A DNA stretch of 64,000 bases from contig JAUSCZ010000029.1 of the NCBI GenBank assembly GCA_030674475.1, forward strand, positions 2,357 to 66,356, read 5' to 3'. The DNA is from Candidatus Omnitrophota bacterium. Lineage in GTDB: Bacteria; Omnitrophota; Gorgyraeia; Gygaellales; UBA12090. This document shows positions 1 to 64,000 of this stretch, one piece after another. How positions within the stretch are numbered: position 1 is the stretch's first letter; each line of letters begins with the position of its first letter. The translations under genes were made by a program, and so were the position numbers. The notes under the pieces were generated by a model. The model was not told the origin of the DNA. It was given only the letters and a program-made list of their open reading frames with translations, and did not search any database.

Positions 1-92
1 TTTATGGATTATACGAGCAACTGGCCAATAAAAACTTAGATCCGTTATTCTCGATTATTCCGGCGGACGAGGTATTTGCTAACAAGTTTGCT

Positions 93-3000
93 ATGTTTGT
101 GGATAAGGGCTCAATATTACATGAGATGGACATGCTGAGCAAAGAAGAAATTAGATTCTTTGAGGAAGCTGTACAACATTTAGTAAATAGGCGTAAAAGA
201 GAAGAAAATGTATTTATTTTACATTCCTCCGCCTCACCGCTGATTCTTCTCGTGGAAAACGAAGAACATCTTAAGCAGAAGTATGAAGGTTGGCTGGAAT
301 GGCGGGCTCCGAAATCCGTGAGCAGCCCGCTAGGGGAAAATGATGAGAAAATGGGATGTGTTTCTATTTTTCAATTGAGATTAAGGAAGATGCTTGCGGC
401 TGTCGCGACAGGATGGTGGGAATTATTGAATTTTGTGATTTTAATATTAGCGTTGGATATAAGCGGTATATTTATATATTCAGAATTGAAATGTAAATTA
501 GATATGGAAGTAATACTAAGCCAGAGCCGCTTTTATTATAATGGGGATCTGGATGAATCAGCGGTGATAAGTAATTTGACTCCGCCAAGCTCGATACGTG
601 TTTTCCCCTTAGAAATACCGACCAAGGCAAACAGCATTCTATTAGAAAGGCTGCGCGCGGAAAAAAGCGCATTGGAGGAGCAGGCCAGGAAATTAAAGAA
701 TTCAGGAGAGTTTGCGGCAAGGGTGGTCAGAATTCATTCAGGGGCAGGTTGGGGAAGCGGTTTTGTGGTTGATGATATTGACGCTTATTATGTGCTTATA
801 CTTACCTATCATCAGTCATCCAGTCGTTGGATAGCGCTGGGGAACAAGTATAGATGTGAAAGGTATAGTATGGATGTATCATTCGGGAGTAATCTAAAAT
901 ATGAATATATCGGGAAGGCCAATGTTGTTATTGGGCGAGCACCCGAAAAGTACGGTCCTGTGGATAGGAATATGGATGTTGTTATAGCTGTTCTTAAAAC
1001 AGACAAGAAACTCAAACCCTTTAATATTATGGTGGGCCATAAAGGAATTCAGCCTGTGGTATTGGTGGGAGGGTTTAATGACTCTGTCTCGTGCGGGTAT
1101 TCTTTTCATGTGGATGAACAGATAAAAGCATTTGATATGAAGGTTAAAAGGGGAGATTCGGGAGCCCCATACCTAATTAATGAAGGTAATGAGTATCGTC
1201 CTATAGGTGTGAGTTGGTTCGGAGGTTATCTTCCTTCGGCAGCGTGTTTTACTTTGCAGATGAAAGAAGAAATGCTGGAAGCAATTAAGGAAAGACTGCA
1301 TGAAAACGGCAATGCGGGTGAAAATGATTGGCAGCGCAGGGTGATTTCTGAGTGGGCAGACAGATGCAAAAATTCATATTATCTTTACACCACTAATATT
1401 AACGAATTATCCGCGGTTCTTAAGTTTTTAGAAAAATGGGAGCTTTATAGCCGCGCAGAAAGCAGCAGCCCGCTGGGGAAAACCGCTCATCATAATAAGG
1501 GTGTCATTAGAAAATTAATAGAGCAGCAAAAAAATAGGGGTCAGACCTTGAAATGTGAAAATGTGGGATGCTTTTTTGGCTCTCCGGCGATGAGTGAAAA
1601 GGTAAGCCGCGTTGGCGCAGGCAGCCCCGTGGCGTCTTCTGTCCCGCAAACGGCGGACCAGGAAGGTAGAAAGTTGATGTCTTGCCCCGATTCTCTGGAG
1701 GATGCATTCTCACTGCCGGAAGATGTCTGGAAAAAGTATTGGTATCATGGTTCCGCAAGAACAATAGAATTATTAAAGAGTGTTTTGCCTGCAGGAAGGC
1801 GCGGCAAGATGCGAGAGAAAGAGTATCCCGTTAAGCCATTATTGGGGGGATTATATATGGATCCAAAGTCAAAAAAGATGCATTTTCTCCTCCCGCCGGG
1901 CGCGAAATATATTGACATGGGTGGATTGTTATCCGGAAAATCTAAAAAGGAACGCCGTAAGACGGTAGAAAAGTTAGAGGAAAAAGATAGAGCTTTAAAG
2001 AGACAATTAGCGGACGGTCAATTGGAACCCCTCTTTTGTGAGGCAGAAATCAATGGCATAGATGATGAGAATGGGGAAAATCCTCCTGGCATATATACGT
2101 TCGGAGATTTTCAGACGTATAGGAAGCGAGTAATTCCTTTGAAAAAAGTTAAATTTTCTAAAGAGAAAATGGATATTATTGCCGCTTATTTTAGGACGAT
2201 TGAAGGTGAACAGGAGAAGGTTCTGCTTAATGGCGGCACATTAGGATTGGGTGAAGATGTGGAACAGTTTTGTAAAGCAGTGTTTTCGATCGAAAAAGAT
2301 CCGCGCGTGTACCGGAGGGCGGCGACTATTGGGGTCATGCGATTCCTTCAGCGTTTGAAACAGAATCCCGATAATGTGCGTTTGGGAAGCGTTCCCGCGG
2401 TACTTGTTATAGATCCGCAAAAGCTACCCGATATAAAATTAGCTCCTGATAGAACCTATCGCGCCGGCGCATTTTTCCTGACCTACCCTGATGGACGTAT
2501 GGTTGAAGAATTGGGTTCCTCCGCATATAAAATTGTCAAACTTCAACCGGAAGAAGTGAACGATTTATTGTTAAAGTTTTCAGATAGGGTATCCAGATTT
2601 CAGGCATTATGGGAAAGATTAACTCAAACAGTAGAACAGTTCCTGAGTGATAGGGGTCAGACCTTGAAATGTGAAAAGCCAGGGGAAGCGCCGGCTTCCA
2701 GCCCCAAGGGAAAAGGGGACGGTTCTATTTATTTGAGCAGTCCTGTGGGGGGAAATGACTCTGCGCTCTTTTTCGCGTCTAAACAGAGCCTATTATCTTC
2801 TTCGCCGGTTATGTTTGACCCGCAAAAACCATTCAGCAGCCAATTGGGTATGTTGAAAATAATCTGGCAGGCGATTCATGAAAGGAATGAGAATAGGCTG
2901 ATGGCGTTACGGGAAGGGCTTTCGCGGCAGGGAATAAGGAGTTGGCTGATTGAGTATAAAGGTTATTTCCCTGACTGTTTTGAATATTATCCCGGAGCAG

Positions 3001-6000
3001 AAGACGATGTTACTAATGCTGAATCGATTACGAATCCATTCAAAAGTATCGAAATGGATAATGGCGGTCAAGCATTCGCATTGTGTGAAAAGATACGGGA
3101 GGCGGTCTTTTCTATCTCGCGAACATTAGACCAGGGGTATATTTCAGGCATGAATCTGGATGGTATTGTTGAATGCGCGCAACATCTTATTGATAATATT
3201 GAACAGCACGCCGCAGACGGTTACGGCATGATTATGGTTAAGTCAGTTGTTAACTCGCGTAAGAGAGTGGGCATTGAGCTTATACATTTGGACGATGGCA
3301 AGAACTTAGGGTGGTACACGCTTCCTGAAGAAACAAAAAAGTCTGTGACGAGAAAAGAAGGCCCGGGAGGGTACGGATTATTTAAATTTGCGGCCTTTAT
3401 GGATGAGATTGTTATTATATCAAAGCGTAAAGGTGAACCTGCAAAACGATGGGATAGCGCTAATCCGGAGAAAGAAAAAATAATTCGGAGTTTCATATGC
3501 CCGAGCGGGCGGATTACCATAGGTAAGAAGTGGAGTTCGGTTATTAAGCTGCGCCAGGATGGAGAAGAAAAAGATGCTTCAACTTTGGGCAGCAGCCCGC
3601 TGGGGCAAGACAGGAAAATAGAAGTGCCTCCATCTTCGCGGATTATTTTATGGATGCACCCATTATATTCAGAAAGAATATTCCGGGATGAATTAAGAAA
3701 ACATTCGGCAGATAATATAATGAGAAACAAAATAGAACAACTCATCTATAGATATAGTAAATTTCAAGAAGAAACCGCGCGAAATGTTGAAATTTTTGAT
3801 GGTATGAAATTGGTTATAGCGGATAATCATACTAAAAAAGCGGTAAATAATTTCTTGAAGGAGAGAAAAGTGAGTTGTAATTTGTTGACTACGAAATATG
3901 ATACTTTTGAACTGTCAGGATTGATGGGAGACGACTATATTTGTGGCTGGAAAGAACTTATAGATGTCTTAAAGACTTCGAATTATAGAAGTATTATTCT
4001 GGTTGGCGAATATTATGATGGATTGGGAGGATGTGTTGACGCGGAAAAGGCTATACTGGATAAGCATTTTATGGTTTCCGTTAAGAAAGACTTAACTTCT
4101 CCTTTTGGATTTTGTCAATTTGAAAAAACTATTGTTTCATCGCTTGAACCGGACAAGGTATCTTCTTTTCCTGTAGTATATCAGGAAAAAGCTATGGCCG
4201 TCTCTATTCCCGCGGGCAGTCCGTCTCGCCGACAGACAGGCAGCCCGCTTAATAAGAAACCAGAAAAGGCCAGAAACGACATAATTATCCTGCTACAGGC
4301 TTTAAGAAAACAGAATAAAGGCGGCATAGCTGATAGCGAGACAGAATTGCGGTTAAGGATATGGAAAGCAATACTTGATTTTTCCCGCGCTGGCAATGAA
4401 ATAAAGGTGGTGAATAATGAAGAATTATTGCGCAGAAGGGATAAAAAGATTAAAGAAGCAGGCCATATCCTTCTGGAAGGAGTTATTCCCCCAGGCGGAA
4501 TACTCAGAATGCTGGGAAGGAATCTCACCTTCCGGGGTTATAAAAATACACACTATCAGATGGAAATAAAAGAAGGAATCCCTTTAAGAATATTTTTCCT
4601 AAAAGACCATTCGGCTGTGCAGTTTTCTTTAGTCTGGAGCAAATCGAAGGGTAGGTATATTGACTTTTTTCTCCGCACTATCTTTATTAAGCAATTTAAC
4701 AAGCTTAATGAAGATAACAAAGTCCATTATTGCCATTTAGAAGGAACAGGATGGTTTCGCTTGGCAAGAAGGTACTGGATGAAATTTCCTGGTAGTTTCG
4801 GTTATGGGATTGCGGATGTTGTTGATATCCGTAATCCTTCCAAGAGGAAGGCTTTTGTCGCCGGCGCGGTAGCAGTAAATCAGAAAGGGCAAAGTTTTCC
4901 GAAAACACTCTCCTTTATTTATCAGATTCCCCGAAGAAGCACTGCAGAATCTTTTGAGAAAGGAGATTTGTATGATGTGTTTGATACTAAGGTGTATTCC
5001 GCGAAAATTAGAAGAAATTTGAGCTCGTATATTATCAGTGGACATAAGATAAAAGACGGCGGGGGAAAGGTGATAGCGGTATGCAATTATAGGAAGTATA
5101 TCGGATATTTCCCTTATGCTGAAATAGAAATTAAGAAAATAAAAGGAGAATTCCGTTTTATAAGGTTTGTTAAAAATAAGGATGGGCTCCCCATAGTGGA
5201 TAAAAGAAACAACAGCCTAATCATAGACCTTAGAGAAAATACAAAGAAGCAGATAAAAGAGAAGTGTAGTAATGAATTCGCAGAGCAAATCTTAGGGATA
5301 AAACGGACTGAGAATAAAATCGTTGAAGAAAATAAGGGAAAGGAAAAACAAAATATTCCCATAGGTGAGCGTTTTAGAAGCAGGAAACAAGAAATAAAAG
5401 ACAAAATTTCGGAGTATCTTAAAAATCATCCAAATGCGAAGTATCGGGAGATATCGCTTAACACAAAAATTCCGGAAACATTATTAATAAAGTATTTATT
5501 TTATTCTGACACGGAAAAATTAGAAAATGCAAAAGAAGAGTATCTCGATGAAGGCGAAAGTGAAGTAAAATCTTCCGGCAGCAGCCCGCTGGGCTTTGTT
5601 AAAACTGGGCCTTTGCGAATGGGAGGTTTATCAGTTACCTCTAAGGAAAGATATGAGGGGTTCCTTAAGCCTTCTGTTTTCAGCTCTGGGGTGGATGTGG
5701 TCTCAACTGATATAAATTCTGCCGCCGCTTCTTCATTAGAAGGAGACAAAGAAGTAGCATCATCCTCATTTCTCCCCATGGCATTAGTTGAGGGGGGAAT
5801 GAGCGAGGATAAATACAGGGCCTATAAGAAAGGGGCTGTTGAATTTTTGGAAAAGCATATCTTTATCGTTATGGCGGCAGGTATTGAAGTTTTCAAAAAC
5901 TACGATACTGGTTTGGAGACGGTTGAAGCCAGCAGCCCGCTGGATAAGGAGCATTGTTTTAATTATCCGGAGTTCAGGTTCCTGCGCGGGCACAGGAATG

Positions 6001-9000
6001 TAATGCGTATTTCCGATATTTATTTGCCGTTTGAGTTATTCGGCAGGGACGCGGACTCATGGTATTATCCTAGCCTGACGCGATTATTACACCAGAGCCT
6101 GGAGGATGTGTTGTGGGTTGAGGACTTTATCTTAAGATTCTACGGCAGTATAACCTATGATGTGGATGAGGAAGGCAAACCCAGATGGAATGATCTAAGC
6201 GATATCAACGCGACGATTTTACCCGGGGATAAATGGTTGATGGAGGGGGCCATAGATTTACAAAAAGACATAGTGAACAGGTTTGTGGAAATAGCTAAGG
6301 ATTCCAGGCTAAGCGCGGTTCTGCGCCCTTTGCCTGATCCGGACAGCTTGAGAGAGTTAATCAGCGACGACTTCCAATATCCCTGCCTTAAGTTAAATAA
6401 CGGCCGCTATCTGCCGGTTCGGATAGACATTTCTTATCCCTTGGATTCCCTGGTATGGCAGGAAAACCCTTCACAGGTGTATGATTTTTGGGGTTTTTAT
6501 CACGGGAATCAAAAGATGCTTAATACGCTTAATCAGCGGGTGAAGATAATTGAGGTCGGAGCATTGGCCGATCAGGAAGTCAGTCGTTACCAAAAAATAT
6601 TTGAAAGGGCGGTTTCATTTATCACTATAGATAAATTCCTTCCGGTTAAGTCTTTGAAGTTCCTGGCCCAGCTTGCCCGGATGCGGGATTTGACAGGCTT
6701 AAAAGAAGAATTGCTAGCCAAGGTGAGAGATATCTCAATCATAAAGCCTGAAGAGAAGGCTCAAAAGGCAGCCCGCGGGATTTTTTGGAAAAAATACAGT
6801 AGTCTGCTTATACCCCAAGACATCCGGCAGGTAAAGTATGATATTTACGGATGTATTCTGAAAAGGTCTTCTTCGGCTATGGAAGGTGCCGGCAGTCCGC
6901 GGGGGCAAAGCAGGAAAATAGAAGCGTCCCCATTTTCATCCGGCTATATAAAGGCCAGTTCATCTTTGGGGTCATTGATACCTCCGGAGGCAGAAGGCGG
7001 GAATATAAAAGGCAAGATATTGATAGTTGAAGATTCGAAGAATTTACGCGCTTCATTAAGAATGCGCCTTGAAAGTGAAGGATATGATGTTATGGAAGCC
7101 GGGGATGGGAAGGAGGCTTTAGAAAGGCTGGCCGATGAAAAGTTTGACCTTATTATTTCCGACTTTGATATGCCTGGCATGAATGGCATTGAACTTTTAG
7201 CCGAACTTAAGAAAAGGGGAATAACTACTCCTGTGATTATGCGCAGCACAGACGATATAAGGGAAAAGGCGTATGCCGCGGGCGCGAAGGAATTTATATC
7301 TAAACAGCGGCGCGCGAAGGATTTATCAGAAATTATAAATAAGATTTTAAAGGGTAAGGCAGGCAGCCCGCTGGGGGGAGAAAACGGTCGCAGTTCCTAT
7401 TTTGCCTATGCTAAAACTACCGCCGCCTCGCCGCTTATCATAGAAGCGGGCTATCAGATGGTAAAAGGTATGATAAGAGAAGGTGTTTTAAAAGACGGTT
7501 TAAAAATGATTATGGATAGCGAAAGCATGAATAGCATTGCTATTCTCTGGCAAAAAGGTTTTAGAAATAGGTTAACTAATAGGTTAATTGAACATTTTGG
7601 AATTAGGTTATATGCAGTCTACCTTAATCAAGAATTTGCCCAATCTCAAAACCAAAATGTTCAGGAGAGGATGTTCACTAAGGAGGCATTTCAATATTTA
7701 AACGATAGATATAAACAGCGTTTTGAAAGAGTAGTTGTGGTAAGCGAGGATGCGGTAAACTCAACGAAGAGCCATGAAATACTCCATGATGTTTACCATT
7801 TCTTACTGAAGGAAGATAAAAATACTTTAGATTCTTTGGTGGAGAGTATAGCTGCTCATTTTGGGAACGACGTACGGTATTTAGTTGCTTTTAAAGATAT
7901 TTCAAAATACCTTGGTGAATTTCACTATTACTATAATTCTTCTCGTGAAAGACAACAGTTCGTTTATGAGATGCTTTCTGAATTTATTAGTTATTTTTTC
8001 TCAGGAATGTTTTTAGAAATAACGGATAAGCGTTTGATAGAAAAATATTACTACCTACGCGATACTACTCCTGAGGAAGTAAAAAATATATTTGTTGAGC
8101 TTGGTTTTATCTGGCCTTCGGCCATTAATCCCGTTTACGCCGCCTCACCGCTGATTCTTCTCGTGGAAAACGAAGAACATCTTAGGCAGAAGTATAAAGG
8201 TTGGCTGGAATGGCGGGCTCCGATATCCGTGAGCAGCCCGCTGGATGATAATGAACCTATAGATGAAGTGGGGATAAAATCGGACAGCGCGAATAACCCC
8301 AGGATTTCGGCGTTTCATCGGCCAGACTACCCTTCCCTTTTTAAAGCGGATACACAGAAGAGATATTATAGTCTTCTGCGTAAGGCATTGAGTAGTTTAT
8401 TAGATGGGGGATACATTAAATATGAAAATATTGAAGCGCTTTCTTGTGATTTTTATCAGAGAAATCACATAACGAATATTCGCGATCACTTTTGGCCTCC
8501 AGAGAAGAAAGGTAGATTTGCGTTACCGGAAGGCGCTCGTTTAACGGTATTCATCCCTTATTATTTTGGATTTATCAGACCGGAAGATTTTGAAGCTTGG
8601 TGCCGCAGGGATGTGGTCATTTTTATCAAGGCACCGGATGAGATGGTTGAGGAATTAAAAGGATATCGCGCGGAATTTGAAAGAAAATTACCGGAAAGAA
8701 TAGATGAGGACAATGTTTTGATTGAAGGTATGAAAATAAGAAACCTCTATCTATCCGAGAAAAGCCTTGGCAGATTGTTCCTTCTTGTTGATCAGCGGGT
8801 TCAAGAGGCATATGATTTGCTGTATAGCTATGTCTATATGCTGGCTAAAACTTATATCTGGCGCAACCCCGCCTTACAAAACCCCGGGGCAAGAGATGAA
8901 GTATTAGTATCGGTTATGGATATGTTAGACCGCAAAATTAAAAAAGGTAATTTGATTCAAGAGGGAGAAGCTAAGGTTAATAAAGTTATCTTGAATGACA

Positions 9001-12000
9001 TAAAAAGTAGAATAAAAGACGCGAAGCGTAACTATATTATAAGAAAATTTGGGGCCAGGGGTTTAAATAAGGAGAATTACCGGCTGGATATAGGCGTAAG
9101 GATAACTTCTCTTGCGCCGGTTGAAGAAGAATACGGAGACCCGCTGGACAATCTTCCCGCGAAAGAGGAAGATCTTGAGGATGATTATGGGGAATCTGTG
9201 TATCAACGTAATGTCCTAATAACAATTAAAAATTATTTGGCTGAAAAGTCTATGAAGCCGGATAGAGAAAGGAGTATTATTTACGCGCGCCTGGGCATTG
9301 ATGAGAGAACGGGTGAATTTGGCAAATCACCATTGCCGATCAATGAGACGAGTAAGAGATTCGGGGTAACTAAATCTCGGATCTTCCAAATAACGAGTAA
9401 ACTGCGTGATTACGTTCAATCGGAAAGAGTAAAAGAATCGGGTAGTCTTCCCGAGCTATCCAAAAGGCAAAAGAGAAATAAGGACCGCGGTCAATTATTT
9501 GACAGCAAAGGCGAGTCCGGCAGCCCGCTGGGGGCGGGCATGTCATTAGAAAAAGGCAAAAGAGGCGCGACGGTTGCTTTGTATGATGGGAAAACTGCCC
9601 GGGCGGCGCGGAAGGCTGGGGGAGAAATATTTCTGGTCGGGGACTCTCTTTTGATGGTGCTCTATAAGCATACATCAACCAGAGAGTTGTCCGCGGACGA
9701 AGCGATGGAGATTATGTTAAAGCATACCCGAATGGTAAGCGAAGGCGCGCAAGATAAAAATCTTATAGAAATTATCGGAGATATGCCTTGCGGCTCATAC
9801 TATACTGTGGGGGCGGCATTAACCAACGCTAAGAAATTCATAGAAGCCGGGGCGACCGCGGTAAAGATTGAGGGAGGCCGTGATGCCGCGCCTATCGGTA
9901 AGGCTTTCACCGAGGCGGGAATTCGCTGGTATGGCCATATCGGCTATGAGCCGCAAAAGAACGACCTTAAGGCCTACGGTATTGAGGTGGTTGAGCAAAT
10001 GCGATTATTTTTTGATGCCTTAAGCCTCCAGGAGGCAGGGGCACAGGCCATTGTGTTAGAGATGGTTTACGCGAAAGTCGCCGCCGCCATAACCAGGCTA
10101 TTGAAAATTCCCACCATCGGAATCGGCTCCGGGCCGGATACGGATTATCAAATATTGGTAATCAACGATATTTTAGGCACCACGGATTTCCAGGGAAAAA
10201 AGAAGCCTTGTTTCGCGGTATCCTTTCGCCGGGAAGTCGAAGATCCGGAATCTCCCGAAGTTATCACGGAGGTTTTTGGAAGGTTTCAGGGGGCGATTAA
10301 ATCGGGAGTATATCCCCAGGAAAAAAATTATCATCGTCTGCCCGAATCTTTCGCGCGATGGGAGAGAAAACGGCAATTAAAAGAACTGCTTTGCGATTTG
10401 GAAAAAGCGCCAAGCATAACCTGGGCTGAAGCGGCGCGGGTCTTTGATGTAGCGGCGGAATTAGGCCTGAGGGATTCCGTTGAATTCTTTAAGAGGATCA
10501 GGCTGCTTTTGGCGCGAAAATACATTCAGGGCGGAGGCAATGTGGGGGAGCGCCTCAGCGAGATTGATAAAGCCTTAATGAGGATCGTTTCTGAGGTGGA
10601 GCTTTCCCGTTACTATAATATCGTCAGGGCAATAATCAGCGCGCTTCCTCATCAGGGCCTGGATTTAGACGGTATTATTAAAGAATCAGAGTATCTTCAT
10701 TGGTTGGTCGGGGATAATTCTCTCGCCCAAGACATCCGCGGAAAAGCCCATACCTGCCTGACTCCCGAGATATATAAGGATGTCCAGAATTACACGATGT
10801 TTCTTGCCGGGCAAAAAGAATTGCCGGGACGGTTTCCCCGGCCGAATGATATAAAAGCAAGAAGCTTAGTCGCGGACTATTTTCAACATACACAACCAGA
10901 CGCGAAAGGAAAGGAGATTTATACCGCCGTAAAACTATTACAGAAATATTTGGCTGATGTATATGGCCAAGAGGGACAGTGGTATATGGTCTCAAGGCTT
11001 GAATATTGGAGTGAAAAAGAGTCGGTTAAAAACAGCAATTTAGATAATCAGCTTTTAGGATTGATAAGGCGTATTAATAATAAAGAATATCTGCCCGCGG
11101 CGGAAATTATTTCAGAGATGAGGAAGGCGATATATAAACTCGTAAACCGGCAGGGGGCTAATGATACCTTAGAGTTTATTTACCTGGATCTTTTTCTGGA
11201 GAAAACATTGGATTGGTCAGCCGGCAATATCGTTAATGGCTATCTCAGAGCCCCGCGGGAAAATACGCGGATAGCCTTACAGCTGATTAAGCTGTTAGTG
11301 GAAAATACGATGTATTCCGGGTGGGCGGGGTTACATCTCTATTTGTTATCGCGAATAGTTGATACGGCAGACAGAACTTATTTACAATTAAAGAATATCC
11401 TGGAGCTTATTCTGCTGGATTTTACGGATATCCTGGATCAGATACACGCGGTGATTGAAATGCCTCTGGCGGTATACCGGCGGCATACTATAAGCACGGA
11501 ACAGGAAAAGCAAGAGCTCAAGGCGCGATTCAGAAGAAGCCTGGTTAGCTACGACAGGTCGCTTTATGTGATTGAAGAGGTCTTGCGGTATATTAAGAAT
11601 CTGCTGGAAACAGAAAAAGACAGCTATATCTTTGCGGATCCGGCAGTGCCGTCCGGATTGCCCGCGGTTATCCATATAGATTCGGTAAATAAAGAATTCA
11701 TTACCAAGAACGCGGATATACTCCAGGAGCAGTTTGGCGGTAAAGGCGCGAATATGATGGTGATGAACAGTTTAGGCGTGAAGGTCCCTAGCGGCTTTGT
11801 TTTTCCCATAACGGTTTCCCGGTATAAGCTGTACGAGACATACCCTGAGGAATTCGACCGGATGGTTATGCGGGAAATGAAAGTTCTGGAGGCTAATTGG
11901 TCAAAAAAACACCACGGGTTCAGTGGTGAAAACGCCTTATTCAGGTTTAATCCGGCTATTGATGAGCTTAGAGAAGGTGTAATTCCTCTTTTAGTCTCTA

Positions 12001-15000
12001 TAAGACCCGGCTCCATCCTTAAGATGCCGGGCAGCCTGCCCACAGTAACCAATGTAGGTATTAATGATGCAATAGCTGAATTTTTAGCCAATAAATTTAA
12101 TCCCCGCTTTGCCTATGATACTTATTCCAGATTCCTTGAATCTTACGGAGAAGGTGTCTATGGTATTTCCCGCGAGCGATTCACTCATCTTTGGGAAATT
12201 TATGCTTATGAGTCAGGCGTAAGTGATAGAAGCAAGATGAACGTCCGGCAGTTAAAAATACTTTGTGATAGATTCAAGAATCTTATTGTCGGGGAGCTGG
12301 AAATAATGGGGCAGGACAGCGGCGTTCTGGAGAGAGACTTAGCCAATCCTTTAGACCAGCTAAGGAAAGCGCTCAAGGCTGTCTTAAACTCATGGGAAAG
12401 AGAAGACGCGGTTACCTATCGCGCCTGCCACGGCATATCAAATAATTTTTACGCTTCCATTACCGTTCAGGCAATGGTTAATGGAAACTTAGACGCCGAA
12501 TCCGGGGCCGGGGTATTGATTTACCGGAGTGTTGAAGGCAGGATTATTATAACCGGAGAATATAGTTCCAACGCGCAGGGGCCGGACATCGCCGACGGCC
12601 TGATAAGGCCGGGTAAGATACATACGCTTAAAGAAAAAAATCCCCGCGCCTATAACCGGCTGTTAGAGGAAGCCGGGAAATTATCCGCGTGTTACTTTGT
12701 TGACCCTGAAATAGAGTTTACCGTCTCGGGTCAGGGGCAATTATGGTTTTTGCAGGTCAGCAGAGAGGCGCACAGAAAAAGAATTACCTGGAAGAAGCTA
12801 TCAGTGGAAGGACATAAACCGGCCGGCAGGGGAATAGGCGTCTATGGCGGAGGATTGCGCGGAAAAGTAATATTTGACGCCTTAGATATAACATCAATGA
12901 ATGAGGCCGCCCGGAAAGAAGGATTAGACGGGGCGATTATGGTGATGAATTATCCCCTGCCTTCGGATACGGGCTTGATTACCGGAAAGGGCCTTAAGGC
13001 TTTGCTTACCGCCAAAGGCGGTATCGGTTCCCACGGGGCAAGTATTGCCCGGGGCGACGGGATATACGCGATATTAGGCATTGATGAGTTGTTTTTTGAT
13101 GTTATGGCGGGGAAATGGTATCTGGGCGATAAGGAATTAAATAAAGGCGACATCTTAAGCCTGGATGCCCGGGCTGAGAGAGGCTATGTGTATCGGGGAT
13201 TAATTCCCTACGCGTCTGTTTCCTCCGCGATGGTGTATCCTGACGCGCGTGAGGTTATTAAGATAGGAATGACATCTTCGGCGATTTTCTCAAGGCGGGA
13301 AAATAGGCTGGCGCTCAATTTCAACGCGGGTTTGAAAAATACTAAAACCGGCAGCCCGCTGGAGGGAGAGGCTTCTTCTTTAGGCGGTTCGCTGAATCGT
13401 TGGGGGCGCGTTATTTATGAGAAACTATTTTATCCTTCAGACAATAAGGAAGGACAGCAAAGGTTCCGGACAATAGATGATGTTAAAAAGTCGCAAGAGG
13501 AAGACTCGCGGTGGTTAGAATTAAGTATTAAAACGTTGACAGAAGAAAACAGAGAAAAAATTTCAAAGCTATTGCCGGTGATGCGCGAGATTGATTCACT
13601 TGAGAAGGATTTAATCGGGCTTTCGGATGTTCAACTAAAAGCAAAAACAAATGAATTTAAGGCCCGGTTTAAGAATGGGGAAACTCTTGGCCAGCTTCTC
13701 CCTGAAGCTTTCGCGGTGGTCAGGGAGGCGTTCTTGAGGTTAAGCGGAAAGCGGATTTACAGCGTGCAAATGCTTGGGGGGATTGTCATTCATCAGAAAA
13801 AGGTCGCGGAAATTAAAACCGGCGAAGGCAAGACTTTTGTGGCCATGCTTCCGGCTTATTTAAGGGTATTGAGCGGACAAAAAGTCCATATTATTACCCA
13901 TAACCAATATTTGAGCACCAGGGATTTTAAGAAAACCGAATCTCTCTATCAATTCCTGGGAGTAACGGTAAATCTTAGGATTGATAGCCGCAAAAGGAAA
14001 ATCTTAAGTAAAATCTATGAGGCGGAGATCCTGTTTACCACAATAGAAACGGGATTTGATTTAATGAATGGAATTATTCCGTCGTCTCTACTGGCCGGCG
14101 CCTTTGCCATTATTGACGAAGCGGATTATTCCTTAATTGATTTAAATAACAATTCCTTAGTTCTTGTGCGAAAAAAAGGCGACAGCAAAGAATATTTTAA
14201 AGTTATTAAGAAGATATCCGCGAAAATGGAGCAGGGGTCGCATTATAAAATAGAATCAAAGTATCAGGTCTTGTTGACAGAAGCCGGCGTAAAATTTGTT
14301 AATGAATTTTTAGAAAGATTGAATTATCCATGGCTGAAAGGATATGAAGCCCAGACCAGGCTTTTAATTCAAATCTATCTGGCGACAGGTTTGCGTTATC
14401 AAAAAGGGATTGATTATTTGATCCATGGCGGCCAGGTTGTTCCTATTGACGAATTTACGGGGCGCCTTAAAGAAAGGCATCGGTTCGGATTGTATATTCA
14501 TCAACTTATTGAGCTAAGAGAGGGCATTAGGGTTGGGGGAGCTAAGCATGTTTTAACGTTGCCCGCGCCTGTGTTCTTTAATTATTATAAAGAGAAAGGA
14601 GGAATGACCGGCACGATTGATTTTCCCGTAGCGCGCCGTGAATTATCCAGGATTTACGGGATTTCCGACATTGTCGTTATCCCGACAAAATATCCCAGCC
14701 AGAGAATGGATTTACTCCCAAGAGTCTTTTTAGATGAGCGGAAACGAGATTCGAGCTTGGTGAGAAGAATTGAGGAATTGCGCGCGCAAGGAAACCCGGT
14801 TCTTTTGATCACCCAATCCGTGAATGAATCCGAAAGGTTAGAACGCTTATTGAAGGAACAGAAGCTCCCCTGCGAAATTCTTAATGCTGAAAATGAACGT
14901 GAAGAAAATAGAATAATCCACCAGGCAGGAGGCCAGGGGCAAATAACTATTTCAACTAATATGAGTGGCCGCGGAACAGATATTGTAATAGGTGAGCAGG

Positions 15001-18000
15001 TAGCAGAAAAAGGCGGCCTGGCGGTGCTGGTTACATTTAGGAGCGGCATAAGTCCGCGATTAGATTTTCAGGTGATGGGAAGGGCCGCAAGACAAGGTCA
15101 AAAAGGCAGCACGCAGTTTTTCCTTTATTTTGACCACTCGTTATATGGTTTTAAAAAAGCTGATTTCAAAATAAACGCGCAGGGGGATATAGATTTAGAG
15201 CGGCATCCCGATGTTTTGAGGCTTATTGACAATCAGCAAATGTCGGGGGAGGAAGCAATTTCTAAAAATCATCTTACGCAATTTATGCTGGATTATAGCC
15301 TTTATTTGCAAGAAAGATTTAATCACACATTTAAAAATTCGATTATGGATTTTTGTTATCGTTATATTCGTGAAAATGACAGGTTTTATAACGGTGTGTA
15401 TACCTCGGAGGTGTGGGACTCTTTAGAGTCCGCTTGGAGGGGTTTTCTTTATAGAAGACAGATATCTTTAACCTATCTTGATACTCTGATTTATACGAAT
15501 AAGATGTATAAAGAATTCAATGACCGAATGAGTAAGGATTTGGAAAAATCATTGTTTGAAGCAAAGCATATAAAGAAAATTCTGGCTAAAAAAGAGAAAA
15601 TAGATCAAGCATTGAAAAAGGCATGGAAAGAAACGACAGAACAATTTGTAAAGACTGAAGCTCGTATTCTAAAAGATATAGAATTGCCAGATAAGCCGCC
15701 GGATAAAATAAGATTAGAATATCGCTACCGAGAGGTTTCCAGTTCGCTGTGTCTCATCCGAGTATCAACACAAGGGGATTTGAAGCTAAATTCCGCCAGC
15801 CCGCTTGAGGAGGCGGGCCTGTCATTAGAAAAACATTCGGAAAATGGGGACGGTTCTATTTGTTTGAGCAGTCCGCTGGGAAAAGATAGAAAAACAGAAC
15901 CGTCCCGGTTTACGCGTTCACCTTTAGGCAGCAGTCCTCTGGCGGAAAGTGGAAAAAATATAATGGGAAGCTATTTTGATATTAAATTTAGGAATTCTGA
16001 AGAGTTTAGTACGGGGATACCTTTGTATGAAGGCTTTAGTTCCAGGATATCTTTGTCATTGCTTATAATGTGCGTTGCCTTTGCTTCTATAGCCATTTCT
16101 ATGATAAAGTTATCTTTTTTGTCTCTGCAAACATTAAGTTTAGTCCTGGGTTTTACTGCAATCGCCCTTAGCTTGATAACGGTTATTAATTCTTCAATAG
16201 TTAAAGGATCAACTTTTAATCTTTTCCTCTTGAAGACTTCCTTGATCTCTTCAATGAGCCTGTCAGAAATTATTAATGTGAATTTGCCTTCTTTAAAGGC
16301 ATGGTATATAGCTAAATTAGCGGGACTTTTAAGCAGGCAGGAGATGAAGATGTTGGTGTCAATGACCGCTTTTATATCGTGCATATACCTTTTTCCGGGA
16401 TATTTGGCATATCCTGTTTATTTCTTCCTCGGAGGGTATGCTTTTTATTTGGCCGCGTATATTATTTACCACATTATCCAGTCTTCTGGCCCAGGTAGTC
16501 TTTTCAAGCTTTCGCACCAATTGTATCTTTTTCTCAATAGGAAGTTTACCGATAAGCTTTTCTATATCAATAGTGGCAGTAATAGACATTTTATCTCCCT
16601 TTCTACTATAAAGCATACTATACTTTCAGTTATAAGTCAAGAATTTAGGGTGAAGCGCGGCACTTCTAACTTAACCGCTGCGGAAAAATGGGACGCTCAT
16701 ATTTTTGCCGGCAGCCCACTGGGGGAAAAGGAAAAAACGGCTGCTGCCCTTATTATTCAAATTATTTGCTCGGCATCCCCTGTATTTACATGTATCAGCG
16801 AAGGAAAGGAATATACTTATGGACAGCTTGTTGCCGGAACACTACTGGAAAATTATTTTAGTCATATTCACTGTTTGGGGGAGGAAAGCGGCTTTCCCCT
16901 TATTGTAGCTGACGGCCCTTCGGGAATAGGTAAAGGTATGTTGAAGCTTATGAAAGAATTTCTCGCGCGGTTACAGCTTGATATGTGTTATTGGCCTTTA
17001 GATATGTTTTTTATTGAGAGAGATAAACGTTACAAAATTATTAATGATGTGGTGGATGGTGTGATTCAAGGTGAAGATTATGATGAGGTGGGTTTTTGGA
17101 ATATGGCAGAAATTAAACGAGTCTTGAGCCGTAATAATGATTTCAAGAAATCAGGCAAGATGACAGAGAAGCTTTTTATACCAAAAGCATGGGATACAAT
17201 AAAGAAAGAATACCGGCCAAAAACAATAGTGTTAAAAAAGAAAAGCGTAGATGTTGTTGATTGGAAATATTCACATAAAGAAGAATTGCAAGCATATTAC
17301 GGTGATAATCCATTTCGTATACGTTTTATTGAAGATGAAGAAACGGTAAGAAAAAAGTATTATTCAAGAGAGCTTAAAACCCGCGGCCCGGGAAAAGATT
17401 TGGAAAGGCTTATGGCAGCTTACGATAAGTTGTTTGTGCCAAGTTATAAGCGGTATGTTCATCAATTAGGCGATAGATTTCCCATTTGTTTAGTAGATTT
17501 TTCTGATGATGAAGATTGCATTGCTTCTGACGGGTTCTCAAAGAAAGGGCGATCCCGGCCTTTTCAAGAAAAGGAGGCCGCTTTATATGCCGTCAACCCG
17601 ACCGTGGATGAGGCCGACAGCCCGGTGGGGGGAAATGATTCCGACTCATTTTCTAGTTCTCCAATGGATAGTAGCGATGATAGAGAAAAGATTAAAGAGG
17701 CAATCTCTGTGCTTAAATCAAGCAAAGGATACGGAATTCGCCTGGGGGCTTGTTTAAAAATTAAAGAAATAATAGAAAATAACCTATCTTTAGATGTGGA
17801 AGAATATTTTGATGACCTTTTAGGGCTTATGCTCGGCACAATAAGGGATAACGATGGTTCAAAGTCAACAGATGAAGTGTTTAGTGGCGTATGCGATATA
17901 ATTGGTTTATCTTTAAAAAGGAAAAAAAGCCTTGCCAATGAAGAGCGGATGGAAAAAATATTTAAGGTAGTTGATAATATAAGAGATTACGAATTTGGTT

Positions 18001-21000
18001 TTTCAAGGCTGTTAGGGCTTATCAGTAGTTTTATAATAAATAGTAAAATTTTTTCCGCAGAAACACAACAACCCGGAAAATCATTGGCCAAGCCGGTCTA
18101 TTATCAAAAAATCCTTACTATGGAATTTTCTTACGGACTAACGTTTACTCAATACGGCCTGACCAGGCTTGATATTTTTAACGCGGCAAATGAATTTATC
18201 CGTGCCAATCCTTTACTTGCTGAATATGAGGTTGATGCCCTGCGGCGAATTCTTCTTGATAGTGAATACTTTTTGAGCACGGCTATTGAAGATAGAGGTG
18301 TTATTGAACGCGCGTTACAAGCCACAATTGATATGACGTTAAAAATGATTGATTGTATCTCTGTAGTAATGTCATGTAACACTACATTCGTGAACAGGGA
18401 AATGATTGCGCCTATTCAATCTTTGCTCAGTAGCAGGCAGAAAATAATCAGGCTGTATGCCTTTAAAATAGTTCTGATTAATGCTGGCCAGTTAAATAAT
18501 CCACAGCTTTCTTTAGGAAAAATTATCCAAGAGACAGTTAAAAACCTGTCCGCGTATGGAATTAGCGTGGATAAAGCGATGTTCATTAAATTGTTAACCT
18601 TTATCTGGAGTCATCGTTTTGATGGTTTCAGTTTAGCTTCTTGGAGTATTTTATTGTCTTGTATATTAAAAAATGCTTCCCGGGAAAAGCAAGTTAAAGG
18701 ATTTTGGGGCGCTGTTCATAAATTCATAAACTGTTTTTCAAGAGAAGATACCAAAAATGTTTTAGCAGAGAATAAACATACGGATAATATTAATCGGATA
18801 GTCAGGATTTTGCGCTGGATAGACAAGCTTCATAAGCAATATCCTTCTATGGGCGCGGAAATACATTATTTTACAAAAGAAAGCGATATCTCCGAAAGAG
18901 AAAAAAACATATTCTTTGCCCAGTTCCTTGCGTTAACCCCAGGTCATAATTCTATACATCCTTATGAATATATTAAGGAAGCTGACTTTTTAGATATACG
19001 CGTTATGCCGGGGAGCTGGCCGGTTTTCTTTAGGCTGTGGAAAGAATTAAGTAGTTACGGTTTATTTGAACCCCTTAAGGATGATTATCCGCCGGCGGCG
19101 TATCACAGCTGTCTTAAGGGAGATTTTGGCCCGGATGTCCATAATTTTATTATCTCAAACACATTTTTAAATTGGCCTACTTTTTCTTCATTTGTCAGTA
19201 TCGACTACACTACAGGAAAAGACAGCGCGGAATTTGCTTTCGGGCAGGCCTATAATTATGTTGGCGTAACAATAAATGAATTGAGCGGCCTGATTGAATA
19301 TAGTTCTTCCCAGACCAATATTTTTGATTCATTTATAAAAACTTGTCATAAATTTAACGATACCCAAGGTAATCTTATTGGACAATATGATAGTTACCCG
19401 AGTTTTAACGATATTCCGAGAAAAGCTTTGTTGGCAATCGCCTTTTGCTCGCGAGACGAAAGATTGCAAAAAGTAAAAATAAAAGTTAAGGATATTATTT
19501 TTGATTGGCTGATTATGATAGGTATGCCCTTGGAATATATTGAAGGGTTACGTGATGAAGTATGGAGGGATGAGGGCGGAGGTATTACTACGACCCGTCC
19601 CCAATTAGCAAAGACATTAGAAAAAATAAAAGAAGTTATTGTCCTGCGGCAGGCCCAGCGGTATCTGGAAAGAGTGGACGATGATGCTAAGAAAGAATTG
19701 CAGGGATATATTAGCGTGAATGACATATTAGGGGCGGCGGGCATTCTGGATAAGATAAGACAAAGGGAGATTATCTATAAAGTTACCAGTTACACCCATC
19801 TTAATTTATGCGATCTCTCCGCGGAGGGCCTGAGAGGGGTGATTAACGAATTTAAGAAAAATCCCTTGAGCCCTGATTTAAAAGACTTAGAAAATAAAAT
19901 GGAAGCTGTCTTTAGGGAGATAAAAGGCATCATTTATACACCTTTAGAGGAAAAGATTATAGGATTATTTATTGATAACAGTTATCCTTTGGAGTCTGTC
20001 CCGGAGATTATTGACGATGTTCTGATAAAGGCTTTATCCGGCGGCACAAATGAAGAGGCAAAAACCCTTATAAACGAAATAGGCGGCCAGAAAGCTCAAG
20101 AAGCGCTTAAAGACATTAAAAAATCCTCCAGCCCGCTGGAGGAGGAGGAACTGCGCGAATTGCTCTCCGGCATTATCAGCTGTATAAACAACCCCTCACA
20201 AGCAGGATTAACCGGTTCCGTGGATAGTCTTTGTGAGTTTCTGCTGAAGCTGCCGTTGGGTGCTCTTAGAGAAAACCGTTTTTATAATTGTCTTCTTCAA
20301 GCCTTAAAGGGCGCGGTAAGCAAAACAGATTTAGGCGCTTTAAAGAATGATATATTAAAGCTGATTAATAACGCGATAGCGGTAAAGCTTAAATCTCTTC
20401 CCAGCGATTCAAACGAATATCAGCGCTATACGGAGACGCTTTTTTATCTGACTCTGCCGTATGTCAAAAAGGCGCTCAAGATGGGACAGATAAGGCTTTC
20501 GGATGATTTATTGGGAGAATTTTATCCCATCCTGTTATTATCTATTGACGGTTATGATGAGAGGAAAGGGGGAAATTTTCCCGCGTATTATAGTGATAGA
20601 CTTAAGAACGACGTGAACCAGCGAAGATTCGATACTTTTGCTTACGCGCGAGGTTCAGGAGAGGAGTATAGCGGAGAAGAATCTTGTTTTGAAACAGCCG
20701 CCGCTGAAAAAGCCAATAAAGAATACGTAAGCGCCGCGCGCGAAGAAGGAGCGGTTTGGGCTGCTAGCAAAAAAGAGATTGACGGCATAACGGATGAATT
20801 GTGGGAACAAATTAAGGGAGGAATAAAAGTTGTCTTGGCTTTAGGGGAAGAAAGAGTATCTCGTTTTGACAGCGGGTTATTAGAAAATTATTATAAACGG
20901 ATAAATGAATTTCGTGATGAAAATAAGATATTGCGCTGGAAAAAGCTAACGGAAGAATACCCGGGTTTGAGAGGTTTATATCGCGTTAAAGACCATTTTA

Positions 21001-22244
21001 TCAGGCCGCTGTATACTTTACTTATCCTATGGACGGCTTATATGGACGGGATTGCTAAAAGCCAGAGGGCGACCGCCAAAAGATTAGGCCTGTCAAGCCG
21101 GATGATAAATATCTATCTGAATAGGGATATCCGGCCTTTGTTGATGAGTAAGATAGCGGATATAGATATCAATTCTGCCAATAAGCAATTGAGGGATAAG
21201 AACAAAGAGAAAAGAAGCGGATTACAGATAATCAAGGATTATATCAACGGTAAATCCAGAAGTATTAATTTACCGTTGATTGGTGGCGCGCCCAGGAGCG
21301 GCATATCATTCTGCGGCCTGCGCGTGTATTTACCTGTATCTATAATCAAAACAAACAAAAAGTTTGAGGCTGTTATAAGAAGGCGCGCAAGAAAAAAACA
21401 TGGAAAACGGGTTTTTGTGATTACTCTTTACGCTGCCGGTTCTAAAAAGGAAAAGCTGGGCCATTGTCTTTGTCGTAATGTCAAAGGGAAATTAATGAGT
21501 TTAAACGCAAAGAGGTATGTAAATTTGACTCTAGACATAGAGAGAACAACAAAAGAGATATACATAAATTTCTTCATAAAGCTTAGAAAGAGAATAATTT
21601 CAATGCCTCCGGTTGAAGCTATGGAAGCGCGAACCTATAAAACGGGCAGCTTTTATTTGAAGGGGTTAGGTTTTGTCTCTTTGAATCTATCGCGTCATAA
21701 TTACAACTTTGCTATTATTGGCGTTAATGAAACATCCGTCATCGCTGAATTTGACAGCTTAGATCGTCCAGGCCATAAGGAATGGAAGATGTTTTCCGGC
21801 AGAGGTATGGATAAAAGTGTTGCTTGCCGGTGGGGCATAGCCGTGATAGAGGAGAGAATGAACGCGTTAATGTTTTATCCTAATAATAACAAACAGCAGG
21901 CGATATCTTTTACCTTAACCCCGGCCTACCGAAAGTCGCGTGAATTGAAAAAAGAAATCAGCCCGCCTGCTCGCCTCGCGGCCCTCGGCTTCGCCGAGAG
22001 GCGAGCGAAGCCGAGGGCCGGCGAGGCAGGCAGCCCGCTTATTGTCCGGGGTGTGGGTTGTTGCGTGCGCACGGGGGTTAGTACGGAAGAAAAATGCGGT
22101 TGGGGTAACTTTATGGAAGTTGAGGATTTTAGGGCTGGAATGATTTATCCGGCAGTAGACAAAAGCTATAAGAATATTTTTGGGCCAAAAGCAGCAGTAT
22201 TATTTTCTCATTCTACGCGGGTATTCTGCCGCGGGCCGCCATGA
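93..22244 (+). CDS. Giant multidomain ORF (at least 7383 aa; 5' partial, frame open back to window position 3). It is a chimera-like string of protease, receiver, sigma-r4-like, PanB, PEP-utilising, SecA-like and P-loop domains joined by repeated SPLG-encoding GC-rich linkers. It may be a polyprotein, a repeat-mediated gene fusion, or an assembly artefact.
   Basis: The ORF track gives one uninterrupted frame of 22152 nt. Checked by hand, frame 0 has no stop from nt 3 to 93, so the ORF continues upstream of the window. Domain motifs read directly from the translation are GDSGAP, KILIVED...[24 protein letters not shown], GEGKT...IIDEAD...GMTGT and VGDSL...VKIEGG...[15 protein letters not shown]. 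Other genes in the window end with TAA, TAG and TGA, so the standard code applies. A stop-free stretch of this length cannot arise by chance in roughly 42% GC DNA. Confidence 0.5.
   Translation: [7383 protein letters not shown]
229..334 (+). repeat. Copy 1 of a 106-bp near-identical direct repeat encoding [34 protein letters not shown]. Its 3' end carries the SPLG core.
   Basis: ccgcctcaccgctgattcttctcgtggaaaacgaagaacatcttaagcagaagtatgaaggttggctggaatggcgggctccgaaatccgtgagcagcccgctagg. It recurs at 8140-8245 with about 6 mismatches. Confidence 0.85.
712..1245 (+). other. Trypsin-like (S1/chymotrypsin-fold) serine protease domain inside the giant ORF. A predicted N-terminal transmembrane helix lies at about 390-470.
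   Basis: The motifs occur in His-Asp-Ser order: GSGFVV...ILTYHQ (His region), [10 protein letters not shown] (Asp region), then RGDSGAPYL (catalytic Ser motif, nt about 1153-1170) and IGVSWFGG. The preceding hydrophobic stretch is [31 protein letters not shown]. Confidence 0.55.
2715..2752 (+). repeat. GC-rich linker repeat, subfamily C ([13 protein letters not shown]).
   Basis: ggggacggttctatttatttgagcagtcctgtgggggg pairs with 15846-15882. The adjacent motif ggggggaaatgactc also recurs at about 17631-17650, and ggggtcagaccttgaaatgtgaaaa recurs at 1536-1562 and 2652-2678. Confidence 0.65.
3588..3640 (+). repeat. GC-rich linker repeat, subfamily B (SPLG + [11 protein letters not shown]).
   Basis: ggcagcagcccgctggggcaagacaggaaaatagaagtgcctccatcttc is paralogous to 6891-6945. 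Confidence 0.7.
6891..6945 (+). repeat. GC-rich linker repeat, subfamily B, second copy (SPRG + [12 protein letters not shown]).
   Basis: ggcagtccgcgggggcaaagcaggaaaatagaagcgtccccattttcatc. Confidence 0.7.
7014..7310 (+). other. CheY-like response-regulator receiver domain inside the giant ORF. It has no adjacent output domain.
   Basis: [67 protein letters not shown]...TPVIM...GAKEFISK. The acidic pocket, the phospho-accepting Asp in ISDFDMPG, and the conserved Thr and Lys positions are all present. Confidence 0.75.
8140..8245 (+). repeat. Copy 2 of the 106-bp direct repeat, 7.9 kb downstream of copy 1, in the same frame and orientation.
   Basis: Direct comparison with 229-334. Differences are aggcag/aagcag, tataaa/tatgaa, gatatc/gaaatc and ctggat/ctaggg. 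Confidence 0.85.
9261..9420 (+). other. Sigma-70 region-4-like helix-turn-helix inside the giant ORF.
   Basis: [50 protein letters not shown] resembles the sigma-70 r4 consensus (L..RER.V...RFGL......TL.E.G..FGVTRERIRQIE.KALRKLR). I did not recognise regions 2 or 3, so confidence is low. Confidence 0.3.
9540..10340 (+). other. Full-length PanB (3-methyl-2-oxobutanoate hydroxymethyltransferase) homolog embedded in the giant ORF. It starts with its own Met directly after an SPLGAG linker.
   Basis: [47 protein letters not shown]...VKIEGG...[10 protein letters not shown]...[14 protein letters not shown]...[24 protein letters not shown]...[14 protein letters not shown] aligns along its whole length with E. 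coli PanB (TAYDY...VGDSLGMT...VKIEGG...CGHLGLTPQS...LEAAGAQLLVLECVP...[24 protein letters not shown]...ESGVYPGEEHSF). Confidence 0.75.
11680..13212 (+). other. N-terminal ATP-grasp and phosphohistidine domains of a PEP-utilising enzyme (pyruvate phosphate dikinase / PEP synthase-like). The C-terminal PEP-binding TIM barrel is not apparent.
   Basis: [26 protein letters not shown] matches the PPDK N-terminal GGKGANLAEM...P.GF motif. [20 protein letters not shown] (about 13005-13060) matches the mobile phosphohistidine domain motif (GGxTSHAAIIAR.G.P). Confidence 0.6.
13556..15140 (+). other. Divergent SecA-like preprotein-translocase ATPase motor inside the giant ORF, comprising NBD1, the preprotein cross-linking domain and NBD2. 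Helical-scaffold-like sequence continues to about 15700.
   Basis: [37 protein letters not shown]...[54 protein letters not shown]...[11 protein letters not shown]...[28 protein letters not shown]...GMTGT...[11 protein letters not shown]...[14 protein letters not shown] is collinear with the canonical SecA N-terminus and both RecA-like domains. Several motifs are degenerate (IIDEAD in place of DEVD-IL), which suggests a paralogue. Confidence 0.65.
15846..15882 (+). repeat. GC-rich linker repeat, subfamily C, second copy ([13 protein letters not shown]). It sits in a cluster of three SPL cores at 15790-15935.
   Basis: ggggacggttctatttgtttgagcagtccgctgggaa. Confidence 0.65.
15971..16384 (-). 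CDS. PIN-domain protein, VapC-like putative toxin of a toxin-antitoxin pair (137 aa). It lies antisense inside the giant ORF frame.
   Basis: MHDIKAVIDTNIFISCLL...LIISDRLIEEIKEVF...DKKDNFIIEMAIEAKATHIISNDKDI shows the canonical PIN acidic residues (D-T-N..., E, D, NDKD). It is an intact 137-aa ORF preceded by a small overlapping ORF. Confidence 0.8.
   Translation of the reverse strand: MHDIKAVIDTNIFISCLLKSPANLAIYHAFKEGKFTLIISDRLIEEIKEVFKRKRLKVDPLTIEELITVIKLRAIAVKPRTKLNVCRDKKDNFIIEMAIEAKATHIISNDKDILELKPSYKGIPVLNSSEFLNLISK
16359..16616 (-). CDS. Putative cognate antitoxin (85 aa, or 75 aa from the second Met). It overlaps the PIN gene by 26 nt.
   Basis: A small upstream ORF overlapping the toxin gene is the typical type II toxin-antitoxin layout. 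I did not recognise a specific fold. Confidence 0.45.
   Translation of the reverse strand: MLYSRKGDKMSITATIDIEKLIGKLPIEKKIQLVRKLEKTTWARRLDNVVNNIRGQIKSIPSEEEINRICQISRKKVYARYKSGH
21962..22040 (+). repeat. GC-rich imperfect palindrome (about 26-bp arms) fused to the last SPL core, located near the 3' end of the giant ORF.
   Basis: gcctgctcgcctcgcggccctcggcttcg / cgaagccgagggccggcgaggcaggc are reverse complements with a few mismatches. A shuffled half-copy occurs in-frame in the outer-membrane gene at 33884-33910. Confidence 0.7.
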
Positions 22245-22304
22245 GCCATCCGGGATAAGTTTTTTATAGCTAACTTGTTTATTCATAAAAAGTTACGATT
22301 TTAA

Positions 22305-22332
22305 TTGAAAAGTATAAAATAAATGGTAAAAT
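22305..22332 (+). promoter_or_regulatory. Sigma-70-like promoter upstream of the first PilZ gene (TTGAAA, 16-nt spacer, TAAAAT).
   Basis: The spacing and hexamers match the consensus, and a GGGGGAGG RBS follows. Confidence 0.4.
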
Positions 22333-22353
22333 AACAAATTAATGGGGGAGGTG

Positions 22354-22725
22354 ATGGAAATGGAAAGATTGTTTGAGCGCCGGGTATTTGAGAGGATTAA
22401 CGCGGATTTCAGCGGATGGTACGCGTTAAAAGATGAGGGCGGCCAGATTCAGGGTGAGTTCTGGGGGCTTGATTTTAGCGGAAGCGGAGTCAGGGTCCAT
22501 TCTGTTAAAGAGATTGCTGAAGATAAAGTTTTAGAGGTGAGTATAACCTCATCAACCCTAAGTCAGCCGATACAGGAAACAGCCCGGGTGGCCTGGCAAA
22601 GGAGGATTGAGCCTGGTTTGTGGCAGGCAGGATTAAAGTTTTACCAGCCCAGGCTGATGCATTTTTGGCCGCTGGTAGAGTTAAAACAACACGAGATAGG
22701 GCAGTCAGGCGAAAGCGCGGGTTAA
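22354..22725 (+). CDS. PilZ-domain protein (c-di-GMP-binding family).
   Basis: The N-terminal RRVFER..., DFSGSGVRV and a type-1 PilZ beta-barrel-like remainder. The start is placed after the GGGGGAGG RBS; the ORF track starts at 22342. Confidence 0.55.
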   Translation: MEMERLFERRVFERINADFSGWYALKDEGGQIQGEFWGLDFSGSGVRVHSVKEIAEDKVLEVSITSSTLSQPIQETARVAWQRRIEPGLWQAGLKFYQPRLMHFWPLVELKQHEIGQSGESAG

Positions 22726-22791
22726 TGACCAACACCCAAACAAATGCTTTACGCTTACGATCTTGAATTTTAACACGAGAGGGGGTGCCAG

Positions 22792-23178
22792 ATGAGAATT
22801 GAAGAAAACAGAAAGTTCGCGCGTTGGAATATCAGTCGTCCGGTGCGCTTTAGCCTGGCGGGTAAAGATAATGAGGAGGAGAAAATGGCCCTGCTTAAGG
22901 ATATCAGCTTCGCCGGGGCCCGGATGTCTCTCTTTGAAAGCCTGCGCCTGAATGATAAGCTGGATATGTTTTTGGAGATTCCGGATGAAGAACACGCCAT
23001 ACACTGCGAAGGAAAAGTAGTGTGGCAAAAGTCGCTTGAGGATATGAGTTCTCCACCATTCGCCTGCGGTTTGTCTTTTACCAGGATAAAAGACCAGGAT
23101 AAAGAAAAAATGTTTAAATATATGAGTCAGAACGCCACCGATGAAGTAAAGAAGAAATGGTGGGAAGGGGTAAAATAA
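22792..23178 (+). CDS. PilZ-domain protein, a second paralogue.
   Basis: RKFARW...DISFAGARMSL matches the RxxxR...D.S.GG PilZ signature. A GAGAGGGGG RBS precedes the ATG. Confidence 0.6.
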   Translation: MRIEENRKFARWNISRPVRFSLAGKDNEEEKMALLKDISFAGARMSLFESLRLNDKLDMFLEIPDEEHAIHCEGKVVWQKSLEDMSSPPFACGLSFTRIKDQDKEKMFKYMSQNATDEVKKKWWEGVK

Positions 23179-23340
23179 GTAGTTTCCACTGAAAAAGCAT
23201 GGAAACTATGATTACGGCGATTAAAAAGCAGATTACAGAGATTAAACCTTAGGCGATAAATCGCTGTAATCTTATTAAAAATCCTTGTAATCAAGTTCTT
23301 TCCCTTTGCGATAAACTCGGGAAAGAACTTAAAAATTAAG

Positions 23341-23369
23341 TTGACGAAGCGCTGGAATTATGGTAAATT
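23341..23369 (+). promoter_or_regulatory. Sigma-70-like promoter for the ABC-transporter/glycoside-hydrolase operon (TTGACG, 17-nt spacer, TAAATT).
   Basis: Hexamers and spacing; it lies downstream of a cluster of three hairpins at 23186-23333. Confidence 0.4.
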
Positions 23370-23488
23370 TTAGTAATATTCTTTGCTATGTTGTGAACAG
23401 TGACAGAAGGTAATTATTTAGTGGTGTATTAAAATGATTTATAAAGTATAAAATAACGGCTTACTAAAAGAAAGAGGAGTTTTGGGAT

Positions 23489-24829
23489 ATGATGGAAACA
23501 ACACCTAACAGAAGTAAGGGACTAAAAAGTTATTCAGGATTAGTTTTATTTTTTATTTTCTCTTTTATGTTTTTTGGGTGCGTTCCGAAAAAAGAAGAAT
23601 CTTTAACCGGAAAAACAGTTACTATCTGGCACTGGATGACTGATAGAGATCAGACCTTTCAGGAATTAGCCAGGAGGTATGAAGAGAAAACCGGAGTTAG
23701 GGTTGATTTTGAACTTTACGCTCCTTCGGATGCCTATTCCCAGAAGGTGCGGGCCGCGGCCCAGGGCGAGAATCTTCCCGATATCTTTGGCATCCTGGCC
23801 GAGAAGCGGGATTTCTCCTCTTTTGTCAAGGCCGGTTATGTGAGTGATTTGACCGCTTATATGAAGGAAAATAACGCTGAATGGGAAAAGAAATTTTTTC
23901 CCAAAGCCCTGGCAGTGAATGAATTCATAGAAGGGAATTCTTACGGCGTCCCAGCCGGGATATATGGAGTGCCTGTAGATGTAATGACCATAACGATGCT
24001 GTATAATAAAACCTTGTTTAAGGAATTGGGTTTAGACCCCAAGAGGCCGCCGGCAACCTGGAATGATTTCCTGGCTGTGGGAGAGAAAATAAAAGAGGCC
24101 AAGAAACAGGGCTTGGTCAGCGGCTGGGGTGAGATATGGATGATTGATTGTCTGGCCAGTAATTTTGCCTTTAATATTATGGGAAAGGATAAGTTTTTAG
24201 CTACTCTCCGGGGTGAAGTTCCTTATACTGACCCGGACTGGATCCGGGTTTTGACTTTATTCAAGGAAATGCAGGATAGCGGATTATTATATAACGGTTT
24301 GGTGAGTATGGTGAATAAGACCGCGGAACAAATCTTTGCCAATGAGAGGGCGGTCTTTGCCTTTAACGGCTCCTGGGGGGTTAACGTGTATGACGGGATG
24401 AACCCAAAATTGGATTATGGGGTGATGCTTCTTCCCAGGGTTTCAGATAAATTTCCGGTGAGTGTCTGGGGAGGGGCAGGTTCTTCCTTTATGGTTTATA
24501 ATAAGTCGAAAAATAAAGATGAAGCAATTAAGTTTTTAAAATGGCTGACTGAGAAAGAACAGCAGGTTTTCTTGGCCGCCCAGACCAAAAACCTTCCGGC
24601 CAACAAAGAGGCTATAGGTAATATTTCGCCGATAATGGCCCAATTTTCTTTAGGCCTGGAATACGCCACCCATCCTAATACCTGGGGATTTTCCGAGTCT
24701 TCCCAGGTAACCGAGGCCTTTGATAAAGGGGTGCAGTCAATAATCATCGGGGAAAAGACGCCGGAGCAGGTAGCCGGCGAAGCGCAGAAAATCAAGGAAC
24801 GGGAGTTAGCCAAGAAAAAGAGATTATAG
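23489..24829 (+). CDS. Sugar ABC transporter substrate-binding lipoprotein (solute-binding family 1).
   Basis: A lipoprotein signal peptide (...FMFFGC) and the fold-family hallmarks of MalE/UgpB-like substrate-binding proteins. Two permease genes follow. Confidence 0.85.
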   Translation: MMETTPNRSKGLKSYSGLVLFFIFSFMFFGCVPKKEESLTGKTVTIWHWMTDRDQTFQELARRYEEKTGVRVDFELYAPSDAYSQKVRAAAQGENLPDIFGILAEKRDFSSFVKAGYVSDLTAYMKENNAEWEKKFFPKALAVNEFIEGNSYGVPAGIYGVPVDVMTITMLYNKTLFKELGLDPKRPPATWNDFLAVGEKIKEAKKQGLVSGWGEIWMIDCLASNFAFNIMGKDKFLATLRGEVPYTDPDWIRVLTLFKEMQDSGLLYNGLVSMVNKTAEQIFANERAVFAFNGSWGVNVYDGMNPKLDYGVMLLPRVSDKFPVSVWGGAGSSFMVYNKSKNKDEAIKFLKWLTEKEQQVFLAAQTKNLPANKEAIGNISPIMAQFSLGLEYATHPNTWGFSESSQVTEAFDKGVQSIIIGEKTPEQVAGEAQKIKERELAKKKRL

Positions 24830-24843
24830 AATAACGAACACCG

Positions 24844-24897
24844 AACAAGGAATATCGAATGATGCCTGCCGGCAGGCGAAATTCATCATTCCTTGTT
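24844..24897 (+). terminator. Nested hairpin after the substrate-binding-protein gene. The inner stem is a perfect GC palindrome, gcctgccggcaggc.
   Basis: aacaaggaat...gcctgcc ggcaggc...attccttgtt. The downstream T-run is weak. Confidence 0.35.
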
Positions 24898-24929
24898 TAA
24901 TATTCAAAGAGCCCGCAGCTTACGAAATA

Positions 24930-25820
24930 ATGAAAATTAAACTCAAATCCGCTTTAGAGAATTACCTTTTTGTCCTCCCTGCCTTTGTTATTTTCTCTAT
25001 TTTTTATATTTATCCTTTTTCTCAGGTGTTTTTCTTAGGGTTGTATGAGTGGGACGGTATTTTACCGACCAAGACCTTTGTGGGTTTAAGTAATTTTAAG
25101 GATATATTTTTCTCTGACCCGATTTGGTGGAAGTCAATGCTTCAGGCCGGCTGGATTACCATAATTGCCCTGATCTTTCAGAATGTCCTGGCTTTTCTCC
25201 TGGCTTGGGCCTGCGATAGAGAGATAAAACTTAAAAACTGGTACCGGTTGATTTTTTTCCTGCCGCCTATTCTTTCCGAGGTGGTGGTGGGTTTGGTCTG
25301 GCAGTGGATTTTGGAGGGCAATTACGGGTTGTTAAACAGCTGGCTGAATAATTTAGGGTTAGCCCATTTAACCCGGAATTGGCTGAACGATCCCAAAACC
25401 GCCCTTAACTGCGTGGCTATTGTGCACTGTTGGAAGGGTTTTGGTTGGGGATTTCTGATATTCCTGGCCGGCCTGCAGACCATACCCCGAGAACTTTATG
25501 AGGCGGCCAGGGTTGACGGAGCTAGTTCCTGGACAGCCTTTAGAAAGATCACTCTTCCTTTAATGGTTCCGGTGGCCATCTTAGTGGCCATACTTACTAT
25601 ATTAGGCACAATGCAAGCCTTTGTCTTGATAATTGCCATGACCGGAGGCGGCCCGGCCTATCATACCCAGGTGCCGGTTTTAAGGATCCTGGCCTCAATG
25701 CGGGATTCCGGGCGTTTCGGATATGCCTGCGCCCAGGGAATTGTCTTTGGGATTATTTTAGTAGCTGTTTCTTTTATCCAATACCGCTTCTCCAAGAGAA
25801 GCCAGGCCCGAGGCGCGTAA
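24930..25820 (+). CDS. Sugar ABC transporter permease (MalF/UgpA-like).
   Basis: Six predicted transmembrane segments and the EAA loop EAARVDGASSWTAFRKITLPLM. Confidence 0.85.
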   Translation: MKIKLKSALENYLFVLPAFVIFSIFYIYPFSQVFFLGLYEWDGILPTKTFVGLSNFKDIFFSDPIWWKSMLQAGWITIIALIFQNVLAFLLAWACDREIKLKNWYRLIFFLPPILSEVVVGLVWQWILEGNYGLLNSWLNNLGLAHLTRNWLNDPKTALNCVAIVHCWKGFGWGFLIFLAGLQTIPRELYEAARVDGASSWTAFRKITLPLMVPVAILVAILTILGTMQAFVLIIAMTGGGPAYHTQVPVLRILASMRDSGRFGYACAQGIVFGIILVAVSFIQYRFSKRSQARGA

Positions 25821-25878
25821 AAACAGAGCTAAGAACTAAGAGTTAAGAGCTAAGAAAAATAATAAAAGCGACCAAATC

Positions 25879-26727
25879 ATGAAAAATCCTTTATATTATA
25901 AGACTAAGAACATAGCGGTTAATACTGTTATCCATATTTTTCTGCTTACGATAGCAGTAAGCTGCGTCTTCCCTCTTTTATGGATGATTGGCTCCAGCCT
26001 CAAAACTCAGAGCACTATATTTTCTGATGTCTCTTTGATTCCCCGTCAGATGCATTGGGAGAATTATTATATCGCCTGGAAAGAAGGCGGCTTCGGCCGG
26101 TATTTTCTGAACAGCATTTTTTATACCACGGCGGTAGTCATCGGGATAATCGTGGTCTCTTCTTTAGCGGCTTATGCCTTTTCCCGTTTTAATTTCCGGG
26201 GAAAAAATCTGATGTTTTACTCCTTTATGGCGGCGATGATGATACCTATTCCGGGAAGCTTTGTTCCTTTATATGTCCTTTTGAATAAACTGCATTTGAG
26301 GAATACCCAGTTAGGCTATATTCTCTGTATGATAAATGTGGGGCTATCCACCAGCATATTCTTGTTCAAGACTTTTTTTGACAAAATGCCCCGGGAGCTT
26401 GAGGACGCCGCCAGGATTGACGGCTGCACCAAGTTCGGGATATGGTGGAATGTGGCCTTGCCTTTAGCCAAGCCGGTTCTGGCGGTGGTCGTGGTTTTTA
26501 ACGCTCTTAATGTCTGGAATGAGTATTTACTGGCCTTGCTGATTTTTGACAGCCGCTCTCTTATGCCTCTACAGGTGGCCTTAATGACCTTTCAGGGAGA
26601 GTATATTACCCGTTATCATCTTTTGATGGCCGGCCTGACCATAACCGCCATACCCATAATTATTGTCTATTGTCTGATGCAGAAATATATCGTCAAAGGC
26701 GTGACCCAAGGGGCGATTGTAGGATGA
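25879..26727 (+). CDS. Sugar ABC transporter permease (MalG/UgpE-like).
   Basis: EAA loop EDAARIDGCTKFGIWWNVALPLAKP. Confidence 0.85.
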   Translation: MKNPLYYKTKNIAVNTVIHIFLLTIAVSCVFPLLWMIGSSLKTQSTIFSDVSLIPRQMHWENYYIAWKEGGFGRYFLNSIFYTTAVVIGIIVVSSLAAYAFSRFNFRGKNLMFYSFMAAMMIPIPGSFVPLYVLLNKLHLRNTQLGYILCMINVGLSTSIFLFKTFFDKMPRELEDAARIDGCTKFGIWWNVALPLAKPVLAVVVVFNALNVWNEYLLALLIFDSRSLMPLQVALMTFQGEYITRYHLLMAGLTITAIPIIIVYCLMQKYIVKGVTQGAIVG

Positions 26728-29138
26728 GATTTAAATTCAAAATTCAAAATTCAAAATTCAAAATAAATTTAAATGCCAAATATCAAAACTTAAATCAAAG
26801 ATTTTGTCATTTGTCATTTGTGCTTTGTCATTATTTTGTCATTTGTGCTTTGTCATTTGTCATTAATCCTATAACTTCTTTCGCTGAAGATAAAACCTCT
26901 TCTGAACTTATCACCAAGGCCTGGGCGGCGCAGGGGGAGAAAAAATTTGAAGCGGTATTTCAATACACTCAGGAGTGTATTGATCTTTATAAAGAGCAGG
27001 CAGATAAGGAGCATTCGGCCTTAAAGGATTATCCGGCTAAAGAACAGGCCCCTCTATCTGATGTGGCAGTGGCTTATTTTATCCAGGCCGAGGCCCTGAT
27101 GCGCCAGGGAAAGCTTAAGGAGGCCAAGGAAAAGTTTCAGTTTGTGGTTGAGCATTACCGTTACGCGGTGGCCTGGGACCCTTCCCGGGGAATTTACTGG
27201 AAGGTGGCCGGGGTAGCCAAGGAAAGCCTTGATAAAATCAATGCCCAGCTTGGCGGACAGGCCAAGGAACCAAAAGAGCCGGTTAAGCCTAAAGGCCCTA
27301 AGACTTCAATTACCCTTTATGATGCCGGGACCGAAGAGGTGGTTAACTACGAGAAATACGGCGAATTCACCAATATAGGAAGCAAAGAATATAAGTATAT
27401 AATTAAAGATCAGGAGGGCTTATCCCGGGCAGTCGGGGAGGGAATATATCCTAATACTACCTCAGTCAGGTGGGATCCCAACTTCCAAAAATTGAAAAAG
27501 GATAAGCGTATGGCAGGCTCGCATTGGGATTTTGTGAATTCACCGGATTTAGAAGCGGCTTTTTTAAAATGGGCCTCCTCCACCGAGCCGGAGGGGGTCC
27601 GGCTTTACTATACCGGATTGATCTTAGAAAAAAGCGGCTTGCTTAAATCCGCAATCAAGGCTTATTATTCAATCGTGGCGCATTATCCCGGGGCTATAGG
27701 CTGGACCTATTGGCATACCCCCTGGTATGTGGGCCAGGCGGCAATTGCCAAAATAAACTTTCTTCTCAGGCGGCATCCGGAATTAGGCCTAAGGCTAAGT
27801 GAGGCCAGGATCCGTATTGTGAACGGCTATGATAACGATATAAGTAATGACATTATTATTACCAATCCGGGTAAATTAGAAAAGATTTCGGTTCAGACCG
27901 CTAATATCTTAAGTAAGGTTAAGGATGCCTTTGGTAAGCTCACCCGGAAGAAAGAAATCAAAAAGACTGTCGGTGAAGGGAAGGTTAAGTTAGTACAGTA
28001 TCAGGATTCTTCCTGGCAGGTCTTAGTGGATGGCGAGCCTTTTGTGGTTAAGGCCCTTACCTATGCCCCAACAAGAATAGGCCAGTCGCCGGATGAAGGG
28101 ACGCTGGGTAATTGGATGAGAGAGGATTTTAACCAGAACGGCAAGATTGACGGCCCTTATGACAGCTATTTAGAGGATAGTCCGGGTAAGCCAGAGGGCG
28201 ATGGTTTGCTTTCCGATAGGCAAAGCCATAAGCCGGTCGGTGATTTTCAACTGATGAAGTATATGGGAGTAAATTCCATCCGGCTCTATCACCACCCTAA
28301 GGAAATCAATAAAGAATTGCTCCGGGATTTATACCACACCTACGGGATAAGGGTGATGATTGGAGATTTCCTGGGGAAATACGCCCTGGGTTCAGGCGCT
28401 CCCTGGAATCCCGGCACCGACTACCGCAACCCCGAACACCAAAAAAATATGCTGGAGTCGGTCCGGAAAATGGTTGAGGAATTTAAAGATGAGCCTTATG
28501 TTTTATTCTGGATTCTGGGAAATGAGAATGTCTATGGAGTGGCTTGTAACGCGGATAAAGATCCGGAGGGTTTTTTTAAATTTGCCAATCAGGCCGCGCT
28601 TTTAATAAAATCTTTGGATAAGGATCATCCGGTGGCCATTGCCAGTGGGGATGTCATATACCTGGACCGTTTTGCCAAGTTTTCGCCGGATGTGGATATA
28701 TTTGGCAGTAATGTGTACCGCGGTGATTACGGCTTCGGAAGCCTCTGGTATTCGGTGAAGGAAGAGGCGGATAAACCGGTTATGCTCACTGAATTCGGCT
28801 GTCCGGCTTATGCTGAAGGCCTCACTCAGGAAGAGGCGGAAGAGGCCCAGGCTAATTATCACAAGGGAGCCTGGGAGGATATTCTCTGTAATATGAATGT
28901 TAACTGCGGCTCGGGAAACTCTATCGGCGGGATAGCCTTTGAGTTTATGGATGAATGGTGGAAGGCTTACGAGCCCTCAAAGCACGATACCAAAGGTTTT
29001 TTTTCCGGGCCTTTTCCGGATGGATATATGCATGAGGAGTGGCTGGGAATAGTGTCTCAGGCCGACGGCAAGGACAGTCCTTTTAAGAGGCACTTGCGCA
29101 AAAGCTATTATATGTATCAGAAGGCCTGGGAAGAGTAG
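26724..29138 (+). CDS. Secreted glycoside hydrolase, GH-A clan TIM barrel (GH5/GH2-like). The proposed ATG at 26724 overlaps the upstream TGA (ATGA coupling); the ORF track gives a TTG at 26670.
   Basis: WILGNENVYG (acid/base NE) and MLTEFGCPAY (nucleophile E) are about 90 aa apart, and a signal-peptide-like N-terminus ends in SFA-ED. The gene is paralogous to 30546-31847. Confidence 0.65.
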   Translation: MRFKFKIQNSKFKINLNAKYQNLNQRFCHLSFVLCHYFVICALSFVINPITSFAEDKTSSELITKAWAAQGEKKFEAVFQYTQECIDLYKEQADKEHSALKDYPAKEQAPLSDVAVAYFIQAEALMRQGKLKEAKEKFQFVVEHYRYAVAWDPSRGIYWKVAGVAKESLDKINAQLGGQAKEPKEPVKPKGPKTSITLYDAGTEEVVNYEKYGEFTNIGSKEYKYIIKDQEGLSRAVGEGIYPNTTSVRWDPNFQKLKKDKRMAGSHWDFVNSPDLEAAFLKWASSTEPEGVRLYYTGLILEKSGLLKSAIKAYYSIVAHYPGAIGWTYWHTPWYVGQAAIAKINFLLRRHPELGLRLSEARIRIVNGYDNDISNDIIITNPGKLEKISVQTANILSKVKDAFGKLTRKKEIKKTVGEGKVKLVQYQDSSWQVLVDGEPFVVKALTYAPTRIGQSPDEGTLGNWMREDFNQNGKIDGPYDSYLEDSPGKPEGDGLLSDRQSHKPVGDFQLMKYMGVNSIRLYHHPKEINKELLRDLYHTYGIRVMIGDFLGKYALGSGAPWNPGTDYRNPEHQKNMLESVRKMVEEFKDEPYVLFWILGNENVYGVACNADKDPEGFFKFANQAALLIKSLDKDHPVAIASGDVIYLDRFAKFSPDVDIFGSNVYRGDYGFGSLWYSVKEEADKPVMLTEFGCPAYAEGLTQEEAEEAQANYHKGAWEDILCNMNVNCGSGNSIGGIAFEFMDEWWKAYEPSKHDTKGFFSGPFPDGYMHEEWLGIVSQADGKDSPFKRHLRKSYYMYQKAWEE
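26733..26764 (+). repeat. Heptanucleotide tandem repeat (AAATTCA) of about 4.6 copies, 9 nt downstream of the glycoside-hydrolase start codon.
   Basis: aaattcaaaattcaaaattcaaaattcaaaat. The unit length is not a multiple of 3. Confidence 0.9.
26795..26856 (+). repeat. Heptanucleotide-based tandem array (TTTGTCA/TTTGTGC) of about 8 copies in the signal-peptide coding region of the glycoside hydrolase.
   Basis: tttgtcatttgtcatttgtgctttgtcat tatt ttgtcatttgtgctttgtcatttgtcat. Confidence 0.85.
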
Positions 29139-29359
29139 TGGCAGGCCTATGTGCCTGCCCAAAAGGTAATGGCTTGCCCTGTCTCGTAAGACTCCGCTGT
29201 CGGCGGGGCAACGGCGGGGATAATTGGTTTTCCCTTGCGTAAACGCTCGTAAATTTCTACGAAATTTACTTCGCACGCTTCGGGATTAATTCGCACAGTG
29301 ACTTACGTTCACTCGCTTCGCTCGTTCCGTAAGTCACGTGCTCATTAGGAGGAAGTAAA

Positions 29360-30553
29360 ATGAGTAAGAAGATGTTAGTTGTTATGGTGGGTTTTTTGGC
29401 AGTTGCTAATCTTTGCCGGGCGGCTGAAGAGGCGGCTGTCCCCGCGGCAGTTAGTAAAACAGCGGTTAGTCAGGCGAAAGAGGCCGGCAAGAATTTTAAG
29501 GTTTATACCGATAGGCAGACTTCGGATAACCATTATGCCCCTTCCGGGTGGATGGGCGATGTCGCCGATATTAAAATTAACGACCAGTCAACCGATAATC
29601 CTCACAGTGGAACAACCGCTATTCAGTTTGTGTATAGCGCTAAAAAATCTCAAGGCCAGGGTTGGGCGGGCGTGTATTGGCAGAATCCAGCCAACAATTG
29701 GGGCTCTAAAAAAGGTGGATTTGATTTAACCGGAATGACCAAACTTTCCTTCTGGGCCAGAGGGCAAAAAGGGGGAGAGATAATCCAGAAAGTTAAGGTT
29801 GGGGGAATCAAGGGCGTCTATCCGGATACCGCTGAGATAGAATCCGGCCCGATAGAGCTTACGGACAGCTGGCAGGAATATACCATTAATCTGGTGGATA
29901 AGGATCTTTCCTATATCAGCGGTGGTTTTTCCTGGGTGGTTACTGCCGATCAAAATCCGGAAGGGGCCACATTCTTTCTGGATGATCTAAAATTTGAGGC
30001 TGATATATCGGTAAAAGCGGCCAAGAAAGAAGCGCAAAAGATGCCTTTTTATGTTTTTGCCGACCGGCGTTCGGTGGGAAATCATTTTATTCCTTCCGGC
30101 TGGATGGGCGATTACGGGGATATTAAAATAGATACCGGATGGAAAGACAATCCTTATATGGGAGATACCTGTATTAAGATTACCTACAGCGGTAAAAATT
30201 CACAAGGGGCCCGCTGGGCCGGGATGTATTGGCAGAATCCTCCGAATAACTGGGGTTCTATTGATGGCGGTTATGATTTAAGCTCCTCCAGTAAGGTTAC
30301 TTTTTGGGCCAGGGGCGATAAGGGCGGAGAAAGAATTGAAGAGTTTAAGATCGGCGGGATTATGGGTGAGTTTTCAGACACGGATATCGCCTCAGTCGGC
30401 CCGGTGATTTTAACCAAAGAATGGCAGCAGTATTCCATTGATTTAAAAGGCAAAGACATTTCCTATATTAGCGGCGGTTTTTGTTGGGCTACCAATGTGG
30501 ATGTAAATCCAGAAGGGGCCGTATTTTATCTTGATGAAATAAAGTATGAGTAA
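29360..30553 (+). CDS. Secreted protein with two tandem beta-sandwich domains of about 185 aa each, likely carbohydrate-binding-module-like.
   Basis: A signal peptide is present. There is an internal duplication (FKVYTDRQTSDNHYAPSGWMGD...FFLDDLKFE versus FYVFADRRSVGNHFIPSGWMGD...FYLDEIKYE). Glycoside-hydrolase genes flank it. Confidence 0.55.
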   Translation: MSKKMLVVMVGFLAVANLCRAAEEAAVPAAVSKTAVSQAKEAGKNFKVYTDRQTSDNHYAPSGWMGDVADIKINDQSTDNPHSGTTAIQFVYSAKKSQGQGWAGVYWQNPANNWGSKKGGFDLTGMTKLSFWARGQKGGEIIQKVKVGGIKGVYPDTAEIESGPIELTDSWQEYTINLVDKDLSYISGGFSWVVTADQNPEGATFFLDDLKFEADISVKAAKKEAQKMPFYVFADRRSVGNHFIPSGWMGDYGDIKIDTGWKDNPYMGDTCIKITYSGKNSQGARWAGMYWQNPPNNWGSIDGGYDLSSSSKVTFWARGDKGGERIEEFKIGGIMGEFSDTDIASVGPVILTKEWQQYSIDLKGKDISYISGGFCWATNVDVNPEGAVFYLDEIKYE

Positions 30554-31847
30554 TGAAAACATAGAGTACAGAGTACAGAGTACAGAGTACAGGAAGAAAA
30601 AAATAAAATCTTTCTGTTCTCTGTTCTCTGTTCTCTGTTCTCTGTTTTTACTGGGGATGGCCTCTCGGCCGCTTCCTGAAGTTCGAATCCGCAAGCTGAA
30701 AAATAACGCTTACCAGTTATTAGTTAAAAATAAACCTTATTTTATTAAAGGGGTGTGTTATTCGCCTGTTCCGATAGGCCAGGGGCACGAGTATGATTTC
30801 TGGTCTGATCCCGCGGAACCCTGGAAGATAGACGGCAAGCTGATGCAAGAGATGGGGATAAATACCGTGCGTTTTTATCAGCTTCCCGGGAATCCGGATA
30901 GCGCTAAAAAGGTCATTAATGATTTGTATCAGCTTTATGGAATCCGTTCCATATTAGGTAATTGGCTGGGTTTCTGGGAATATCCCTGCCCGAGATACGC
31001 GGATAAAGACTTTCAGGAAAAAGTTAAAAAAGATGTTTTAGATATGGTGAGGATTTATAAGGATGAGCCCGGGGTTCTCTTATGGATTCTGGGAAACGAG
31101 AATAATTATTCATTTTCGGAAAGGGTAAATTCGTGGGGTTCACCGGAAATTGACGCGATTACCGATGTCCGAAAACGCTGTGATATCCGGGCGGGAATTT
31201 ATTATAGCTTTGTTAATGAATTAGCCAAGGAGATACATCTGATTGACTCTCAGCATCCGGTGGCTTTGGGTAACGGGGAATTAATTTCTTTGGATGCGGC
31301 TAATCAGGTTTGCCCGGACATTGATTTGGTGGCGCTTATTGTGTATCGGGGAAAGACCTTCGGTAACCTTTTTAAGTCTTTGAGGGCGACTTTTGATAAG
31401 CCGCTTTTGATTAGTGAATTTGGCGCCGACAGTTATGATGCCTACCTTAAAAAAGAAGACCAAAACGCGCAGGCGCTCTTTTTAGAGTCCCAATGGAGAG
31501 AAATTTTTAAACATTCATATCCGAATAAAGAGGGAGCCCAGAATTGTTTAGGCGCGACGATGTTTGAATGGACGGATGAATGGTGGAAGCACGATGAGGC
31601 TTCTCCGGAGAGCTGGAAAATTCAGGATACCGAAAGCAACTGGTCAAACGGGAGTTATTACTTTGACATTAAGGCTGAGCGGAATATGAATATGAACGAG
31701 GAGTGGTTTGGTATCGCGGCCTTATCTGAAGAGCGTGAGAACGGCACAAATAAAAGGGTTTTGCGCAAGGCCTATTATGTCTTAAGGGAATTCTGGAAAA
31801 ACCCGGTTTTAAATCATAAGGACAGAAAGAAGATTAAATCCAAATGA
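30546..31847 (+). CDS. Secreted glycoside hydrolase, GH-A clan, a paralogue of 26724-29138 (catalytic domain only).
   Basis: WILGNENNY and LLISEFGADSY; about 35-40% identity to the first glycoside hydrolase across the barrel. The ATG overlaps the upstream TAA. Confidence 0.65.
   Translation: MSNENIEYRVQSTEYRKKKIKSFCSLFSVLCSLFLLGMASRPLPEVRIRKLKNNAYQLLVKNKPYFIKGVCYSPVPIGQGHEYDFWSDPAEPWKIDGKLMQEMGINTVRFYQLPGNPDSAKKVINDLYQLYGIRSILGNWLGFWEYPCPRYADKDFQEKVKKDVLDMVRIYKDEPGVLLWILGNENNYSFSERVNSWGSPEIDAITDVRKRCDIRAGIYYSFVNELAKEIHLIDSQHPVALGNGELISLDAANQVCPDIDLVALIVYRGKTFGNLFKSLRATFDKPLLISEFGADSYDAYLKKEDQNAQALFLESQWREIFKHSYPNKEGAQNCLGATMFEWTDEWWKHDEASPESWKIQDTESNWSNGSYYFDIKAERNMNMNEEWFGIAALSEERENGTNKRVLRKAYYVLREFWKNPVLNHKDRKKIKSK
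30563..30583 (+). repeat. Heptanucleotide tandem repeat (AGAGTAC, 3 copies) 17 nt downstream of the start codon of the second glycoside hydrolase.
   Basis: agagtacagagtacagagtac, followed by an A7 run. Confidence 0.85.
30606..30640 (+). repeat. Heptanucleotide tandem repeat (TCTGTTC, 5 copies) in the signal-peptide region of the second glycoside hydrolase.
   Basis: tctgttctctgttctctgttctctgttctctgttt. Confidence 0.85.
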
Positions 31848-33550
31848 CAAAGCCCAAAATTAAAAATAAATTCAAAGCCCAAATACCAAGCAACAAAATT
31901 CTTGTTTTGATGTTTGGTATTGGAATTTTAAATTTATTTTGTCATTTGCTCGCTGCTGAGGAACAAATCCCTAAAAATACAGAGCAACTGGAACAACAGA
32001 TTCTGGCTAATCCTCAAGAGAATGCCTTAGCCCTGGAAGAATTGTCCGGGCTTTACTTTTCCGGGGGTCAGTATAATCAGCTGGTGGATTTTTTGAGGAA
32101 ATTGGAGAAAACCGCTGTTTCCGGATGTGAATTGCCTTTAGGCTACCATATCGGATTGTGCCGTTATCATCAATTAAGGTATTTGGAGGAAACCAGGAAT
32201 TGGCCGGAGTATTTTGACCGGGGCAATTTTTATAGAGAAGAGCTGTTTCAAGAGACACTGAAAACAGTTTCTTTATGCCCGGAATCTCCTTTGGCGATTA
32301 AAGCTCAGGTTATCAACTGGCTTGAGCATAAGGCCCAAAATGACTCTTTAGGCAAAGATGCCCTGGATAAATTGATAAGTTTAATTAATACCTATGTAAA
32401 ACAAGAAGTAGAAGTATTAAATTTAGAGGTAATTAAGGAAGCGGCGGATATTTTACAAAGAGAAGAAGAGCCGGCTTTAGCCAAGGCCGTATATAATCTT
32501 TATGTCAGCCGTTTAGACAGCGCTAAAACAGCGAAGGAAGAACTGCGCTTGGCCGCCGAGAGCGCTTTAGAGAGCGGGAATATCTCTTTGGCTGAGATTG
32601 TCTACGAACGTTATATCAATGGCATTAAAGGGTTTCTTTCTAAAGAAGATTTAGCTAAAGAGTTGACGGTGATTGCCGAACACTTTAGGTTTAAGGATAT
32701 GGCTTATGCCGAGAAGATATTTACTATTTTAGAAGATTCCTGCGGGACAGGCTGTTTCAGCGAGGAGCTTCAATATTCGCGGGCCTATAATTTACAGCGG
32801 TTAAAAGATTATTCCAAGGCGCTACAGGAATATGAAAAGCTGGTGAAAAATTTTCCCGCGAGTCTTCGTATTAATGAAGCGGAATTTAAACTGGGCGTGC
32901 TTTACACCTATATAATATCTCAGAAGGGAGAAGGCTTAAATTATTGGCAAAAGGTTATTGAGCGCGATTCGGATTTAATTTTAGTAGTGGAAAGTTTATA
33001 TCATAGGGCTCTTATCAATCAATATGGTGAATATTTGACTCAAGCCTTGGCGGACTACTCCAGGATTTTAGAGCTCATTAATAATAATCCCGATTTTAAA
33101 GAACTCACGGAGCGCGTATACGGAAGGCAAAAAGAGATTCAGGAGTCAAAGCCTATAGAGTATAACCTGAAGACCTTTCTTGACGTTTCTTTAAAAAACG
33201 GGGGGATAATTAAATCTCAGGCGTTAGCTCTTAATCTTTCGGCAGAGCCTTTTAAAACTACCACGAGTCCTTCGACCGCGCTCATCATAGATAAACAGGT
33301 GAAATTCAGCCTCAATCAGCCTCAGGCAATGACCGGTTGCCTAGTTCCTGAGTTTACCTATCTTTGGTCCGGAGATTTAGGCGGTATTTATCCTGTTCCC
33401 GTAACTCCGGAATTTTCCGCCGATTATCAAACAAAAGGGGTCAAGGTTGTTAATGTGGTAGTCTTATCCGGATTAGAGCCGGTGGGAAGCGCCTTAGAAA
33501 TGGTGGATGTAGATGATGCTAAAGAGAAACCAGAAACCAGTAACCAGTAA
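31844..33550 (+). CDS. TPR-like helical repeat protein (568 aa) with an N-terminal signal or anchor.
   Basis: Predominantly alpha-helical repeats, and ATGA overlap coupling with the upstream glycoside hydrolase. I recognised no catalytic motif. Confidence 0.5.
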   Translation: MTKPKIKNKFKAQIPSNKILVLMFGIGILNLFCHLLAAEEQIPKNTEQLEQQILANPQENALALEELSGLYFSGGQYNQLVDFLRKLEKTAVSGCELPLGYHIGLCRYHQLRYLEETRNWPEYFDRGNFYREELFQETLKTVSLCPESPLAIKAQVINWLEHKAQNDSLGKDALDKLISLINTYVKQEVEVLNLEVIKEAADILQREEEPALAKAVYNLYVSRLDSAKTAKEELRLAAESALESGNISLAEIVYERYINGIKGFLSKEDLAKELTVIAEHFRFKDMAYAEKIFTILEDSCGTGCFSEELQYSRAYNLQRLKDYSKALQEYEKLVKNFPASLRINEAEFKLGVLYTYIISQKGEGLNYWQKVIERDSDLILVVESLYHRALINQYGEYLTQALADYSRILELINNNPDFKELTERVYGRQKEIQESKPIEYNLKTFLDVSLKNGGIIKSQALALNLSAEPFKTTTSPSTALIIDKQVKFSLNQPQAMTGCLVPEFTYLWSGDLGGIYPVPVTPEFSADYQTKGVKVVNVVVLSGLEPVGSALEMVDVDDAKEKPETSNQ

Positions 33551-36500
33551 CCAGTCCCGATTAACTATCGGGATCCCGACTCTGTCGGGAAAAAACGGGT
33601 TAAAGATAATAATCGTTATCTTTCTTCTGGCGTGCGGCGCGCGGCCTGCTTTTGCCCAAGGCGCGATAGGCGATTATCTCTGCGAGATTGCCGAATCCTA
33701 TTATCTTAACGGCCGATATGAGGACGCCTTGCACGAGTTTAATAAGGCCCTGCTTGCTGATCCTGAGAATGTTAAGGCCAGGAAATATGTGGATAAGCTC
33801 ACCGGAAAATCTAAAGACGCGCTCAAACAGAAAGAAACCAAAGAAATAAAGCTTAAAGAGAGCGTCTTACCTACCGGCCCTCGGCTTCGCCGCGAGGCGA
33901 GCAGGCAGGATTTTGACCTTTCCTTAAAGGAGAATGGGGAATTTATGCCGGTAACAGAGGAGCCGGTTGCCGTCCTTCCCTTTAAAAAAGAAAGCCCCAG
34001 GAGGAAAGACGCGGCTTTAATCGGTCCGCGCGAGTCCGCGCCGGAAGAGCCTGTTTTAGCCAAAGCCGGGCCAAAAAGAATAGAATCTGAAGCAAGTCAA
34101 AAGTCGAGAGTTATTTCTGAAAAAAAGCATATTGTTGAGCCGATTATTCCGGAAGAAACCAGGCCCAGGAAATTAATTACCAGGAACGAGGCGGAAAAGA
34201 GAAGAATTGTTTCTTCGGCCCTGAATGATTTTATAAAAGAAGAGAGACTTGAAAAAGGGGAAGTGATTCCGGTCAAACTTTCCGGAGAATATCAGATTGC
34301 CTTAGGCGCGACATCTGATGGCTTTGAGTGGAAAAAGGCCAATGGAAACCTTAATGAAAGAGATTATCATATTTTATCGGACGCGGCCTTAAATAATCGC
34401 GAAAATACCTTTGACCACCGGATATTTGACCGTTTCCGGGCAAATCTGGATACTAAGAATACCCAAGGCCTGAATTTCCATACCAATATAACAGTTGACC
34501 CCTGGAGCTTTATTGGTAAGTCCGACAAGTTTACCCTTAGCAATGCCTCTGGCACGGATAGCGCGGAAATAGAGCTGAAATACTGGTCAAACACCGGACG
34601 AGTTCTTAATGAAACTTTTTACACTAAAATCTTAGGTGATTCTTTTGCCATTCCGGAAATCAAGGTTAAGGATGACAAGACTTCGGCTCTGGCCCAGAAG
34701 ACAACCTTTGGCGGGACTTTTAATATCCCGTCAAAAAAAATCCATCGGGAATTTCAGCCGGTAAGAGAGTTATGGTTTGATTATGCTCTGGATAATGCCA
34801 AACTTAGGGTTTTTCCCCTGGCCCTGAGCGATCAGGCCTTAACCAGTGATGACCCTTTAGGGCTCTCTAATCACCATATTTATTGGGAGGAAAGCCCTTG
34901 GATTCTAAAGTGGGAGCCGGGTCATGTTAATACTGGTACCGGCGCCCGCGATTTTAGTTTGGGAAGATGGAGTGATTCTTTAGCTTTTGCTACCCGCGAC
35001 AGCAATCTGTTTCGGCTGACTGCTTTGAGGGGATTGTCTTTTGACTATCAACCTACGGATGAAACCTCATTTAAAATGACCGGCGCTTCTCCTAAGGGCC
35101 TGTGGCAGGATTATAATAGTTTTGATAGTTTTCCCATAGCCGCGCGTTTTAAGCAGGATATAGGCGATAAGTTGATGCTGGGCAGTACCTATACTTATCG
35201 CTTAGGCCTGAATGAAGATGAAAATTATGAGCGGGACGCGGTAAATTATACCTGGGGGCTTGACTCCGGATTTAGCCCGGTTATCGGAACCAAATTAGAA
35301 AGCGAAGTGGCTGTTTCGCTTTCTAAACAGGATATATCTTCCTCTTATTCCAGTAATAAGCGGGGAATGGCATATCATTTGGCTTTATTAGGTTCGCCGG
35401 ATAGAGACCTTTTAGGTTTGAATTATAATTCCATCAAACCCCAAGAAACAGATTTTTCTTTTTTTAAGGGAAGGCTGCAATTTACCCGTATGGATGAAGG
35501 TTTTGACCCGGCCTTAGCCAGCTATCGGGAAACCCGTAAGGACAGATTTTGGTCCCGGCATATTCATTTTAGAAAACCCTTTGCCAAGCTTTACAGCGAT
35601 ACCGATTATGGTGAGCCCAGTTTAAGCTGGGATGATGTTGCCCCTTCCGCTATCGGTGATGGGATTGATATTGGCCGGAATGTTTTTGGCCTGCGCCTGG
35701 AAGCCTCAACCTTAGACCGCAGGCTGGATGAGCTTTTTGATGTCAGGAATGTGCATAAATCCAACGGTAAATACTTAGAAAATGTAGCCCGTTCCGAGAC
35801 TACTTATAAGCCTACTGAGAAGCTGACCACCAAGGTTTTAGCGATCTATCACGATATGCATCAAACCCATGCCGGGAAAGACCCTTATTTAGTAGACGCG
35901 CAAAGCGACAGGATTGTTGATAACAGCATTATCCCGGATGATAAAAACCCCTCAACTAAAACTTTTTCTTTAGGAGCGAATTATGATTTTTTTGATTGGG
36001 TGTCGGCGTATAGCATTTGGGAATATTCCAATGATATTAACGCGGCCTACGAAGCCTTTCCCCGGGGGATTTTAAACAGCGGAAGTTTTGAGACCTTTAG
36101 GGAATACGGAAAGACCTTTCGCCGGTCAACCACCTTTTTGTATAACCAATATTATTTTCCCCTGCCGCCGTATCCTTTTAATAATTCTTATAAATTCGGG
36201 CTTACCTTGCGCCTGGCCCAGAGGTGGGAGATATTTTTGAATTTTACCCGCAATGAATATGAATATGCCGGGCCCATCACTGATGACATTAATCACGCCG
36301 GAATAGAGATAGCTTACAGCTTCAGCAAAAAGCTGAAATTTTTCACCAAGTACGCCTTTAGCGAGATGAACGATTTAATAATGATGAATGTCGGAGAGAA
36401 TGTGCGGTATGAAAATCATCACAATTTCTTTTTTGAAGGTAAATACAGTTTTACCTCTGACGATGAGCTGACTTTTCAATTTGGCGAGTTCGGGCGCTCA

Positions 36501-36596
36501 GCGATAAGCGTGCTGACCTTTGATCCTTTCGGCGGCTCACTGGGAATTTTAGATACCCAGCATATTTATCGTCTTTATTATCGTCGTAAGTTCTAG
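33513..36596 (+). CDS. Large outer-membrane protein (1027 aa) with a signal peptide, an N-terminal TPR and a C-terminal beta-barrel ending in an aromatic residue (RRKF).
   Basis: Signal peptide LKIIIVIFLLACGARPAFAQG; TPR YYLNGRYEDALHEFNKALLADPENVKARKY; alternating amphipathic beta-strands; a C-terminal Phe. Confidence 0.55.
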   Translation: MMLKRNQKPVTSNQSRLTIGIPTLSGKNGLKIIIVIFLLACGARPAFAQGAIGDYLCEIAESYYLNGRYEDALHEFNKALLADPENVKARKYVDKLTGKSKDALKQKETKEIKLKESVLPTGPRLRREASRQDFDLSLKENGEFMPVTEEPVAVLPFKKESPRRKDAALIGPRESAPEEPVLAKAGPKRIESEASQKSRVISEKKHIVEPIIPEETRPRKLITRNEAEKRRIVSSALNDFIKEERLEKGEVIPVKLSGEYQIALGATSDGFEWKKANGNLNERDYHILSDAALNNRENTFDHRIFDRFRANLDTKNTQGLNFHTNITVDPWSFIGKSDKFTLSNASGTDSAEIELKYWSNTGRVLNETFYTKILGDSFAIPEIKVKDDKTSALAQKTTFGGTFNIPSKKIHREFQPVRELWFDYALDNAKLRVFPLALSDQALTSDDPLGLSNHHIYWEESPWILKWEPGHVNTGTGARDFSLGRWSDSLAFATRDSNLFRLTALRGLSFDYQPTDETSFKMTGASPKGLWQDYNSFDSFPIAARFKQDIGDKLMLGSTYTYRLGLNEDENYERDAVNYTWGLDSGFSPVIGTKLESEVAVSLSKQDISSSYSSNKRGMAYHLALLGSPDRDLLGLNYNSIKPQETDFSFFKGRLQFTRMDEGFDPALASYRETRKDRFWSRHIHFRKPFAKLYSDTDYGEPSLSWDDVAPSAIGDGIDIGRNVFGLRLEASTLDRRLDELFDVRNVHKSNGKYLENVARSETTYKPTEKLTTKVLAIYHDMHQTHAGKDPYLVDAQSDRIVDNSIIPDDKNPSTKTFSLGANYDFFDWVSAYSIWEYSNDINAAYEAFPRGILNSGSFETFREYGKTFRRSTTFLYNQYYFPLPPYPFNNSYKFGLTLRLAQRWEIFLNFTRNEYEYAGPITDDINHAGIEIAYSFSKKLKFFTKYAFSEMNDLIMMNVGENVRYENHHNFFFEGKYSFTSDDELTFQFGEFGRSAISVLTFDPFGGSLGILDTQHIYRLYYRRKF
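33527..33554 (+). repeat. Heptanucleotide tandem repeat ((A/T)AACCAG, 4 copies) 14 nt downstream of the outer-membrane-protein start codon. It spans the stop of the upstream gene.
   Basis: aaaccagaaaccagtaaccagtaaccag. Confidence 0.85.
33884..33910 (+). repeat. Second copy of the GC-rich palindromic element (ggccctcggcttcgcc + gcgaggcgagcaggcagg), in-frame in the outer-membrane protein gene (encodes GPRLRREASRQD).
   Basis: Sub-motifs are identical to 21962-22040 but rearranged. Confidence 0.6.
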
Positions 36597-36660
36597 TACC
36601 GCGAAAGCGCCAACGTTAAAGTGCGAAATAAATTTTTGCGTCTTTGCGGCTAAATATTAT

Positions 36661-36688
36661 TTGACTTGCCAACATTTTGATATATAAT
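36661..36688 (+). promoter_or_regulatory. Sigma-70-like promoter of the ROK regulator gene (TTGACT, 16-nt spacer, TATAAT).
   Basis: ttgacttgccaacattttgatatataat. Confidence 0.45.
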
Positions 36689-36704
36689 GAGTTACAATTA
36701 TAAG

Positions 36705-36737
36705 CAAAATCTTTAGCGCTCAAGAAGCAGATTTTGT
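36705..36737 (+). promoter_or_regulatory. 33-bp palindromic operator-like site, copy 1, downstream of the ROK promoter.
   Basis: caaaatctttagcgctcaagaagcagattttg, with arms caaaatct / agattttg. Confidence 0.45.
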
Positions 36738-36764
36738 AAGATCCTTCGGCAGAAGCTCAGGATC

Positions 36765-36800
36765 AACAAAATCTTTAGCGCTCAAGAGGCAGATTTTGTT
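36765..36800 (+). promoter_or_regulatory. 33-bp palindromic operator-like site, copy 2. It differs from copy 1 by 1 nt and lies 60 bp downstream of it.
   Basis: aacaaaatctttagcgctcaagaggcagattttgtt. Confidence 0.45.
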
Positions 36801-36828
36801 GAAAAGCCACGGAGAAAGGCAACATAAA

Positions 36829-38070
36829 ATGATTACTCCTTACTTAAGAGGTGAAGAGTATACCGAAAGAGAAAAACGCAACTTAGCTATACTTGAGATA
36901 GTCCGGCGCTTTGGGCCGATTACCCGTCCGGAGATATCCCGTACCTTAGGTTTAAATATAGTTACGGTATCTAATTACATTGAAGAGTTCATTAATAAAA
37001 ATCTGGTCTTTGAAAAAGAATTTGATATTTCCGAAGGCGGCAGACGGCCTATTCTTTTAGACATTAATCCGGAGAGCGGTTTTGTCATCGGTATCGGGGT
37101 AAACCTTTTAAACATTGTCGGCGTCCTGGTGGATTTTAAAGGAAAAGTCCTCACCCGCAGTTCTTTAGAGCGTAAGGATATCGGAGTCAGAGACATAGTC
37201 AACTGCATCATTGAGGTAATCTCTCAGATAGTAAGCAAGACCAAAAACAATAACACCAAAATAAAAGGCGTGGGTATCGGCATAGCCGGGATAATCAATA
37301 AAAAAGACGGCTCCCTGCGCTGGCCGGAAAAGGTAGGCAGCGGATACGACTATGCCTCCATATATGTGCCCTTAAAAAATATCATTGAGAAGCAGTTCGG
37401 GCTTCCGGTGATCATTGAAAACGATGCCACCTCCGCCTGTTTCGGAGAGCAGTGGCTGGATTTAGAGCCGGGGATAAAACATCTGGTTTATATGTTTTCC
37501 GGGGTTGGCTGCGGGATTATGATCAACGGCGAGATATACACCGGTGCCGGCGGTTCGGCGGGCGAGGTTTCTATTTATAATCCTAAAGAAGAAACGCCTT
37601 TTAACTGTTCGGCGGGAAAGCCCTGTTTCTTAAAGCGCTGGGATATTGATTTTGGGATGACCCAGGAAGCCAGAAGAAGAATCGCGGGGCAATCGGATGC
37701 CAAGGAAGAAGGTAAAAGGATTTTAGAGCTGGCCAATGGCGAGGTGAAGAATATACACTTAAAACATATATTTCAGGCCGCCAAGGAAAGCGACCCCCTG
37801 GCGCTTGAGCTGTTGGACCAGGCGGCAAAACAGCTGGGAATCAAGATAGCCTATTTAGTTAATTTTCTTAATCCTGAGGTAGTGATTATCGGCGGAGGGC
37901 TGGAAGAGGCTGGGGATGTGTTTTTAAATACCGTTCGCTCAACCGTAAGCGCCTGGGCCTTTGAAGAGATGGTTTCTAACGTGAGAATAGTATATTCCAC
38001 ATTAGGTGAGAACGCGGTAAGCCTGGGGGCCGCGAGCCTTTTGATGCGCCAGGTATTTTGTCAGGCCTAA
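36829..38070 (+). CDS. ROK-family protein (NagC/XylR-type repressor with an N-terminal winged HTH and a sugar-kinase-like domain).
   Basis: The HTH is LAILEIVRRFGPITRPEISRTLGLNIVTVSNYIEEF. The ROK glycine-rich motifs GIGVNLLN...GVGIGIAGIIN and the Cys/His cluster are present. The start is placed at the ATG after the operators; the ORF track has 36796. Confidence 0.8.
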   Translation: MITPYLRGEEYTEREKRNLAILEIVRRFGPITRPEISRTLGLNIVTVSNYIEEFINKNLVFEKEFDISEGGRRPILLDINPESGFVIGIGVNLLNIVGVLVDFKGKVLTRSSLERKDIGVRDIVNCIIEVISQIVSKTKNNNTKIKGVGIGIAGIINKKDGSLRWPEKVGSGYDYASIYVPLKNIIEKQFGLPVIIENDATSACFGEQWLDLEPGIKHLVYMFSGVGCGIMINGEIYTGAGGSAGEVSIYNPKEETPFNCSAGKPCFLKRWDIDFGMTQEARRRIAGQSDAKEEGKRILELANGEVKNIHLKHIFQAAKESDPLALELLDQAAKQLGIKIAYLVNFLNPEVVIIGGGLEEAGDVFLNTVRSTVSAWAFEEMVSNVRIVYSTLGENAVSLGAASLLMRQVFCQA

Positions 38071-38092
38071 GGGAAAGATTGAGGGAGGGGTA

Positions 38093-39376
38093 ATGGACAA
38101 GAAGATAAAGCTTATCGCCATCATTTTAGGGGCGTTGTGTTTAGCGGCTTTATTTACCGCTTTCAGCTATGTCAATAAATACAAAGCGGTTGTCCGGGAT
38201 AATCAGCAATTAGAGAAAGATAAACAGGATCTGCGTCAGGAAAACAACGTCCTGGCCCAAAAGTCAGCCTCTTCCCAACAGGAGGCGTCCCGGCTTAAGG
38301 AGCGCTATGATGACCTAAAGTCGGAAAATGATCATTTGACCTCTGAAAGGGATGACCTAAAGAAGAGATATGATGATATTTCCGAAGAAAAGAATAAACT
38401 GATAGATAAGCTTCAGGACGCCCTGGCTAAAGGTACTGCTGAGGAAGCATCCGGCGCCCAAATGCCGGAAGTTATCGGGGATCAATATTGGGCTAATGTT
38501 TTAAAGGAAAAGCAGAATTTAGAGCTTCAATTGGCGGATTTAAGGGACAAATTGAGAAACAGCGAATTGATGATGTCTGAGCTTTCCGGAAATAAGAGCG
38601 ATTTTGAGCTGGAACTTCAAAAGGTGAGCAAAGAGAAGGATGAAATTCAGCGCCAGCTTGAGTATAACGAAAAGATGGCTGACAGCTTATCTTTACAGTT
38701 GGTCAGGGAAAAAGATGATAAGCGTAAATTAGAAAAGCAGGCCAATCTCCTGAAAGAAGAGAATTATGCTTTAAGAAACCGCCTGAAAGAAGTTACCGGC
38801 ACTAAGGTTTCTTTGGAGAAGAAACTTAAAGCGGCCGAAGACAAGCGTTTGGAATTATATAATAGATTAAATCAGACGGATCTGCTTATGCAGGAAAAGC
38901 TCTCAGAGGTTATGGATGTCAAACAGGATTTAAGAGATATCAGGAAGGGCGCAACTCCTATTTCCGGTTCAGCGGTTGAGCTTTCTCCTATTGTGGTTCA
39001 TGGCAGTCAGGAGGAGGTTGCTTTTAGGGAGCCTGAAGCCGCGGTCAAAGAGCCTGAATACCAACAGCTAAATCCGGCATCGCTGCCTCTTGAAGTGCCC
39101 ATATCTTCTCAGGAGATAATGGTGGACGCCAGTCAAGGCGCTGAGGACAATCCCCTGGCGTTAACCGCTAAAATCCGCAGCGTAGACAGCGATAATAATT
39201 TTGTAATTTTTGATGCCGGAGCGAATCAGGGAATCCGTAAGGGCCAGGTTCTGAATGTATTCCGGAATTCTAAAATGATCGCCGCCTTGGAGGTTATTGA
39301 GACCAAGGCCAATGTCAGCGCCGCGGATATCAAGGAAAAGATCTCAGAGCCCCGGTCAGGCGATACGGTAAGATAG
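38093..39376 (+). CDS. Membrane-anchored coiled-coil protein (427 aa) of unknown function.
   Basis: An N-terminal transmembrane segment, about 250 aa of heptad-rich sequence, and a small C-terminal beta domain. The RBS is GGGAGGGGG. Confidence 0.5.
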   Translation: MDKKIKLIAIILGALCLAALFTAFSYVNKYKAVVRDNQQLEKDKQDLRQENNVLAQKSASSQQEASRLKERYDDLKSENDHLTSERDDLKKRYDDISEEKNKLIDKLQDALAKGTAEEASGAQMPEVIGDQYWANVLKEKQNLELQLADLRDKLRNSELMMSELSGNKSDFELELQKVSKEKDEIQRQLEYNEKMADSLSLQLVREKDDKRKLEKQANLLKEENYALRNRLKEVTGTKVSLEKKLKAAEDKRLELYNRLNQTDLLMQEKLSEVMDVKQDLRDIRKGATPISGSAVELSPIVVHGSQEEVAFREPEAAVKEPEYQQLNPASLPLEVPISSQEIMVDASQGAEDNPLALTAKIRSVDSDNNFVIFDAGANQGIRKGQVLNVFRNSKMIAALEVIETKANVSAADIKEKISEPRSGDTVR

Positions 39377-39527
39377 TGCGCTGTTAATTTAATTTTTAAT
39401 AAGACAGCGCACAGAGCAATTGAGCAATAGACAATAGAACAATAGACAAACAAAAGCTCAATTGCGGTCTAATGCTCTATTGTTCAAAAACTAATTTAAC
39501 AATCAGACTGTGTCGCAATCTCTTAAA

Positions 39528-39636
39528 ATGACCATTTTGTCATTCTGAGGGAGCAAAGTGACCGAAGAATCTCGTCGGTAATTTAAAAAACGAGATCCTT
39601 CGCTAGCGCTCAGGATGACATTATGACACAGTCTGA
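39528..39636 (+). repeat. Long imperfect palindrome (arms of about 40 bp) in the intergenic region upstream of the LacI-family gene.
   Basis: gtcattctgagggagcaaagtgaccgaagaatctcgtcgg ... aacgagatccttcgctagcgctcaggatgacatt are approximately reverse-complementary. Confidence 0.45.
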
Positions 39637-39688
39637 ATACAATAGTCTTTAAACTTCTCTCTTTAGAAACATCCCTCCTATCCTATAA

Positions 39689-40687
39689 ATGAAACAGAAA
39701 AAGACCGGCATCCAGGAAGTCGCGGACCTGGCAGGGGTATCCATTACTACCGTTTCCCGGGTAATCAATAAAATATCCAGCGTAAGCGAAGCCAACCGTA
39801 AAAGGGTGGAAGAAGTTGTTCGCCGGCTTAAGTTTGTCCCCTCTCCTGCCGCCCAGGCCCTGGCCCGGGGAGTTACTCACAACACTATATCCTTAGTTAT
39901 CCCCCGATACGAAGGCATATTTTATTCCTTTTACGCTTTGGAACTTATCCGGGGAATCGGCACCCTTTGTGATGCCTTAAAACTTGACCTTTTACTGCAT
40001 CTGACCGACGGAAGAGACGCCTTAAGCTGTAAGGCAGTCTCCGGAATAATCTTCGCCGATATCATCGGAAACCGCCAGCAGTTAGAATGGGCTTTAAACG
40101 AGAGAATACCCACGGTGGTTATCAATAACTTTATTGAAGATCTCAAGGTAAGCTGTATTGCCGTGGATAATTTTAAGGGCTCAAAAGACGCGGTGAACTA
40201 TCTTATCAGCTTAGGCCATAAAAAAATAGCCCATATTGCCGGAGACACCATAACTCAGTCCGCGGCCTTGCGCCTGGAAGGCTATAAAGAGGCTTTGATT
40301 GAAAATAAAATTAAGGAGAACCCGGAATATATCATCAAGACCGATTATTCCCGGGGCGAGGCCCGCCAGGCGGCCGAGAAGCTTCTTTTGTTAAAAGACG
40401 CGCCTACCGCTATATTTATCGCCTCGGATTCGATGGCCTTAGAGGTAATCGCGGTAATTATGGAAAAAGGCAAAAAAGTGCCGGAGGATATCTCTGTTGT
40501 CGGCTTTGATGACAATCCCTCCAGCCTCTACGGCGCGGTTGCCATTACCACCGTGCGACAGCCTTTGATTAAGATGGCTGAAGAAGGGGTCAAGGAGTTA
40601 AACAGCTTAATTAACGGCAAAAAAGAACTGGCCATGGTTAAGCTTCCCGCGGAACTGGTAATCAGGGATTCCTGCAAGGCAATTTAA
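39689..40687 (+). CDS. LacI-family transcriptional regulator.
   Basis: The N-terminal HTH is IQEVADLAGVSITTVSRVIN. The periplasmic-binding-fold sugar-binding core ends in the characteristic VVGFDD...TTVRQP. Confidence 0.85.
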   Translation: MKQKKTGIQEVADLAGVSITTVSRVINKISSVSEANRKRVEEVVRRLKFVPSPAAQALARGVTHNTISLVIPRYEGIFYSFYALELIRGIGTLCDALKLDLLLHLTDGRDALSCKAVSGIIFADIIGNRQQLEWALNERIPTVVINNFIEDLKVSCIAVDNFKGSKDAVNYLISLGHKKIAHIAGDTITQSAALRLEGYKEALIENKIKENPEYIIKTDYSRGEARQAAEKLLLLKDAPTAIFIASDSMALEVIAVIMEKGKKVPEDISVVGFDDNPSSLYGAVAITTVRQPLIKMAEEGVKELNSLINGKKELAMVKLPAELVIRDSCKAI

Positions 40688-40819
40688 TTTTAAAAATCCT
40701 AAATCCGAAATCCTAAACAAATCCAAAACCCAAATTCTCTAAATCCCCCGCCATTGGCGGGACAGGCAAAACATTCTATTTTGAGTTTGTTTAGAATTTA
40801 GAGTTTAGAATTTAGTGTT

Positions 40820-41869
40820 TTGTTTAATATAATTCTATCAGTAAAGCCAATAATCTTGAATACTCCTCTTGTTTTAAATAGATTCCTGGCTATGGGTGTG
40901 GGCAGCCTTCCTCATACCGAATCCGACCTCGCCTGCCGATTGATTTTTAAACATCTTAAACAGGATGTTCCTTTCTGGCCGCAGTTACCCAAAAGAAATT
41001 TTAAGGAAAATATGTACGTCCAGTTTTCTCAAACGCTTCCCGGCGTGGTTATAGATGAGGCCGGGCAGAGAATATGGATTGACGCCTTAAAAGATGATTA
41101 TTCTCAAAACGTAGAGGCGCTTTACGAGCATTATCTCGCTGATGACCTGGATTATTTCGCCATCGGTAAAGATTACGCCCGGGGGTTTTATGAATTCTTA
41201 AACTGCTTAAAGGTTGAGCCTTGTTCTTATATCAAAGGCCATATTATCGGCCCGATTAGTTTTGGACTGACAGTATCTTCTCAAGATAAAAAGGCGAGTA
41301 TTTATAATCTTGAATTCCGCGATTGCTTAGTTAAGGCTTTAGAAATGAAGGCCAGATGGCAGGCTAGGGAAATGAAATCCATAAGCCCTTCTTCGCGGGT
41401 GATCATCTGTATTGACGAGCCGTATCTGGTTTCAATCGGCTCAAGTTTTTTTAATATCAAGAACGAAGAGGTAAGCGCTATGCTTAACGATGTGGTTAAA
41501 GCGATTCATAAGGAAGGCGCCTTCGCGGCTGTTCACTGCTGCGGAAATACCGATTGGGGAATTGTGTTAAAGACCGATATAGATATCCTGAATTTTGATG
41601 CCTACAATTATTTAGAGACTATTTTTATTTACCGCGAAGAATTAGAGAATTTTCTCAAACGAAAGGGCCTCCTGGCCTTTGGGATTATTCCCAACAGCGC
41701 CCAGGGCCAACTGCCCGAACCAAACGCTTTGCTGGATAAAATCGGCCGCCAGGATAATTTTTGTCTGGTGAGCCCTTCCTGCGGATTAAGCGGGGTTTCC
41801 GAGGAGAGGGCGGATGAGGTGCTTGCTCTTACCTCTAATTTCAGCAGATTTCTCGACGGAGTTAAATAG
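40820..41869 (+). CDS. Cobalamin-independent methionine synthase (MetE) catalytic-domain-like / URO-D-fold methyltransferase-like protein. The start is probably the internal Met at 40892.
   Basis: The zinc-site-like residues ICIDEPYL, AVHCCGN and SPSCGLS resemble the MetE C-terminal IQIDE...H.C...NPDCGL pattern. I cannot resolve it below family level. Confidence 0.4.
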   Translation: MFNIILSVKPIILNTPLVLNRFLAMGVGSLPHTESDLACRLIFKHLKQDVPFWPQLPKRNFKENMYVQFSQTLPGVVIDEAGQRIWIDALKDDYSQNVEALYEHYLADDLDYFAIGKDYARGFYEFLNCLKVEPCSYIKGHIIGPISFGLTVSSQDKKASIYNLEFRDCLVKALEMKARWQAREMKSISPSSRVIICIDEPYLVSIGSSFFNIKNEEVSAMLNDVVKAIHKEGAFAAVHCCGNTDWGIVLKTDIDILNFDAYNYLETIFIYREELENFLKRKGLLAFGIIPNSAQGQLPEPNALLDKIGRQDNFCLVSPSCGLSGVSEERADEVLALTSNFSRFLDGVK

Positions 41870-42005
41870 GCATACACACTATTTGTTGTATCCCTGCCTT
41901 ATTATATCCACAATATATAGTATTTTTACTTGACTTTAGTTTTTCTGCTGATATATTAGTTAGTATGAATTTTGAACATAAACCCTTTAAAACACGGAGG
42001 CGGCT

Positions 42006-45000
42006 ATGACAATAAAACTTTCTGATAACGCGCTTAAGGTATTAGAAAGACGCTATCTTAAGAAAGACAAAGAAGGCAGGATAGTAGAAAGCCCGGAGGA
42101 GCTTTTTCGCCGGGTGGCTCACACTGTAGCCGCGGTGGAGAAGGCTTACGGCAGGAATGAGGCTCAGATCCGGGACCTGGAGAGTAAATTATATGATATG
42201 ATGGCCAACCTGGAATTTATGCCTAACTCTCCCACTCTGATGAATGCCGGAAGAGAGCTTTCTCAGCTGTCGGCTTGTTTTGTCCTTCCCATTGAGGATT
42301 CAATGGAGTCTATCTTTGAGAGCCTTAAGGCCACGGCGATGATCCACAAAAGCGGAGGAGGGACCGGTTTTTCTTTCTCTAAGCTCAGGGCTAAAAACAG
42401 TATGGTTCTTTCTACCGGAGGCATCGCCTCGGGACCGGTTTCCTTTATGAAGGTCTATGACGCCGCGACCCAGGCGGTCAAACAGGGCGGCACCCGGCGG
42501 GGGGCCAATATGGGTATATTAAGGATAGACCATCCGGATGTCCTGGAATTTATCCGGTGTAAGGAATCGGATAAAGACATAACCAATTTCAATATCTCAA
42601 TAGCGGTTACCGATGATTTTATGCGCAAGCTGGAAAAGGGCGAAGACTATGAACTGATTGACCCGCACACCAAAAAGCCGGTAAAGCGTCTTAATACCAA
42701 ATATGTCTTTGATTTGATTGTCAAGCAGGCCCATAAGAACGGCGAGCCAGGGGTAATCTTTATTGATAAAATAAATGCTAATAACCCCACCCCTAAATTA
42801 GGCGCCATTGAAAGCACTAACCCATGCGTAATAGGCGATACCTTGGTTTCCACGGAAAAAGGGTTGATTAAAATTAAAGATTTGGCTAATGATTATCCGC
42901 GAGGCGGAATAGATATTGCCACTGATGACAGGGTGGGTGATATTCTTTATGGTGAGCCAGAGCAAGGCGGCGGGGTTTCGACATTAACTGAAAAGAAGAC
43001 CGCCATTACTTTTAACCGGATTTCACAAGCATTTAAAACAGGAATAAAGCCGGTTTATAAGTTAATTACCGAATCAGGTTATGAGTTTACTGCTACTGCC
43101 GATCATAAGGTTATGACTCTTGAAGGCTGGGTGAGGTTTGAGGATCTAAAGCCAGGGACGCATAAAGTCCTTATTCAGTCTGAGGCTGGTAGATTTAATA
43201 CTGATTCAGCGCTTCCATTCGAAGTTGTGAATGAATATATAGGAGAAAATGGCAGAATATATAAGCTGAATCTGCCTTATAGCTGGTCAAAGGAATTAGG
43301 CCAAATTTTGGGGTGGTTGATTGGTGATGGATGGCTTAAGGATGATGAAAATTGCCGCGCAGGGTTTACCTTTAGCCAGGAAGACAAAGAAGTGCTGGAG
43401 TGTTTAAAGCCGGTTATTAATAATTTTTACGGGGCTGATATTAAAGAGACGCTTCGGGAAAATAATGTGTATCATCTTTCCTATCATAGCAAATATTTTG
43501 TGGAGTTTTTTAAGAACCTTGGCGTAAAGGCGGCGGTAAGCGAAGACAAGGAAGTGCCTTTGGCAATATTTACTGCTACTGGCGACGCGGTAATAGGATT
43601 TTTGCAGGGATTATTCAGCGCCGACGGTACGGTGGGATTTACAGAGAATAAAAACTCTTATATCAGACTGACCTCCAAATCCATAAAATTGCTTAAAGGA
43701 ACGCAATTACTGCTATTGAACTTTGGCATAAAATCAAAAATATATGATCGTTCGCGCCCCGCGCGGGAAGGTTTTGAATATATAACAAAAAATAATGAAA
43801 AACGGACATATAAACTTGACGGTAAACTTTTTGAACTTTCTATATCCAGGGAGGCGGTTATTTTATTTTTGGAAAGGATCGGCTTTTTATGCGATAAACA
43901 CTCAATAAAGATTGATAAATTGCTCTCTAAAGATTATTATCAGACTTCGTTCAGTGAGGATATTAAAACTATTGAGCCTTGTGGCGAAGAAGAAGTTTAT
44001 GACTTGACTGAGCCGGCCACTCATTCATTTATCGCTAGTGGTATTGTGATTTCAAATTGCGGGGAGCAGCCACTTTTGCCGTATGAGTCGTGCAATTTAG
44101 GCTCGATTAACTTAGAGCGGATGTTTATCAAGAAAGATACGGGTATTGAAATTGATTGGGAGAAATTAAAGAAGACCGCCCAGCTATCCGCGCATTTTCT
44201 GGATAACGTGATTGACGCCAATAAGTTTCCCCTGCCGGAAATTGAGAAAATGACCCGCCAGAACCGTAAAATCGGGCTGGGGGTAATGGGTTGGGCCAGC
44301 TTGCTTTGCCGCCTGGGTATCTCCTATGATTCTGAAGAGGCCATTTCTTTAGCTGAAAAAGTTATGTCTTGTATCCGGGAGGAAGCCAGGAAGAAATCCG
44401 AGGAACTTGCCCGCTTAAAAGGGCCTTTTCCCGCCTTTAAGGGAAGTATTTATGACCAGCCCAATGCTCAAAAACTGCGTAATGCCACTCTCACTACTAT
44501 CGCCCCCACCGGGACCATCAGCATTATTGCCGGGCCCTGTTCTTCCGGGATAGAGCCGCTTTTTGCCATATCTTATTACCGGATGGTAATGGATCAGGAT
44601 AAGCTGGTTGAGGCTGACCCGGTATTTGAGGAGATCGCTAAAGAGAGGGGATTTTATTCCCGGGAACTGATGGTTAAAATCGCCGAGAAAGGCTGTATTC
44701 AGGACATAGAGGAAATACCCCAGGAACTAAAAAAAGTTTTTGTGGTGGCCCATGATATTTCGCCGGAATGGCATATTAAGATGCAGGCGGCATTTCAGAA
44801 ATACACGGATAACGCCGCCTCTAAAACCATTAATATGCCTCATGAGGCAACCTTAGAAGATGTCCGGCAGGCCTATCTTCTGGCCTATAATTTAGGCTGT
44901 AAAGGGGTAACCGTGTATCGCGACAGGAGCCGGGAAGAACAGGTGTTAAATATTGAGCGTCCAGAAAAAAATCCTAAGAAGGAGGCAGCTGTGCAGGAGG

Positions 45001-45536
45001 AGAAAAAAAACGAACCCCATGATAAGATTGCCCCTCGCCCCCGGCCGGAGGTGGTGGTGGGAACCACTACTAAAGTAGCCACCGGATGCGGCAATCTTTA
45101 TGTAACCATAAATTCTGATGAAGAGGAAATGCCTTTTGAGGTTTTTACCCAGATGGGTAAGGCCGGAGGTTGCGCCGCCAGCCAGTTAGAGGCGATTGGC
45201 CGGTTGGTATCGCTTGCCTTTCGCTCCGGGATTGAGGTTAAGGTGATAATTGAGCAATTGCGCAATATTCGCTGCCCTTCGCCTTCCTGGGAAAAAGGGG
45301 TGCGGATCTTTTCTTGCGCCGACGCTATTGCCCGGGTGGTTGAGAAGAGGCTTTTGAATATCGGCACCGCGCACAAACACCGGGAGATTTCCTCCAAGGC
45401 CACTAAAGCCGAAGAGCATTTAATTGAACAGAATATTACTTCTGATATAATCGGAGTCTGTCCTGATTGCGGAGGAGCCCTTCGCCACGAAGAAAGCTGC
45501 GTCAAGTGCCAGTCTTGCGGATATTCTAAGTGCTAA
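42006..45536 (+). CDS. nrdJ: Class II (adenosylcobalamin-dependent) ribonucleotide reductase NrdJ, interrupted by an intein. The extein is 765 aa.
   Basis: N-extein ...LGAIESTNP | intein | CGEQPLLPYESCNLGSINL C-extein, which restores the NPCGEQPL radical-Cys loop. The C-terminal zinc ribbon is CPDCGG...CVKCQSCGYSKC. Confidence 0.85.
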   Translation: MTIKLSDNALKVLERRYLKKDKEGRIVESPEELFRRVAHTVAAVEKAYGRNEAQIRDLESKLYDMMANLEFMPNSPTLMNAGRELSQLSACFVLPIEDSMESIFESLKATAMIHKSGGGTGFSFSKLRAKNSMVLSTGGIASGPVSFMKVYDAATQAVKQGGTRRGANMGILRIDHPDVLEFIRCKESDKDITNFNISIAVTDDFMRKLEKGEDYELIDPHTKKPVKRLNTKYVFDLIVKQAHKNGEPGVIFIDKINANNPTPKLGAIESTNPCVIGDTLVSTEKGLIKIKDLANDYPRGGIDIATDDRVGDILYGEPEQGGGVSTLTEKKTAITFNRISQAFKTGIKPVYKLITESGYEFTATADHKVMTLEGWVRFEDLKPGTHKVLIQSEAGRFNTDSALPFEVVNEYIGENGRIYKLNLPYSWSKELGQILGWLIGDGWLKDDENCRAGFTFSQEDKEVLECLKPVINNFYGADIKETLRENNVYHLSYHSKYFVEFFKNLGVKAAVSEDKEVPLAIFTATGDAVIGFLQGLFSADGTVGFTENKNSYIRLTSKSIKLLKGTQLLLLNFGIKSKIYDRSRPAREGFEYITKNNEKRTYKLDGKLFELSISREAVILFLERIGFLCDKHSIKIDKLLSKDYYQTSFSEDIKTIEPCGEEEVYDLTEPATHSFIASGIVISNCGEQPLLPYESCNLGSINLERMFIKKDTGIEIDWEKLKKTAQLSAHFLDNVIDANKFPLPEIEKMTRQNRKIGLGVMGWASLLCRLGISYDSEEAISLAEKVMSCIREEARKKSEELARLKGPFPAFKGSIYDQPNAQKLRNATLTTIAPTGTISIIAGPCSSGIEPLFAISYYRMVMDQDKLVEADPVFEEIAKERGFYSRELMVKIAEKGCIQDIEEIPQELKKVFVVAHDISPEWHIKMQAAFQKYTDNAASKTINMPHEATLEDVRQAYLLAYNLGCKGVTVYRDRSREEQVLNIERPEKNPKKEAAVQEEKKNEPHDKIAPRPRPEVVVGTTTKVATGCGNLYVTINSDEEEMPFEVFTQMGKAGGCAASQLEAIGRLVSLAFRSGIEVKVIIEQLRNIRCPSPSWEKGVRIFSCADAIARVVEKRLLNIGTAHKHREISSKATKAEEHLIEQNITSDIIGVCPDCGGALRHEESCVKCQSCGYSKC
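42825..44057 (+). other. Intein (411 aa) with a LAGLIDADG homing-endonuclease domain.
   Basis: It begins with Cys (CVIGDTLV), block B is TADH, the two LAGLIDADG motifs are ILGWLIGDGWL (about 43308) and IGFLQGLFSADGTV (about 43594), and it ends ...GIVISN followed by the +1 Cys. The penultimate His is replaced by Ser. Confidence 0.8.
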
Positions 45537-45580
45537 AAAACAGTTTATAGCCGATGGTTTATAGTTTATAGCTATCAACC
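45537..45580 (+). repeat. Conserved intergenic element containing GTTTATAG direct repeats, after nrdJ. It recurs after pstB.
   Basis: aaaaacagtttatagccgatggtttatagtttatagctatcaacc is about 85% identical over 37 bp to 58207-58250. Confidence 0.45.
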
Positions 45581-45602
45581 ATTAACTATCAACTACGAGC
45601 TA

Positions 45603-46886
45603 ATGAAGAAAATACTATATGTCGTTTTAGACGGTTTAGGGGATTTGCCGATTAAGGAATTAGGAGATAAAACTCCGTTAGAGGCGGCATTTACCCCCAA
45701 TATGGATAAGTTGGCCCAAAAGGGAAAGACCGGAATAGTTTATCCGGTGGCTAAGGGAATCGCCCCGGAATCGGATGTGGCGGTGATTTGCCTGTTGGGC
45801 TATGACGCCCATAAATATTATACCGGCCGCGGCCCCCTGGAATCGTATGCCGAGGGTTTAGAAATCCATGACGGCGATTTAGCGCTACGGGTTAATTTCG
45901 CCACTGTGGATAAAGACGGCAAAACTATTCTTGACCGCCGGGTGGGAAGAAACCTCACTACTGAGGAAGCCAAGGCATTGGCCCAGGAATTAAATTCCAA
46001 GGTAATCTTAAGCTCCGGAACCTTTGAATTTCGCAGTACTATCGGACACCGGGGGGTGTTGGTTATTCGCAGCCAGCGCGGCCGTTTATCCGGCTGGATT
46101 ACCAATCCCGACCCCGCTTATGGCCGGGAAGGGGTGTTTGGAATTGCCTTGGAGAAGTTTCCCAATACCATTCAGGAATCAAGGCCGGTTGAAGGCCATG
46201 AAAATGACCCTAAGGCAATTGAGGCGGCCAAGCTTCTTAATGAGTGGACCCAGAAAGCGCATCTGGTTTTGCAAGAAGCACAAACTAATAAAAGAAGAGC
46301 CGCTGAGAGCAAGATGGTGGGTAACGCCATTGTTTCCCGAGACGCGGGAGATTGTTTGCCAAAATTTCCTTCTTTCACGCAAGTCAATGGCTTAAGATTC
46401 GGTTCCTTTGTGCAGATGCCGGTTGAAAAAGGCATCGCCCTTTTAACCGGTATTGATGTGGTCAGCCTTCCTCTGTCAACCGGTAAGGATGAGGTGGATT
46501 ATCCTCTCTGGGCTGAAACTGCTTTAAAGAAAATTCAGGATTTTGACGGCCTGTATATTCATATTAAGGGACCGGATGAGCCGGCCCACGATGGGAATTT
46601 TAATAAAAAGAAAGAATCTATTGAGGCTATTGATAAATATTTCTTCGCGAATCTGCTTCCCGGGCTTTCCTTAAGCGATTGCATTATCGCCGTAACCGCG
46701 GACCACTCCACCCCTTGTAAATTAAAGGCCCATTCCGCCGACCCCGTGCCATTATTGGTTGCGGGAGGAAGCATTAAGCCCGACGGCTCATTGAGTTTCT
46801 CTGAGAAGACCGCCAGGTTAGGCTCGCTCGGCGAGATTACCGGCCGGGAAGTCCTCCCTCTCCTTGTAAAGGCCGCTAAAAAATAG
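45603..46886 (+). CDS. apgM: 2,3-bisphosphoglycerate-independent phosphoglycerate mutase, archaeal type (ApgM).
   Basis: MKKILYVVLDGLGDLP...TPNMDKLA...ADHSTP matches the ApgM/alkaline-phosphatase-superfamily metal-site residues. It is 427 aa. Confidence 0.8.
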   Translation: MKKILYVVLDGLGDLPIKELGDKTPLEAAFTPNMDKLAQKGKTGIVYPVAKGIAPESDVAVICLLGYDAHKYYTGRGPLESYAEGLEIHDGDLALRVNFATVDKDGKTILDRRVGRNLTTEEAKALAQELNSKVILSSGTFEFRSTIGHRGVLVIRSQRGRLSGWITNPDPAYGREGVFGIALEKFPNTIQESRPVEGHENDPKAIEAAKLLNEWTQKAHLVLQEAQTNKRRAAESKMVGNAIVSRDAGDCLPKFPSFTQVNGLRFGSFVQMPVEKGIALLTGIDVVSLPLSTGKDEVDYPLWAETALKKIQDFDGLYIHIKGPDEPAHDGNFNKKKESIEAIDKYFFANLLPGLSLSDCIIAVTADHSTPCKLKAHSADPVPLLVAGGSIKPDGSLSFSEKTARLGSLGEITGREVLPLLVKAAKK

Positions 46887-46944
46887 GGACACATCCCAAT
46901 TTTCTCCCTACTTAATAAAATGAAAATTGGGATGTGTCCCTATT
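46885..46944 (+). repeat. Perfect 21-bp-arm hairpin (TAGGGACACATCCCAATTTTC ... GAAAATTGGGATGTGTCCCTA) directly after the apgM stop codon. REP-like.
   Basis: The arms are exact reverse complements with a 17-nt spacer. The arm core GGGATGTGTCCC recurs at 47657-47668 inside the 3' end of the RAYT gene. Confidence 0.8.
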
Positions 46945-47671
46945 TTTCTATTGACATCTGATAATAAGGATGATAAATTTTAAGTATGCCGCGTATTGCA
47001 AGAGTCGTTGTCGCTGACTACCCCCACCATATAATCCAAAGAGGCAACAACCGCCAGATGGTATTTTTTGATGATACAGATAGGCAGTTGTATTTAAAAT
47101 TATTAAGAAAGTACAGCTTAGAATGTGGTTGTAGAATAAAAGCATACTGTCTTATGGATAACCACGTCCATCTTTTATTGGTTCCGCTTGAGAGCGAGTC
47201 GCTTGCTAAAACAATGCAAAAGCTGAGTTTAACCTTTACCCAATATATTAACAAAAAATATAAAAGGACAGGTAGGTTGTGGGAGTGTAGATTTCATTCT
47301 TGTTTGGTGGATAAAGAGACATATTTGTGGGCTGTAAGCAAATATATAGAGAGAAATCCAGTGCGCTCAGGAATTGCTGTTTACCCGCAGGAGTATAAGT
47401 GGTCGAGCGCGGGAATCAGCACGGCTTTAAATTATTTGGATAGCTGGATAGAGCCTGTTTGGAAAGACTATTTGGGAAGCAGAGAAGAGTATATCAAATT
47501 TTTAAATCAGTTGGAATCAGAAAAAGAGGTAGAAGGAATACAAAAAGCAGTTTTCAGCGGAAAGCCTATTGGCACAGAGCAGTTTATAGAGAGAATGTAT
47601 AAACAAGCAGGCATTAATATAGCAATTCGTTCGGTAGGAAGGCCAAGGAAAGAAAATGGGATGTGTCCCTA
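46885..47671 (+). mobile_element. RAYT-type mobile unit: a REP-like palindrome, the RAYT gene, and a downstream half-palindrome.
   Basis: The Y1 HUH transposase gene is bracketed by GGGACACATCCCA-family sequences, and the unit truncates an IS256-family transposase gene at its right end. Confidence 0.6.
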
Positions 47672-47672
47672 A
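46986..47672 (+). CDS. REP-associated tyrosine transposase (RAYT; IS200/IS605-like Y1 HUH transposase).
   Basis: The HUH motif is MDNHVHLLL and the catalytic tyrosine motif is EYKWSSAG (the RAYT Y.WSS signature). It is 228 aa. Confidence 0.8.
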   Translation: MPRIARVVVADYPHHIIQRGNNRQMVFFDDTDRQLYLKLLRKYSLECGCRIKAYCLMDNHVHLLLVPLESESLAKTMQKLSLTFTQYINKKYKRTGRLWECRFHSCLVDKETYLWAVSKYIERNPVRSGIAVYPQEYKWSSAGISTALNYLDSWIEPVWKDYLGSREEYIKFLNQLESEKEVEGIQKAVFSGKPIGTEQFIERMYKQAGINIAIRSVGRPRKENGMCP

Positions 47673-48137
47673 TTTAATTAGGAAGCCTTCGCAGGCAGCG
47701 GTTGACTCGGCATGGGCAATCCTAAAGGCAATAAGTTCTTTCTTGCCGAATACGGTAATGCCATAGGCGACTAAAATAAGTATCTTTTTTGCTTTGAGCG
47801 AGCCTTTGACTGAGATAGTAATTCCGTCCAGGAATAAGAATTGATATTCATCGAGCAATTTTCGTTGGTGGAATTCTTTAACTAGAGGATTCAGCCGCTT
47901 GGTGATTCTGAATACAGTGGAAGCTGAAAGGGTAGCGCTGAGTAATGGTTTTAACGCTCCGGCGACGTCTCTGGTGGATATTCCGCGCAGGAAAACATTG
48001 CAGATAATATCTTTAACCAGGCGGCGCAGGTGTTGATTAATATCTCCCCAGAAGTTCTTTTCCTGGCTGGATTGAAAAAAATCATTGACTCTTGCCCAAC
48101 GGCGTCTTAAACTACCTTCTGTAACAACGTATTGCAT
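47517..48137 (-). pseudogene. IS256-family (mutator-type) transposase fragment. Homology covers only about 47660-48137; the N-terminal roughly 90 aa and the C-terminal half are missing.
   Basis: FLRGISTRDV...FLFLDGITISVKGS...LILVAYGITVFGKKELIAFRIAHAESTAACEGFLIKL aligns to the IS256 Tnp region YAKGMSTRDI...VFLDAIHFKVR...YIALGIDLEGRKDVLGMWVGENESAKFWLSVL. Homology stops at the RAYT half-palindrome. Confidence 0.6.
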
Positions 48138-48374
48138 AAGGCGTATCCTTTCTGGTAAGGGCCCTGGTTAGGCCCGGGTTGATAAATTTCCAAACAGAAA
48201 GATAGGCCTTTTTTAATGCTATTGCAATAGAAAACGGTTTTTTGTTTCCCGGAGCTAAAAGATATACCCTTTATCTTGCGCCGGAGGCACGATCTTTTAT
48301 AGCCCCAGATAAAACCATTAACCGTTTATATCAATTTACACACAATCCAGTATACTACCCAACGCTCTTTTGTT

Positions 48375-48403
48375 TTGACATGAATCTGCTAAGGTGGTAT
48401 CAT
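48375..48403 (+). promoter_or_regulatory. Near-consensus sigma-70 promoter (TTGACA, 17-nt spacer, TATCAT) for the 48417 gene.
   Basis: Exact -35, 17-bp spacer, and 5/6 at -10. A GGAGG RBS lies 8 nt before the ATG. Confidence 0.55.
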
Positions 48404-48416
48404 ATTTATAAATTTA

Positions 48417-49004
48417 ATGGAGGAAATAATGAAAAAAACACTCTTCTCAGTACTTGTTTTAACTTTTTTTTCCTTAGCCCCAAATATATTCGCTGGAATA
48501 GAAGAACCTCACCCAACGCCAAGTGAATTATCGATTCCACCTGTTGAAGAACTCGCCAAACTTGATTACGGAACACCCATCACAATTAATTATGAACAAG
48601 CTATAAAGAAATACTGCGAAAATACCCTTAAAAACCCAGAAACTGCCATTTACAAATTTCAAGGAAGCCCACAAAAATATTGGTATCGTGAGATATTCTT
48701 TGAAAAAGATGGAGCGAGGTCAAAAATATATATGGGCTACGCCGTATTTGTTAAAATCGACTACAAGAACAAAATGGATAAGTTTGAGAGAGAATACGTT
48801 GGAGACCTACCATGGACTTTTATCTTTAGAGACAATGAAATAATTAAAGTCGCATCACCAGAAGAGACTAAAATGTGGGAAAAACATAATAAACATACAT
48901 ATCAAGAAACCAAAGAAAGAGAGAGTAATAGAAAGCCCGGTGGTCCAATACGACTATATTCATTAGTAGCTGCCTATGAGTGTGGCGGGAGAATAATTCC
49001 CTAA
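48417..49004 (+). CDS. Hypothetical secreted protein (195 aa). A T8 homopolymer lies in the signal-peptide coding region.
   Basis: Signal peptide MKKTLFSVLVLTFFSLAPNIFA, a strong promoter and RBS. I recognised no domain. Confidence 0.55.
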   Translation: MEEIMKKTLFSVLVLTFFSLAPNIFAGIEEPHPTPSELSIPPVEELAKLDYGTPITINYEQAIKKYCENTLKNPETAIYKFQGSPQKYWYREIFFEKDGARSKIYMGYAVFVKIDYKNKMDKFEREYVGDLPWTFIFRDNEIIKVASPEETKMWEKHNKHTYQETKERESNRKPGGPIRLYSLVAAYECGGRIIP

Positions 49005-49186
49005 ACAAATAAGAATAAGTTCTAAATCTGCCCTACAATCAACAAAGTCTTCTCCTAACCACAAATTTCAAAATTGCAAGCAATTTAGTGGTCTAAAATT
49101 ACAAAAACCTTAGTTTTGAGCAACCCTCATATAGACGTAAAAAATGCTTATTTTCGTGCAAAAAAAGTGACACTTTTCGCTTTGAA

Positions 49187-51049
49187 ATGAGAACCGTCCC
49201 TATAGATATAATTGTTATTGGCGCGGGGCATGCGGGGATTGAGGCGGCATTGGCTTCGGCTCGGATTGGTTGTAAAACTCTTTTGGTTACGATGCGCTTA
49301 GACACTATCGGCCATATGAGCTGTAATCCGGCCATCGGCGGGGTAGGCAAAGGCCAATTAGTTAAGGAAATTGACGCCCTTGGCGGCGAGATGGCTAAGG
49401 CCGCGGATGGCTGCGGGATACAGTTTCGGATTTTAAACAGCTCCAAAGGCCCGGCAGTGCAGTCATCCCGGGCCCAGGAAGACCGGCACCGCTATAAAGC
49501 TTATATGCAGAAGGTAATAAAGGCGCAAAAGAATTTAAAGCTTAAAGCAGGTGAAGTTATAGAAATACTGGTAAAAGATGGTACAGCCTATGGAGTAAAG
49601 CTGAAAAACGGTGAAATTATTCAAGCTAGGGCAATAGTGGTTACTCCGGGGACATTCTTGAATGGGCTTATGCATATTGGGTTAGAGCATACTCCGGGTG
49701 GAAGAATTGGAGAAGCGCCATCAATAGACTTGGCAAATTCTCTCAAGAATTTAGGGTTTAATATCCTGCGTTTTAAAACCGGGACCTGCGCGCGATTAGA
49801 TTGCCGCAGTATAAATTTTAAGAAATTACAAGCCCAGGAAGGCGATAAAACCCCGCGGCCATTTTCCTTCTCTACCAAAAAGCTTAAATTAAGACAGGTT
49901 CCCTGCTATATCACCTATACCAATAAGAAAACCCACGAGATTATCCGCTCCGGCTTAGGCCGCTCTCCCCTTTATACCGGAAAAATCAAGGCTACCGGGG
50001 TGCGCTATTGCCCGTCAATTGAAGATAAAATAGTCAAATTTGCTGATAAAGAGCGCCATCAGATATTTTTGGAGCCGGAGGGACTAGATACTATTGAATA
50101 TTATCCTAACGGCGTATCTACCAGCCTACCTTTGGATATTCAGATAAAGATGCTCCATTCCATAGAGGGCCTAGAGGATGTGGAAATCACCAAGCCTGGT
50201 TATGGCATTGAGCATGATGTGGTTGACCCCTTAGAGCTTTATCCGACCTTAGAAACCAAACGCATCCGTAATCTCTATCTGGCCGGTCAAATTAACGGCA
50301 CCACCGGTTATGAAGAAGCCGGCGCTCAGGGTTTGATGGCCGGAATAAATGCCGCCTTAAAGGTCCAAGATAAGCCCGAGCTGGTCTTAGACCGTTCCAG
50401 TAGTTATATCGGAGTTTTGATTGATGATTTAACCACTAAAGGGACCAATGAACCGTACCGGATGTTTACCTCTCGGGTGGAATACCGTCTGGTTATCCGC
50501 GAGGATAACGCGGATTTAAGGCTGGCTGAATTTGGTTATCGCGTTGGCTTGATTCGAAGTAAGGATTTTAAAAAGACACAGACCAAACAAGCGCGGATTA
50601 AAGAGGGAATCAATTATTTAAAGAAAACAAGAATCAACCCATCGGATAAAATTAATAAATTGCTTACCCGATTACATACTTCCTGTTTGCAAAAAAGAGT
50701 AAGCCTTGAGGAGCTGTTGAAGCGCCCGGAAATAGATATGTGTGCTTTAGAAAGCCAGGATGATTTTAAATTTCCTAAGGATGTATCCCGGCAGATTGAG
50801 ATTGAGGTAAAATATGCCGGATTTATCCGGCGCCAGTTATCCGAGGTTGAGCGCTTTAAGAATCTAGAAAAGATAAAATTGCCTTTAGATTTTGATTATA
50901 GGACGATTCCCAGTTTATCCCGTGAAATCAGAGAGAAGCTTATGAAAGGTAAGCCTCTTACTTTGGGCCAGGCATCGCGTATTTCAGGAGTAACTCCGGT
51001 TGCGATTTCGGTGCTTATGATTTGGCTTAAAAAATTAGGCGGAAAATAA
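49187..51049 (+). CDS. mnmG: tRNA uridine-5-carboxymethylaminomethyl modification enzyme MnmG (GidA).
   Basis: The FAD motif is IVIGAGHAGIEAA, the CNP motif is present, ...YCPSIEDK, and the C-terminal domain is present; 620 aa. Confidence 0.9.
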   Translation: MRTVPIDIIVIGAGHAGIEAALASARIGCKTLLVTMRLDTIGHMSCNPAIGGVGKGQLVKEIDALGGEMAKAADGCGIQFRILNSSKGPAVQSSRAQEDRHRYKAYMQKVIKAQKNLKLKAGEVIEILVKDGTAYGVKLKNGEIIQARAIVVTPGTFLNGLMHIGLEHTPGGRIGEAPSIDLANSLKNLGFNILRFKTGTCARLDCRSINFKKLQAQEGDKTPRPFSFSTKKLKLRQVPCYITYTNKKTHEIIRSGLGRSPLYTGKIKATGVRYCPSIEDKIVKFADKERHQIFLEPEGLDTIEYYPNGVSTSLPLDIQIKMLHSIEGLEDVEITKPGYGIEHDVVDPLELYPTLETKRIRNLYLAGQINGTTGYEEAGAQGLMAGINAALKVQDKPELVLDRSSSYIGVLIDDLTTKGTNEPYRMFTSRVEYRLVIREDNADLRLAEFGYRVGLIRSKDFKKTQTKQARIKEGINYLKKTRINPSDKINKLLTRLHTSCLQKRVSLEELLKRPEIDMCALESQDDFKFPKDVSRQIEIEVKYAGFIRRQLSEVERFKNLEKIKLPLDFDYRTIPSLSREIREKLMKGKPLTLGQASRISGVTPVAISVLMIWLKKLGGK

Positions 51050-51051
51050 CA

Positions 51052-51747
51052 ATGCGAGAGAAGATTCTGATTGTGGAAGATGAGCCTGATATCGTTACGA
51101 TGCTGGAGTATAATCTTAAAAAAGAGGGCTTTCGCGTAACTAGCGCTTCTGACGGACAGGAAGCCTTAAGGCGGGCCGAAAGAGAACATCCGGACATTAT
51201 TATCCTGGATTTGATGCTTCCTGAGATTGACGGCCTTGAGGTATGCAAAACCTTAAAACAGTCTTCTAATACCGCGAATATTCCTATTATTATGCTCACC
51301 GCCAAGGCCCAGGAAGCGGATAAGATTGTGGGGCTTGAGCTGGGGGCGGATGATTATATTACCAAGCCGTTTAGTATCCGGGAGCTGAACGCGCGGGTTA
51401 AAGCGGTGCTTCGCCGGGTGAGAGAAAAAGAGAAACTGCCGGAGATTTTTAAAATAGGAAACCTGACCATTGATTTCTCCAAGATTAAAGTAACTATTGG
51501 GAATAAGCCGGTTGAGCTTACGGCTAAGGAATTTGAGTTGTTATCGGCTTTGATAAAGGCCAAGGGCCGGGTTTTGTCGCGGGATTATCTTCTGGATAAT
51601 ATCTGGGGTTTTGACCAGGCCGTTGAGATTCAAAGCCGCACGGTTGACGTGCATATCCAGACCCTGCGCAAGAAGCTAAAAACAGAAGCAAAACGCGTTG
51701 TTACCGTGAAAAACTACGGTTACCGTTTTGAGCAAGAAGAGGAGTAA
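51052..51747 (+). CDS. OmpR/PhoB-family response regulator, likely the Pho regulon regulator given its context.
   Basis: Receiver ILIVEDEPDI...IIILDLMLPEIDG...MLTAK, followed by a winged-helix (LTAKEFELL...YGYRF). A histidine kinase and pstSCAB-phoU follow. Confidence 0.85.
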   Translation: MREKILIVEDEPDIVTMLEYNLKKEGFRVTSASDGQEALRRAEREHPDIIILDLMLPEIDGLEVCKTLKQSSNTANIPIIMLTAKAQEADKIVGLELGADDYITKPFSIRELNARVKAVLRRVREKEKLPEIFKIGNLTIDFSKIKVTIGNKPVELTAKEFELLSALIKAKGRVLSRDYLLDNIWGFDQAVEIQSRTVDVHIQTLRKKLKTEAKRVVTVKNYGYRFEQEEE

Positions 51748-51757
51748 GAGAAACAAA

Positions 51758-52957
51758 ATGTTTTTCTTGAGCCGAAGGCATATAAAAAAAATAACGGCAG
51801 TATTAGAGGAGATTGCAAAAGGCAATCTTCAGCAGAGAATACACGTTTACTCTAAAGGCACGCTCGGACGGCTGGCCCAGGCAATTGATGGGGTCCTTTC
51901 CGGGTTAACCTCCCAAATAAACGTTCTTAATAAGGAAGCAATCAAGGGTAAGGCCATTTTAACCAGTATGGTTGAAGGGGTCATTGCCATAGATAAAGAT
52001 GCCAGGATATTGTCCCTTAATCCGACAGCAGAGAAGATATTTACTATCAGAAAACAGGATGCCGAGGGCAGGCTGTTTTTAGAGGTTATCCGCAATAACG
52101 ATATTTCTGAAATTATTAGTCGTGTCTTAAAAAGCGGCGAGCCGTTATCCAGCGAACTTAACCTTATTTTGCCGGTACAGAAAGTATTTAGAATCAATGC
52201 CTCGGCTATCTTTGAAGATAGCGCTGTCGCGGGGTGCGTTTTGGTTATTCACGATATTACCCAGATGCGCCGCCTGGAGAGGGTCCGTTCTGATTTTGTG
52301 GCTAATGTTTCCCACGAGCTAAAGACTCCGCTTACCTCAATTAAGGGATTTGTGGAGACCCTTCTTGAGGGAGCTATTGATGATAAAAAAAATAACCGGG
52401 AATTTTTAAGGGTTATCCAGGAGCATACTAATCGCCTGGAGAACCTGATTAATGATTTATTGGATTTAGCTTCTTTGGAAGAGCGGGGGATAGCCCTGAA
52501 TACACAGGAAGTTAATGTCCGGGAATTGGCGGATAAGGTTTTGGCGGGTTTTGAGGGTCAGCTAAAAAAGAAAGAAATTGAAGTTGGAAATGAACTCTCC
52601 GGAAATCTTATCATTAAGGCGGATAAAGATAAGATAGAACAGGTTTGGATCAATTTTATTGATAATGCCGTTAAGTTTAACCGCCCAAAAGGCGGTATAA
52701 AGATTTATGCCGAAGAAACAGCGGATAATAAGATAAAATTTACGGTTAAAGACACAGGCTTCGGAATCCCCGTCAAAGATATCCCGCGCATTTTTGAACG
52801 CTTCTATCGTGTAGACAAAGCCCGTTCGCGCAGTTTAGGTGGCACAGGTTTAGGTTTATCAATAGTTAAGCATATTATCGAACTGCATAAAGGAAGTGTT
52901 GGCGTAGAAAGCGTCGAAGGCCTCGGTTCGGAATTTTCTTTTATTCTCCCAAAATAG
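51758..52957 (+). CDS. Sensor histidine kinase (PhoR-like), comprising TM/HAMP-like, PAS, HisKA and HATPase_c regions. The start is placed at ATG 51758; the ORF track has 51728.
   Basis: The H-box is SHELKTPLTSIKGF, and the N, G1 and G2 boxes are (...DNAVKF..., DTGFGIP, GGTGLGLSIVK). Confidence 0.8.
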   Translation: MFFLSRRHIKKITAVLEEIAKGNLQQRIHVYSKGTLGRLAQAIDGVLSGLTSQINVLNKEAIKGKAILTSMVEGVIAIDKDARILSLNPTAEKIFTIRKQDAEGRLFLEVIRNNDISEIISRVLKSGEPLSSELNLILPVQKVFRINASAIFEDSAVAGCVLVIHDITQMRRLERVRSDFVANVSHELKTPLTSIKGFVETLLEGAIDDKKNNREFLRVIQEHTNRLENLINDLLDLASLEERGIALNTQEVNVRELADKVLAGFEGQLKKKEIEVGNELSGNLIIKADKDKIEQVWINFIDNAVKFNRPKGGIKIYAEETADNKIKFTVKDTGFGIPVKDIPRIFERFYRVDKARSRSLGGTGLGLSIVKHIIELHKGSVGVESVEGLGSEFSFILPK

Positions 52958-52977
52958 TTTTTCCTTCTCAATTCTAA

Positions 52978-53019
52978 ACCCGCTTAAGCCATTTAGGTAT
53001 GGCTTGGGCGGGTTTTTTT
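52978..53019 (+). terminator. Rho-independent terminator after the histidine-kinase gene.
   Basis: The stem is cccgcttaagccat / atggcttgggcggg, followed by a T7 run. Confidence 0.55.
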
Positions 53020-53021
53020 AT

Positions 53022-53075
53022 TTTACCCGGATTTTACATTGCCTTGAAGCGGACTTTACCCGCATAGTTTATACT
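53022..53075 (+). promoter_or_regulatory. Candidate Pho-box-like direct repeats (TTTAC[CA] at 53022, 53033, 53055 and 53068; 11-13 bp phasing) abutting a TATACT -10 with no -35.
   Basis: OmpR-family regulators bind 11-bp-phased direct repeats, and the site replaces the -35 as in PhoB-dependent promoters. The motif itself is not the E. coli CTGTCAT box. Confidence 0.3.
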
Positions 53076-53113
53076 TTAGTTGAAAAATGAGAAAGAAAGG
53101 AGGTGAGTAAAAG

Positions 53114-53305
53114 ATGACGGAAGTATTATTAAGCATGGAAAAGGATTTTCTGGCCAGTTCACTTCGGGCGCTGATTGACCGTTTGAAAAATGTGTTATCA
53201 GCGATTGAAGAAGGAGAGAGCATAGAAAATGAGTTTACCAATAACAGCCTTAAGTCCGTGGAAACGCAGCTGCGCCAGATACGGAAGTTTTGCGCCGGAG
53301 GATAA
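53114..53305 (+). CDS. Small hypothetical protein (63 aa) at the head of the pst operon.
   Basis: A strong RBS (AAGGAGGTGA) at ideal spacing. The product is helical and I could not place it in a family. Confidence 0.4.
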   Translation: MTEVLLSMEKDFLASSLRALIDRLKNVLSAIEEGESIENEFTNNSLKSVETQLRQIRKFCAGG

Positions 53306-53353
53306 GGAGCGCGCAATGAGGACAGGGAATTTATTAGGAAAGGACAAGTGAAA

Positions 53354-54616
53354 ATGACGAAGAGAATATTAATTATGATTTTAGCGGTATGGTTTCTGGG
53401 GGTTGGCCCCGTATGTTTCGCCGCGACTACCCAGGTGGATGCCCTGATTGAGAAATTAGTGGAAAAGGGAATTTTGGAGCGTCAGGAGGCAATCAAGCTA
53501 AAAGGCGAGATTGCTGAAGACGAAAAGATAATCAGGGAAGAGGGGCTTAAACAGAGTTTACCCGCTTGGGCAAGGGAGATGAAATTGAAGGGTGATCTCC
53601 GCCTGCGTCATCAGTATGAAAAGAGAAAGGGCAGTAATACCAACACCGGAAATACCGCTGAGCGAAACAGGGCAAGAATCAGGTTTAGGTTAGGCGCCGA
53701 AACCAAGGTAAACGACCAGACCAAAGTACTTTTTGGTTTGGCCACCGGAGGGACCGATCCCCGCTCCACCAATCAAACCTTAGAAAACAGTTTTGAGCTT
53801 AAGGATATTCGGCTTGACTATGTCTATGCCGAATACGTGCCTTTTGCCTGGGCAGCATTCTTAGGGGGAAGAATGAAAAATCCTCTCTGGGAGCCGGGGG
53901 ATTTGCTTTGGGATACGGATATTAATCCCGAAGGCCTGGCAGCCAAGTTAAGCGGCAAAGTCAATGATAAATTAGGAACGTATCTTAATGCCGGCGTATT
54001 TATCCTTGATGAAAACGCGGCTGCTTCCGACCCTTGGATATATGCCTTACAACCGGGGTTAAAGTGGAAGTTTAATGATAAGGCAAGCCTTAATCTTGCC
54101 GCCGCATATTACGGAAGTAGCCAGGTTAAGGGAGCGATCCTGGATAATTCCGCAAGCAGTAATACCAATAACGGAAAGCGCGGCCTGTGGTATGGCCTTA
54201 GCGCTGTCAGTCCGAGTGTGGAATTAGCCGTTAAAGACCCCTTGCAGTTTATGGGCATAGGCCTGCCTTATGTTTCGCTCTTGGGAGAATATGTTCATAA
54301 TCTGCCTTCCGCCAAAAGCGGATATTTGGGAGGGTTTAAGTTGGGGCATGAAAAAGTCAGCAATAGAGGGCAATGGCAGCTACGTTATTTCTATACTATG
54401 CTGGCTACCGATGCCTGGTTAGATATCTTCCCGGATTCGGATAGATACGGGGGAAAGACTGGAATCAGAGGGAATGAAATACTTTTTACCTATGGCTTAG
54501 GCAAGAATTGGAGCTTGGAGTTGGATTATTATCGTACGGATTTAACTACTACTCATAGTGATTCTCGGGTCAAGACCGAGAATTTATTTCAGGCGGATTT
54601 GAATTTCAAATTTTAA
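53354..54616 (+). CDS. Outer-membrane porin, possibly a phosphate-selective OprO/OprP-like protein.
   Basis: A signal peptide; beta-barrel strand periodicity with aromatic girdles; a C-terminal ...LNFKF. It sits between the Pho two-component genes and pstS. Confidence 0.55.
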   Translation: MTKRILIMILAVWFLGVGPVCFAATTQVDALIEKLVEKGILERQEAIKLKGEIAEDEKIIREEGLKQSLPAWAREMKLKGDLRLRHQYEKRKGSNTNTGNTAERNRARIRFRLGAETKVNDQTKVLFGLATGGTDPRSTNQTLENSFELKDIRLDYVYAEYVPFAWAAFLGGRMKNPLWEPGDLLWDTDINPEGLAAKLSGKVNDKLGTYLNAGVFILDENAAASDPWIYALQPGLKWKFNDKASLNLAAAYYGSSQVKGAILDNSASSNTNNGKRGLWYGLSAVSPSVELAVKDPLQFMGIGLPYVSLLGEYVHNLPSAKSGYLGGFKLGHEKVSNRGQWQLRYFYTMLATDAWLDIFPDSDRYGGKTGIRGNEILFTYGLGKNWSLELDYYRTDLTTTHSDSRVKTENLFQADLNFKF

Positions 54617-54645
54617 CCTATAGAATCTAAAAGGAGAAAAAAGAT

Positions 54646-55638
54646 ATGAAAAGGATAATGTGTTTTATGGTAATAGCGGTTATCGCCTGCGGTAATCAGG
54701 CCTACGCCGCGAAATTAATCAAAGTGGACGGCTCAAGCACGGTTTTTCCCATCACCGAGGCCGTGGCCGAGGAATTTCAGAAGGAAAATAGCGGGATAAA
54801 GGTGATGGTAGGTATTTCAGGAACCGGCGGCGGGTTTAAGAGGTTTGGCCGCGGAGAAACCGATATCAGCGATGCCTCCCGTCCCATAAAACCCAAAGAG
54901 GTGGATTTAGCCAGAGAAAATAATATTGAATACATTGAGCTTCCGGTGGCCTATGATGGCCTGGCGGTGGTGGTCAATCCGCAGAACACCTGGGTAAACC
55001 ATCTTACGGTTAAGGAATTAAAGAAAATGTGGGAGCCGGATGCCCAAGGGGCAGTTACTAAATGGAACCAGATACGAGCGGGTTTTCCCGATAAAGAAAT
55101 GCGCCTGTTTGGACCAGGGACAGATTCCGGGACCTTTGATTATTTCACTGAGGCCGTATGCGGAAAATCCGGCGCAAGCAGAGGGGATTTCACCGCAAGC
55201 GAAGATGACAATGTGTTAGTTGAAGGAGTTGCCTTTGATGAGGCCGCGTTGGGGTATTTTGGTTTTGCTTATTATGAGGCAAATAAAGAAAAACTCAAAC
55301 TCGTGGCAATTGATGATGAAAATGACGCTAACGGCAAAGGTCCGATAAATCCTTCGCTTCAGACGGTAAAGGATGGTACCTATCAACCTTTGGCCCGTCC
55401 CATCTTTATCTATGTAAGCGTCCAATCAGCGGAAAAGGAAGAAGTGGCAAAGTTTGTGGAGTTTTACCTTGCCCATGCCGCGCAATTAGTAAAAGAAGTC
55501 GGTTACATACCTTTGCCGGATGAGGCCTATCAGGCGGCTTTGGAGCGTTTTAAAAAGCGGGTCAAAGGCTCTGTCTTTGGCGGCAAGGGCGCGACCATAG
55601 GGGTTAAGATTGAAGATTTACTGAGGCGCCAGAAATAG
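54646..55638 (+). CDS. pstS: Phosphate ABC transporter substrate-binding protein PstS.
   Basis: PBP_like_2 features (DGSSTV...GTGGG...DISDASR); pstCAB follow immediately. Confidence 0.85.
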
Positions 55639-55647
55639 GTTAAAGAT

Positions 55648-56544
55648 ATGTTTAGGAAGAATAAGTTTCAAAAATTAAAGGAAGATCTGATTGAGAAACT
55701 GCTTTTTCTCTTTAGCTTAGTTTCCATATTCGTCACCGTGGGGATTGTCGCGGTATTGTCTTTTGAGACCTTCGCCTTTTTTAAGGAGGTATCGCTTTTA
55801 GAGTTCTTTACGGATACCCAGTGGACGCCGCTTTTTGTCAGGAAGCATTTTGGCATCCTGCCGCTTTTGTGCGGGACGCTTCTGACTACCCTGATCGCGA
55901 TGCTTATCGCGTTTCCCGCGGGCCTGATCAGCGCGGCATACCTAAGCGAATACGCCTCGGAAAAGGCCAGGGGTATCATCAAGCCGATAATGGAGATATT
56001 GGCGGCGGTCCCTACGGTGGTATATGGTTACTTCGCGCTTTTGTTTGTTACCCCGTTATTAAAGAAATGTATTCCCGGGATGAGCGGATTTAATTCTCTT
56101 TCCAGCGGACTGGTAATGGGGATAATGATTATCCCTTTGATTTCGTCTCTAAGCGAGGATGCCTTTCACGCGGTGCCTATGGGCCTGCGCGAGGCAGGGT
56201 ATGCCTTGGGCTCAAGCCGACTGCAGGTGTCCTTAAGGATAGTCCTACCGGCGGCCTTTTCCGGGGTCTGCGCGGCCTGCGTTTTGGCCATATCCCGGGC
56301 TGTGGGTGAGACGATGATTGTGGCCATTGCCGCGGGCCAGCAGCCAAGGTTGACCTTTAATCCTCTGGTTCCTATTGAGACTATTACCGCCTATATTGTT
56401 CAGGTGAGTTTAGGCGATACCCCCCATGGCAGCCTGGAATACCGCACTATCTTTGCCTGCGGGATGTTTTTGTTTGTGATGACCTATTTTTTAAATATCG
56501 TAAGCTATAAATTAAGAAAACATTTTCAACAAGTATATGAATAG
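55648..56544 (+). CDS. pstC: Phosphate ABC transporter permease PstC.
   Basis: A six-transmembrane permease with the EAA-like loop [13 protein letters not shown]; order within the operon. Confidence 0.85.
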
Positions 56545-57445
56545 AAAAATAGTCAATAAACGGCTGGATAGCCTGTTTAAAGCGCTGGGTATTCTGACAA
56601 CGGTTTTCGGAATATTGGTGCTTTTGGTCCTGTTTATTGATGTATTCTTAGATGGCGCGTCACGGCTGAGTATGAATTTTCTCACCAGTTTTCCCTCCCG
56701 TAAGCCGGAAGCCGCGGGGATACTTTCGGCGTGGGTAGGCACGATTTGGATTATGGCGGTTACCGCGTTAATCGCGCTTCCTTTGGGAATAGGTTCAGCC
56801 ATCTATCTTGAGGAATACGCCCCCAAAAACAGGCTCACCGGTTTAATTGAGATAAGTATTGCCAATCTTGCCGGGGTGCCGTCAGTAATCTTCGGGCTTC
56901 TGGGTTTAGGGCTTTTTGTGCGCTGGTTTAATCTGGACCGCAGTGTCCTGGCCGGGGGCTTGACCTTAGCCATTTTGGTTTTACCGGTAATCATTCTTTC
57001 TACGCGGGAGGCGCTGCGGGCCATACCTTTTTCCATCCGGGAGGCCTCCTATGCCGTAGGGGCGACTAAGTGGCAGACGGTATATTTCCAGGTGCTCCCC
57101 GCGGCGCTGGGCAATATTATGACCGGAGTCATCCTGGCGATGTCCCGGGCAGTGGGTGAAACCGCCCCGTTAATCACCATAGGCGCGCTTACCTATATTG
57201 CTTTCCTGCCCCAGCCGCCGGTTACTTTTTCCGGAGGATTTCCCTTTATGCATTTTAGCCTTCAGGGGTTATTTGACCCTTTCACGGCCCTGCCGATCCA
57301 GATATTTAATTGGGTATCCCGGCCGCAAAAAGGGTTTTCGGTTAATGCCTCGGCAGGCATTATTGTTCTTTTGGGGATTACTTTGGCAATGAACAGTATC
57401 GCCATAATTTTACGTTACCGTCAACGAAAAAAGACAAGGTGGTAA
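56537..57445 (+). CDS. pstA: Phosphate ABC transporter permease PstA.
   Basis: Permease with [14 protein letters not shown]; overlaps pstC by 8 nt. Confidence 0.85.
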
Positions 57446-58206
57446 AGATGAACAATGTGGCTTTTAATATAACACGGATGCGTGCCTCGTATGGAAACAA
57501 GGAGGTGTTAAAAGGAATTACTATTACTATCCTGCCAAATAGCGTTACGGCCTTAATCGGGCCCTCCGGATGCGGCAAGAGCACTTTTATCCGCTCACTT
57601 AACCGCATCAATGACCTGATTCCTTCTTTTCGGATTTCCGGAGATATTCTTTACCGGCAGAAGGATATTTATGACCAGGAAACGGATGTGGTAGAACTGC
57701 GCCGGCGTATCGGTATGGTATTTCAGAAGCCTAATCCCTTTCCGAAGTCAATTTATGAAAATATCGCCTACGGCTTAAGAATTCACGGTTTTACCATTAA
57801 GGAAACGCTTGATGAAATTGTGGAAGCCAGTTTAAAGAAAGCGGCCCTCTGGGATGAGGTCAAGGATAACTTAAAGCAGAATGCCCTCACCCTTTCCGGA
57901 GGTCAGCAGCAGAGGCTCTGCATCGCCCGGACACTGGCTACGCAGCCTGAAGCGCTCCTTTTTGATGAGCCCTGCTCCGCGCTTGATCCGATTTCCACCG
58001 CCAAAATAGAAGAACTGATTCACCATCTGAAAAAAAGTTATACCATTATTATTGTCACCCACAATATGCAGCAGGCGGCCCGGGTTTCTGATTATTCCGG
58101 ATTTTTTCTGCTGGGAGAGTTGGTTGAATTCGGTAAAACCCAGGATATGTTTACCGCGCCCAAAGACAAGCGCACCGAAGATTATATTACGGGAAGGTTT
58201 GGGTAA
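57439..58206 (+). CDS. pstB: Phosphate ABC transporter ATP-binding protein PstB.
   Basis: Walker [10 protein letters not shown], signature LSGGQQQRL, Walker B LLFDEP, and a PstB-type C-terminus. Confidence 0.9.
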
Positions 58207-58250
58207 AAATAGTTTATGGTTGATAGCGTATAGTTTATAGCATTTTTCTA
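58207..58250 (+). repeat. Second copy of the GTTTATAG-containing intergenic element (after pstB, before phoU).
   Basis: aaaaatagtttatggttgatagcgtatagtttatagcattttt; compare 45537-45580. Confidence 0.45.
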
Positions 58251-58261
58251 ATCGGAGGAAA

Positions 58262-58930
58262 ATGATGGAACGGCATTTAGATGAAAAATTACAGGAACTC
58301 AAGGCGGATATCCTGCGTATGGGCAGCCTGGTAGAACATGCTATCGGCGCCTCTATGGAAGCTTTGAAACAATTAGACCGGGATGCGGCGGAAAAGGTTA
58401 TTTGCTCCGATAAGGCGGTTGACGAACTGGAGCTTAGTATTGATGAAAAGAGTCTGGATTTACTCGCGTTGTATCAGCCGATGGCGGTGGATTTACGGTT
58501 TATTACTATGGCAATGAAGATTTCAACCGATCTGGAAAGGATGGCGGATTTAGCCGTGGATATTGCCCAGCGGGTTTTGGAGCTTGCCGGAAAGCCCCTG
58601 CTTAAGCCCTTGGTGGATATCCCGCAGTTAGCCGTATTAGCTCAACATATGACAAAAGACGCTTTGGATTCCTTTGTCAAGGCTGATGTGTTTTTAGCAA
58701 AAAAGGTGATTTTATGCGATAAGGATGCCGATAGCCTGCGTAATAAAGTGCAGGCTGAATTAATCAATGACTATATAGCCAAGGATAAATCTGCTGTTTC
58801 CCGCGCCATCCCTTTACTTTTAATTGCCCGCCATCTGGAGCGTATCTGTGACCATGCGACCAATATTGCTGAAGACGTAATTTATATGATTGAGGCAAAG
58901 GTGGTTAAACATCATCAGGAGAGATTGTAG
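58262..58930 (+). CDS. phoU: Phosphate-uptake regulator PhoU.
   Basis: Two PhoU repeats (...DLERMADLAVDIA... and ...HLERICDHATNIAE...); 222 aa. Confidence 0.85.
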   Translation: MMERHLDEKLQELKADILRMGSLVEHAIGASMEALKQLDRDAAEKVICSDKAVDELELSIDEKSLDLLALYQPMAVDLRFITMAMKISTDLERMADLAVDIAQRVLELAGKPLLKPLVDIPQLAVLAQHMTKDALDSFVKADVFLAKKVILCDKDADSLRNKVQAELINDYIAKDKSAVSRAIPLLLIARHLERICDHATNIAEDVIYMIEAKVVKHHQERL

Positions 58931-59000
58931 GCCATTTAATTTAATTTGCTTTTTGGCTTTTTTGTTGACTTTGGGAACAGTATATGGTATTTTAATTTCA

Positions 59001-59288
59001 ATGCGAAAAAATATCTTAAAATCTAAATTCATACGGTTATTTTTTATTTGCGGAGTTGTCGTCTTTTTCTTGTCTTATTTAGGAGTTTTTCTCTTCCATA
59101 GCCATAAAGACGATTCCGAAAGCCAGAATTGCCAAATCTGCCATCTTCTAAGGACCCCATTTTCTTATGACATACCTTCCATTGGATTCATCTCTTTAGC
59201 AGCCTCAGGCCTGCTTATCATTTTCACCCCCCGTTTTATTTCACAGCGCGATTTCTTAACAAAAACTGCCCGTTCCCCGCCTTTCTAA
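59001..59288 (+). CDS. Hypothetical small membrane protein with a CxxCH-like motif (CQICH). The start is uncertain; the ORF track has 58890, overlapping phoU.
   Basis: A hydrophobic N-terminus and a second transmembrane segment, with no recognisable domain. It could be spurious. Confidence 0.3.
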   Translation: MRKNILKSKFIRLFFICGVVVFFLSYLGVFLFHSHKDDSESQNCQICHLLRTPFSYDIPSIGFISLAASGLLIIFTPRFISQRDFLTKTARSPPF

Positions 59289-59316
59289 TCCTTCCCACTC
59301 CCGGTTAATTTATCCC

Positions 59317-59414
59317 AAATTTTTCAATAGCCTTCCTGACGGTAGGCGGGCAAAATTTGCCCGGATTTTTCTATTGAAAAATCCGTGATTATATAAGTTA
59401 AAACGATTATCATG
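59317..59414 (+). promoter_or_regulatory. Nested palindromes (aaatttttcaatag ... ctattgaaaaat around gggcaaaatttgccc), followed by GATTAT hexamer repeats (Fur/Zur-box-like) overlapping the -10 of the 59425 gene.
   Basis: Palindromes read from the sequence. tGATTATataagttaaaacGATTATCat resembles Fur-family GATAAT/ATTATC hexamer arrays, and a metal-uptake operon lies downstream. Confidence 0.25.
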
Positions 59415-59424
59415 CGGAGGAAAT

Positions 59425-60705
59425 ATGCGTTATTTCGTATCCTTTTTAATATTTTTTCTATTATTCGCGCCTAATATCTTTGCTCAACAAAGCCAAGAGG
59501 CAATAGAAACTCAATTGAGAGAATTAAAATCAGTGGTGGAGAATTTACAAAAAACTACTCAAGAGCAGAATAAACGCATTGAAGAATTGGAAAAACAAAA
59601 TGGCCAGCTTAGGCAGAAATTAGAATCTCCTCAAGCGCAATTAGTCCCGCCGCCTGCCGCTACAATACCTCAATCCCCAATTGCAGCCGGGCTTCAGGCA
59701 TTTAATCCTGAGATTGGAGTAGTAGGGGATATTGTGGCCACTTCCTCCGAAAGCCGGGGAGATTCAGAGGGAAATGACCGGATTGCCTTACGGGAATTAG
59801 AATTAGTTTTAGGGCATTACGTTGACCCTTATTCCCGTTTTGATGCCACTATTTCCTTTTCTGACAGCGAAAACCCAAACGTAGAAGAAGCGCATCTTAG
59901 CCACTGGGGGCTTCCCTGGGACATAAAAGGAAGTTTAGGCCGTTTCAGGCCAAAGATTGGTAAGGCCTGCGCTATTCACCGCGATTCGTTGGATACGGTG
60001 GATGAGCCGTTTGTGGTAGCAAGATATTTTGGCGCGGAGGGATTTTCCCGGACCGGTTTTGAGCTTCACCGTTTATTTGAGGCGCCCTTTGGGCTGGATT
60101 CGGAGCTTACCTTTGGTTTGCTTGAGGGCGGCGTTGGAGAAGGAGGGACTGCTTTTGGCTCAAGCCGAAGGCATCCCACAGTTTTTAGCCATCTAAAGCT
60201 ATACAAAGATATTACTGACGTATCAAGCTTTGAATTAGGCCTGACTCACCTTGCCGGCTCAAAAGATAATGACCCTAAAATGGAGGCGAATGTTTTGGGG
60301 TTTGACGCTGTTTACCTGCGTAATTTCTCGGCCTGGAATAGGTTGAAGCTGCAAAGTGAACTCTATTTCCAGGACAGAGACGAATCTTTTAGCGCGCAAG
60401 ATGACGGAACGATCACTAAATTCAGGGACAATCCATTTGGATTTTATACCCTTGCAGATTTAAGGCTCAATCAGCGCTGGGCATCTGGGTTAAGATTTGA
60501 TTATGTGGAGCTGGTAGACAATCCTTTAGTCAATAAGCGGGAGATGGATTTGGGATACAGCGCCTATTTAACCCTGCATCAATCTGAATGGGCAAGGTGG
60601 AGGCTGCAATACCGCCATACCGATTACGCTACCGGCAAGAACGACGACGCCGTAATGTTTCAGGGAACGTTTGCCATCGGAGTCCACAAACATAAATTAC
60701 AATAA
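59425..60705 (+). CDS. Hypothetical secreted or outer-membrane protein (426 aa) with an N-terminal coiled coil and a beta-rich C-terminal region.
   Basis: Signal peptide MRYFVSFLIFFLLFAPNIFAQQ, a heptad region, and a good RBS. It lies between the Pho and metal-transport operons. Confidence 0.5.
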   Translation: MRYFVSFLIFFLLFAPNIFAQQSQEAIETQLRELKSVVENLQKTTQEQNKRIEELEKQNGQLRQKLESPQAQLVPPPAATIPQSPIAAGLQAFNPEIGVVGDIVATSSESRGDSEGNDRIALRELELVLGHYVDPYSRFDATISFSDSENPNVEEAHLSHWGLPWDIKGSLGRFRPKIGKACAIHRDSLDTVDEPFVVARYFGAEGFSRTGFELHRLFEAPFGLDSELTFGLLEGGVGEGGTAFGSSRRHPTVFSHLKLYKDITDVSSFELGLTHLAGSKDNDPKMEANVLGFDAVYLRNFSAWNRLKLQSELYFQDRDESFSAQDDGTITKFRDNPFGFYTLADLRLNQRWASGLRFDYVELVDNPLVNKREMDLGYSAYLTLHQSEWARWRLQYRHTDYATGKNDDAVMFQGTFAIGVHKHKLQ

Positions 60706-60718
60706 GGAGGGCTTCTCT

Positions 60719-61633
60719 ATGTTACGAAAACTATTTTTCTTGAGTTTAGTATGCCTGTTTTGTCTTTCAACGAATGCTTTCGCGAGGGATAAATTAAAGG
60801 TAGTAACCACCCTTTCCACCTTCGCGGATTTAGTCCGACAAATCGCGGGAGACTACGCAGAGGTGCGCCCTATTTCACCGGGAATCTTTAATCCTCATTT
60901 TTATGAGCCCAAGCCGTCGGATATCCTAAAGACGCGAAAGGCGGATTTGTTTGTCCATGCCGGCCTGGACTTGGAGTTATGGAGATTTCCTTTGGTAGAC
61001 GCGGCAGGTAACCCGGACATTTTTCCCGGCGCTAAAAATGAACTGGATTTGTCAAAAGGGATATCCCTTCTTGAGGCGCCGCAAAAACAACCTACGCGTT
61101 TAGAAGGGGATATTCATATCTACGGTAATCCTCATTACTGGGTTGATCCCAGAAACGGGAAAATTATGGCGGAAAACATTGCCGTGAAGCTTAAGGAGCT
61201 TGCTCCCGAACACTCGGATTATTTTGACAAAAATTTAAATGAATTCCTGAACAAGCTGGATGAAAAGATAACTTACTGGGAGGCCGAACTAAAGGTGGTG
61301 AAAGGCAAAGAGGTTGTCGCCTACCATAATGAATGGATATATTTTACCGAATTTGCGGGGATAAAACTGATCCGCTATTTGGAACCAAAACCGGGCATTC
61401 CTCCCACGCCAAAACATCTTGCCTTTATGGAAGAATATATAAAGAAGAATAATATCCGGGGGATAATTCAGCCGACGTATTTTCCTAAAGACTATTCCGA
61501 GGCCTTGGCAGGGAAGGTTGGCGTTAAAGTAGTCATTCTCGCGCAGAATGTGGGGGAGATCCCTGAGGCAAATGATTATTTTTCGTTTTTTGATTTTAAT
61601 GTGGAAAAGCTAAAAGAGGCATTCACAGAATAG
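60719..61633 (+). CDS. Metal (Zn/Mn) ABC transporter substrate-binding protein, ZnuA/TroA family. The start is placed at the ATG with an AAGGAGG RBS; the ORF track has 60671.
   Basis: Signal peptide; TroA-like cluster A-I fold features (...HAGLDLELW..., ...HYWVDP..., ...YHNEWIYF...). Confidence 0.75.
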   Translation: MLRKLFFLSLVCLFCLSTNAFARDKLKVVTTLSTFADLVRQIAGDYAEVRPISPGIFNPHFYEPKPSDILKTRKADLFVHAGLDLELWRFPLVDAAGNPDIFPGAKNELDLSKGISLLEAPQKQPTRLEGDIHIYGNPHYWVDPRNGKIMAENIAVKLKELAPEHSDYFDKNLNEFLNKLDEKITYWEAELKVVKGKEVVAYHNEWIYFTEFAGIKLIRYLEPKPGIPPTPKHLAFMEEYIKKNNIRGIIQPTYFPKDYSEALAGKVGVKVVILAQNVGEIPEANDYFSFFDFNVEKLKEAFTE

Positions 61634-61640
61634 ATGGGTA

Positions 61641-62402
61641 ATGAAAAAAGAAGACCTGATTAAATTCAAGGATTTATCCGTCGGCCATACGAAGAATAAT
61701 CCTGTTATGTCCGGGCTCAATGTGTCAGTGCCTGCGCACGGCTTCTTTGGGATTATCGGGCCGAATGGCTGCGGAAAGACCACGCTCTTACGGACTATCC
61801 TGGGAATTATCCGGCCTTTATCCGGCCGGATAATTTATTATTCGGACAGAAGAAACCTGCATTTTGGTTATGTTCCCCAGAAAGACACAATAGATCCGCT
61901 TTTCCCTTTAACTGTCACAGAGATCGTGATGATGGGCAGGTATAAAAGGATAGGTTTATTTAGAAAACCTAAAAAAGAAGACTATAGGATCGTTCAGGAT
62001 TCGCTTTCCCATTGCGGGATAAAAAGGTTAGGGGATAGGCTGTATCGTGAGCTTTCCGGGGGGCAAAAGCAAAGGGCCTTGATTGCCAGGGCCTTGGCAA
62101 GCCAGCCGGATGTGTTAATCCTTGATGAGCCAACGCATAATATGGATTTACCAAGCGAACAGGCAGTTTTAAACTTACTAAGGGATTTTCATCAAAAAGA
62201 AATGATGACTATTATCCTTGTAAGCCATCTTATCGGGGCAGTGGTTAACTTTGTGAAAAGTATATTGTTGATTGAGGACGGCAGGTTTTTAAGCGGCGAT
62301 ACAAACACGGTAGTAACCGAAGAAAACCTAACCAGGCTCTATGGGCTTAAGGTGAAGATACAAGAATTCCAGGATCAGAAATTCATTGTGGTGGGAGAGT
62401 AA
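61641..62402 (+). CDS. Metal ABC transporter ATP-binding protein (ZnuC-like).
   Basis: Walker A GPNGCGKTT, signature LSGGQKQRA, Walker B ILDEPT. Confidence 0.8.
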   Translation: MKKEDLIKFKDLSVGHTKNNPVMSGLNVSVPAHGFFGIIGPNGCGKTTLLRTILGIIRPLSGRIIYYSDRRNLHFGYVPQKDTIDPLFPLTVTEIVMMGRYKRIGLFRKPKKEDYRIVQDSLSHCGIKRLGDRLYRELSGGQKQRALIARALASQPDVLILDEPTHNMDLPSEQAVLNLLRDFHQKEMMTIILVSHLIGAVVNFVKSILLIEDGRFLSGDTNTVVTEENLTRLYGLKVKIQEFQDQKFIVVGE

Positions 62403-62406
62403 ACCC

Positions 62407-63213
62407 ATGGATTTTTTAGAAATTGTAAAGGCCTCATTTTTACGCAATGCCTTGATGGCTTTACTGATTACTTCAAGTTTTTTGTCTTATCTTGGCGTAT
62501 ATGTGGTCTTAAAAAGGATTGTCTTTGCAGGGATTGCTATTTCCCAGATTGCCTCGCTGGGTTATGTTTTAGGTATGCTGTTAAAGCTGAATCCGCAAAT
62601 CTGTTCTTTGGGTACGAGCCTTATAGGCGCTGTATTATTTTCGTTCCATACCCGGGAGAAACGGTTTTCCCGTGAGTCTATGGTAGGGTTAGGCTACGCC
62701 CTTTCCTCTAGCCTGGGGATACTTTTTGTGGCAAAATCCGCGACGGCGGAGGCAGGCATGCTTAACCTTTTATTCGGCAATGTGCTTATGATTTCTTCAG
62801 GCAAAGTGTGTCTTGTCGCCGCGATAAGCCTCTTAATCTTTATTTTCTATTCTCTGTTTAACAAAGAAATAGCTTTTATCGCTTTTGACGAGGAGACCGC
62901 GCGGGCGCAGGGATTAAACGCGAGGTTATTTGAATTATTGTTCTACCTTTTACTTGCTGTCGGAATAAGCGCGGCCATTTCAATAATCGGGGCACTGCTT
63001 AGCTTTTCTTTTTTAACCGTTCCCGCCTTGTGCGGGCTTTGCGCGGCGAAAAGATTTTCAGGGGTGTTTAAGGCCGCCCTGCTCTGCGGTATTATCTCTT
63101 CATTACTTGGGCTTTATCTGTCTTATTACTGCGACCTTCCCACAGGCCCCGCCGTAGTTACCGCGAATATCGCGTTATTCGCGGTAATATTCTTCTTAAA
63201 AAGCCTAAGATAA
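62407..63213 (+). CDS. Metal ABC transporter permease (ZnuB-like).
   Basis: An eight-transmembrane ABC-3 family permease pattern. It follows the ATPase with a 4-nt gap. Confidence 0.75.
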   Translation: MDFLEIVKASFLRNALMALLITSSFLSYLGVYVVLKRIVFAGIAISQIASLGYVLGMLLKLNPQICSLGTSLIGAVLFSFHTREKRFSRESMVGLGYALSSSLGILFVAKSATAEAGMLNLLFGNVLMISSGKVCLVAAISLLIFIFYSLFNKEIAFIAFDEETARAQGLNARLFELLFYLLLAVGISAAISIIGALLSFSFLTVPALCGLCAAKRFSGVFKAALLCGIISSLLGLYLSYYCDLPTGPAVVTANIALFAVIFFLKSLR

Positions 63214-63323
63214 TTTTTTACACAGGCAGGCTATAAGGCAAGAGTTCTTTTCTGTTTACAGGCGGCGGATAAGATTATATAATATGGCTTCAAATATTAA
63301 ATCTTTAAAAGGAGGAATAAAAA

Positions 63324-64000
63324 ATGTGTTATGGAAAGAAAATATCAATGTTTTTATTAATTTTTTTTCTGGCTGCGGGTATAAGCCAGGCTGAGGATTT
63401 AAAAGGATCTATTCAAATCAAGGGTTCGGATACAATGGTTAACCTGGGCCAGGCCTGGGCTGAAGAATTTAGCAAGAAAAATCCAGGGGTAAACGCGGCG
63501 GTTACCGGCGGCGGATCGGGGACCGGGATATCCGCGATGATATCTGGCACCGCGGATATTGCCATTTCTTCCCGGACGATGAAGGAAAAAGAAATCAATA
63601 AGGCCAAACAGAACGGGATTGAGCCCTTTGAGATCAAGGCGGCCTTAGACGGGCTGGCGGTGGTGGCGCATCCTTCTAATCCGGTTTCCCGGTTGACCAT
63701 TGACCAGCTCTCGGATATCTTTACCGGCAAAATTAAGAACTGGAAGGAAGTCGGGGGCAATAACCTGCAGATAGTCATTCTCTCCAGGGAAATAAATTCC
63801 GGCACCCATGTCTATTTTAAAGAGCATGTCTTACGCAAAGGCGGTGAAAAGTCGGTTGAGGAATTCTCTCCGGCGGCTTTATTGATGTCTTCCAGCCAGG
63901 CCATTGCCGAAGAGGTCTCCCAGAATCCCAACGCCATCGGTTATTACGGGATGGGGTATATCAGCCAAAAGCAGAAAGTAATATTCGTGGCTAAAGACGC
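63324..64000 (+). CDS. Second PstS-family phosphate-binding protein; 3' end beyond the window (partial).
   Basis: My own translation from ATG 63324 is open to the window end: MCYGKKISMFLLIFFLAAGISQA (signal peptide) ...IKGSDTMVNLGQAWAEEF...TGGGSGTGISAMISGTADIAISSRTMK...GLAVVAHPSNP. The RBS is AAGGAGG. Confidence 0.7.
   Translation, partial: MCYGKKISMFLLIFFLAAGISQAEDLKGSIQIKGSDTMVNLGQAWAEEFSKKNPGVNAAVTGGGSGTGISAMISGTADIAISSRTMKEKEINKAKQNGIEPFEIKAALDGLAVVAHPSNPVSRLTIDQLSDIFTGKIKNWKEVGGNNLQIVILSREINSGTHVYFKEHVLRKGGEKSVEEFSPAALLMSSSQAIAEEVSQNPNAIGYYGMGYISQKQKVIFVAKD

Follow-up and report, generated by a model that had tools for sequence, protein, structure and literature searches.

Repeated S-S-P-(L/V/I) peptides as candidate junctions between modules of a giant Omnitrophota open reading frame with an embedded protease domain

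Introduction

MARTX toxins of Vibrio are huge proteins whose modules are separated by linkers and cut apart after Leu by an internal protease, an InsP6-activated C80 cysteine protease. They also carry RTX repeats and host-directed effector modules, and the repertoire of modules varies between strains via recombination. They are the closest bacterial analogy to the locus described here, in which, however, Pfam searches of the giant open reading frame (ORF) matched neither a C80 cysteine protease nor RTX repeats. Viral polyproteins (picornavirus and calicivirus 3C and 3C-like, astrovirus, HCV NS3) offer a further likeness: one ORF encodes many units the size of mature proteins, a PA-clan protease is embedded between its own consensus sites, and a short consensus stands at every boundary. 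Unlike these, the present locus is a gene on a cellular chromosome, far longer, with a serine nucleophile, an S-S-P-(L/V/I) peptide, modules of metabolic, regulatory or secretion type, and putative processing.

Giant ORFs have been reported from Omnitrophota (West-Roberts et al. 2023, 10.1101/2023.11.21.568195; a 2026 preprint, 10.64898/2026.06.07.730766; Seymour et al. 2023, PMC10066038). They reach ~147,000 aa in recent reports, and the classes described include the 'multi-enzyme metabolic cluster' and SecA-DEAD-containing giants. Whether they persist as a single chain or are cut is a stated open question. These papers consider C39 and S8 peptidases, treat the cleavage points as unknown and report no junction motif; 'cleav', 'linker' and 'motif' have 0 occurrences each in the 2026 preprint. 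This lack of known cleavage points has blocked structure-based annotation of the giants. The S-S-P-(L/V/I) junction, a dedicated chymotrypsin-fold protease and the exchange of junction-bounded modules all appear to be undescribed before.

Results

A giant ORF of the Omnitrophota type

The window, by which we mean the whole 64-kb stretch of DNA analysed, begins inside a giant ORF whose best relatives are from Candidatus Omnitrophica/Omnitrophota. A start at 93 had been proposed for it, but the frame stays open from base 3 as far as 22244 (>7,400 aa). Its 5′ end falls outside the window, and in relatives the ORF continues upstream. It shares with the published giants the phylum, a length of >20 kb in a single ORF, a tiling by many unrelated Pfam families (REC, PanB, PPDK_N, PEP-utilizers and SecA) together with transmembrane segments, a CheY-type receiver, a protease domain, and a divergent SecA (DEAD, PPXD and P-loop) that lacks scaffold/wing. 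In this SecA-like region PF07517, PF01043 and PF21090 were found, whereas PF07516 and PF02810, present in all canonical SecA matches, are missing. Hydrophobic helices lie at aa 101-132 and 5319-5568. The ORF and its recognisable domains are:

1-22244, + strand: giant ORF of the multi-enzyme polyprotein type, stop codon at 22242-22244
7017-7337, + strand: receiver (response regulator) of module M8, PF00072, E=2.9e-26
9552-13172, + strand: module M11, with PanB at 9552-10319, an unknown region, PPDK_N at 11727-12644 and PEP-utilizers at 12927-13172 (Pfam)
13536-14999, + strand: giant-type SecA-like ATPase with DEAD, preprotein-binding and P-loop domains, without scaffold/wing and without SEC-C
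16047-16406, + strand: transmembrane segments of module M13, from hydrophobicity

Both the identity of this ORF as an Omnitrophota giant and its co-occurring chymotrypsin-fold protease had been missed by the earlier note.

The repeats lie at module boundaries

Searching the window with the 15-mer GGCAGCCCGCTGGGG at ≤3 mismatches gave 18 matches against 1.06 expected. Seventeen of these fall within 321-20141, all on the + strand, and 16 of the 17 share the reading frame of the ORF. The earlier claim of at least 16 copies in uniform orientation and frame stands; the remaining match, at 6767 (3 mismatches), is off-frame. The core AGCCCGCT occurs 13 times, in one frame throughout. Neither strand of 22245-64000 has this core; its reverse complement has a single copy, at 7445. 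The information content of the motif is limited to ~18 nt.

At the peptide level, [SGA]SP[LVI] occurs 23 times in the giant ORF against 0.96 in shuffles, with none in the other 31 ORFs of the window (12,472 aa) and none on the minus strand. The copies had been described as encoding (S/G)SPL(G/D/E); 14 in-frame instances of [SGA]SPL[GEDA] bear this out (the minus strand has 0, as have all six frames of the 42 kb beyond the ORF), but the copy at 17616 codes for DSPVG. In its single frame the motif here reaches 6.3 per 10 kb, compared with 0.19 per 10 kb over six frames in the control loci. The latter are 79 loci, dominated by canonical SecA genes, from a scan of genome contigs with the SecA module; locus L007 was the sole useful one from that scan. 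The sites and the longest repeat pair are:

321-335, + strand: VSSPLG junction at the upstream edge of the protease module; the L089 homology block begins here
1464-1478, + strand: SSSPLG junction at the downstream edge of the protease module; the L089 block stops here, and it is the left partner in the L005 junction
3591-3605, + strand: GSSPLG junction, heading linker sub-families D4-D6
5580-5594, + strand: GSSPLG junction, matching 15-mer and peptide
5931-5945, + strand: ASSPLD junction, matching 15-mer and peptide
6891-6905, + strand: AGSPRG, a degenerate junction upstream of the receiver module
7362-7376, + strand: AGSPLG junction immediately behind the receiver domain
8232-8246, + strand: VSSPLD junction, start of M10; right partner in the L005 junction
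9519-9533, + strand: SGSPLG junction, ~10 aa ahead of PanB, kept at the orthologous boundary in L003
13350-13364, + strand: TGSPLE junction between the PanB-PPDK module and the SecA-like module
15795-15944, + strand: triple junction behind the SecA-like module (ASPLE at 15795, SSPLG at 15867, SSPLA at 15930); the L002 and L007 homology blocks stop here
16710-16724, + strand: AGSPLG junction behind the transmembrane module
20127-20141, + strand: SSSPLE junction, start of M16; L002 and L007 homology blocks begin here
22029-22043, + strand: AGSPLI junction ahead of a 66-aa C-terminal piece; L089 has the same ending
224-343, + strand: extended linker unit (ASPLI...SSPL, 35 aa), copy 1 of family D3, 93% identical to 8135-8254
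8135-8254, + strand: extended linker unit, copy 2 of family D3

Most positions given previously agree with these; '5593' marks where the copy at 5580-5594 ends, and '15917' is really 15930. The three longer near-identical pairs are real as well, the two besides the D3 pair being 3592-3637 with 6892-6937 (83%) and 2708-2749 with 15839-15880 (88%).

Motif sites flank the REC, PanB, PPDK and SecA Pfam domains and fall in hydrophilic, disorder-prone sequence. Local disorder at the sites is 0.68, against 0.563±0.023 in random sets, of which 0 in 2000 were higher. The suggestion that the copies are linkers is upheld, with their position at module boundaries. That they might be designed is not, since natural relatives from several metagenomes share the architecture. 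We read the repeats as the seams between enzyme-sized modules of a giant, polyprotein-type Omnitrophota ORF, with the peptide (S/G/A)-S-P-(L/V/I), set in a short hydrophilic linker, as the part that functions.

The peptide is conserved in different codon dialects

Across distant genomes the peptide S-S-P-(L/V/I) is kept, whereas its nucleotide version depends on the lineage. The dialect AGC AGC CCG CTG is used by the window, L002, L003, L007 and L089, TCC TCG CCG STG by L087, TCC AGT CCG GTT by L088, and AGC TCG CCG GTR by L094 and L100; 0 of these match background codon usage. Site codons are highly uniform (CCG 30/35, CTG 28/35, AGY 33/35) compared with 35-51% codon identity at conserved residues. 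Such lineage-specific DNA versions indicate concerted evolution, not a universal DNA signal, which the differing dialects rule out. Because distant relatives encode the peptide with other codons, the DNA identity is a lineage-specific by-product and not the functional signal. The conserved DNA highlighted in the earlier note is thus real within a lineage, but over evolutionary distance it is the peptide that persists.

A predicted protease in module M1

Module M1 spans 333-1463 of the window (aa 78-461) and contains the following domain:

654-1304, + strand: predicted chymotrypsin-fold serine protease domain, His at 810-812, Asp at 975-977, Ser at 1158-1160

The triad is invariant in an alignment of 10 family members (H53, D108 and S169, with the Ser in GDSG-P). 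Against PDB, the M1-family profile matched SplD (3.5e-5), calicivirus 3C-like protease (1.3e-4) and V8 protease (2e-3). An AF2 model of M1 made with the 10 family members aligned had a pLDDT of 82.8 and a pTM of 0.84 (pLDDT 35 with 3 sequences). Foldseek searches of PDB with this model returned 593 matches at E≤0.001, and 50/50 of the matches listed out of these 593 are chymotrypsin-fold serine proteases or complexes with one. Both profile and model resemble 3C-like, astrovirus and NS3 proteases. M1 of the window has no Pfam match at E≤1, and its relatives, which are Omnitrophota-specific, score 21.8-23.1 bits against Trypsin_2 (PF13365), under the gathering cut-off of 27.6. As modelled, M1 is a chymotrypsin-fold serine protease with a catalytic triad and predicted activity; judged from its sequences, the family is a divergent, unclassified branch of the PA-clan serine peptidases.

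S. aureus SplD, the best match of the M1 profile and of the same fold, has the consensus R-(Y/W)-(P/L)-(T/L/I/V) and cuts before S (PMC3793935). It shares with the junction peptide the order of Pro followed by an aliphatic residue (P2 Pro/Leu, P1 Thr/Leu/Ile/Val). Unlike M1, the Spl enzymes are small proteases, secreted for virulence, that belong to no polyprotein, and identity is ~15-18%. By analogy with SplD, the embedded protease probably cuts the junction after Leu/Val/Ile, which would place Pro at P2.

Protease and motif occur together

In six of seven long ORFs with an M1-family protease, [SGA]SP[LVI] is enriched 16- to 36-fold, in a comparison that leaves out the partial loci L002, L003 and L007. 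Besides the window (23 observed, 0.96 expected), the six are P0133 (21 vs 0.58), P0141 (6 vs 0.37), L089 (14 vs 0.73), L094 (13 vs 0.60) and L100 (17 vs 0.69). Sites bracket the protease in 6/6 of these motif-rich giants, at distances from the catalytic Ser of 194-384 aa on the upstream side and 73-219 aa on the downstream side. Stand-alone M1-family proteins (247-1174 aa) have no junction site, their lone match being the catalytic GDSGSPI. The giant ORF L098 (≥5,999 aa) has the protease and zero motif sites, and a search there for another enriched peptide found none. The motif is also absent from P0004 and P0005, fragments of more distant SecA-type giants.

Modules are rearranged at the junctions

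Module order and content vary between relatives, and the ends of homology blocks fall at the sites: 17 of 28 lie within 25 aa of one, where 4.2 would be expected and none of 10,000 permutations gave more than 13. M1 is 86% identical in L089, where homology is bounded by the junctions and the neighbours on both sides are unrelated. In L005, M1 is fused to M10 and the 13-nt overlap is the motif itself; this join comes from a scaffolded short-read MAG and has a small chance of being chimeric. M11 is 74% identical in L003 but lies there on the opposite side of SecA, and the module orders of L002 and L007 differ from that of the window. P0133 is a positional orthologue, sharing the PilZ-PilZ-ABC-GH2 synteny, and almost all of its modules are different. 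A word-indexed homology search with M11 gave 6 matches, all non-giant; intact giants of the clade appear to be scarce in the searched database. The block ends and rearrangements agree with the earlier proposal of a link to recombination and to duplication or gene conversion.

Near-identical stretches of 15-18 nt stand at all junctions of a lineage, and therefore recombination between them would swap modules in frame. We infer that recombination runs through the motif, as opposed to being merely tolerated there. A length of 13-18 nt is short for RecA-dependent recombination, and block ends at junctions could instead reflect selection for viable in-frame products.

Discussion

The reading we favour, with moderate confidence, is that the motif is both a polyprotein junction cut by a built-in protease and an in-frame breakpoint for module shuffling. 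Of the possibilities raised previously, a recognition site is the best description: the junction peptide would be recognised by the chymotrypsin-fold protease of the same ORF. We infer that cleavage occurs, that M1 is the enzyme and that the bond cut is the one behind the aliphatic residue. M1 would free itself first, at its own two flanking sites, and would then release the receiver, PanB-PPDK, the SecA-like ATPase, the membrane module and the unknown modules. Junction-to-junction recombination could delete, duplicate or transfer entire modules with the frame kept, and the same recombination may homogenise junction DNA by concerted evolution.

A different account, which we regard as unlikely, is that the giant stays one chain, its protease acts elsewhere, and the peptide is an uncleaved flexible linker or a docking or modification motif (S-P phosphorylation/glycosylation, partner binding). 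It draws on the hydrophilic linkers in which the sites lie, on published work that leaves open whether giants get cut, and on L098, which has a protease without the motif. A linker, though, has no need for an invariant S-P-aliphatic core, kept even where lineages have changed every codon, and this account does not explain why the motif goes so closely with one protease family or why sites bracket that protease in six giants. It is improbable, in our view, that the repeats act as a signal in the DNA, for instance as a target of site-specific recombination, a hotspot of the Chi kind or an attachment point for cassettes, of which the peptide is merely the translation. Site codons far more uniform than protein-level selection requires, rearrangement junctions that land in the motif, and GCTGGAGG, which presumably resembles known Chi sequences, all speak for such a signal. 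Yet between lineages Ser switches from AGY to TCN or back and Leu changes to Val with the peptide kept, no recombinase adjoins the ORF, the one gene that resembles a transposase, a RAYT-like ORF scoring below threshold, lies 25 kb off, and inverted-repeat architecture is absent. An integron or other site-specific cassette was rejected on finding no integrase near the ORF and ~18 nt of conserved DNA that varies with lineage.

We hold it very improbable that the repeats are RNA or translation signals, whether internal ribosome-binding or restart, pause or RNase sites, through which modules are expressed separately. A purine-rich GGRGG frequently follows the CTG, a Shine-Dalgarno-like run precedes the in-frame ATG at 9519, and some sites have hairpins. 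The GGRGG tail is nevertheless missing from other dialects, and the median distance from a site to the next in-frame start is 13.5 codons, no nearer than the 12.6 at random positions, so that internal translation starts were discarded. So were internal promoters, as promoter-like sites number 50 against 46±7, which is chance level, and an RNA structure shared by the sites or a known RNA family, given folding z-scores of +1.3 to -2.3 with no common structure and zero Rfam matches. Barely credible, finally, is the in-frame insertion of REP-, MITE- or RPE-like mobile elements, to which the GC-rich, repeated copies and the RAYT-like gene in the window might point. There are no copies beyond the giant ORF, orientation and frame are single, information is restricted to ~18 nt, no consistent palindrome or shared hairpin is found, and other lineages encode the same peptide by different DNA. 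The earlier note had likewise doubted such insertions, and rightly so.

On the reading of the motif as a cleaved junction, these peptides give giant bacterial proteins of this kind their first concrete candidates for cleavage sites. With a junction consensus and a putative protease, the question of single chain or processed product becomes testable: exact neo-N-termini are predicted, which can be sought in metaproteomes, and M1 and the junction form a putative protease/substrate pair testable in E. coli. The junctions also offer rational split points for structure prediction. A broader proposal, which we advance tentatively and rate at slightly less than an even chance, is that a bacterial phylum, free-living or episymbiotic, uses virus-like expression for its cellular proteins, with 'operons without stop codons' whose S-S-P-(L/V/I) sites are cut by a built-in, lineage-specific chymotrypsin-like protease and whose entire enzyme modules are exchanged as cassettes by in-frame recombination at junction codons. 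If true, bacteria would have here an equivalent of exon shuffling, which would account for the poor conservation of these giant ORFs between genomes. Junction-bounded cassette exchange would similarly explain the fast turnover of modules at a conserved chromosomal position.

Sequence searches of PDB with modules M3, M5, M10 and M14 returned nothing meaningful. Pfam at E≤1 gave weak hints of HATPase_c_2 for M3 and of Sigma70_r4 for M10.

A junction peptide confined to the giant ORF

The repeats form the junction motif of a giant gene of the polyprotein type. Its ORF is called at 93..22244 (7,383 aa) but stays open as far upstream as window base 3, and the counterpart at a related locus, L005, extends at least 640 aa further upstream; the window edge therefore truncates the gene. 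The earlier note had described a GC-rich repeat of uniform orientation and frame. Allowing up to 3 mismatches, the 15-mer gave 18 matches in the window against 1.06 expected, confirming the repeat. All 17 copies within the giant ORF lie on the plus strand, as claimed, and uniform phase held for 16 of them, failing for the remaining one. The core AGCCCGCT (n = 13) keeps a single phase throughout and is absent from both strands of the other 42 kb of the window. In its coding frame the giant ORF has 14 instances of the peptide [SGA]SPL[GEDA], with no match on the minus strand or in the six frames of 22245-64000. The relaxed form [SGA]SP[LVI] has 23 instances, where composition-matched shuffles give 0.96, and is absent from the window's 31 other ORFs (12,472 aa in total). 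The three longer repeat pairs listed in the earlier note also proved real, at 83-93% identity.

It is well supported that the repeats mark module boundaries. The coincidence with domain edges raised in the earlier note was borne out, with sites flanking the Pfam-recognisable domains (receiver, PanB, SecA). The receiver is bracketed by AGSPRG and AGSPLG, SGSPLG lies ~10 aa upstream of PanB, and TGSPLE divides the PanB-PPDK module from SecA, which is followed by a triple site. Sites are spaced 200-1,300 aa apart, the size of whole proteins. The 29 residues around them are enriched in disorder-promoting residues (0.68 versus 0.563+/-0.023, a value that none of 2000 random sets surpassed) and depleted in hydrophobic ones.

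The Pfam domains of the giant ORF are a response-regulator receiver, PanB (ketopantoate hydroxymethyltransferase), PPDK N-terminal and PEP-utilizers domains, and a SecA-like ATPase. The last has DEAD, preprotein-binding and P-loop domains and lacks the scaffold/wing and SEC-C domains, both of which are found in every canonical SecA match. Most remaining modules are dark to Pfam and PDB sequence searches. The nearest relatives are annotated as Candidatus Omnitrophica/Omnitrophota, and the rest of the window is ordinary bacterial chromosome. This class of giant ORF is already known: divergent SecA DEAD domains, transmembrane segments, CheY receivers and peptidases are features of the published Omnitrophota examples, a subset of which are "multi-enzyme metabolic clusters" (West-Roberts 2023, 10.1101/2023.11.21.568195; 2026 preprint, 10.64898/2026.06.07.730766; Seymour 2023, PMC10066038). 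The window gene matches this class. These papers explicitly describe it as unknown if the products are cut, and at which points, and none of them mentions a junction motif. In the papers searched, neither the junction nor its protease nor the cassette behaviour seems to have been described.

A second giant gene, at L003 (ERZ1286166 contig_3503, 1-24023), chains the coenzyme-A pathway enzymes PanB, CoaC, CoaB, a CoaD-like domain and two CoaE domains with NAPRTase, NUDIX, DnaJ, methyltransferase and SecA-like modules. A whole cofactor pathway appears to lie in a single ORF.

A dedicated protease accompanies the motif

The module M1 (aa 78-461) contains GDSGAP and has a site at each end. Besides two close homologues, an exhaustive HMMER scan turned up 13 remote relatives, and every remote relative with a source name is from Omnitrophota. 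In a 10-sequence alignment of the family His53, Asp108 and G-D-S169-G-x-P are invariant. Searched against PDB sequences, the family profile matched S. aureus SplD (3.5e-5) and SplB, calicivirus 3C-like proteases (1.3e-4) and V8 protease (2e-3). An AF2 model built from the same alignment was confident (pLDDT 82.8) and gave 593 Foldseek matches at E<=0.001, each of the best 50 being a chymotrypsin-fold serine protease or a complex that includes one; among the matches listed were HtrA/DegQ/DegS, SplA/B/E, astrovirus protease, HCV NS3 and trypsins. The relatives match Pfam Trypsin_2 below threshold only and the window copy has no match to it; the family is a divergent branch.

Co-occurrence of the repeats with this protease is well supported. 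We compared seven long protease-carrying ORFs (>2,700 aa each) from independent genomes and metagenomes, and six showed strong motif enrichment.

Occurrences of [SGA]SP[LVI] in the motif-enriched ORFs (locus: observed; expected)
Window ORF: 23; 0.96
L089: 14; 0.73
P0133 / L087: 21; 0.58
P0141 / L088: 6; 0.37
L094: 13; 0.60
L100: 17; 0.69

In all six the protease module is flanked on both sides by junctions, as proteases are bracketed by sites in autoprocessing viral polyproteins. Ten short proteins of the M1 family (247-1,174 aa) contain no junction site, their sole motif match being the catalytic GDSGSPI itself. The single exception to the co-occurrence is L098, which has no S-S-P-(L/V/I) site across the whole locus. 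In this locus (ERZ795059 NODE-1430; 35% GC) a frame that stays open for at least 5,999 aa includes an M1-family protease, and no other enriched short peptide was found in it.

SplD has a strict consensus, R-(Y/W)-(P/L)-(T/L/I/V), and cuts before S (PMC3793935). The junction, S-S-P-(L/V/I)-x, resembles its Pro-then-aliphatic arrangement, a likeness that suggests a cut after L/V/I. We infer that the repeats are candidate cleavage sites for the M1 protease, with the candidate scissile bond after that residue.

Selection on the peptide and rival readings

The main rival is that the motif is an uncleaved linker or docking motif. Further rivals were tested. Internal translation starts show no enrichment (the next start lies a median of 13.5 codons after sites versus 12.6 at random), and promoter-like sites occur at chance level. 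Folding z-scores range from +1.3 to -2.3 with no structure common to the sites, and no Rfam family matched. A REP or MITE element is ruled out by where the copies lie, by how they are oriented and by the absence of a palindrome.

In the window clade the junction codons vary far less than selection on the protein would demand: AGY stands for Ser at 33/35 sites, CCG for Pro at 30/35 and CTG for Leu at 28/35, whereas conserved Ser, Pro and Leu in modules common to L003 (75% aa identity) keep their codon in just 35-51%. The information content of the junction DNA is limited to ~18 nt. A primary function as a DNA signal is contradicted by codon dialects that differ between lineages: mostly TCC TCG CCG (CTG/GTG) in L087, TCC AGT CCG GTT in L088, and AGC TCG CCG GTR in L094 and L100, in all four contrary to the local codon background. 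Different codons for the same peptide in distant giants place the long-term constraint on the peptide, and selection of the repeats as peptide is well supported. The nucleotide identity is specific to each lineage, the hallmark of concerted evolution, whether by gene conversion or by repeated junction copying; the extended linker sub-families inside the window agree with this.

Module rearrangements coincide with junctions

That the repeats coincide with rearrangement breakpoints is also well supported. M1 is 86% identical in L089, where junctions bound the homology (window aa 78-461 versus sites 77 and 458) and both flanking neighbours are unrelated. In L005, M1 is fused directly to M10 in contiguous sequence, skipping 6.8 kb, and the 13-nt stretch in which the homology blocks overlap is the motif. 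The PanB-PPDK module (M11) is 74% identical in L003, has junctions at each end in both genes, and follows the SecA module there but precedes it in the window. Additional module orders occur in L002 (long-read) and L007. Overall, 17 of 28 homology-block ends lie within 25 aa of a site, against 4.2 expected and a maximum of 13 in 10,000 permutations. We infer that recombination runs through the motif.

L007 (Omnitrophica bacterium GWA2_41_15), a clean short-read MAG, has one uninterrupted 6,478-aa open frame with two SecA-like modules (7053-9467 and 16890-19196), 83% and 57% identical to that of the window.

P0133 occupies the same chromosomal position as the window gene (giant ORF, PilZ, PilZ, sugar ABC transporter, GH2) and shares with it only the protease and the receiver (28% identity each); the locus has been kept and its modules have turned over. 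The two small PilZ-domain genes lie directly 3' of the giant ORF (window 22360-23178; L002 16749-17496; L087 11427-12189), and the gene order is kept even in this distant genome with different giant-ORF modules.

Other repeats and genes in the window

A partial, out-of-frame copy of the DNA motif (GGCAGCCCGCGGGAT, 3 mismatches) at 6767-6781, 124 nt upstream of a degenerate junction at 6891, could be chance or a relic. A 35-aa unit (ASPLILLVENEEHL.QKY.GWLEWRAP.SVSSPL) at 224-343 and 8135-8254 (93% DNA identity) has two motif variants as its ends, and each copy immediately precedes a module (M1, M10); the unit may represent a short peptide that is released, or a linker that was duplicated. A perfect 28-nt repeat encoding RGQTLKCE (1534-1561 and 2650-2677) lies in both cases a short distance upstream of degenerate junction sites. 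A GCGGGC complement near four sites (296-360, 8207-8271, 9494-9558 and 15770-15834) pairs with the motif in a hairpin of 7-9 bp; these four sites come from two duplicated linker sub-families, and the partner is absent at the other eight sites tested.

A 26-nt element, GGGATGTGTCCCTATTTTTCTATTGA, occurs at 46929-46954 and again, with 3 mismatches, at 353-378, inside the giant ORF immediately 3' of the first junction motif; the chance expectation is 0 matches. The copy at 46929 overlaps a TTGACA-type box and lies just upstream of an ORF (46986-47672) resembling a REP-associated tyrosine (RAYT; Y1/IS200-like) transposase (71.7 bits; NCBIfam cut-off 80), around which no REP-like repeats were found. 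Lastly, the gene for NrdJ (B12-dependent ribonucleotide reductase; 42006-45536) is interrupted by a probable intein at ~aa 322-643, where the segment matches models built on intein-containing proteins.

Follow-up and report, generated by a model that had tools for sequence, protein, structure and literature searches.

A giant Omnitrophota gene with an embedded serine protease and recurring S-S-P-[L/V/I] junctions as a candidate cellular polyprotein

Giant genes of a 'multi-enzyme' type have already been described in Omnitrophota (West-Roberts et al. 2023, bioRxiv 10.1101/2023.11.21.568195; bioRxiv 10.64898/2026.06.07.730766; Seymour et al. 2023, PMC10066038), where they are common and their workings poorly understood. 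Survey cut-offs were set at 10,000 aa in 2026 (bioRxiv 10.64898/2026.06.07.730766) and at an ORF of over 20 kb by Seymour et al. (PMC10066038). Cleavage of the giant proteins has been speculated upon, with the cleavage points stated as not known, and the question of whether the product remains one chain or is cut was one where missing cleavage-point data blocked further analysis (bioRxiv 10.1101/2023.11.21.568195). In the literature that we searched on Omnitrophota giant genes there is no report of a junction motif, of a cleavage point or of modules being shuffled through junctions. The gene analysed here lies in a 64,000-nucleotide stretch of an Omnitrophota contig (the window) and is a smaller example of this class. 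Beyond the phylum, it shares with the published genes one long ORF in which many unrelated Pfam families follow each other (response-regulator receivers among them), a SecA DEAD-like domain of divergent sequence, transmembrane segments, adjoining carbohydrate import genes, a poorly conserved sequence and the suspicion of cleavage. It differs in length, exceeding 20 kb yet at about 8,000 aa falling under the 10,000-aa survey cut-off, and in its peptidase, which is of an S1B-like family where the published ones are C39 and S8.

The giant ORF (Table 1) has 7,383 codons from its first ATG and at least 7,413 within the window, and since its frame is free of stops back to window base 3 it extends beyond the 5' edge. 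A close relative, L012 (protein P0001, 'Candidatus Omnitrophica bacterium' at NCBI), is 86-97% identical to the window in nucleotide sequence and 97% identical across window positions 1-407, and has its ATG about 1.83 kb further upstream. By this comparison an estimated 610 or so codons lie upstream of the window, giving a true gene of about 8,000 codons and about 24 kb. The initial annotation had drawn the ORF at 712-22040; a single giant ORF it is, with real bounds that are larger and a start that lies upstream. The chromosomal neighbours include ribonucleotide reductase, MnmG, and phosphate and sugar transport genes, and the order of giant ORF, two PilZ genes and sugar ABC transporter is the same in an Omnitrophota MAG locus, L002 (synteny L002/L003). 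Other protease-bearing loci are likewise recorded as Omnitrophota.

It could be objected that this is not one gene but an operon misread through an alternative code, a chimera produced in assembly or an array of pseudogenes in decay, given that the first 2,270 aa returned no homologue in a word-indexed search of 5.8 billion proteins and that many modules lack a Pfam match. We consider this far-fetched. The frame runs stop-free for 22 kb at 42% GC, and does so under any code. Table 11 yields ordinary genes for all 28 neighbours, and an alternative code or misread operon is thereby ruled out; an independent Logan contig matches the window over 7.6 kb at 100% identity, which rules out an assembly artefact. 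Moreover, many other Omnitrophota assemblies contain equivalent giant frames without a break, those domains that can be recognised score strongly over their full length, and Rfam gave no matches.

Along its length the giant ORF strings together about 18 autonomous, unrelated protein modules in one chain. Protease, CheY, sigma-70-like (weak), PanB, PPDK-like, SecA-like and polytopic membrane modules can be named, and about ten have no Pfam match; lenient-threshold Pfam searches of 15 single segments added weak matches only (HATPase_c_2, Sigma70_r4), and self-BLAST of the giant ORF found no internal paralogous modules. The PanB module is 40-48% identical to free-standing PanB proteins, and the PanB-PPDK module used as a query in genome and metagenome scans gave no match.

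Viral polyproteins provide one comparison for such an arrangement, being cut by chymotrypsin-fold proteases such as picornavirus 3C, calicivirus 3C-like/NS6, potyvirus NIa and the astrovirus serine protease. Common to them and the giant ORF are the single reading frame, the embedded PA-clan protease and a short conserved site at unit borders, together with a weak profile similarity near GDSG to calicivirus 3C-like proteases. The differences are considerable: ours is a cellular gene on a bacterial chromosome in which cleavage is only predicted, its modules are housekeeping-type enzymes and not replication proteins, and its protease has a serine nucleophile in a classical H-D-S triad and over its full length resembles the bacterial S1B enzymes rather than any viral one. 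The polyvalent proteins of phages and conjugative elements, known from comparative genomics by the Aravind laboratory, are also very large and multi-domain, with embedded peptidases proposed to autoprocess them. In polymorphic toxins modules are replaced via cassette recombination (PMC3482391). Size, multiple domains, embedded peptidases and cassette-type module swap are thus shared with both groups, whereas their setting is one of mobile elements or toxin delivery with conflict-related domains, and the window's context is chromosomal with metabolic or regulatory modules.

Table 1. Features of the giant ORF in window coordinates.
Feature	Position	Strand	Basis or remark
Giant ORF	3..22244	+	open at window 5' edge; first ATG 93, stop 22242-22244
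Leader unit copy 1, 120 nt (ASPL-ILLVENEEHLKQKYEGWLEWRAPKSV-SSPL)	224..343	+	repeat family D3; two junction motifs as bounds
Junction SSPL(G)	321..332	+	ahead of transmembrane segment and protease module
Remnant resembling hairpin arm of IS200-like element (46896-47672)	343..381	+	in frame; weak
Transmembrane segment, hydrophobic, aa 100-134	390..494	+	Kyte-Doolittle scan; ahead of protease
Serine protease domain, chymotrypsin-fold (PA clan, S1B-like)	705..1292	+	alignment, profile, AlphaFold model
Catalytic residues	His240 810-812, Asp295 975-977, Ser356 1158-1160	+	
GDSGAP (aa 354-359)	1152-1169	+	
Junction SSPL(G)	1464..1475	+	protease-module end; left breakpoint of 6.76-kb L012 indel
Block of modules 3-10, missing from L012	1477..8231	+	blastn and three-way alignment
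28-nt perfect direct repeat copy 1	1534..1561	+	start of Pfam-less module 3
28-nt perfect direct repeat copy 2	2650..2677	+	end of module 3
Junction cluster SSPK / SSPV(G) / SSPV	2697..2810	+	holds junction-hairpin left arm (2711-2730)
Junction SSPL(G)	3591..3602	+	
Junction GSPL	4239..4250	+	
Junction SSPL(G)	5580..5591	+	
Junction SSPL(D)	5931..5942	+	
Degenerate junction GSPR(G)	6891..6902	+	ahead of CheY module
Response-regulator receiver (CheY-like)	7017..7337	+	Pfam PF00072, E = 2.9e-26
Junction GSPL(G)	7362..7373	+	directly past CheY module
Leader unit copy 2, 120 nt	8135..8254	+	ends with junction SSPL(D) 8232-8243, right breakpoint of L012 indel
Sigma-70 region-4-like helix-turn-helix, weak	9258..9401	+	PF04545, E = 0.0039, under curated cutoff; in module 8247-9518
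Junction GSPL(G)	9519..9530	+	ahead of PanB; L022 alignment starts just past
PanB (ketopantoate hydroxymethyltransferase), full length	9552..10319	+	PF02548, E = 1.8e-54
PPDK / PEP-utilising-enzyme-like (PPDK_N and mobile domain)	11727..13172	+	PF01326 E = 6.3e-15, PF00391 E = 1.5e-7
Junction GSPL(E)	13350..13361	+	between PPDK-like and SecA-like; L022 alignment end
SecA-like ATPase, divergent (SecA_DEAD, preprotein cross-linking, P-loop)	13536..14999	+	PF07517 E = 1.5e-63, PF21090 E = 3.1e-36, PF01043 E = 2.6e-13
Junction cluster ASPL / SSPL(G) / RSPL(G) / SSPL	15795..15941	+	
Stable hairpin, junction motif in loop	15842..15911	+	inverted repeat I22
Polytopic membrane module, hydrophobic aa 5315-5370, 5420-5439	16035..16502	+	hydropathy scan
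Junction GSPL(G)	16710..16721	+	
Junction pair DSPV(G) / SSPM	17616..17666	+	
Junction SSPL(E)	20127..20138	+	
Final junction GSPL	22029..22040	+	67 codons ahead of stop

The embedded enzyme is a PA-clan S1 serine protease with an intact predicted His/Asp/Ser triad. The initial annotation had pointed to a chymotrypsin-fold protease with GDSGAP near the 5' end and had named a missing His or Asp as the weak spot; in fact His240, Asp295, G354-D-S356-G and Pro359 are invariant in a 15-member family alignment, and the predicted structure is the expected two-barrel fold. The AlphaFold (AF2) model reaches pLDDT 80.8 and pTM 0.82, and Foldseek against the PDB returned 564 matches at E <= 0.001, headed by V8, SplE/F/A, HtrA and chymotrypsin. 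As a profile the family alignment matches Spl/V8 proteases at E ~1e-6 over nearly the full domain (positions 13-207 for 2as9 and SplD), where the window copy alone reaches E ~0.3. The window protease itself has no Pfam match and falls below every Pfam trypsin model, while its relative in L009 scores 33.1 bits against Pfam Trypsin_2 (cutoff 27.6); alignment A1, used as a profile on the word-indexed database, gave two matches only. The Spl/V8 enzymes of Staphylococcus aureus (MEROPS S1B) are the best matches by both profile and fold, sharing the small two-barrel domain and the H-D-S triad. Identity to them is about 15-19%, and they are free, secreted proteins, whereas the window domain is part of a giant ORF, in which a transmembrane segment and a long helix precede it.

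Between the modules recurs a short peptide, set in a brief linker at essentially every border. The pattern [S/A/G]-S-P-[L/V/I] occurs 23 times in the giant ORF, whereas 2,000 shuffles gave 0.98 on average and never more than 5, and [SAG]SP[LVI] is missing from the 11,997 aa of the window's other 28 ORFs. Its usual form in the window is SSPLG. Nine copies of SPLG are present, the first six spaced 381-719 aa apart, and all junction sites lie outside the Pfam and protease domains (P(none) = 0.007 for the window, 0.004 for L004), in keeping with the original observation that SPLG recurs at unit borders. PanB and the PPDK-like region have no motif between them, a point against the motif as a processing site. 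A methionine shortly after the motif had also been remarked upon; this is true of the PanB and protease modules but is not general, with Met following at 8 of 83 sites against a background of 15.6%.

Several other accounts of the junctions were tried and set aside. Internal ribosome-binding sites with a Met restart at each junction can be rejected, as Met is not enriched and other lineages do not have the DNA pattern; purine-rich GGGG/GGAGG is often found downstream of the motif in the window genome. An RNA-level processing element is rejected on zero Rfam matches and a strong hairpin at one junction only (fold of 15832-15920, -30.8 kcal/mol, z = -3.9). Nor is this an integron attC-like array, as by eye there are no RYYYAAC / GTTRRRY cores and the modules are without stop codons in one frame.

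By comparison of protein sequences, seven giant ORFs that belong to different Omnitrophota lineages and share the protease family have kept the junction peptide. No 4-mer is more enriched than SSP[LVI] in L002 (19 sites), L004 (31), L005 (8), L010 (14) and L019 (14), a further six SSP[LVI] sites lie in P0015, and the flanking open frames of L002 (3,868 aa) and L019 (2,591 aa) contain none. What is retained in these lineages is the peptide and not its nucleotides: the 32 sites of L004 comprise 25 distinct 9-mers with both AGY and TCN serine codons in use, L004, L005 and L010 are heterogeneous in nucleotides (25/32 and 17/19 distinct codon versions), and L002 codes TCG-CCG where the window has AGC-CCG. 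These codon differences, including the switch between AGY and TCN serine, indicate that the peptide itself is under selection. Conservation is limited to four residues with small residues on both sides, the pattern expected of an S1-protease P4-P1 site. Among enzymes of this kind SplD recognises R-(Y/W)-(P/L)-(T/L/I/V)|S, that is, Pro or Leu at P2 and Thr, Leu, Ile or Val at P1 (PMC3793935); for SplF the favoured P1 residues are Leu and Met (PMC7926377). Both are narrow-specificity enzymes and the nearest solved relatives of the window protease (PMC3793935, PMC7926377). By analogy, the S-S-P-[LIV] block would have the form of a P4-P1 site and would fit the SplD-like style of specificity.

We put at roughly 45% the probability that the giant protein is cleaved at the junction peptides into separate proteins with the embedded protease as the prime candidate. 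On this account the junction peptide would be a proteolytic site spanning P4-P1, with the cut falling behind the aliphatic residue, separate proteins would arise from the giant translation product, and the Spl/V8-like, membrane-anchored protease would be the most likely cutter. Self-processing in this form is plausible from the predicted features. Of the polyprotein originally proposed, the single ORF, the embedded protease with its intact triad and the border motif all stand, while the argument from Met after the site does not hold generally.

Several findings speak against self-processing. Three or four lineages of protease-bearing giant ORFs (L006, L007, L009/L018, P0003) are without SSP[LVI], and a search for an alternative motif in L006, L007 and L009 gave only two or three weak and unconvincing repeats (FSLSG, HLFSS[PA]). 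When the protease was modelled with its own C-terminal junction in AF2, this junction formed a low-confidence, probably disordered segment directly past a confident helix, which is in favour of a processing site. The SSPLG tail stayed undocked at pLDDT below 50; this counts against self-processing, although with the tail disordered the cis-docking test is itself uninformative. It also should be considered where the protease resides. The transmembrane segment ahead of it is flanked by positive charges on its N-terminal side, and the stand-alone homologues P0004, P0006 and P0008 begin with putative signal peptides as judged by eye, so that these homologues appear to be secreted and the window protease domain may be extracytoplasmic, on the opposite side of the membrane from the cytoplasmic-type modules. 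CheY, PanB, PPDK and SecA-type modules are of cytoplasmic types, and a protease outside the cytoplasm would be a caveat against self-processing.

These same observations would suit a protein that stays uncleaved, in which SSP[LVI] is a conserved flexible hinge or a short linear docking motif between the domains of a membrane-anchored multi-enzyme scaffold. Such a scaffold would work as a single chain, and its protease would have its substrates elsewhere, perhaps among prey or cell-surface proteins. The transmembrane segment, the secreted look of the homologues, the motif-less giant ORFs and the undocked tail all lean this way, as does the published view that giant proteins have to do with attaching to prey and degrading cell walls (bioRxiv 10.1101/2023.11.21.568195; PMC10066038). 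We nevertheless hold it to be unlikely, in that a strict four-residue peptide, kept through synonymous changes and AGY/TCN switches at nearly all module borders of seven ORFs, exceeds what a generic linker needs, and it is difficult to imagine sigma-like, CheY and PanB modules functioning as tethered parts of a membrane protein of 8,000 aa. Cleavage could alternatively be the work of another protease, encoded at a different locus of the genome or belonging to a prey or host cell that receives the protein, the embedded S1 enzyme having a different job. Motif and protease are indeed not strictly coupled, the topology caveat (transmembrane segment, secreted-looking homologues) applies, and C39 or S8 peptidases are present in other Omnitrophota giant proteins (bioRxiv 10.1101/2023.11.21.568195). 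However, every motif-rich giant ORF examined carries the window's protease family, a co-occurrence to be read as coming from biased sampling because the loci were gathered by searching with the protease (subset alignment A2), and the motif fits the Spl-type style of specificity (PMC3793935); we consider this alternative quite unlikely.

In the window's lineage the junctions are nearly identical at the nucleotide level too (AGCAGCCCGCTGG), and their frame never varies. Allowing one mismatch at most, GCAGCCCGCTGG is found in 13 copies against 0.18 expected, all on the + strand, all in the giant ORF and all in one frame, and AGC-CCG-CTG is used at 9 of 19 SPL sites where codon usage predicts a probability of 0.016 (P = 5e-12). 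The two copies of the leader unit are 93% identical. Comparison with close relatives shows that in-frame gain, loss and reordering of modules have their breakpoints at junction copies. An in-frame indel of 6.76 kb, bounded by two junction copies, brings the protease-module end of L012 directly against the sigma-like module inside the 13-nt motif. In L022, 84% identity extends over the 3.8-kb PanB-PPDK module in a module order that differs from the window's; the alignment ends coincide with junction motifs or fall no more than about 35 nt away, and there the module tail is duplicated along with its junction.

One might see the motif as acting mainly at the DNA level, as a signal or as a scar: a site of microhomology or recombination through which cassettes are shuffled in frame, the peptide being a functionless passenger. 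The near-identical 12-13-nt copies on one strand and in one frame, the codon identity far beyond codon bias, the indel and reordering breakpoints in L012 and L022, the duplicated junction flanks, the 28-nt direct repeat around one module and the junction within a hairpin are all in its favour. Yet the peptide is kept over heterogeneous nucleotides in L004, L005 and L010, the exchange of AGC-CCG for TCG-CCG in L002 is not what conservation of a DNA signal alone would give, and the DNA version AGCCCGCTGG is found only among the window's closest relatives. As an explanation of the peptide we regard it as improbable; the DNA role is probably real and added to a peptide function rather than replacing it. 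The nucleotide identity of the junctions in the window genome means that their signal could partly reflect concerted evolution instead of selection on the peptide, which counts against the processing reading.

Separately, the IS200-like remnant listed in Table 1 aligns with the element by blastn over 16/16 and 24/27 nt, and the L012 copy of the remnant is 90% identical to window 46920-46957.

Alongside the putative proteolytic sites, the DNA copies are a second layer, one that the in-frame gain, loss and reordering of modules among close relatives shows directly. Taken whole, an Omnitrophota cellular polyprotein, with dozens of ordinary enzymes and regulators made as a single chain, that chain cut at S-S-P-[L/V/I] by its own protease and its junction codons doubling as recombination sites, is a tentative proposal that we rate as somewhat unlikely. 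The junction peptide nevertheless supplies candidate cut points at which giant proteins can be split into units that may be modelled and annotated, and having a defined peptide across several lineages makes cleavage directly testable. Frame-preserving recombination at junctions offers a possible explanation for the poor conservation of giant genes. If cleavage is true, a cellular organism would be expressing housekeeping-type proteins in the manner of a viral polyprotein, which is rarely seen. In effect it would be an operon organised at the level of the protein, with its own shuffling mechanism, whose modules would move like cassettes.

SPLG, the peptide singled out in the initial annotation, occurs nine times in the giant ORF and its wider form, [S/A/G]-S-P-[L/V/I], 23 times, against a mean of 0.98 and a maximum of 5 in shuffled versions of the protein. 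The wider form is absent from the window's other ORFs (11,997 aa in all), and no site lies inside a Pfam or protease domain (chance 0.007 here, and 0.004 in L004, a further locus with protease and motif). Sites stand on both sides of the CheY receiver within ~40 residues, PanB starts 11 residues past a site and the SecA-like module ~60 residues past one. The proposal that SPLG recurs at the borders of units is borne out by these counts, and the motif observation is genuine and strongly non-random. The accompanying remark that a Met soon follows the motif holds for PanB and the protease module, but fails as a general rule (8 of 83 sites in five ORFs, background 15.6%).

The ORF listing places the giant ORF at 93..22244 on the + strand (7,383 aa). 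Its frame is free of stops back to base 3 of the window, so that the giant gene begins outside it. The close relative L012 (GCA_003451255.1, contig DMEX01000101.1), which matches window 1-407 at 97% identity and three more segments at 86-94%, has an ATG ~1.83 kb before the window begins; the complete gene thus has ~8,000 codons. Beyond the modules in the table, sigma-70 region 4 and an HATPase-like domain gave weak Pfam matches only, and ~10 further segments gave none in the Pfam search. The first 2,270 aa were without a match in a word-indexed search of 5.8 billion proteins, and self-BLAST found no internal paralogous modules.

Features of the giant ORF and of its junction repeats (aa, residues of the giant ORF; nt, window positions)
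Feature	Position	Support
Hydrophobic segment, single	aa 100-134	
Response-regulator receiver (CheY)	aa 2309-2415	Pfam E = 2.9e-26
PanB, full-length	aa 3154-3409	Pfam E = 1.8e-54
PPDK_N and PEP-utilising mobile domain	aa 3879-4360	Pfam
Divergent SecA	aa 4482-4969	Pfam SecA_DEAD E = 1.5e-63
Polytopic membrane module	aa 5315-5439	
120-nt unit between two motifs, two copies	nt 224-343, 8135-8254	93% identical
Perfect 28-nt direct repeat flanking module 3 (no Pfam match)	nt 1534-1561, 2650-2677	

Could so long a frame be an artefact of assembly? The Logan contig L001 matches window 19182-26760 at 100% identity, which argues against this. The remaining 28 ORFs share the giant ORF's strand and are ordinary bacterial genes, among them a sugar ABC transporter, GH2-like proteins, ROK, LacI, MnmG, a two-component system, Pst and a ribonucleotide reductase, indicating a chromosome correctly read with table 11. 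The large subunit of the reductase is split by an intein carrying a LAGLIDADG homing endonuclease domain (42006-45536; Pfam Intein_splicing, LAGLIDADG_3). Of the 30 ORFs of 200 aa or more in 1-64000, all except one are on the + strand, GC skew is positive throughout and cumulative skew climbs monotonically; the window is probably on the leading strand, distant from origin and terminus. Gene order is shared with L002 (GCA_043802125.1), a distant Omnitrophota relative: giant ORF, two PilZ, solute-binding protein, two permeases, GH2-like. Only the protease and CheY modules are common to the two giant ORFs, each at ~27% identity. The two small PilZ-domain genes come straight after the giant ORF and before a sugar ABC transporter both in the window (22360-22725, 22792-23178) and in L002 (11427-12189), a conserved neighbourhood that hints at c-di-GMP-linked regulation.

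The junction peptide extends to other Omnitrophota giant ORFs carrying the protease. SSP[LVI] heads the list of over-represented 4-mers in L002 (19 sites in 3,780 aa) and L004 (31 in 6,775 aa) and ranks near its top in L005 (8 in 6,865 aa) and L010 (14 in 6,871 aa); there are 14 sites in the 4,505 aa of L019, and the protease relatives P0015 and P0011 have 6 in 2,767 aa and 2, respectively, where ~0.1 would be expected per 4-mer in each ORF. Open frames flanking L002 and L019 contain none, and all 31 sites of L004 fall outside its seven recognised domains. Junction codons are heterogeneous, with 25 different 9-mers among 32 sites in L004, 17 among 19 in L010 and serines drawn from both the AGY and TCN families, which points to selection at the amino-acid level. 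When 83 sites are compared, conservation is confined to S-S-P-[L/I/V] (L 32, I 29, V 22), apart from a preference for small residues just before (S/A/V/T/G) and just after it (A/G/S/T). The motif-rich ORFs were all found through protease searches, so the co-occurrence of motif and protease is biased. Neither SSP[LVI] nor any other clear recurrent motif is present in the protease-bearing multi-enzyme giant ORFs L006, L007, L009/L018 and P0003, which represent three or four lineages. Beside the protease, L006, L007, L009 and L018 carry PHP, EamA, GNAT, PRK, HD, pseudouridine synthase, Rce1-like and sigma-70 r4 domains; the motif-less ORFs offer only faint candidate repeats, FSLSG (L009) and HLFSS[PA] (L007).

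Taken alone, the window's protease copy has no Pfam match and is hardly recognisable against the PDB (phmmer E ~0.3). An exhaustive HMMER search with aa 82-458 returned 15 relatives; family members were located in public genomes, most of them recorded as Candidatus Omnitrophota, and the L012 protein bears the label Candidatus Omnitrophica. Staphylococcal Spl and the related serine protease 2as9 are matched by the family profile over nearly the full domain (E ~1e-6), and calicivirus 3C-like proteases more weakly, around the GDSG region. His240, Asp295, Gly354-Asp-Ser356-Gly and Pro359 are invariant in the family alignment; the initial annotation had held that a missing His or Asp would refute its proposal, and both are present here. 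An AlphaFold model built from that alignment (pLDDT 80.8, pTM 0.82) has V8, SplE/F/A, HtrA and chymotrypsin as its top PDB matches. The embedded domain, recognised early as chymotrypsin-fold, is on these sequence and model grounds a serine protease, probably of S1B type, with predicted activity. As to its location, stand-alone homologues P0004, P0006 and P0008 have N-termini that resemble signal peptides by eye, and the window protease is preceded by a transmembrane segment whose N-terminal side carries Arg and Lys; the protease may face outward, unlike the cytoplasmic-type CheY, PanB, PPDK and SecA-type modules.

We favour a processed polyprotein as the most likely reading of the giant chain, which would be cleaved at the junction peptide, behind its L/V/I, with the embedded protease as the first candidate enzyme. 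S1 proteases mainly read the non-primed side of their substrates, so that S-S-P-[L/I/V] has the shape to be expected of a P4-P1 site with cleavage behind the aliphatic residue. Among the nearest solved relatives, SplD recognises R-(Y/W)-(P/L)-(T/L/I/V)|S (PMC3793935) and SplF needs Leu or Met at P1 (PMC7926377), preferences that resemble the junction peptide, although this is a resemblance and not a test. In an AlphaFold model of the protease with its C-terminal junction, a confident helix is directly followed by SSPLG at pLDDT < 50; this predicted disorder fits a flexible linker, and the run gave no evidence of the tail docking in the protease. Cleavage is an inference from the conserved border peptide, and we put the probability that the junctions are cleaved at all at about 0.5. 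That the embedded enzyme does the cutting is a further inference, and a less likely one. The self-processing first proposed is partly supported: it has the border motif and the intact triad in its favour, and counted against it are the motif-less protease lineages, the signal-peptide-like homologues, the transmembrane topology, the undocked tail and the biased co-occurrence.

The junction is also conserved as DNA. With up to one mismatch, GCAGCCCGCTGG has 13 copies in the window where 0.18 are expected, every one of them on the + strand, within the ORF and sharing one frame, and AGC-CCG-CTG encodes 9 of 19 S-P-L sites where codon usage predicts 1.6% (P = 5e-12). This version is found only in the closest relatives L001, L012 and L022, and L002 prefers its own, GCC-TCC-TCG-CCG-(C/G)TG. 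Conserved junction codons would additionally permit in-frame shuffling of modules. L012 lacks 6.76 kb (window 1477-8231) in frame, the end of its protease module running straight into the start of the sigma-like module with the switch inside AGCAGCCCGCTGG. In L022 (ENA ERZ1286166; a noisy assembly with frameshifts) a 3.8-kb PanB-PPDK module, 84% identical to the window's, aligns from just past one junction motif to another; the SecA-like module lies upstream of it rather than downstream as in the window, and the last ~80 nt of the PPDK-like module plus junction are duplicated before another module. Within the window itself, junction flanks are repeated (families D4-D9). Breakpoints and repeats at junctions thus give a direct view of module gain, loss and reordering, which may be a selected function or merely follow from the presence of short repeats.

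L002 carries a duplicated methyltransferase-like module (nt 292-985, 6910-7615; P0007 aa 79-308, 2285-2518), both copies running from an ASSPVGVG junction to the next SSPL junction, so that whole modules duplicate as units. The PanB start SPLGAG-MSLEKGK (9519-9560) has a degenerate copy, SPLEEAG-LSLEKHS (15795-15835, ATG to CTG), which suggests that junctions are copied along with a module's first codons. At 15832-15920 a stable hairpin (-30.8 kcal/mol, z = -3.9) has a junction in its loop, and lone left or right arms of its inverted repeat adjoin other junctions (2711-2730, 6916-6937; 6916-6937 against 15840-15861, 95% complementarity); it could be a palindromic-element remnant or an RNA structure. 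A perfect 19-nt hairpin (46896-46957) stands ahead of an IS200-like Y1 transposase gene (46896-47672; ORF 46986-47672; Pfam Y1_Tnp, 5.2e-17), and its arm sequence recurs close to the gene's 3' end (47651-47672). Immediately past the first SSPLG junction the giant ORF holds an in-frame 38-nt piece (343-381) like the right arm and flank of that hairpin, present also in L012. The L022 giant gene (ERZ1286166 contig_3503, record 25424-46293) is called as ~15 separate genes with repeated frame shifts, probably long-read indel errors, and giant ORFs of this kind will be under-counted in such assemblies.

Giant ORFs are a known feature of Omnitrophota (PMC10066038). West-Roberts et al. (bioRxiv 10.1101/2023.11.21.568195) described giant genes with divergent SecA domains, transmembrane segments and carbohydrate import neighbours, speculated about cleavage of the products by C39 or S8 peptidase domains, and found the approach blocked for want of cleavage-point information. 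A 2026 preprint (bioRxiv 10.64898/2026.06.07.730766) defined a class of 'multi-enzyme metabolic clusters', and the window gene is a smaller member of the Omnitrophota multi-enzyme giant genes. No mention of a junction motif or polyprotein was found in these two preprints or in Seymour et al. (PMC10066038), the C39/S8 speculation is the only reference to cleavage in the two preprints, and a full-text literature search for Omnitrophota with polyprotein returned nothing. The S-S-P-[L/V/I] junction peptide common to several lineages, the S1B-like embedded protease family and the role of the junction as a breakpoint for in-frame recombination all appear to be undescribed. Together they make it directly testable whether, and where, the giant proteins of these bacteria are cut.

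Follow-up and report, generated by a model that had tools for sequence, protein, structure and literature searches.

A probable VapBC-like toxin-antitoxin cassette nested in antisense orientation within a modular giant open reading frame of Omnitrophota

A VapBC-like toxin-antitoxin operon, predicted from sequence, is likely to form a cassette of about 750 nt that lies inverted and nested within a modular giant open reading frame (ORF) of Omnitrophota. The arrangement is new and its parts are known. The window analysed is a 64,000-nt stretch of contig JAUSCZ010000029.1 in which the plus-strand ORF at 93-22244 has no stop across the toxin-antitoxin pair, as the first-pass annotation of this DNA had stated and as the ORF list confirms. 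The features are given below with the basis for each in brackets.

93-22244, plus strand: giant ORF of the Omnitrophota type, 7383 codons, 22,152 nt (ORF list)
15796-15879, plus strand: two further copies of the junction motif (at 15796 and 15868) with short fragments between (repeat families)
15842-15911, strand not assigned: hairpin (about 15 bp) located past the stop codon of the PIN gene (inverted repeat, terminator-like call, fold z-score -2.3)
15931-15942, plus strand: junction motif copy GCAGTCCTCTGG, upstream cassette boundary (homology among four contexts starts here)
15963-16661, plus strand: stretch of 233 codons over which the giant frame reads through in antisense without a stop, hydrophobic (ORF list, transmembrane scan)
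15971-16384, minus strand: intact PIN-domain toxin gene, 137 aa (PIN_3, TIGR00305, acidic residues, variable sites)
16359-16589, minus strand: antitoxin gene of 76 aa when started at the second ATG; the ORF at its longest runs from 16616 (homologue lengths, position upstream of PIN)
16612-16640, minus strand: putative promoter-like site of the toxin-antitoxin operon, TTGACT, 17 nt, TATGCT (consensus scan)
16711-16722, plus strand: junction motif copy GCAGCCCACTGG, downstream cassette boundary (homology among contexts ends at the motif copy)

The earlier identification of the minus-strand gene as encoding a PIN-domain protein was borne out. The 137-aa product matched Pfam PIN_3 from end to end (E 8.7e-20) and NCBIfam TIGR00305 (E 2.3e-21, 76 bits against a cut-off of 29), and D9, E46, D88, D91 and D110 correspond to acidic columns that are 81-99% conserved in an alignment of 162 homologues, so that the homologues do keep the catalytic residues whose loss would have spoken against the annotation. 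A PDB sequence search with the PIN protein returned nothing at E <= 0.01 and an exact-product look-up found no record, the nested gene possibly being uncalled in the source assembly.

Upstream, the ORF list gives a minus-strand ORF of 85 aa (16359-16616) that overlaps the PIN ORF by 26 nt. This ORF had been named as the antitoxin, and while it stands as the overlapping partner of the toxin gene, its start is most likely 16589 rather than 16616, because the ATG at 16589 is preceded by AAGGGAG and six of six antitoxin homologues in the databases were called as 76-80 aa. The antitoxin matched NCBIfam VapB15 weakly (E 8e-5, 23 bits, below the cut-off of 80), and an AlphaFold model from seven sequences was all-helical with four helices and, at a pLDDT of 61, too poor for a fold search. 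All relatives examined have this same small gene ahead of their PIN gene, the antitoxin family was found upstream of PIN in L002, L004, L005, L084, L085, L087, L090, L164-L173 and L175, and no fewer than eight distinct loci conserve the two genes as a pair. The PIN matches together with this conserved, overlapping upstream gene uphold the assignment to the type II toxin-antitoxin modules. VapBC-type modules (PIN_3 / TIGR00305) share with this pair a short antitoxin gene that runs into the start of a toxin gene of about 135 aa with the conserved acidic residues, and a scattered, horizontal distribution over many phyla. Unlike in those modules, the pair here lies wholly within an opposite-strand ORF to which its codons are adapted, and the antitoxin, which has no match in Pfam, was not recognised as a member of the RHH, AbrB or PHD families.

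The operon probably has its own putative promoter. The first reading had proposed looking for one on the minus strand at 16617-16700, and the TTGACT/TATGCT site is at the same place as the motif it singled out, within a block conserved among the cassette copies; TTGACT is invariant in four cassette contexts and the promoter-like spacing shifts by 3 nt in relatives. As a consensus hit the site is weak and not enriched over shuffles. The hairpin at 15842-15911 may be a terminator of the minus-strand transcript, although a weak candidate.

Antisense frames of 29 ordinary genes of the window, taken as the baseline, carried a stop every 16-26 codons and their longest open run was 144 codons. When both proteins were back-translated with host codon usage, the giant frame was open in about 0.03-0.1% of trials, and the probability of an open frame was about 1e-3 for both the window and L084 and 4e-3 for L087, the frame arrangement being identical in the three. 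The antitoxin, which is codon-aligned with the giant frame, uses TTA, CTA or TCA in none of its 12 Leu and Ser codons, and the PIN gene, in an offset frame, uses them in 13 of 23. This low probability and the recurrence among the nearest PIN relatives argue that the openness of the giant frame over the pair is not chance and that it is kept stop-free by selection. The view that such a frame is improbable unless selected or engineered is right as to selection and wrong as to engineering.

A total of 160 PIN homologues were gathered regardless of context. The same antisense frame was open in all seven of the nearest relatives among them, and the PIN tree contained a clade of six in which it was open in six. 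Three of the seven are nested in open frames of about 20 kb otherwise unrelated to this giant ORF, L084 in one of at least 6591 codons and L087 and L088 in one of at least 6800 codons; the hosts are typical mosaic giant ORFs whose similarity to the present one is limited to the toxin-antitoxin part. Among GTDB genomes the frame was open in one of 80 PIN homologues, itself nested in an 829-aa antisense ORF. At 88% nucleotide identity the cassette was open in 10 of 10 short-read-style contigs from several groundwater-type samples, and the sole indel in these copies was of 3 nt in a stretch non-coding for the pair. Altogether the arrangement was found in at least five divergent lineages and more than 10 independent assemblies, and every cassette copy found was in antisense orientation. 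The expectation that a real gene would not cross a toxin-antitoxin module in antisense is contradicted by these relatives. Nor were stops probably purged here after a recent insertion of the module, as had been suggested, because the stop-free state extends over a whole clade of this toxin-antitoxin family, whose members keep one frame arrangement at about 40% protein identity, and the cassette appears to move as a ready-made unit.

The neighbours of the pair in L004 and L090 look like separate ORFs, yet the antisense frame is open, and a simple argument that the giant ORF must stay intact is therefore insufficient there. A similar reading of L003 as separate genes was rejected since the interruptions there consist of N stretches. 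Indels seem frequent in the long-read-style assemblies L002 and L174, judging from an ABC-transporter binding-protein gene (446 aa in the window) split into four pieces, and for this reason their frame breaks, one of them a 1-nt homopolymer indel within the antitoxin gene, were not counted as genuine.

Antitoxin codon positions 3, 2 and 1 are positions 1, 2 and 3 of the giant frame. Substitutions between the window and L002 in the antitoxin-only part numbered 15, 6 and 5 at antitoxin positions 3, 2 and 1, and variable sites among four distinct cassettes numbered 19, 7 and 9 in the antitoxin (p = 0.03) and 52, 14 and 24 in the PIN gene, in the same order. Giant-frame third positions vary least and first positions most in the antitoxin and promoter parts, where purifying selection at the protein level was not seen on both strands. 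The placing of substitutions on minus-strand wobble positions argues that protein-level selection acts on the toxin-antitoxin pair and that the plus frame is merely kept stop-free. In the PIN part the wobble positions are common to both frames, so some protein constraint on the plus frame is possible there.

Codon usage, which had been proposed as a check, did not separate the strands (log-odds for PIN 0.155, for the giant frame 0.170), and GC by codon position gave no separation either. The plus-strand read-through segment had no Pfam match and no homologues by word-index search, and an exhaustive search with its translation gave six matches, of which the top one, inspected at the DNA level, was an 891-aa read-through ORF of the module in L002 and two of the other five were long (1800 and 4026 aa). 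These results fit the earlier description of the plus-strand translation as an L/S/I/F-rich by-product of antisense reading. Antisense overlapping gene pairs have been reported in bacteria, and the present case resembles them in having two long ORFs on opposite strands of the same DNA. It differs from them in that protein-level constraint was seen on one strand only, the other being merely open, and in that the gene nested inside is not an orphan ORF but part of a two-gene operon of a well-recognised kind.

The boundaries of the cassette are copies of a 16-nt junction motif, GCAGCCCGCTGG, read as SSPLG. About 20 copies, every one plus-strand and sharing one frame, separate all the modules of the giant ORF, while the rest of the window has none, and the motif is also found in L002. 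The peptide it encodes is conserved, and within the motif conservation is lowest at wobble positions; its flanks showed no conserved sequence and no conserved hairpin. The cassette was found in four different neighbourhoods with homology beginning and ending at motif copies, and close relatives show different module orders at the motif. Fragments between the copies at 15796 and 15868 are identical to other module ends (9530-9554 and 2708-2749) and look like recombination scars. Judged from these alignments, the cassette changes place as a whole, already free of stops.

In integron arrays the cassettes are separated by attC sites, which are imperfect hairpins of 60-140 nt, and an IntI integrase is present. 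Chromosomal (super)integrons carry self-promoted toxin-antitoxin cassettes, sometimes inverted, among promoterless cassettes, and these have been proposed to stabilise the arrays against deletion. The present pair is similar in being putatively self-promoted within an array joined by a repeated site, but the array here is one continuous reading frame joined by a translated 16-nt motif. An integron array was rejected (no attC-like features at the junction and no integrase in the giant ORF and ten downstream genes), as was an invertible segment (no inverted repeats flanking the cassette, all copies found antisense). The giant ORF and the ten downstream genes scanned contained no recombinase domain. 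A permissive Rfam scan of 1-23.5 kb gave one chance-level match only, and therefore no known ribozyme or RNA at the junctions.

The giant ORF is a mosaic of in-frame modules including PanB-like, receiver, PPDK-like and divergent SecA-like ones and many unknown ones, and all of its Pfam matches are in one single frame. SecA_DEAD, SecA_PP_bind and P-loop_SecA are present by Pfam and SecA_SW is absent. Its closest relatives are Omnitrophota/Omnitrophica MAGs. Part of it was seen again in an independent assembly (a Logan contig that does not cover the toxin-antitoxin region) and relatives were found in several metagenomes, for which reason the giant ORF, on assembly evidence, is natural and not engineered. 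The suggestion that it is composite or artificial is accordingly retained for the composite part, given the modules between junction motifs, and dropped for the artificial part. An N-terminal module containing GDSG matched no protease family in Pfam, and without that support its reading as a polyprotein protease remains speculation. Other long minus-strand ORFs within the giant ORF (3221-3745, 11624-12091 and 14654-15049, plus 27 shorter) yielded no further nested gene, the three longest having no NCBIfam match and the shorter ones being judged low-complexity by eye.

Giant ORFs of Omnitrophota have been documented (Seymour et al. 2023, PMC10066038; West-Roberts et al. 2023, bioRxiv 10.1101/2023.11.21.568195). 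They share with the present one a length over 20 kb without interruption, an Omnitrophota host, a receiver domain, poor conservation, a scarcity of annotated domains, transmembrane segments, and divergent SecA_DEAD and preprotein-binding domains that lack the scaffold/wing part; translation as one product is published for V. archaeovorus only. Opposite-strand nested genes, an in-frame junction motif in many copies and motif-linked differences in module order between close relatives, all seen here, are not mentioned in the passages of this literature reached by term searches.

It is conceivable that the cassette is truly dual coding and that its plus-strand translation has itself been selected to span the membrane as a module of the giant protein, perhaps as an anchor by the SecA-like module. 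Three of the five transmembrane-like stretches of the whole 7383-aa product lie in the antisense segment over the pair, published giant proteins are reported to have many transmembrane helices, some adjoining SecA-like domains, and both the open frame of L004 and the shared wobble positions of the PIN part leave room for plus-frame constraint. The variation in the antitoxin and promoter parts is however the opposite of a coding pattern for the giant frame, a hydrophobic product is what the antisense reading of a K/E/D/I-rich gene would be expected to give, and the cassette is not always beside the SecA-like module (4.5 kb away in L002), so that we consider dual coding unlikely. That the frame is open to hold ribosomes on a 22-kb transcript, avoiding Rho-type polarity or decay, with modules made from internal starts or by cleavage at junctions, is quite improbable in our estimation. 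It would fit the conserved junction peptide with its variable wobble positions, the ATG after a purine-rich stretch past the motif with which some modules begin (e.g. the PanB-like one at 9540), and the question of cleavage of giant products, left open in the literature, but many junctions are without a nearby in-frame start and no protease family was detected for the GDSG-containing module.

Coincidence, misassembly or a decaying relic would account for the open frame only with very low probability. A single case is not astronomically unlikely, as only about five stops are expected, and the toxin-antitoxin region of the window is outside the independent contig; against this stand the recurrence across lineages and assemblies and the intact state of both genes, with catalytic residues and a coding-type substitution pattern.

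If the pair is instead, as is likely, an inverted cassette nested in the giant ORF, its persistence would follow from the constraint that an unbroken ORF can accommodate a gene with its own stop codons only if that gene is on the opposite strand or out of frame, and thus only with a stop-free antisense frame. Such a form would arise by excluding TTA, CTA and TCA from the codon-aligned antitoxin and by avoiding T or C before TA- and CA-initial codons in the PIN gene. Selection would act on proteins on the minus strand and only against stops and frame-shifting indels on the plus strand, whose product over the cassette would be a hydrophobic spacer set by the toxin-antitoxin sequence. Recombination at the in-frame junction motif, borne also by the other modules of the host, would change the position of the cassette. 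The giant frame may stay open for downstream modules that need uninterrupted translation or transcription coupled to translation, and the pair may be selfish or, by analogy with chromosomal integrons, may stabilise a recombination-prone array.

More tentatively, the giant ORFs of this lineage could be arrays of in-frame cassettes linked by the SSPLG junction, in which selfish genes evolved stop-free antisense forms to ride inside. The translated 16-nt junction would let modules be exchanged, deleted and inserted with the frame preserved and may also mark cut points of the product, and some of the many transmembrane helices described in giant proteins would in that case come from nested genes read through in antisense. 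The gene caller omitted the nested genes on a long contig (gene list of L002) and split the giant ORF instead on short contigs, so that toxin-antitoxin censuses and maps of transmembrane and domain content in giant proteins may be biased. The finding is of a whole two-gene operon on the opposite strand within another ORF, with measurable, statistically supported selection against antisense stops and recurrence in several lineages. Since module boundaries are exposed and module order differs between close relatives, it bears on whether giant bacterial genes encode single proteins or strings of separable modules.

The giant ORF carries on its opposite strand an intact and conserved toxin-antitoxin operon, nested antisense to a host frame that avoids stops and is preserved by the indels observed, in a mobile cassette bounded by copies of a junction motif. 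The features concerned are listed below.

Features of the giant ORF and of the nested toxin-antitoxin pair
93-22244, plus strand: giant ORF, a single ORF of 7383 codons (table 11)
15971-16384, minus strand: PIN toxin gene, full-length PIN_3 domain (Pfam E 8.7e-20)
After the PIN stop: hairpin of ~15 bp
16589, minus strand: likely ATG start of the antitoxin gene (76 aa product), preceded by AAGGGAG
16640-16612, minus strand: promoter-like site (TTGACT, 17 nt, TATGCT), a weak consensus match in a block conserved among cassette copies
322, 1465, 1621, 2737, 3592, 4240, 5581, 5932, 6892 and 7363, plus strand: junction motif copies 1-10
8233, 9520, 13351, 15796, 15868, 15931, 16711, 17617, 20128 and 22030, plus strand: junction motif copies 11-20

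The minus-strand PIN-toxin/antitoxin pair proposed by the first-pass annotation was confirmed. The PIN product satisfied the NCBIfam equivalog TIGR00305 ('toxin-antitoxin system toxin component, PIN family'), and conserved acidic residues in its homologues, set beforehand as the test that could refute the assignment, were present, with D9, E46, D88, D91 and D110 falling in columns that were 81-99% acidic across 162 aligned homologues. The upstream ORF (16359-16616), which overlaps the PIN ORF by 26 nt, stood as the antitoxin gene: in all relatives inspected, the same small gene preceded PIN. Its start is probably better placed at 16589; close database homologues were 76-80 aa in six of six cases. 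Similarity to VapB15 antitoxins was sub-threshold only (NCBIfam), and the predicted structure was a four-helix model of low confidence. For the promoter expected upstream of the pair, the promoter-like site is a candidate.

The giant ORF had been suspected of being artificial, and this did not hold. It is taken to be natural because a part of it recurs in the independent Logan assembly of run SRR13727527 (an exact match to window 19182-26760), because the nearest database relatives of its SecA-like part were Candidatus Omnitrophica/Omnitrophota MAG proteins, and because such ORFs are documented for the phylum. Published accounts describe Omnitrophota giant ORFs of >20 kb with divergent SecA and receiver domains and little other annotation (PMC10066038; bioRxiv 10.1101/2023.11.21.568195). 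Pfam domains in the window's giant ORF, all in one frame, were ketopantoate hydroxymethyltransferase, response-regulator receiver, PPDK/PEP-utiliser and SecA_DEAD, SecA_PP_bind and P-loop_SecA, and most of the remaining sequence had no Pfam family match; ordinary genes follow downstream. The second module (321-1463), which had no Pfam match, combined a TM-like stretch with a GDSGAP motif recalling serine proteases of the chymotrypsin-like type, and might bear on how the giant product is processed.

An open antisense frame of this length had been called improbable by chance, and the statistics agreed. Stops made up 3.9-6.4% of codons in the three antisense frames of 29 ordinary window genes, where the longest open run was 144 codons versus 215-233 at the nested pair. 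When both protein sequences were fixed and synonymous codons redrawn from host usage, ~5 stops were expected in the giant frame, which was open in ~0.03-0.1% of trials. Because the codons of the antitoxin gene line up with those of the giant frame, each TTA, CTA or TCA in the antitoxin would create a stop in the giant frame; these codons were used at none of the antitoxin's 12 Leu/Ser positions and at 13 of 23 in the PIN gene, which is read in an offset frame.

Close cassette copies (85-92% nt identity) were obtained from L002, a 339-kb contig, from ten of 11 recorded contigs (L164-L173) representing several groundwater-type samples, and from a Logan contig (L175). Among four distinct cassette sequences, variable sites at codon positions 3/2/1 numbered 52/14/24 in the PIN gene and 19/7/9 in the antitoxin gene (giant-frame positions 1/2/3; chi-square p = 0.03). 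Their concentration at minus-strand wobble positions indicates that the minus-strand proteins are conserved. The giant-frame third position was again least variable in the stretch that does not encode the pair, and the plus frame is without protein-level constraint where testable. Nevertheless no copy had acquired a stop in the plus frame, and the sole indel among short-read-style copies was 3 nt long. This indel, an insertion (TAC) in the promoter region of the pair near window ~16620, seen in a comparison with L165, L168 and L175, alters the spacing of the putative promoter and preserves the giant frame.

Coding-like codon usage and homologues of the plus-strand segment had been named as signs against the first reading. 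Codon-usage scores of the two strands were uninformative by themselves. Searched exhaustively with HMMER against 1.84 billion proteins, the plus-strand translation matched only six; the best was the read-through ORF of L002 (891 aa), and the other five, two of them long (1800 and 4026 aa), are known at the protein level alone.

As a control free of ascertainment by the flagged window, PIN relatives were fetched regardless of context, with GTDB genomes and metagenomes supplying 80 each. The corresponding antisense frame was open across the PIN gene in one of the 80 GTDB loci (L005), where the gene likewise sits inside an antisense ORF, of 829 codons. Top metagenome matches were nested in antisense frames of at least 6591 codons (L084) and at least 6800 codons (L087 and L088), lower bounds as the frames fill the fetched loci, contrary to the expectation that a real gene would not cross such a module in antisense. 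The frame was open in all seven nearest relatives by distance and in 6/6 of the tree clade around the window PIN. The L084 and L087 giant ORFs are mosaics of glycosyltransferase, methyltransferase, HATPase, epimerase and transporter domains, and resembled the window's giant ORF in the read-through segment alone. Both share its frame arrangement (antitoxin codon-aligned, PIN and host frame sharing wobble positions), with back-translation probabilities of an open frame of 1e-3 and 4e-3, respectively.

Several further arrangements were observed among the relatives. In L004 (6021-9512) and L090 the opposite strand had, in place of one giant ORF, neighbouring ORFs of 230-460 aa that were separate or overlapped. 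The frame antisense to the pair was open all the same (231 and 223 codons), which is beyond what the simple model explains. Another type of nested gene may exist in L087, where a 134-aa ORF at 5770-6174, on the plus strand of the locus and antisense to the giant frame there, matched three families of retropepsin-like aspartyl proteases below threshold (E 1e-5 to 8e-4). Tandem arrangements were seen as well: in L084 the nested pair has an additional PIN copy, truncated at the N-terminus, immediately upstream (9218-9553), and the 1-kb contig carrying P0126 has a PIN/antitoxin/PIN series.

The junction motif GCAGCCCGCTGG, with ~16 informative nt read as S-S-P-L-G, occurred in ~20 copies in the giant ORF and was absent from the other 42 kb of the window. 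In 16-nt form, gccgGCAGCCCGCTGGgg (SSPLG) separates the modules, all copies being plus-strand and in one common frame. Thirteen copies were present in L002. Where the window, L002 and L003, another close relative, share homology, the blocks start or end within a few bases of motif copies. Module order differed among the three: next after the SecA-like module in L002 comes the counterpart of the window module at 20129, and in L003 another module than in the window precedes the SecA-like one. The cassette, 4.5 kb upstream of the SecA-like module in L002 and just downstream in the window, was found in four different neighbourhoods with motif copies at both homology edges. Wobble positions held the least information within the motif, though still well conserved, which fits translation of the motif and recent DNA-level spread alike.

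Between three close motif copies (window 15796-15942) lie short end-fragments of other modules, which look like scars of past recombination; 15809-15833 repeats the 25 nt that open the PanB-like module (9530-9554), and 15839-15880 repeats the end of another (2708-2749). A 120-nt direct repeat (224-343 and 8135-8254, 93% identical, in frame) encodes SASPLILLVENEEHL.QKY.GWLEWRAP.SVSSPL, its terminal part being the junction motif, and no stable fold was found on either strand (z about -0.5). The unrelated L084 giant ORF carries a different repeated element (35-76 nt, read as ..CGGWA.L..) at 597, 2358, 9599, 10487, 11547, 18754 and 20238, with copies on both sides of its nested pair, paralleling the SSPLG junction.

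A rival reading is dual coding, in which the plus-strand segment would serve as a genuine membrane anchor. It is of interest as an option for the PIN half, since the 7383-aa product has only five Kyte-Doolittle TM-like stretches and three of them fall in the read-through segment (window 16035-16409, aa 5315-5439), antisense to the toxin-antitoxin genes; it is nevertheless unlikely, as the substitution pattern opposes it where testable. Chance, misassembly or a decaying relic is very improbable, being contradicted by the recurrence of the arrangement and by the coding-type substitution pattern. That the frame is open for an RNA-level reason, the avoidance of polarity, appears quite unlikely and would be a version of the main model, not an independent explanation.

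The main model supposes that the modules further downstream depend on translation without interruption, or on transcription coupled to translation, and that the host frame therefore has to stay open. For a gene with its own stops, the opposite strand would then be the only possible place inside an ORF of this kind, and the hydrophobic plus-strand product would be a by-product of a K/E/D/I-rich gene read backwards. Convergent transcription could couple toxin-antitoxin expression to that of the giant gene. Toxin-antitoxin cassettes in chromosomal integrons have been proposed to stabilise the array against deletion, and a like role in this repeat-rich array is one option for the nested pair, which may otherwise be selfish cargo.

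In the passages of the Omnitrophota giant-gene literature returned by term searches, there was no mention of opposite-strand nested genes, junction motifs or module shuffling, the nearest passage, in one preprint, giving an antitoxin as a flanking gene. Further literature searching found nothing on a toxin-antitoxin pair nested antisense in a giant ORF. Both kinds of component are already known; what is new is how they are arranged, together with the evolutionary signature of this arrangement. It may be easily missed in annotation because gene callers can leave out the pair on long contigs, as in the L002 gene list, and break up the host ORF where contigs are short. Part of the TM counts published for giant proteins could stem from antisense read-through of nested genes.

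Follow-up and report, generated by a model that had tools for sequence, protein, structure and literature searches.

Heptanucleotide repeat arrays at gene starts in an Omnitrophota operon resemble repeat-built signal peptides

Introduction

What do short tandem repeats of seven nucleotides do when they lie just inside the genes of surface proteins? The question is raised by a 64,000-nt stretch of DNA (the window) from a MAG of Candidatus Omnitrophota, an uncultured bacterium. An initial annotation had noticed five such arrays at the 5' ends of two glycoside hydrolase genes (GH1 and GH2) and a TPR protein gene, and had read them as a candidate signature of contingency loci, in which a gene would be switched on or off whenever a single unit is gained or lost. 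We compared the window with 81 related loci (1.3 Mb; 20–64 kb per genome). The arrays resemble repeat-built signal peptides, and programmed phase variation is not supported.

Results

Heptamer arrays in the window

Array boundaries and copy numbers were called with TRF, which recovered all five arrays with minor corrections. The TTTGTCA-type array, placed earlier at 26795–26856, occupies 26803–26864; the AGAGTAC array keeps its start at 30563 and runs to 30592 with 4.3 units, instead of to 30583 with three; the TCTGTTC array lies at 30613–30646 (4.9 units) rather than 30606–30640 (five units). As had been stated, they follow the start codons (ATG at 26724, 30546 and 33513), and the ORFs stay open through the arrays. 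The window contains four exact arrays of at least three copies with period 7 and none with any of the remaining periods in the 4–12 range, and Markov shuffles of the window gave 0.0 such arrays, which bears out the earlier judgement that the common period is no coincidence. At least 9 distinct heptamer units occur in the window, and its perfect arrays are short, at 4.0–4.9 units.

Further period-7 arrays, non-coding except for a weak one, lie outside the set described earlier:

23544–23575, + strand: weak T-rich array, TTTTATT × 4.6 with 80% matches (TRF), in the leader of a sugar-binding protein lipoprotein
25825–25855, + strand: AGAGCTA × 4.4 (TRF), non-coding, with a TAA in its unit; located between two permease genes whose spacer is 58 nt long
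39413–39449, + strand: CAATAGA-type array (TRF), non-coding, with a complementary partner downstream; strongly structured (z = -9.6)
40694–40820, + strand: AAATCCT/TTTAGAA inverted array pair (40694–40743 and 40790–40820), non-coding, arms 80% complementary

Predicted leaders built from repeats

Signal-peptide features were read from translations and orthologue comparison. The leader regions comprise the following features:

26724–26885, + strand: predicted GH1 leader of 54 aa, MRFKFKIQNSKFKINLNAKYQNLNQRFCHLSFVLCHYFVICALSFVINPITSFA, ahead of EDK (translation and orthologue comparison)
26733–26764, + strand: AAATTCA × 4.6, 100% matches, stop-free unit (TRF)
26803–26864, + strand: degenerate TTTGTCA/TTTGTGC array, × 9.3 (TRF)
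30546–30662, + strand: predicted GH2 leader of 39 aa, MSNENIEYRVQSTEYRKKKIKSFCSLFSVLCSLFLLGMA, ahead of SRP (translation and orthologue comparison)
30563–30592, + strand: AGAGTAC × 4.3, perfect, encoding EYRVQSTEY; 5' hairpin arm (TRF and folding)
30613–30646, + strand: TCTGTTC × 4.9, perfect, encoding the core CSLFSVLCSL; 3' hairpin arm (TRF and folding)
31844–31957, + strand: leader of a 568-aa TPR-like protein, MTKPKIKNKFKAQIPSNKILVLMFGIGILNLFCHLLAA (inverted repeat)
33513–33656, + strand: predicted leader of the 1027-aa TPR protein, 48 aa, MMLKRNQKPVTSNQSRLTIGIPTLSGKNGLKIIIVIFLLACGARPAFA, ahead of QGAIG (translation and orthologues)
33528–33555, + strand: (A/T)AACCAG array, called as AACCAGT × 4.0 with 95% matches (TRF)
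33556–33591, + strand: 36-nt in-frame insertion in the TPR leader (folding and comparison with L097 and L098)

The GH1 start codon overlaps the permease stop at 26725–26727 (ATGA). The AAATTCA array encodes KFKIQNSKFK, the Lys-rich n-region of the predicted leader, and the TTTGTCA-type array, which includes a 25-nt higher-order repeat at 26810–26857, encodes its hydrophobic core, CHLSFVLCHYFVICALSFVI. All GH1 orthologues have a signal peptide that ends in FA ahead of (Q/E)DKPSSGE at the equivalent position. The GH2 start overlaps the stop codon of the upstream gene (30551–30553) by 8 nt, and every GH2 orthologue, like those of GH1, has a signal peptide or lipobox in this position, be it repeat-built or not. 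The TPR gene and the ORF upstream of it share 38 nt, and the TAA stop of the latter (33548–33550) falls inside the AACCAGT array within this overlap. Downstream of it, the 36-nt insertion consists of two mini hairpins (CCCGAT..ATCGGG and TCCCGAC..GTCGGGA) and is missing in L097 and L098, while the cleavage site and mature start of the TPR protein are conserved in L083, L004, L096, L086, L097 and L098. The earlier annotation had overlooked a palindrome (31863–31940) in the leader of the 568-aa protein, whose gene follows GH2 and precedes the TPR gene; the two arms, 31863–31898 and 31905–31940, are 81% complementary, and the leader sequence is related to the GH1 cassette.

The earlier placement of the arrays in the signal-peptide coding part of the genes agrees with the open frames and with their position before conserved cleavage sites. 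The predicted leaders show a charged n-region, a core of 10–20 residues and small residues at -3/-1 or a lipobox, ahead of a conserved mature N-terminus. Lying between stop-overlapping start codons and conserved signal-peptidase sites, the arrays are, as far as sequence can tell, very probably translated. Long repeat leaders occur in the window only on signal-peptide genes whose start overlaps the upstream gene; signal-peptide genes with normal spacers have ordinary short leaders. Exact-protein look-ups with the three full-length ORFs and a 397-aa ORF matched no record.

Arrays across related loci

TRF found 73 period-7 arrays among ~210 in the 81 loci, with 27 arrays at the runner-up period. 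Exact arrays of at least three copies number 23 at period 7, 14 at period 4 and 5 at period 6, with none at the remaining periods within 4–15. Of the 73 period-7 arrays, about 50 fall within the opening ~100 codons of a long ORF encoded on the operon strand, in every case in an SBP, GH1, GH2, 568-aa or TPR leader, and another 21 lie in non-coding spacers, where the units mostly contain stops; arrays with stop-containing units were found in spacers only. An in-frame ATG stands upstream of 44 of the 50 arrays in N-terminal context. Three have no upstream start (L003, one spacer array and one spurious ORF), and two more are at contig edges. The same four or five operon junctions carry arrays across species, each with differing units.

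The on/off signature had been seen as limited to three surface-protein genes. Instead, period-7 arrays occur at junctions throughout the lineage (73 in 1.3 Mb, of which 21 are non-coding), and the contingency reading is further weakened by the small number of units (4–5), by mostly fixed copy numbers and by the 44 of 50 arrays in frame. We found no earlier report of a heptamer-repeat excess in Omnitrophota in the literature searched.

Folding of the leaders

The two GH2 arrays can pair with each other:

30554–30650, + strand: long imperfect hairpin formed by both GH2 arrays (folding)

The predicted structure consists of 6-bp helices with one U.U mismatch per unit between them and an 11-nt A-rich loop. 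Its energy of -50.6 kcal/mol (z = -7.5) was equalled by 0 of 200 shuffles. The GH2 junction is structured in 81% of 79 orthologous loci, with a median z of -4.9 against -0.2 for controls (p = 5e-28), and neighbouring arrays match at 5.07 of 7 positions, random pairs at 3.46 of 7 (p = 2e-7). An inverted doublet with a long hairpin is present in the GH2 and 568-aa cassettes, folding of the GH1 cassette is weak (z = -2.8), and the AACCAGT array of the TPR gene forms no long hairpin. Across orthologues, the GH1, 568-aa and TPR junctions are no more structured than controls. For this reason we gave up the notion that each junction has a conserved hairpin: strong structure is conserved at the GH2 junction only, so a hairpin role cannot be general. 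For GH2 itself, the folding model points to what is probably an intercistronic RNA element for stability, processing or translational coupling.

Folding asymmetry between the plus and minus strands was uninformative for RNA-level selection, as control windows are equally biased through GC skew. A consensus scan picked out none of the cassettes as a terminator or promoter and showed no excess of either, and Rfam returned no match in the 22–48 kb region. In L084 the GH2 leader carries a nonsense codon, so leader-less or OFF alleles may be tolerated.

The pairing of arrays could have a deeper meaning. The leaders may be self-complementary cassettes in which sense/antisense codon complementarity yields Sec signal peptides: the A-rich arm would give a Lys/Asn/Gln n-region and its T-rich complement a Phe/Leu/Ile/Cys core, and the cassettes would be swapped among unrelated genes and strains. 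We hold this only tentatively. If it were true, each cassette would be a portable module that encodes a signal peptide and also forms an mRNA hairpin, and the lineage would have a fast route to make and replace export signals.

Copy number and frame between strains

If the arrays were true contingency loci, slippage of a single heptamer would toggle the glycoside hydrolases and the TPR protein at a useful frequency. Because a 7-nt unit is not divisible by three and the arrays sit within leader-coding sequence, adding or removing one unit would indeed shift the frame, as the initial annotation held; the perfect or near-perfect, homogenised arrays also imply continuing slippage. The orthologues, however, largely show fixed, in-frame copy numbers, the outcome that it had named as contrary to switching, and independent assemblies agree. 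Copy number in the GH2 arrays is equal in the window and L083, the AACCAGT array does not differ in length among the window, L097 and L098, and AAATTCA × 4.6 recurs in three genomes: in GH1 of the window and, as part of a homologous cassette, on the TPR gene of both L096 and L004. A TTTCAGC leader is identical across 14 cluster members. The length differences observed, 21 nt (three units), 24 nt and 36 nt, all keep the frame; the 24-nt one is a deletion in the TTTGTCA-type hydrophobic-core array of L096.

The one exception among copy-number differences is L003, with five TTTCAGC units against six in the 7 other related sequences compared at the DNA level. This allele is out of frame and truncates the ORF after 72 codons. 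It indicates that slippage by one unit may occur, but L003 is a short-read MAG and the perfect repeat spans 28 nt, which makes assembly collapse plausible. At most, then, 1 of the 50 arrays in N-terminal context is an OFF allele. Short-read contigs also break at the arrays, as seen in Logan contigs of a single sample (SRR13727527), but such breaks are expected at a 32-nt repeat with k = 31 unitigs and are no independent evidence on copy number. A 20-mer scan of metagenome DNA found L003-type junctions only, plus unrelated matches.

Comparison with known switches points the same way. In Neisseria opa, CTCTT pentamers lie in the coding region of the leader peptide and switching occurs at ~1e-3 per generation (PMC3960869). 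Our arrays resemble opa in lying inside the signal-peptide coding region with a unit length not divisible by three, such that slippage by one unit would frameshift the gene, and in having a pyrimidine-rich repeat that encodes hydrophobic residues in every frame. Copy number varies between opa alleles, whereas here it is conserved, at 4–5 units, and indels are in frame; a second, A-rich array, which can pair with the first, encodes the n-region. The ATCTTTC repeats of Haemophilus influenzae hmw1A and hmw2A are likewise heptanucleotide repeats that precede a surface-protein gene or lie at its 5' end. They lie in the promoter region, however, and grade transcription rather than frame, and the constructs carried 13–24 units (PMC8262952), while the present arrays are within coding sequence and have 4–5. 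Non-coding spacers, moreover, are filled by the same type of repeat. Taken together, we regard contingency switching as unlikely.

Sequence changes between strains are often concerted across the units of an array, as in AGAGTAC to AGAGTGC between the window and L083, or CAAAATT to CAAAACT. Mutagenesis of adenines of the DGR type was considered for the A-to-G changes in L083 and rejected, since a T-to-C change is also present there and the changes are periodic.

Turnover of leader cassettes

Near strains have unrelated leader cassettes at one and the same junction, and a single cassette is found on different genes in different genomes. Whole-cassette replacement occurs within about 5% protein divergence, a speed that exceeds what simple slippage obviously explains. 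An integron attC reading was set aside, as gene order is conserved over 80 genomes and the junction alone changes.

In a rival reading, the cassettes would be copies of a palindromic element (REPIN- or MITE-like), mobile but non-autonomous, that inserts at junctions and is possibly moved by the RAYT-like transposase encoded in the window, with signal-peptide coding as an exaptation. The GH1 cassette of the window occurs on the TPR gene of L004 and L096 with 91% identity over 152 nt, non-repeat spacer included, and related cassettes are present on two or three genes per genome in L006, L016, L038, L074 and the window. A Y1 transposase gene at 46986–47672, whose best match is to REP-associated tyrosine transposases, has its own palindromes on both sides, and a different hairpin element (GGGACGGTTCT..AGAACCGTCCC) lies in-frame in many GH2 leaders and in a giant ORF. 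The palindrome beside the RAYT-like gene (TAGGGACACATCCCAATTTTC) is, however, confined to the flanks of that gene and shares no sequence with the cassettes. Neither target-site duplications nor conserved termini were seen, the boundaries of the replaced segments are functional ones (stop codon and cleavage site) that selection alone can explain, and arrays of the same unit can match through convergence. The number of copies refers to 20–64 kb per genome.

REP sequences and REPINs associated with RAYT transposases are extragenic and conserved in sequence within a genome (PMC3116915, PMC3337134). The cassettes resemble REPINs as ~100-nt palindromic elements at junctions, with several related copies per genome and a RAYT-like gene in the window. 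They differ from them in being intragenic, predicted to be translated, built of tandem units and unrelated to the RAYT-flanking palindrome; many near-identical extragenic copies related to the RAYT-flanking repeats were not found. We consider a mobile element quite unlikely.

Start codons downstream of the arrays

It is very improbable that the arrays are untranslated intercistronic or 5'-UTR repeats with true starts downstream and frames left open by accident of stop-free units: PGAP does place the GH2 start at M38 (30657), downstream of both arrays, the equivalent hairpin in L003 and L084 is a non-coding hexamer array with stops, and by our own estimate ~66% of heptamers drawn at random with this base composition would be stop-free, but stop-containing units are confined to spacers, a leader stands at this place in all orthologues, strain length differences are multiples of 3 nt (one of them exactly three heptamer units), and the non-coding hairpin of L003 is followed by a separate, ordinary signal peptide. 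In GH1 and the TPR protein, moreover, no ATG, GTG or TTG separates the arrays from the conserved mature N-terminus except for codons within the hydrophobic array, and in the TPR leader none lies in frame from the array to the hydrophobic core. For the first, A-rich arrays, the case for translation is the absence of alternative in-frame starts together with the conservation of frame.

Discussion

The reading that we consider probable is that heptamer repeats made by slippage are translated as Sec signal peptides in a lineage biased to 7-nt units. Replication slippage would generate heptanucleotide simple-sequence repeats, with a strong 7-nt bias as in several other bacterial groups, and these would survive where a tightly packed operon tolerates sequence, that is, in intercistronic spacers and in the leader-coding 5' ends of secreted-protein genes. 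An array whose unit has no stop in any frame would be translated. Since a 7-nt array of at least three units is read in all three phases, its amino-acid content is set by base composition alone: an A- or purine-rich array would give a Lys/Asn/Gln/Arg/Glu n-region, and a T-rich array a Phe/Leu/Cys/Val/Ser hydrophobic core. An A-rich array followed by a T-rich one, placed after a stop-coupled start codon and before an AXA-type cleavage site, would make a working Sec signal peptide. Slippage would also homogenise each array, such that every unit shows the identical substitution, and would cause very fast turnover, hence the unrelated cassettes in close strains; with purifying selection acting on frame, the surviving length changes would be multiples of 3 nt or of three units. 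In some cassettes, most clearly that of GH2, near-complementary arrays may fold as a long imperfect mRNA hairpin just past the start codon.

Heptameric SSR or STRR arrays are known from cyanobacteria, Xanthomonas and Beggiatoaceae (PMC4692102, PMC4679880), and their excess in other bacteria has been attributed to polymerase slippage (PMC4692102). As in those systems, the excess of period 7 is lineage-wide and located at gene boundaries, some inverted pairs can form stem-loops, and close relatives differ widely in length and sequence at the same intergenic position. In those systems, however, a genome has one or a few unit sequences (GGGAATC, TAACTGA, three STRR units), and the arrays are reported from intergenic DNA, whereas here nearly every array has its own unit and about two thirds lie within predicted translated leaders.

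The known excess of heptamer repeats is thereby extended to Omnitrophota. The public GH2 annotation starts past the repeats and loses the predicted signal peptide, which would wrongly assign a glycoside hydrolase that is probably secreted to the cytoplasm, in a lineage that is uncultured and possibly host-dependent. If the slippage reading is true, ordinary slippage repeats would be directly readable as working export signals, and leaders would turn over far faster than the proteins they export, which bears on how signal peptides originate and are swapped.

Results

Period-7 arrays in the operon

The operon carrying the arrays encodes in sequence, according to the ORF map and Pfam, a sugar-binding protein, two ABC permeases, GH1 (804 aa, a GH2-type TIM barrel plus TPR), a 397-aa protein, GH2 (433 aa), a TPR-like protein of 568 aa and, as its last gene, a 1027-aa TPR protein. 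The overlap of the start with the ORF before it is 4 nt for GH1, 8 nt for GH2, 4 nt for the 568-aa gene and 38 nt for the TPR gene. The five period-7 arrays reported at three gene starts in the initial annotation were confirmed by site reading and TRF, which places them as follows:

26733-26764, AAATTCA x4.6, GH1
26803-26864, degenerate TTTGTCA-type array x9.3, GH1
30563-30592, AGAGTAC x4.3, GH2
30613-30646, TCTGTTC x4.9, GH2
33528-33555, AACCAGT x4.0, TPR gene, containing the TAA stop codon of the 568-aa ORF

TRF also detects a weak period-7 array in the leader of the sugar-binding lipoprotein and four non-coding ones:

25825-25855, non-coding period-7 array
39413-39449, non-coding period-7 array (CAATAGA)
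40694-40743, non-coding period-7 array
40790-40820, non-coding period-7 array

The common period had been held not to be coincidental, and this is borne out, because exact arrays of at least three copies in the window are confined to period 7 (four arrays, with zero at the other periods from 4 to 12) and Markov shuffles of the window contain none at this period. The CAATAGA array adjoins a large inverted repeat, TCAGACTGTGTCGCAATCTC .. GACATTATGACACAGTCTGA (39503-39636), with a second palindrome, GTCATTCTGAGG..CTCAGGATGAC, nested within it, in the 312-nt spacer upstream of a LacI-type regulator.

The window derives from a Candidatus Omnitrophota MAG, and the 80 related loci fetched with GH2 all belong to Omnitrophota. 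Across the resulting 81 loci (1.3 Mb), exact arrays of at least three copies occur at period 7 (23 arrays), period 4 (14) and period 6 (5), and at none of the remaining periods up to 15; TRF detects 73 period-7 arrays in 29 loci, against 27 arrays for the next most frequent period. Of the 73, about 50 belong to leaders, each within the first ~100 codons of a long ORF, and 21 are non-coding. The same operon junctions carry arrays in different species, but with different units, and other periods occur at these junctions as well: hexamers (loci L003 and L084), an octamer (L097) and an 11-mer (L095). Some GH1 leaders of L069 and L054 translate as ..LVIGYW.. or ..LAIGHW.., i.e. from TTGGTCA-type units. 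This heptamer, which is also that of the STRR2 repeat of cyanobacteria, is close to the TTTGTCA unit at 26803-26864, so that similar heptamers recur in unrelated phyla.

Probable translation of the arrays as signal peptides

Starting at the conserved mature N-terminus, the reading frame was traced upstream in 81 GH2 and 66 GH1 sequences. Nearly all of these orthologues have a hydrophobic leader or lipobox directly before the conserved mature start (..GMA↓SRP.. or ..LS(A/G)C.. in GH2, ..FA↓(Q/E)DKPSSGE in GH1; the arrow marks the predicted cleavage site), and their frames are usually open back to a start codon overlapping the end of the upstream gene. The leaders in the window read:

GH1: MRFKFKIQNSKFKINLNAKYQNLNQR-FCHLSFVLCHYFVICALSFVI-NPITSFA↓EDK
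GH2: MSNENIEYRVQSTEYRKKKIKS-FCSLFSVLCSLFLLGMA↓SRP
TPR protein: ..NQKPVTSNQ..GLK-IIIVIFLLACGARPAFA↓QGAIG

The charged or polar n-region of these predicted leaders comes from A-rich arrays, and the core from T-rich arrays. In GH2 and the TPR protein of the window, the stretch from the first array to the hydrophobic segment is free of ATG, GTG and TTG. A heptamer array of at least three units is read in all three phases, and is therefore compatible with an ORF only if its cyclic unit is stop-free: arrays inside ORFs have stop-free units, and most spacer arrays contain TAA, TAG or TGA. Long leaders made of repeats or palindromes are found in those signal-peptide genes of the window whose start overlaps the upstream gene, and short ordinary leaders in those behind normal spacers.

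The public PGAP start of the GH2 protein on record with identical sequence (MDO8748661.1, locus tag Q7J72_06090, 396 aa, on a contig of 130,745 nt) is M38, at window position 30657, downstream of both arrays, which removes the predicted signal peptide. Because this methionine is part of the G-M-A motif conserved at the predicted cleavage site of many orthologues, the M38 start may represent a systematic mis-call of GH2. In L084, the locus of a strain 92% identical, a TGA nonsense codon (GGA to TGA, 4265-4320) occurs in an ordinary GH2 leader after a non-coding hexamer hairpin, so that the gene caller starts at MASRP; this is possibly a leader-less or inactivated allele. The same locus lacks the 1027-aa TPR gene, its 568-aa-type gene (598 aa) being followed directly by a ROK regulator.

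Copy number in close relatives

Close relatives were drawn from cluster members, contigs encoding them and a metagenome scan. Both GH2 arrays are equal in copy number between the window and L083 (96% protein identity). The window, L097 and L098 do not differ in the length of the AACCAGT array, and the TPR leader of the window carries an additional in-frame insertion of 36 nt with two mini hairpins relative to the other two. AAATTCA x4.6 is found in the window, L096 and L004, the 568-aa gene has one and the same TTTCAGC leader in 14 cluster members, and the non-coding hexamer hairpin has equal copy number in seven assemblies (including L003, L085, L086, L088, with one substitution, L092 and L097). 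All length differences found are in frame: 21 nt, exactly three units (L084 vs L004), 24 nt (L096 vs L004) and the 36 nt of the TPR leader. The orthologue comparison proposed in the initial annotation thus largely returned fixed in-frame copy numbers, the outcome that speaks against its phase-variation reading.

An in-frame ATG lies upstream in 44 of the 50 arrays of N-terminal context; one more has an alternative start, two are at contig ends and three have no start (a spacer array, a spurious ORF and L003). With five TTTCAGC units against six in seven other sequences, L003 is one unit short, and the ORF from the coupled ATG therefore stops after 72 codons. Either the allele is genuinely OFF, or the 28-nt perfect repeat has been collapsed in this short-read MAG. 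Copy numbers from such MAGs call for caution, because assemblies break or have N-gaps exactly at arrays: the scaffold of L007 is gapped there, between duplicated flanks (6300-6320), and at the ends of L001 and L002 the Logan unitigs stop 33 nt past the upstream stop codon, at arrays.

Turnover of the leader-coding cassettes

The cassettes, i.e. the repeat or palindrome segments between the upstream stop codon and the cleavage site, turn over and are shared between genes. Mature GH2 sequences 92-97% identical to that of the window are nevertheless preceded by at least five unrelated junction sequences; the TPR gene has at least four unrelated leader types and GH1 at least three, and junction types assort independently between strains. 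Over 152 nt, non-repeat spacer included, the GH1 cassette of the window shows 91% identity with the TPR-gene leader of L004/L096, and related cassettes occur on two or three different genes in L006, L016, L038, L074 and the window. In L078 the identity of mature GH2 is only 57%, yet an AGAGTAC/TCTGTTC-type cassette is held in common with the window. Since homologous arrays differ periodically (AGAGTAC to AGAGTGC in three successive units of L083, CAAAATT to CAAAACT in every unit of L004), each array is homogenised, presumably by slippage.

A REPIN-like mobile origin of the cassettes is possible. The window encodes a RAYT-like transposase, but the palindrome flanking its gene is unrelated to the cassettes. 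Two transposase features overlap here:

46986-47672, Y1 (HUH) RAYT-like transposase, 228 aa (46866-47672 with the upstream flank)
47517-48137, minus strand, Mutator-family transposase fragment (PF00872, profile positions 101-218 of 379 only), antisense to the Y1 gene and overlapping its 3' end

The Y1 protein matches NCBIfam 'REP-associated tyrosine transposase' best, scoring 71.7 bits, short of the cutoff of 80; upstream of its gene lies a perfect palindrome with 26-nt arms, whose 21-mer recurs a third time at the 3' end.

A single ORF of 7383 aa (93-22244) fills the first third of the window, with G-rich skew throughout; its product is a giant protein like those reported from Omnitrophota. 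It contains in frame an inverted repeat, GGGGACGGTTCT..AGAACCGTCCC (15842-15911), encoding ..NGDGSICLSSPLGKDRKTEPSR...; many other genomes have this hairpin element, read as RDGS....LRTVP, as an in-frame insertion in their GH2 leader (L010, L014, L016, L049, L055, L060, L066 and L076). An intein (residues ~289-683) that contains a LAGLIDADG homing-endonuclease domain splits the large subunit of ribonucleotide reductase (42006-45536).

RNA structure

In folding, the two GH2 arrays pair in 6-bp helices with one U.U mismatch per unit (-50.6 kcal/mol, z = -7.5), and the A-to-G changes of L083 turn A-U pairs of this fold into G-U pairs. We folded the 130 nt before the mature start of GH2 in 79 orthologous junctions, with windows inside the gene as control: the median z is -4.9, with 81% of junctions below -3, compared with -0.2 and 4% in the gene (p = 5e-28). 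Adjacent period-7 arrays are complementary at 5.07 of 7 positions versus 3.46 for random array pairs (p = 2e-7), and perfect complementarity was never found in this comparison. Such a pattern would arise if the two arms were homogenised independently, perfect palindromes being unstable. The hairpin characterises the GH2 junction and part of the cassettes but is not general, because the GH1 cassette is weakly structured (z = -2.8), the TPR array shows no pairing when folded, and the orthologous GH1 and 568-aa junctions are not structured as a class. There was no match to an Rfam family, nor of the hairpin cassettes to the terminator consensus.

Discussion

A bias towards period-7 repeats has been described in cyanobacteria, Xanthomonas and Beggiatoaceae (PMC4692102, PMC4679880); the literature searched yielded none, neither on heptamer repeats nor on leaders built from repeats, for Omnitrophota. 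In function, the nearest analogue is the coding repeat of Neisseria opa, CTCTT, which lies inside the leader and is phase-variable: its copy number varies, and ON and OFF alleles coexist (PMC3960869). Both features were looked for in the Omnitrophota arrays and, save for the single L003 allele, not found.

The best-supported reading is that the arrays are slippage-generated heptamer repeats, translated in leaders as the Sec n-region and core. Such repeats would arise by slippage with a period-7 bias and would persist in spacers and leader-coding regions; in leaders, translation would turn them into both n-region and core of Sec signal peptides, and their frame would be held by selection.
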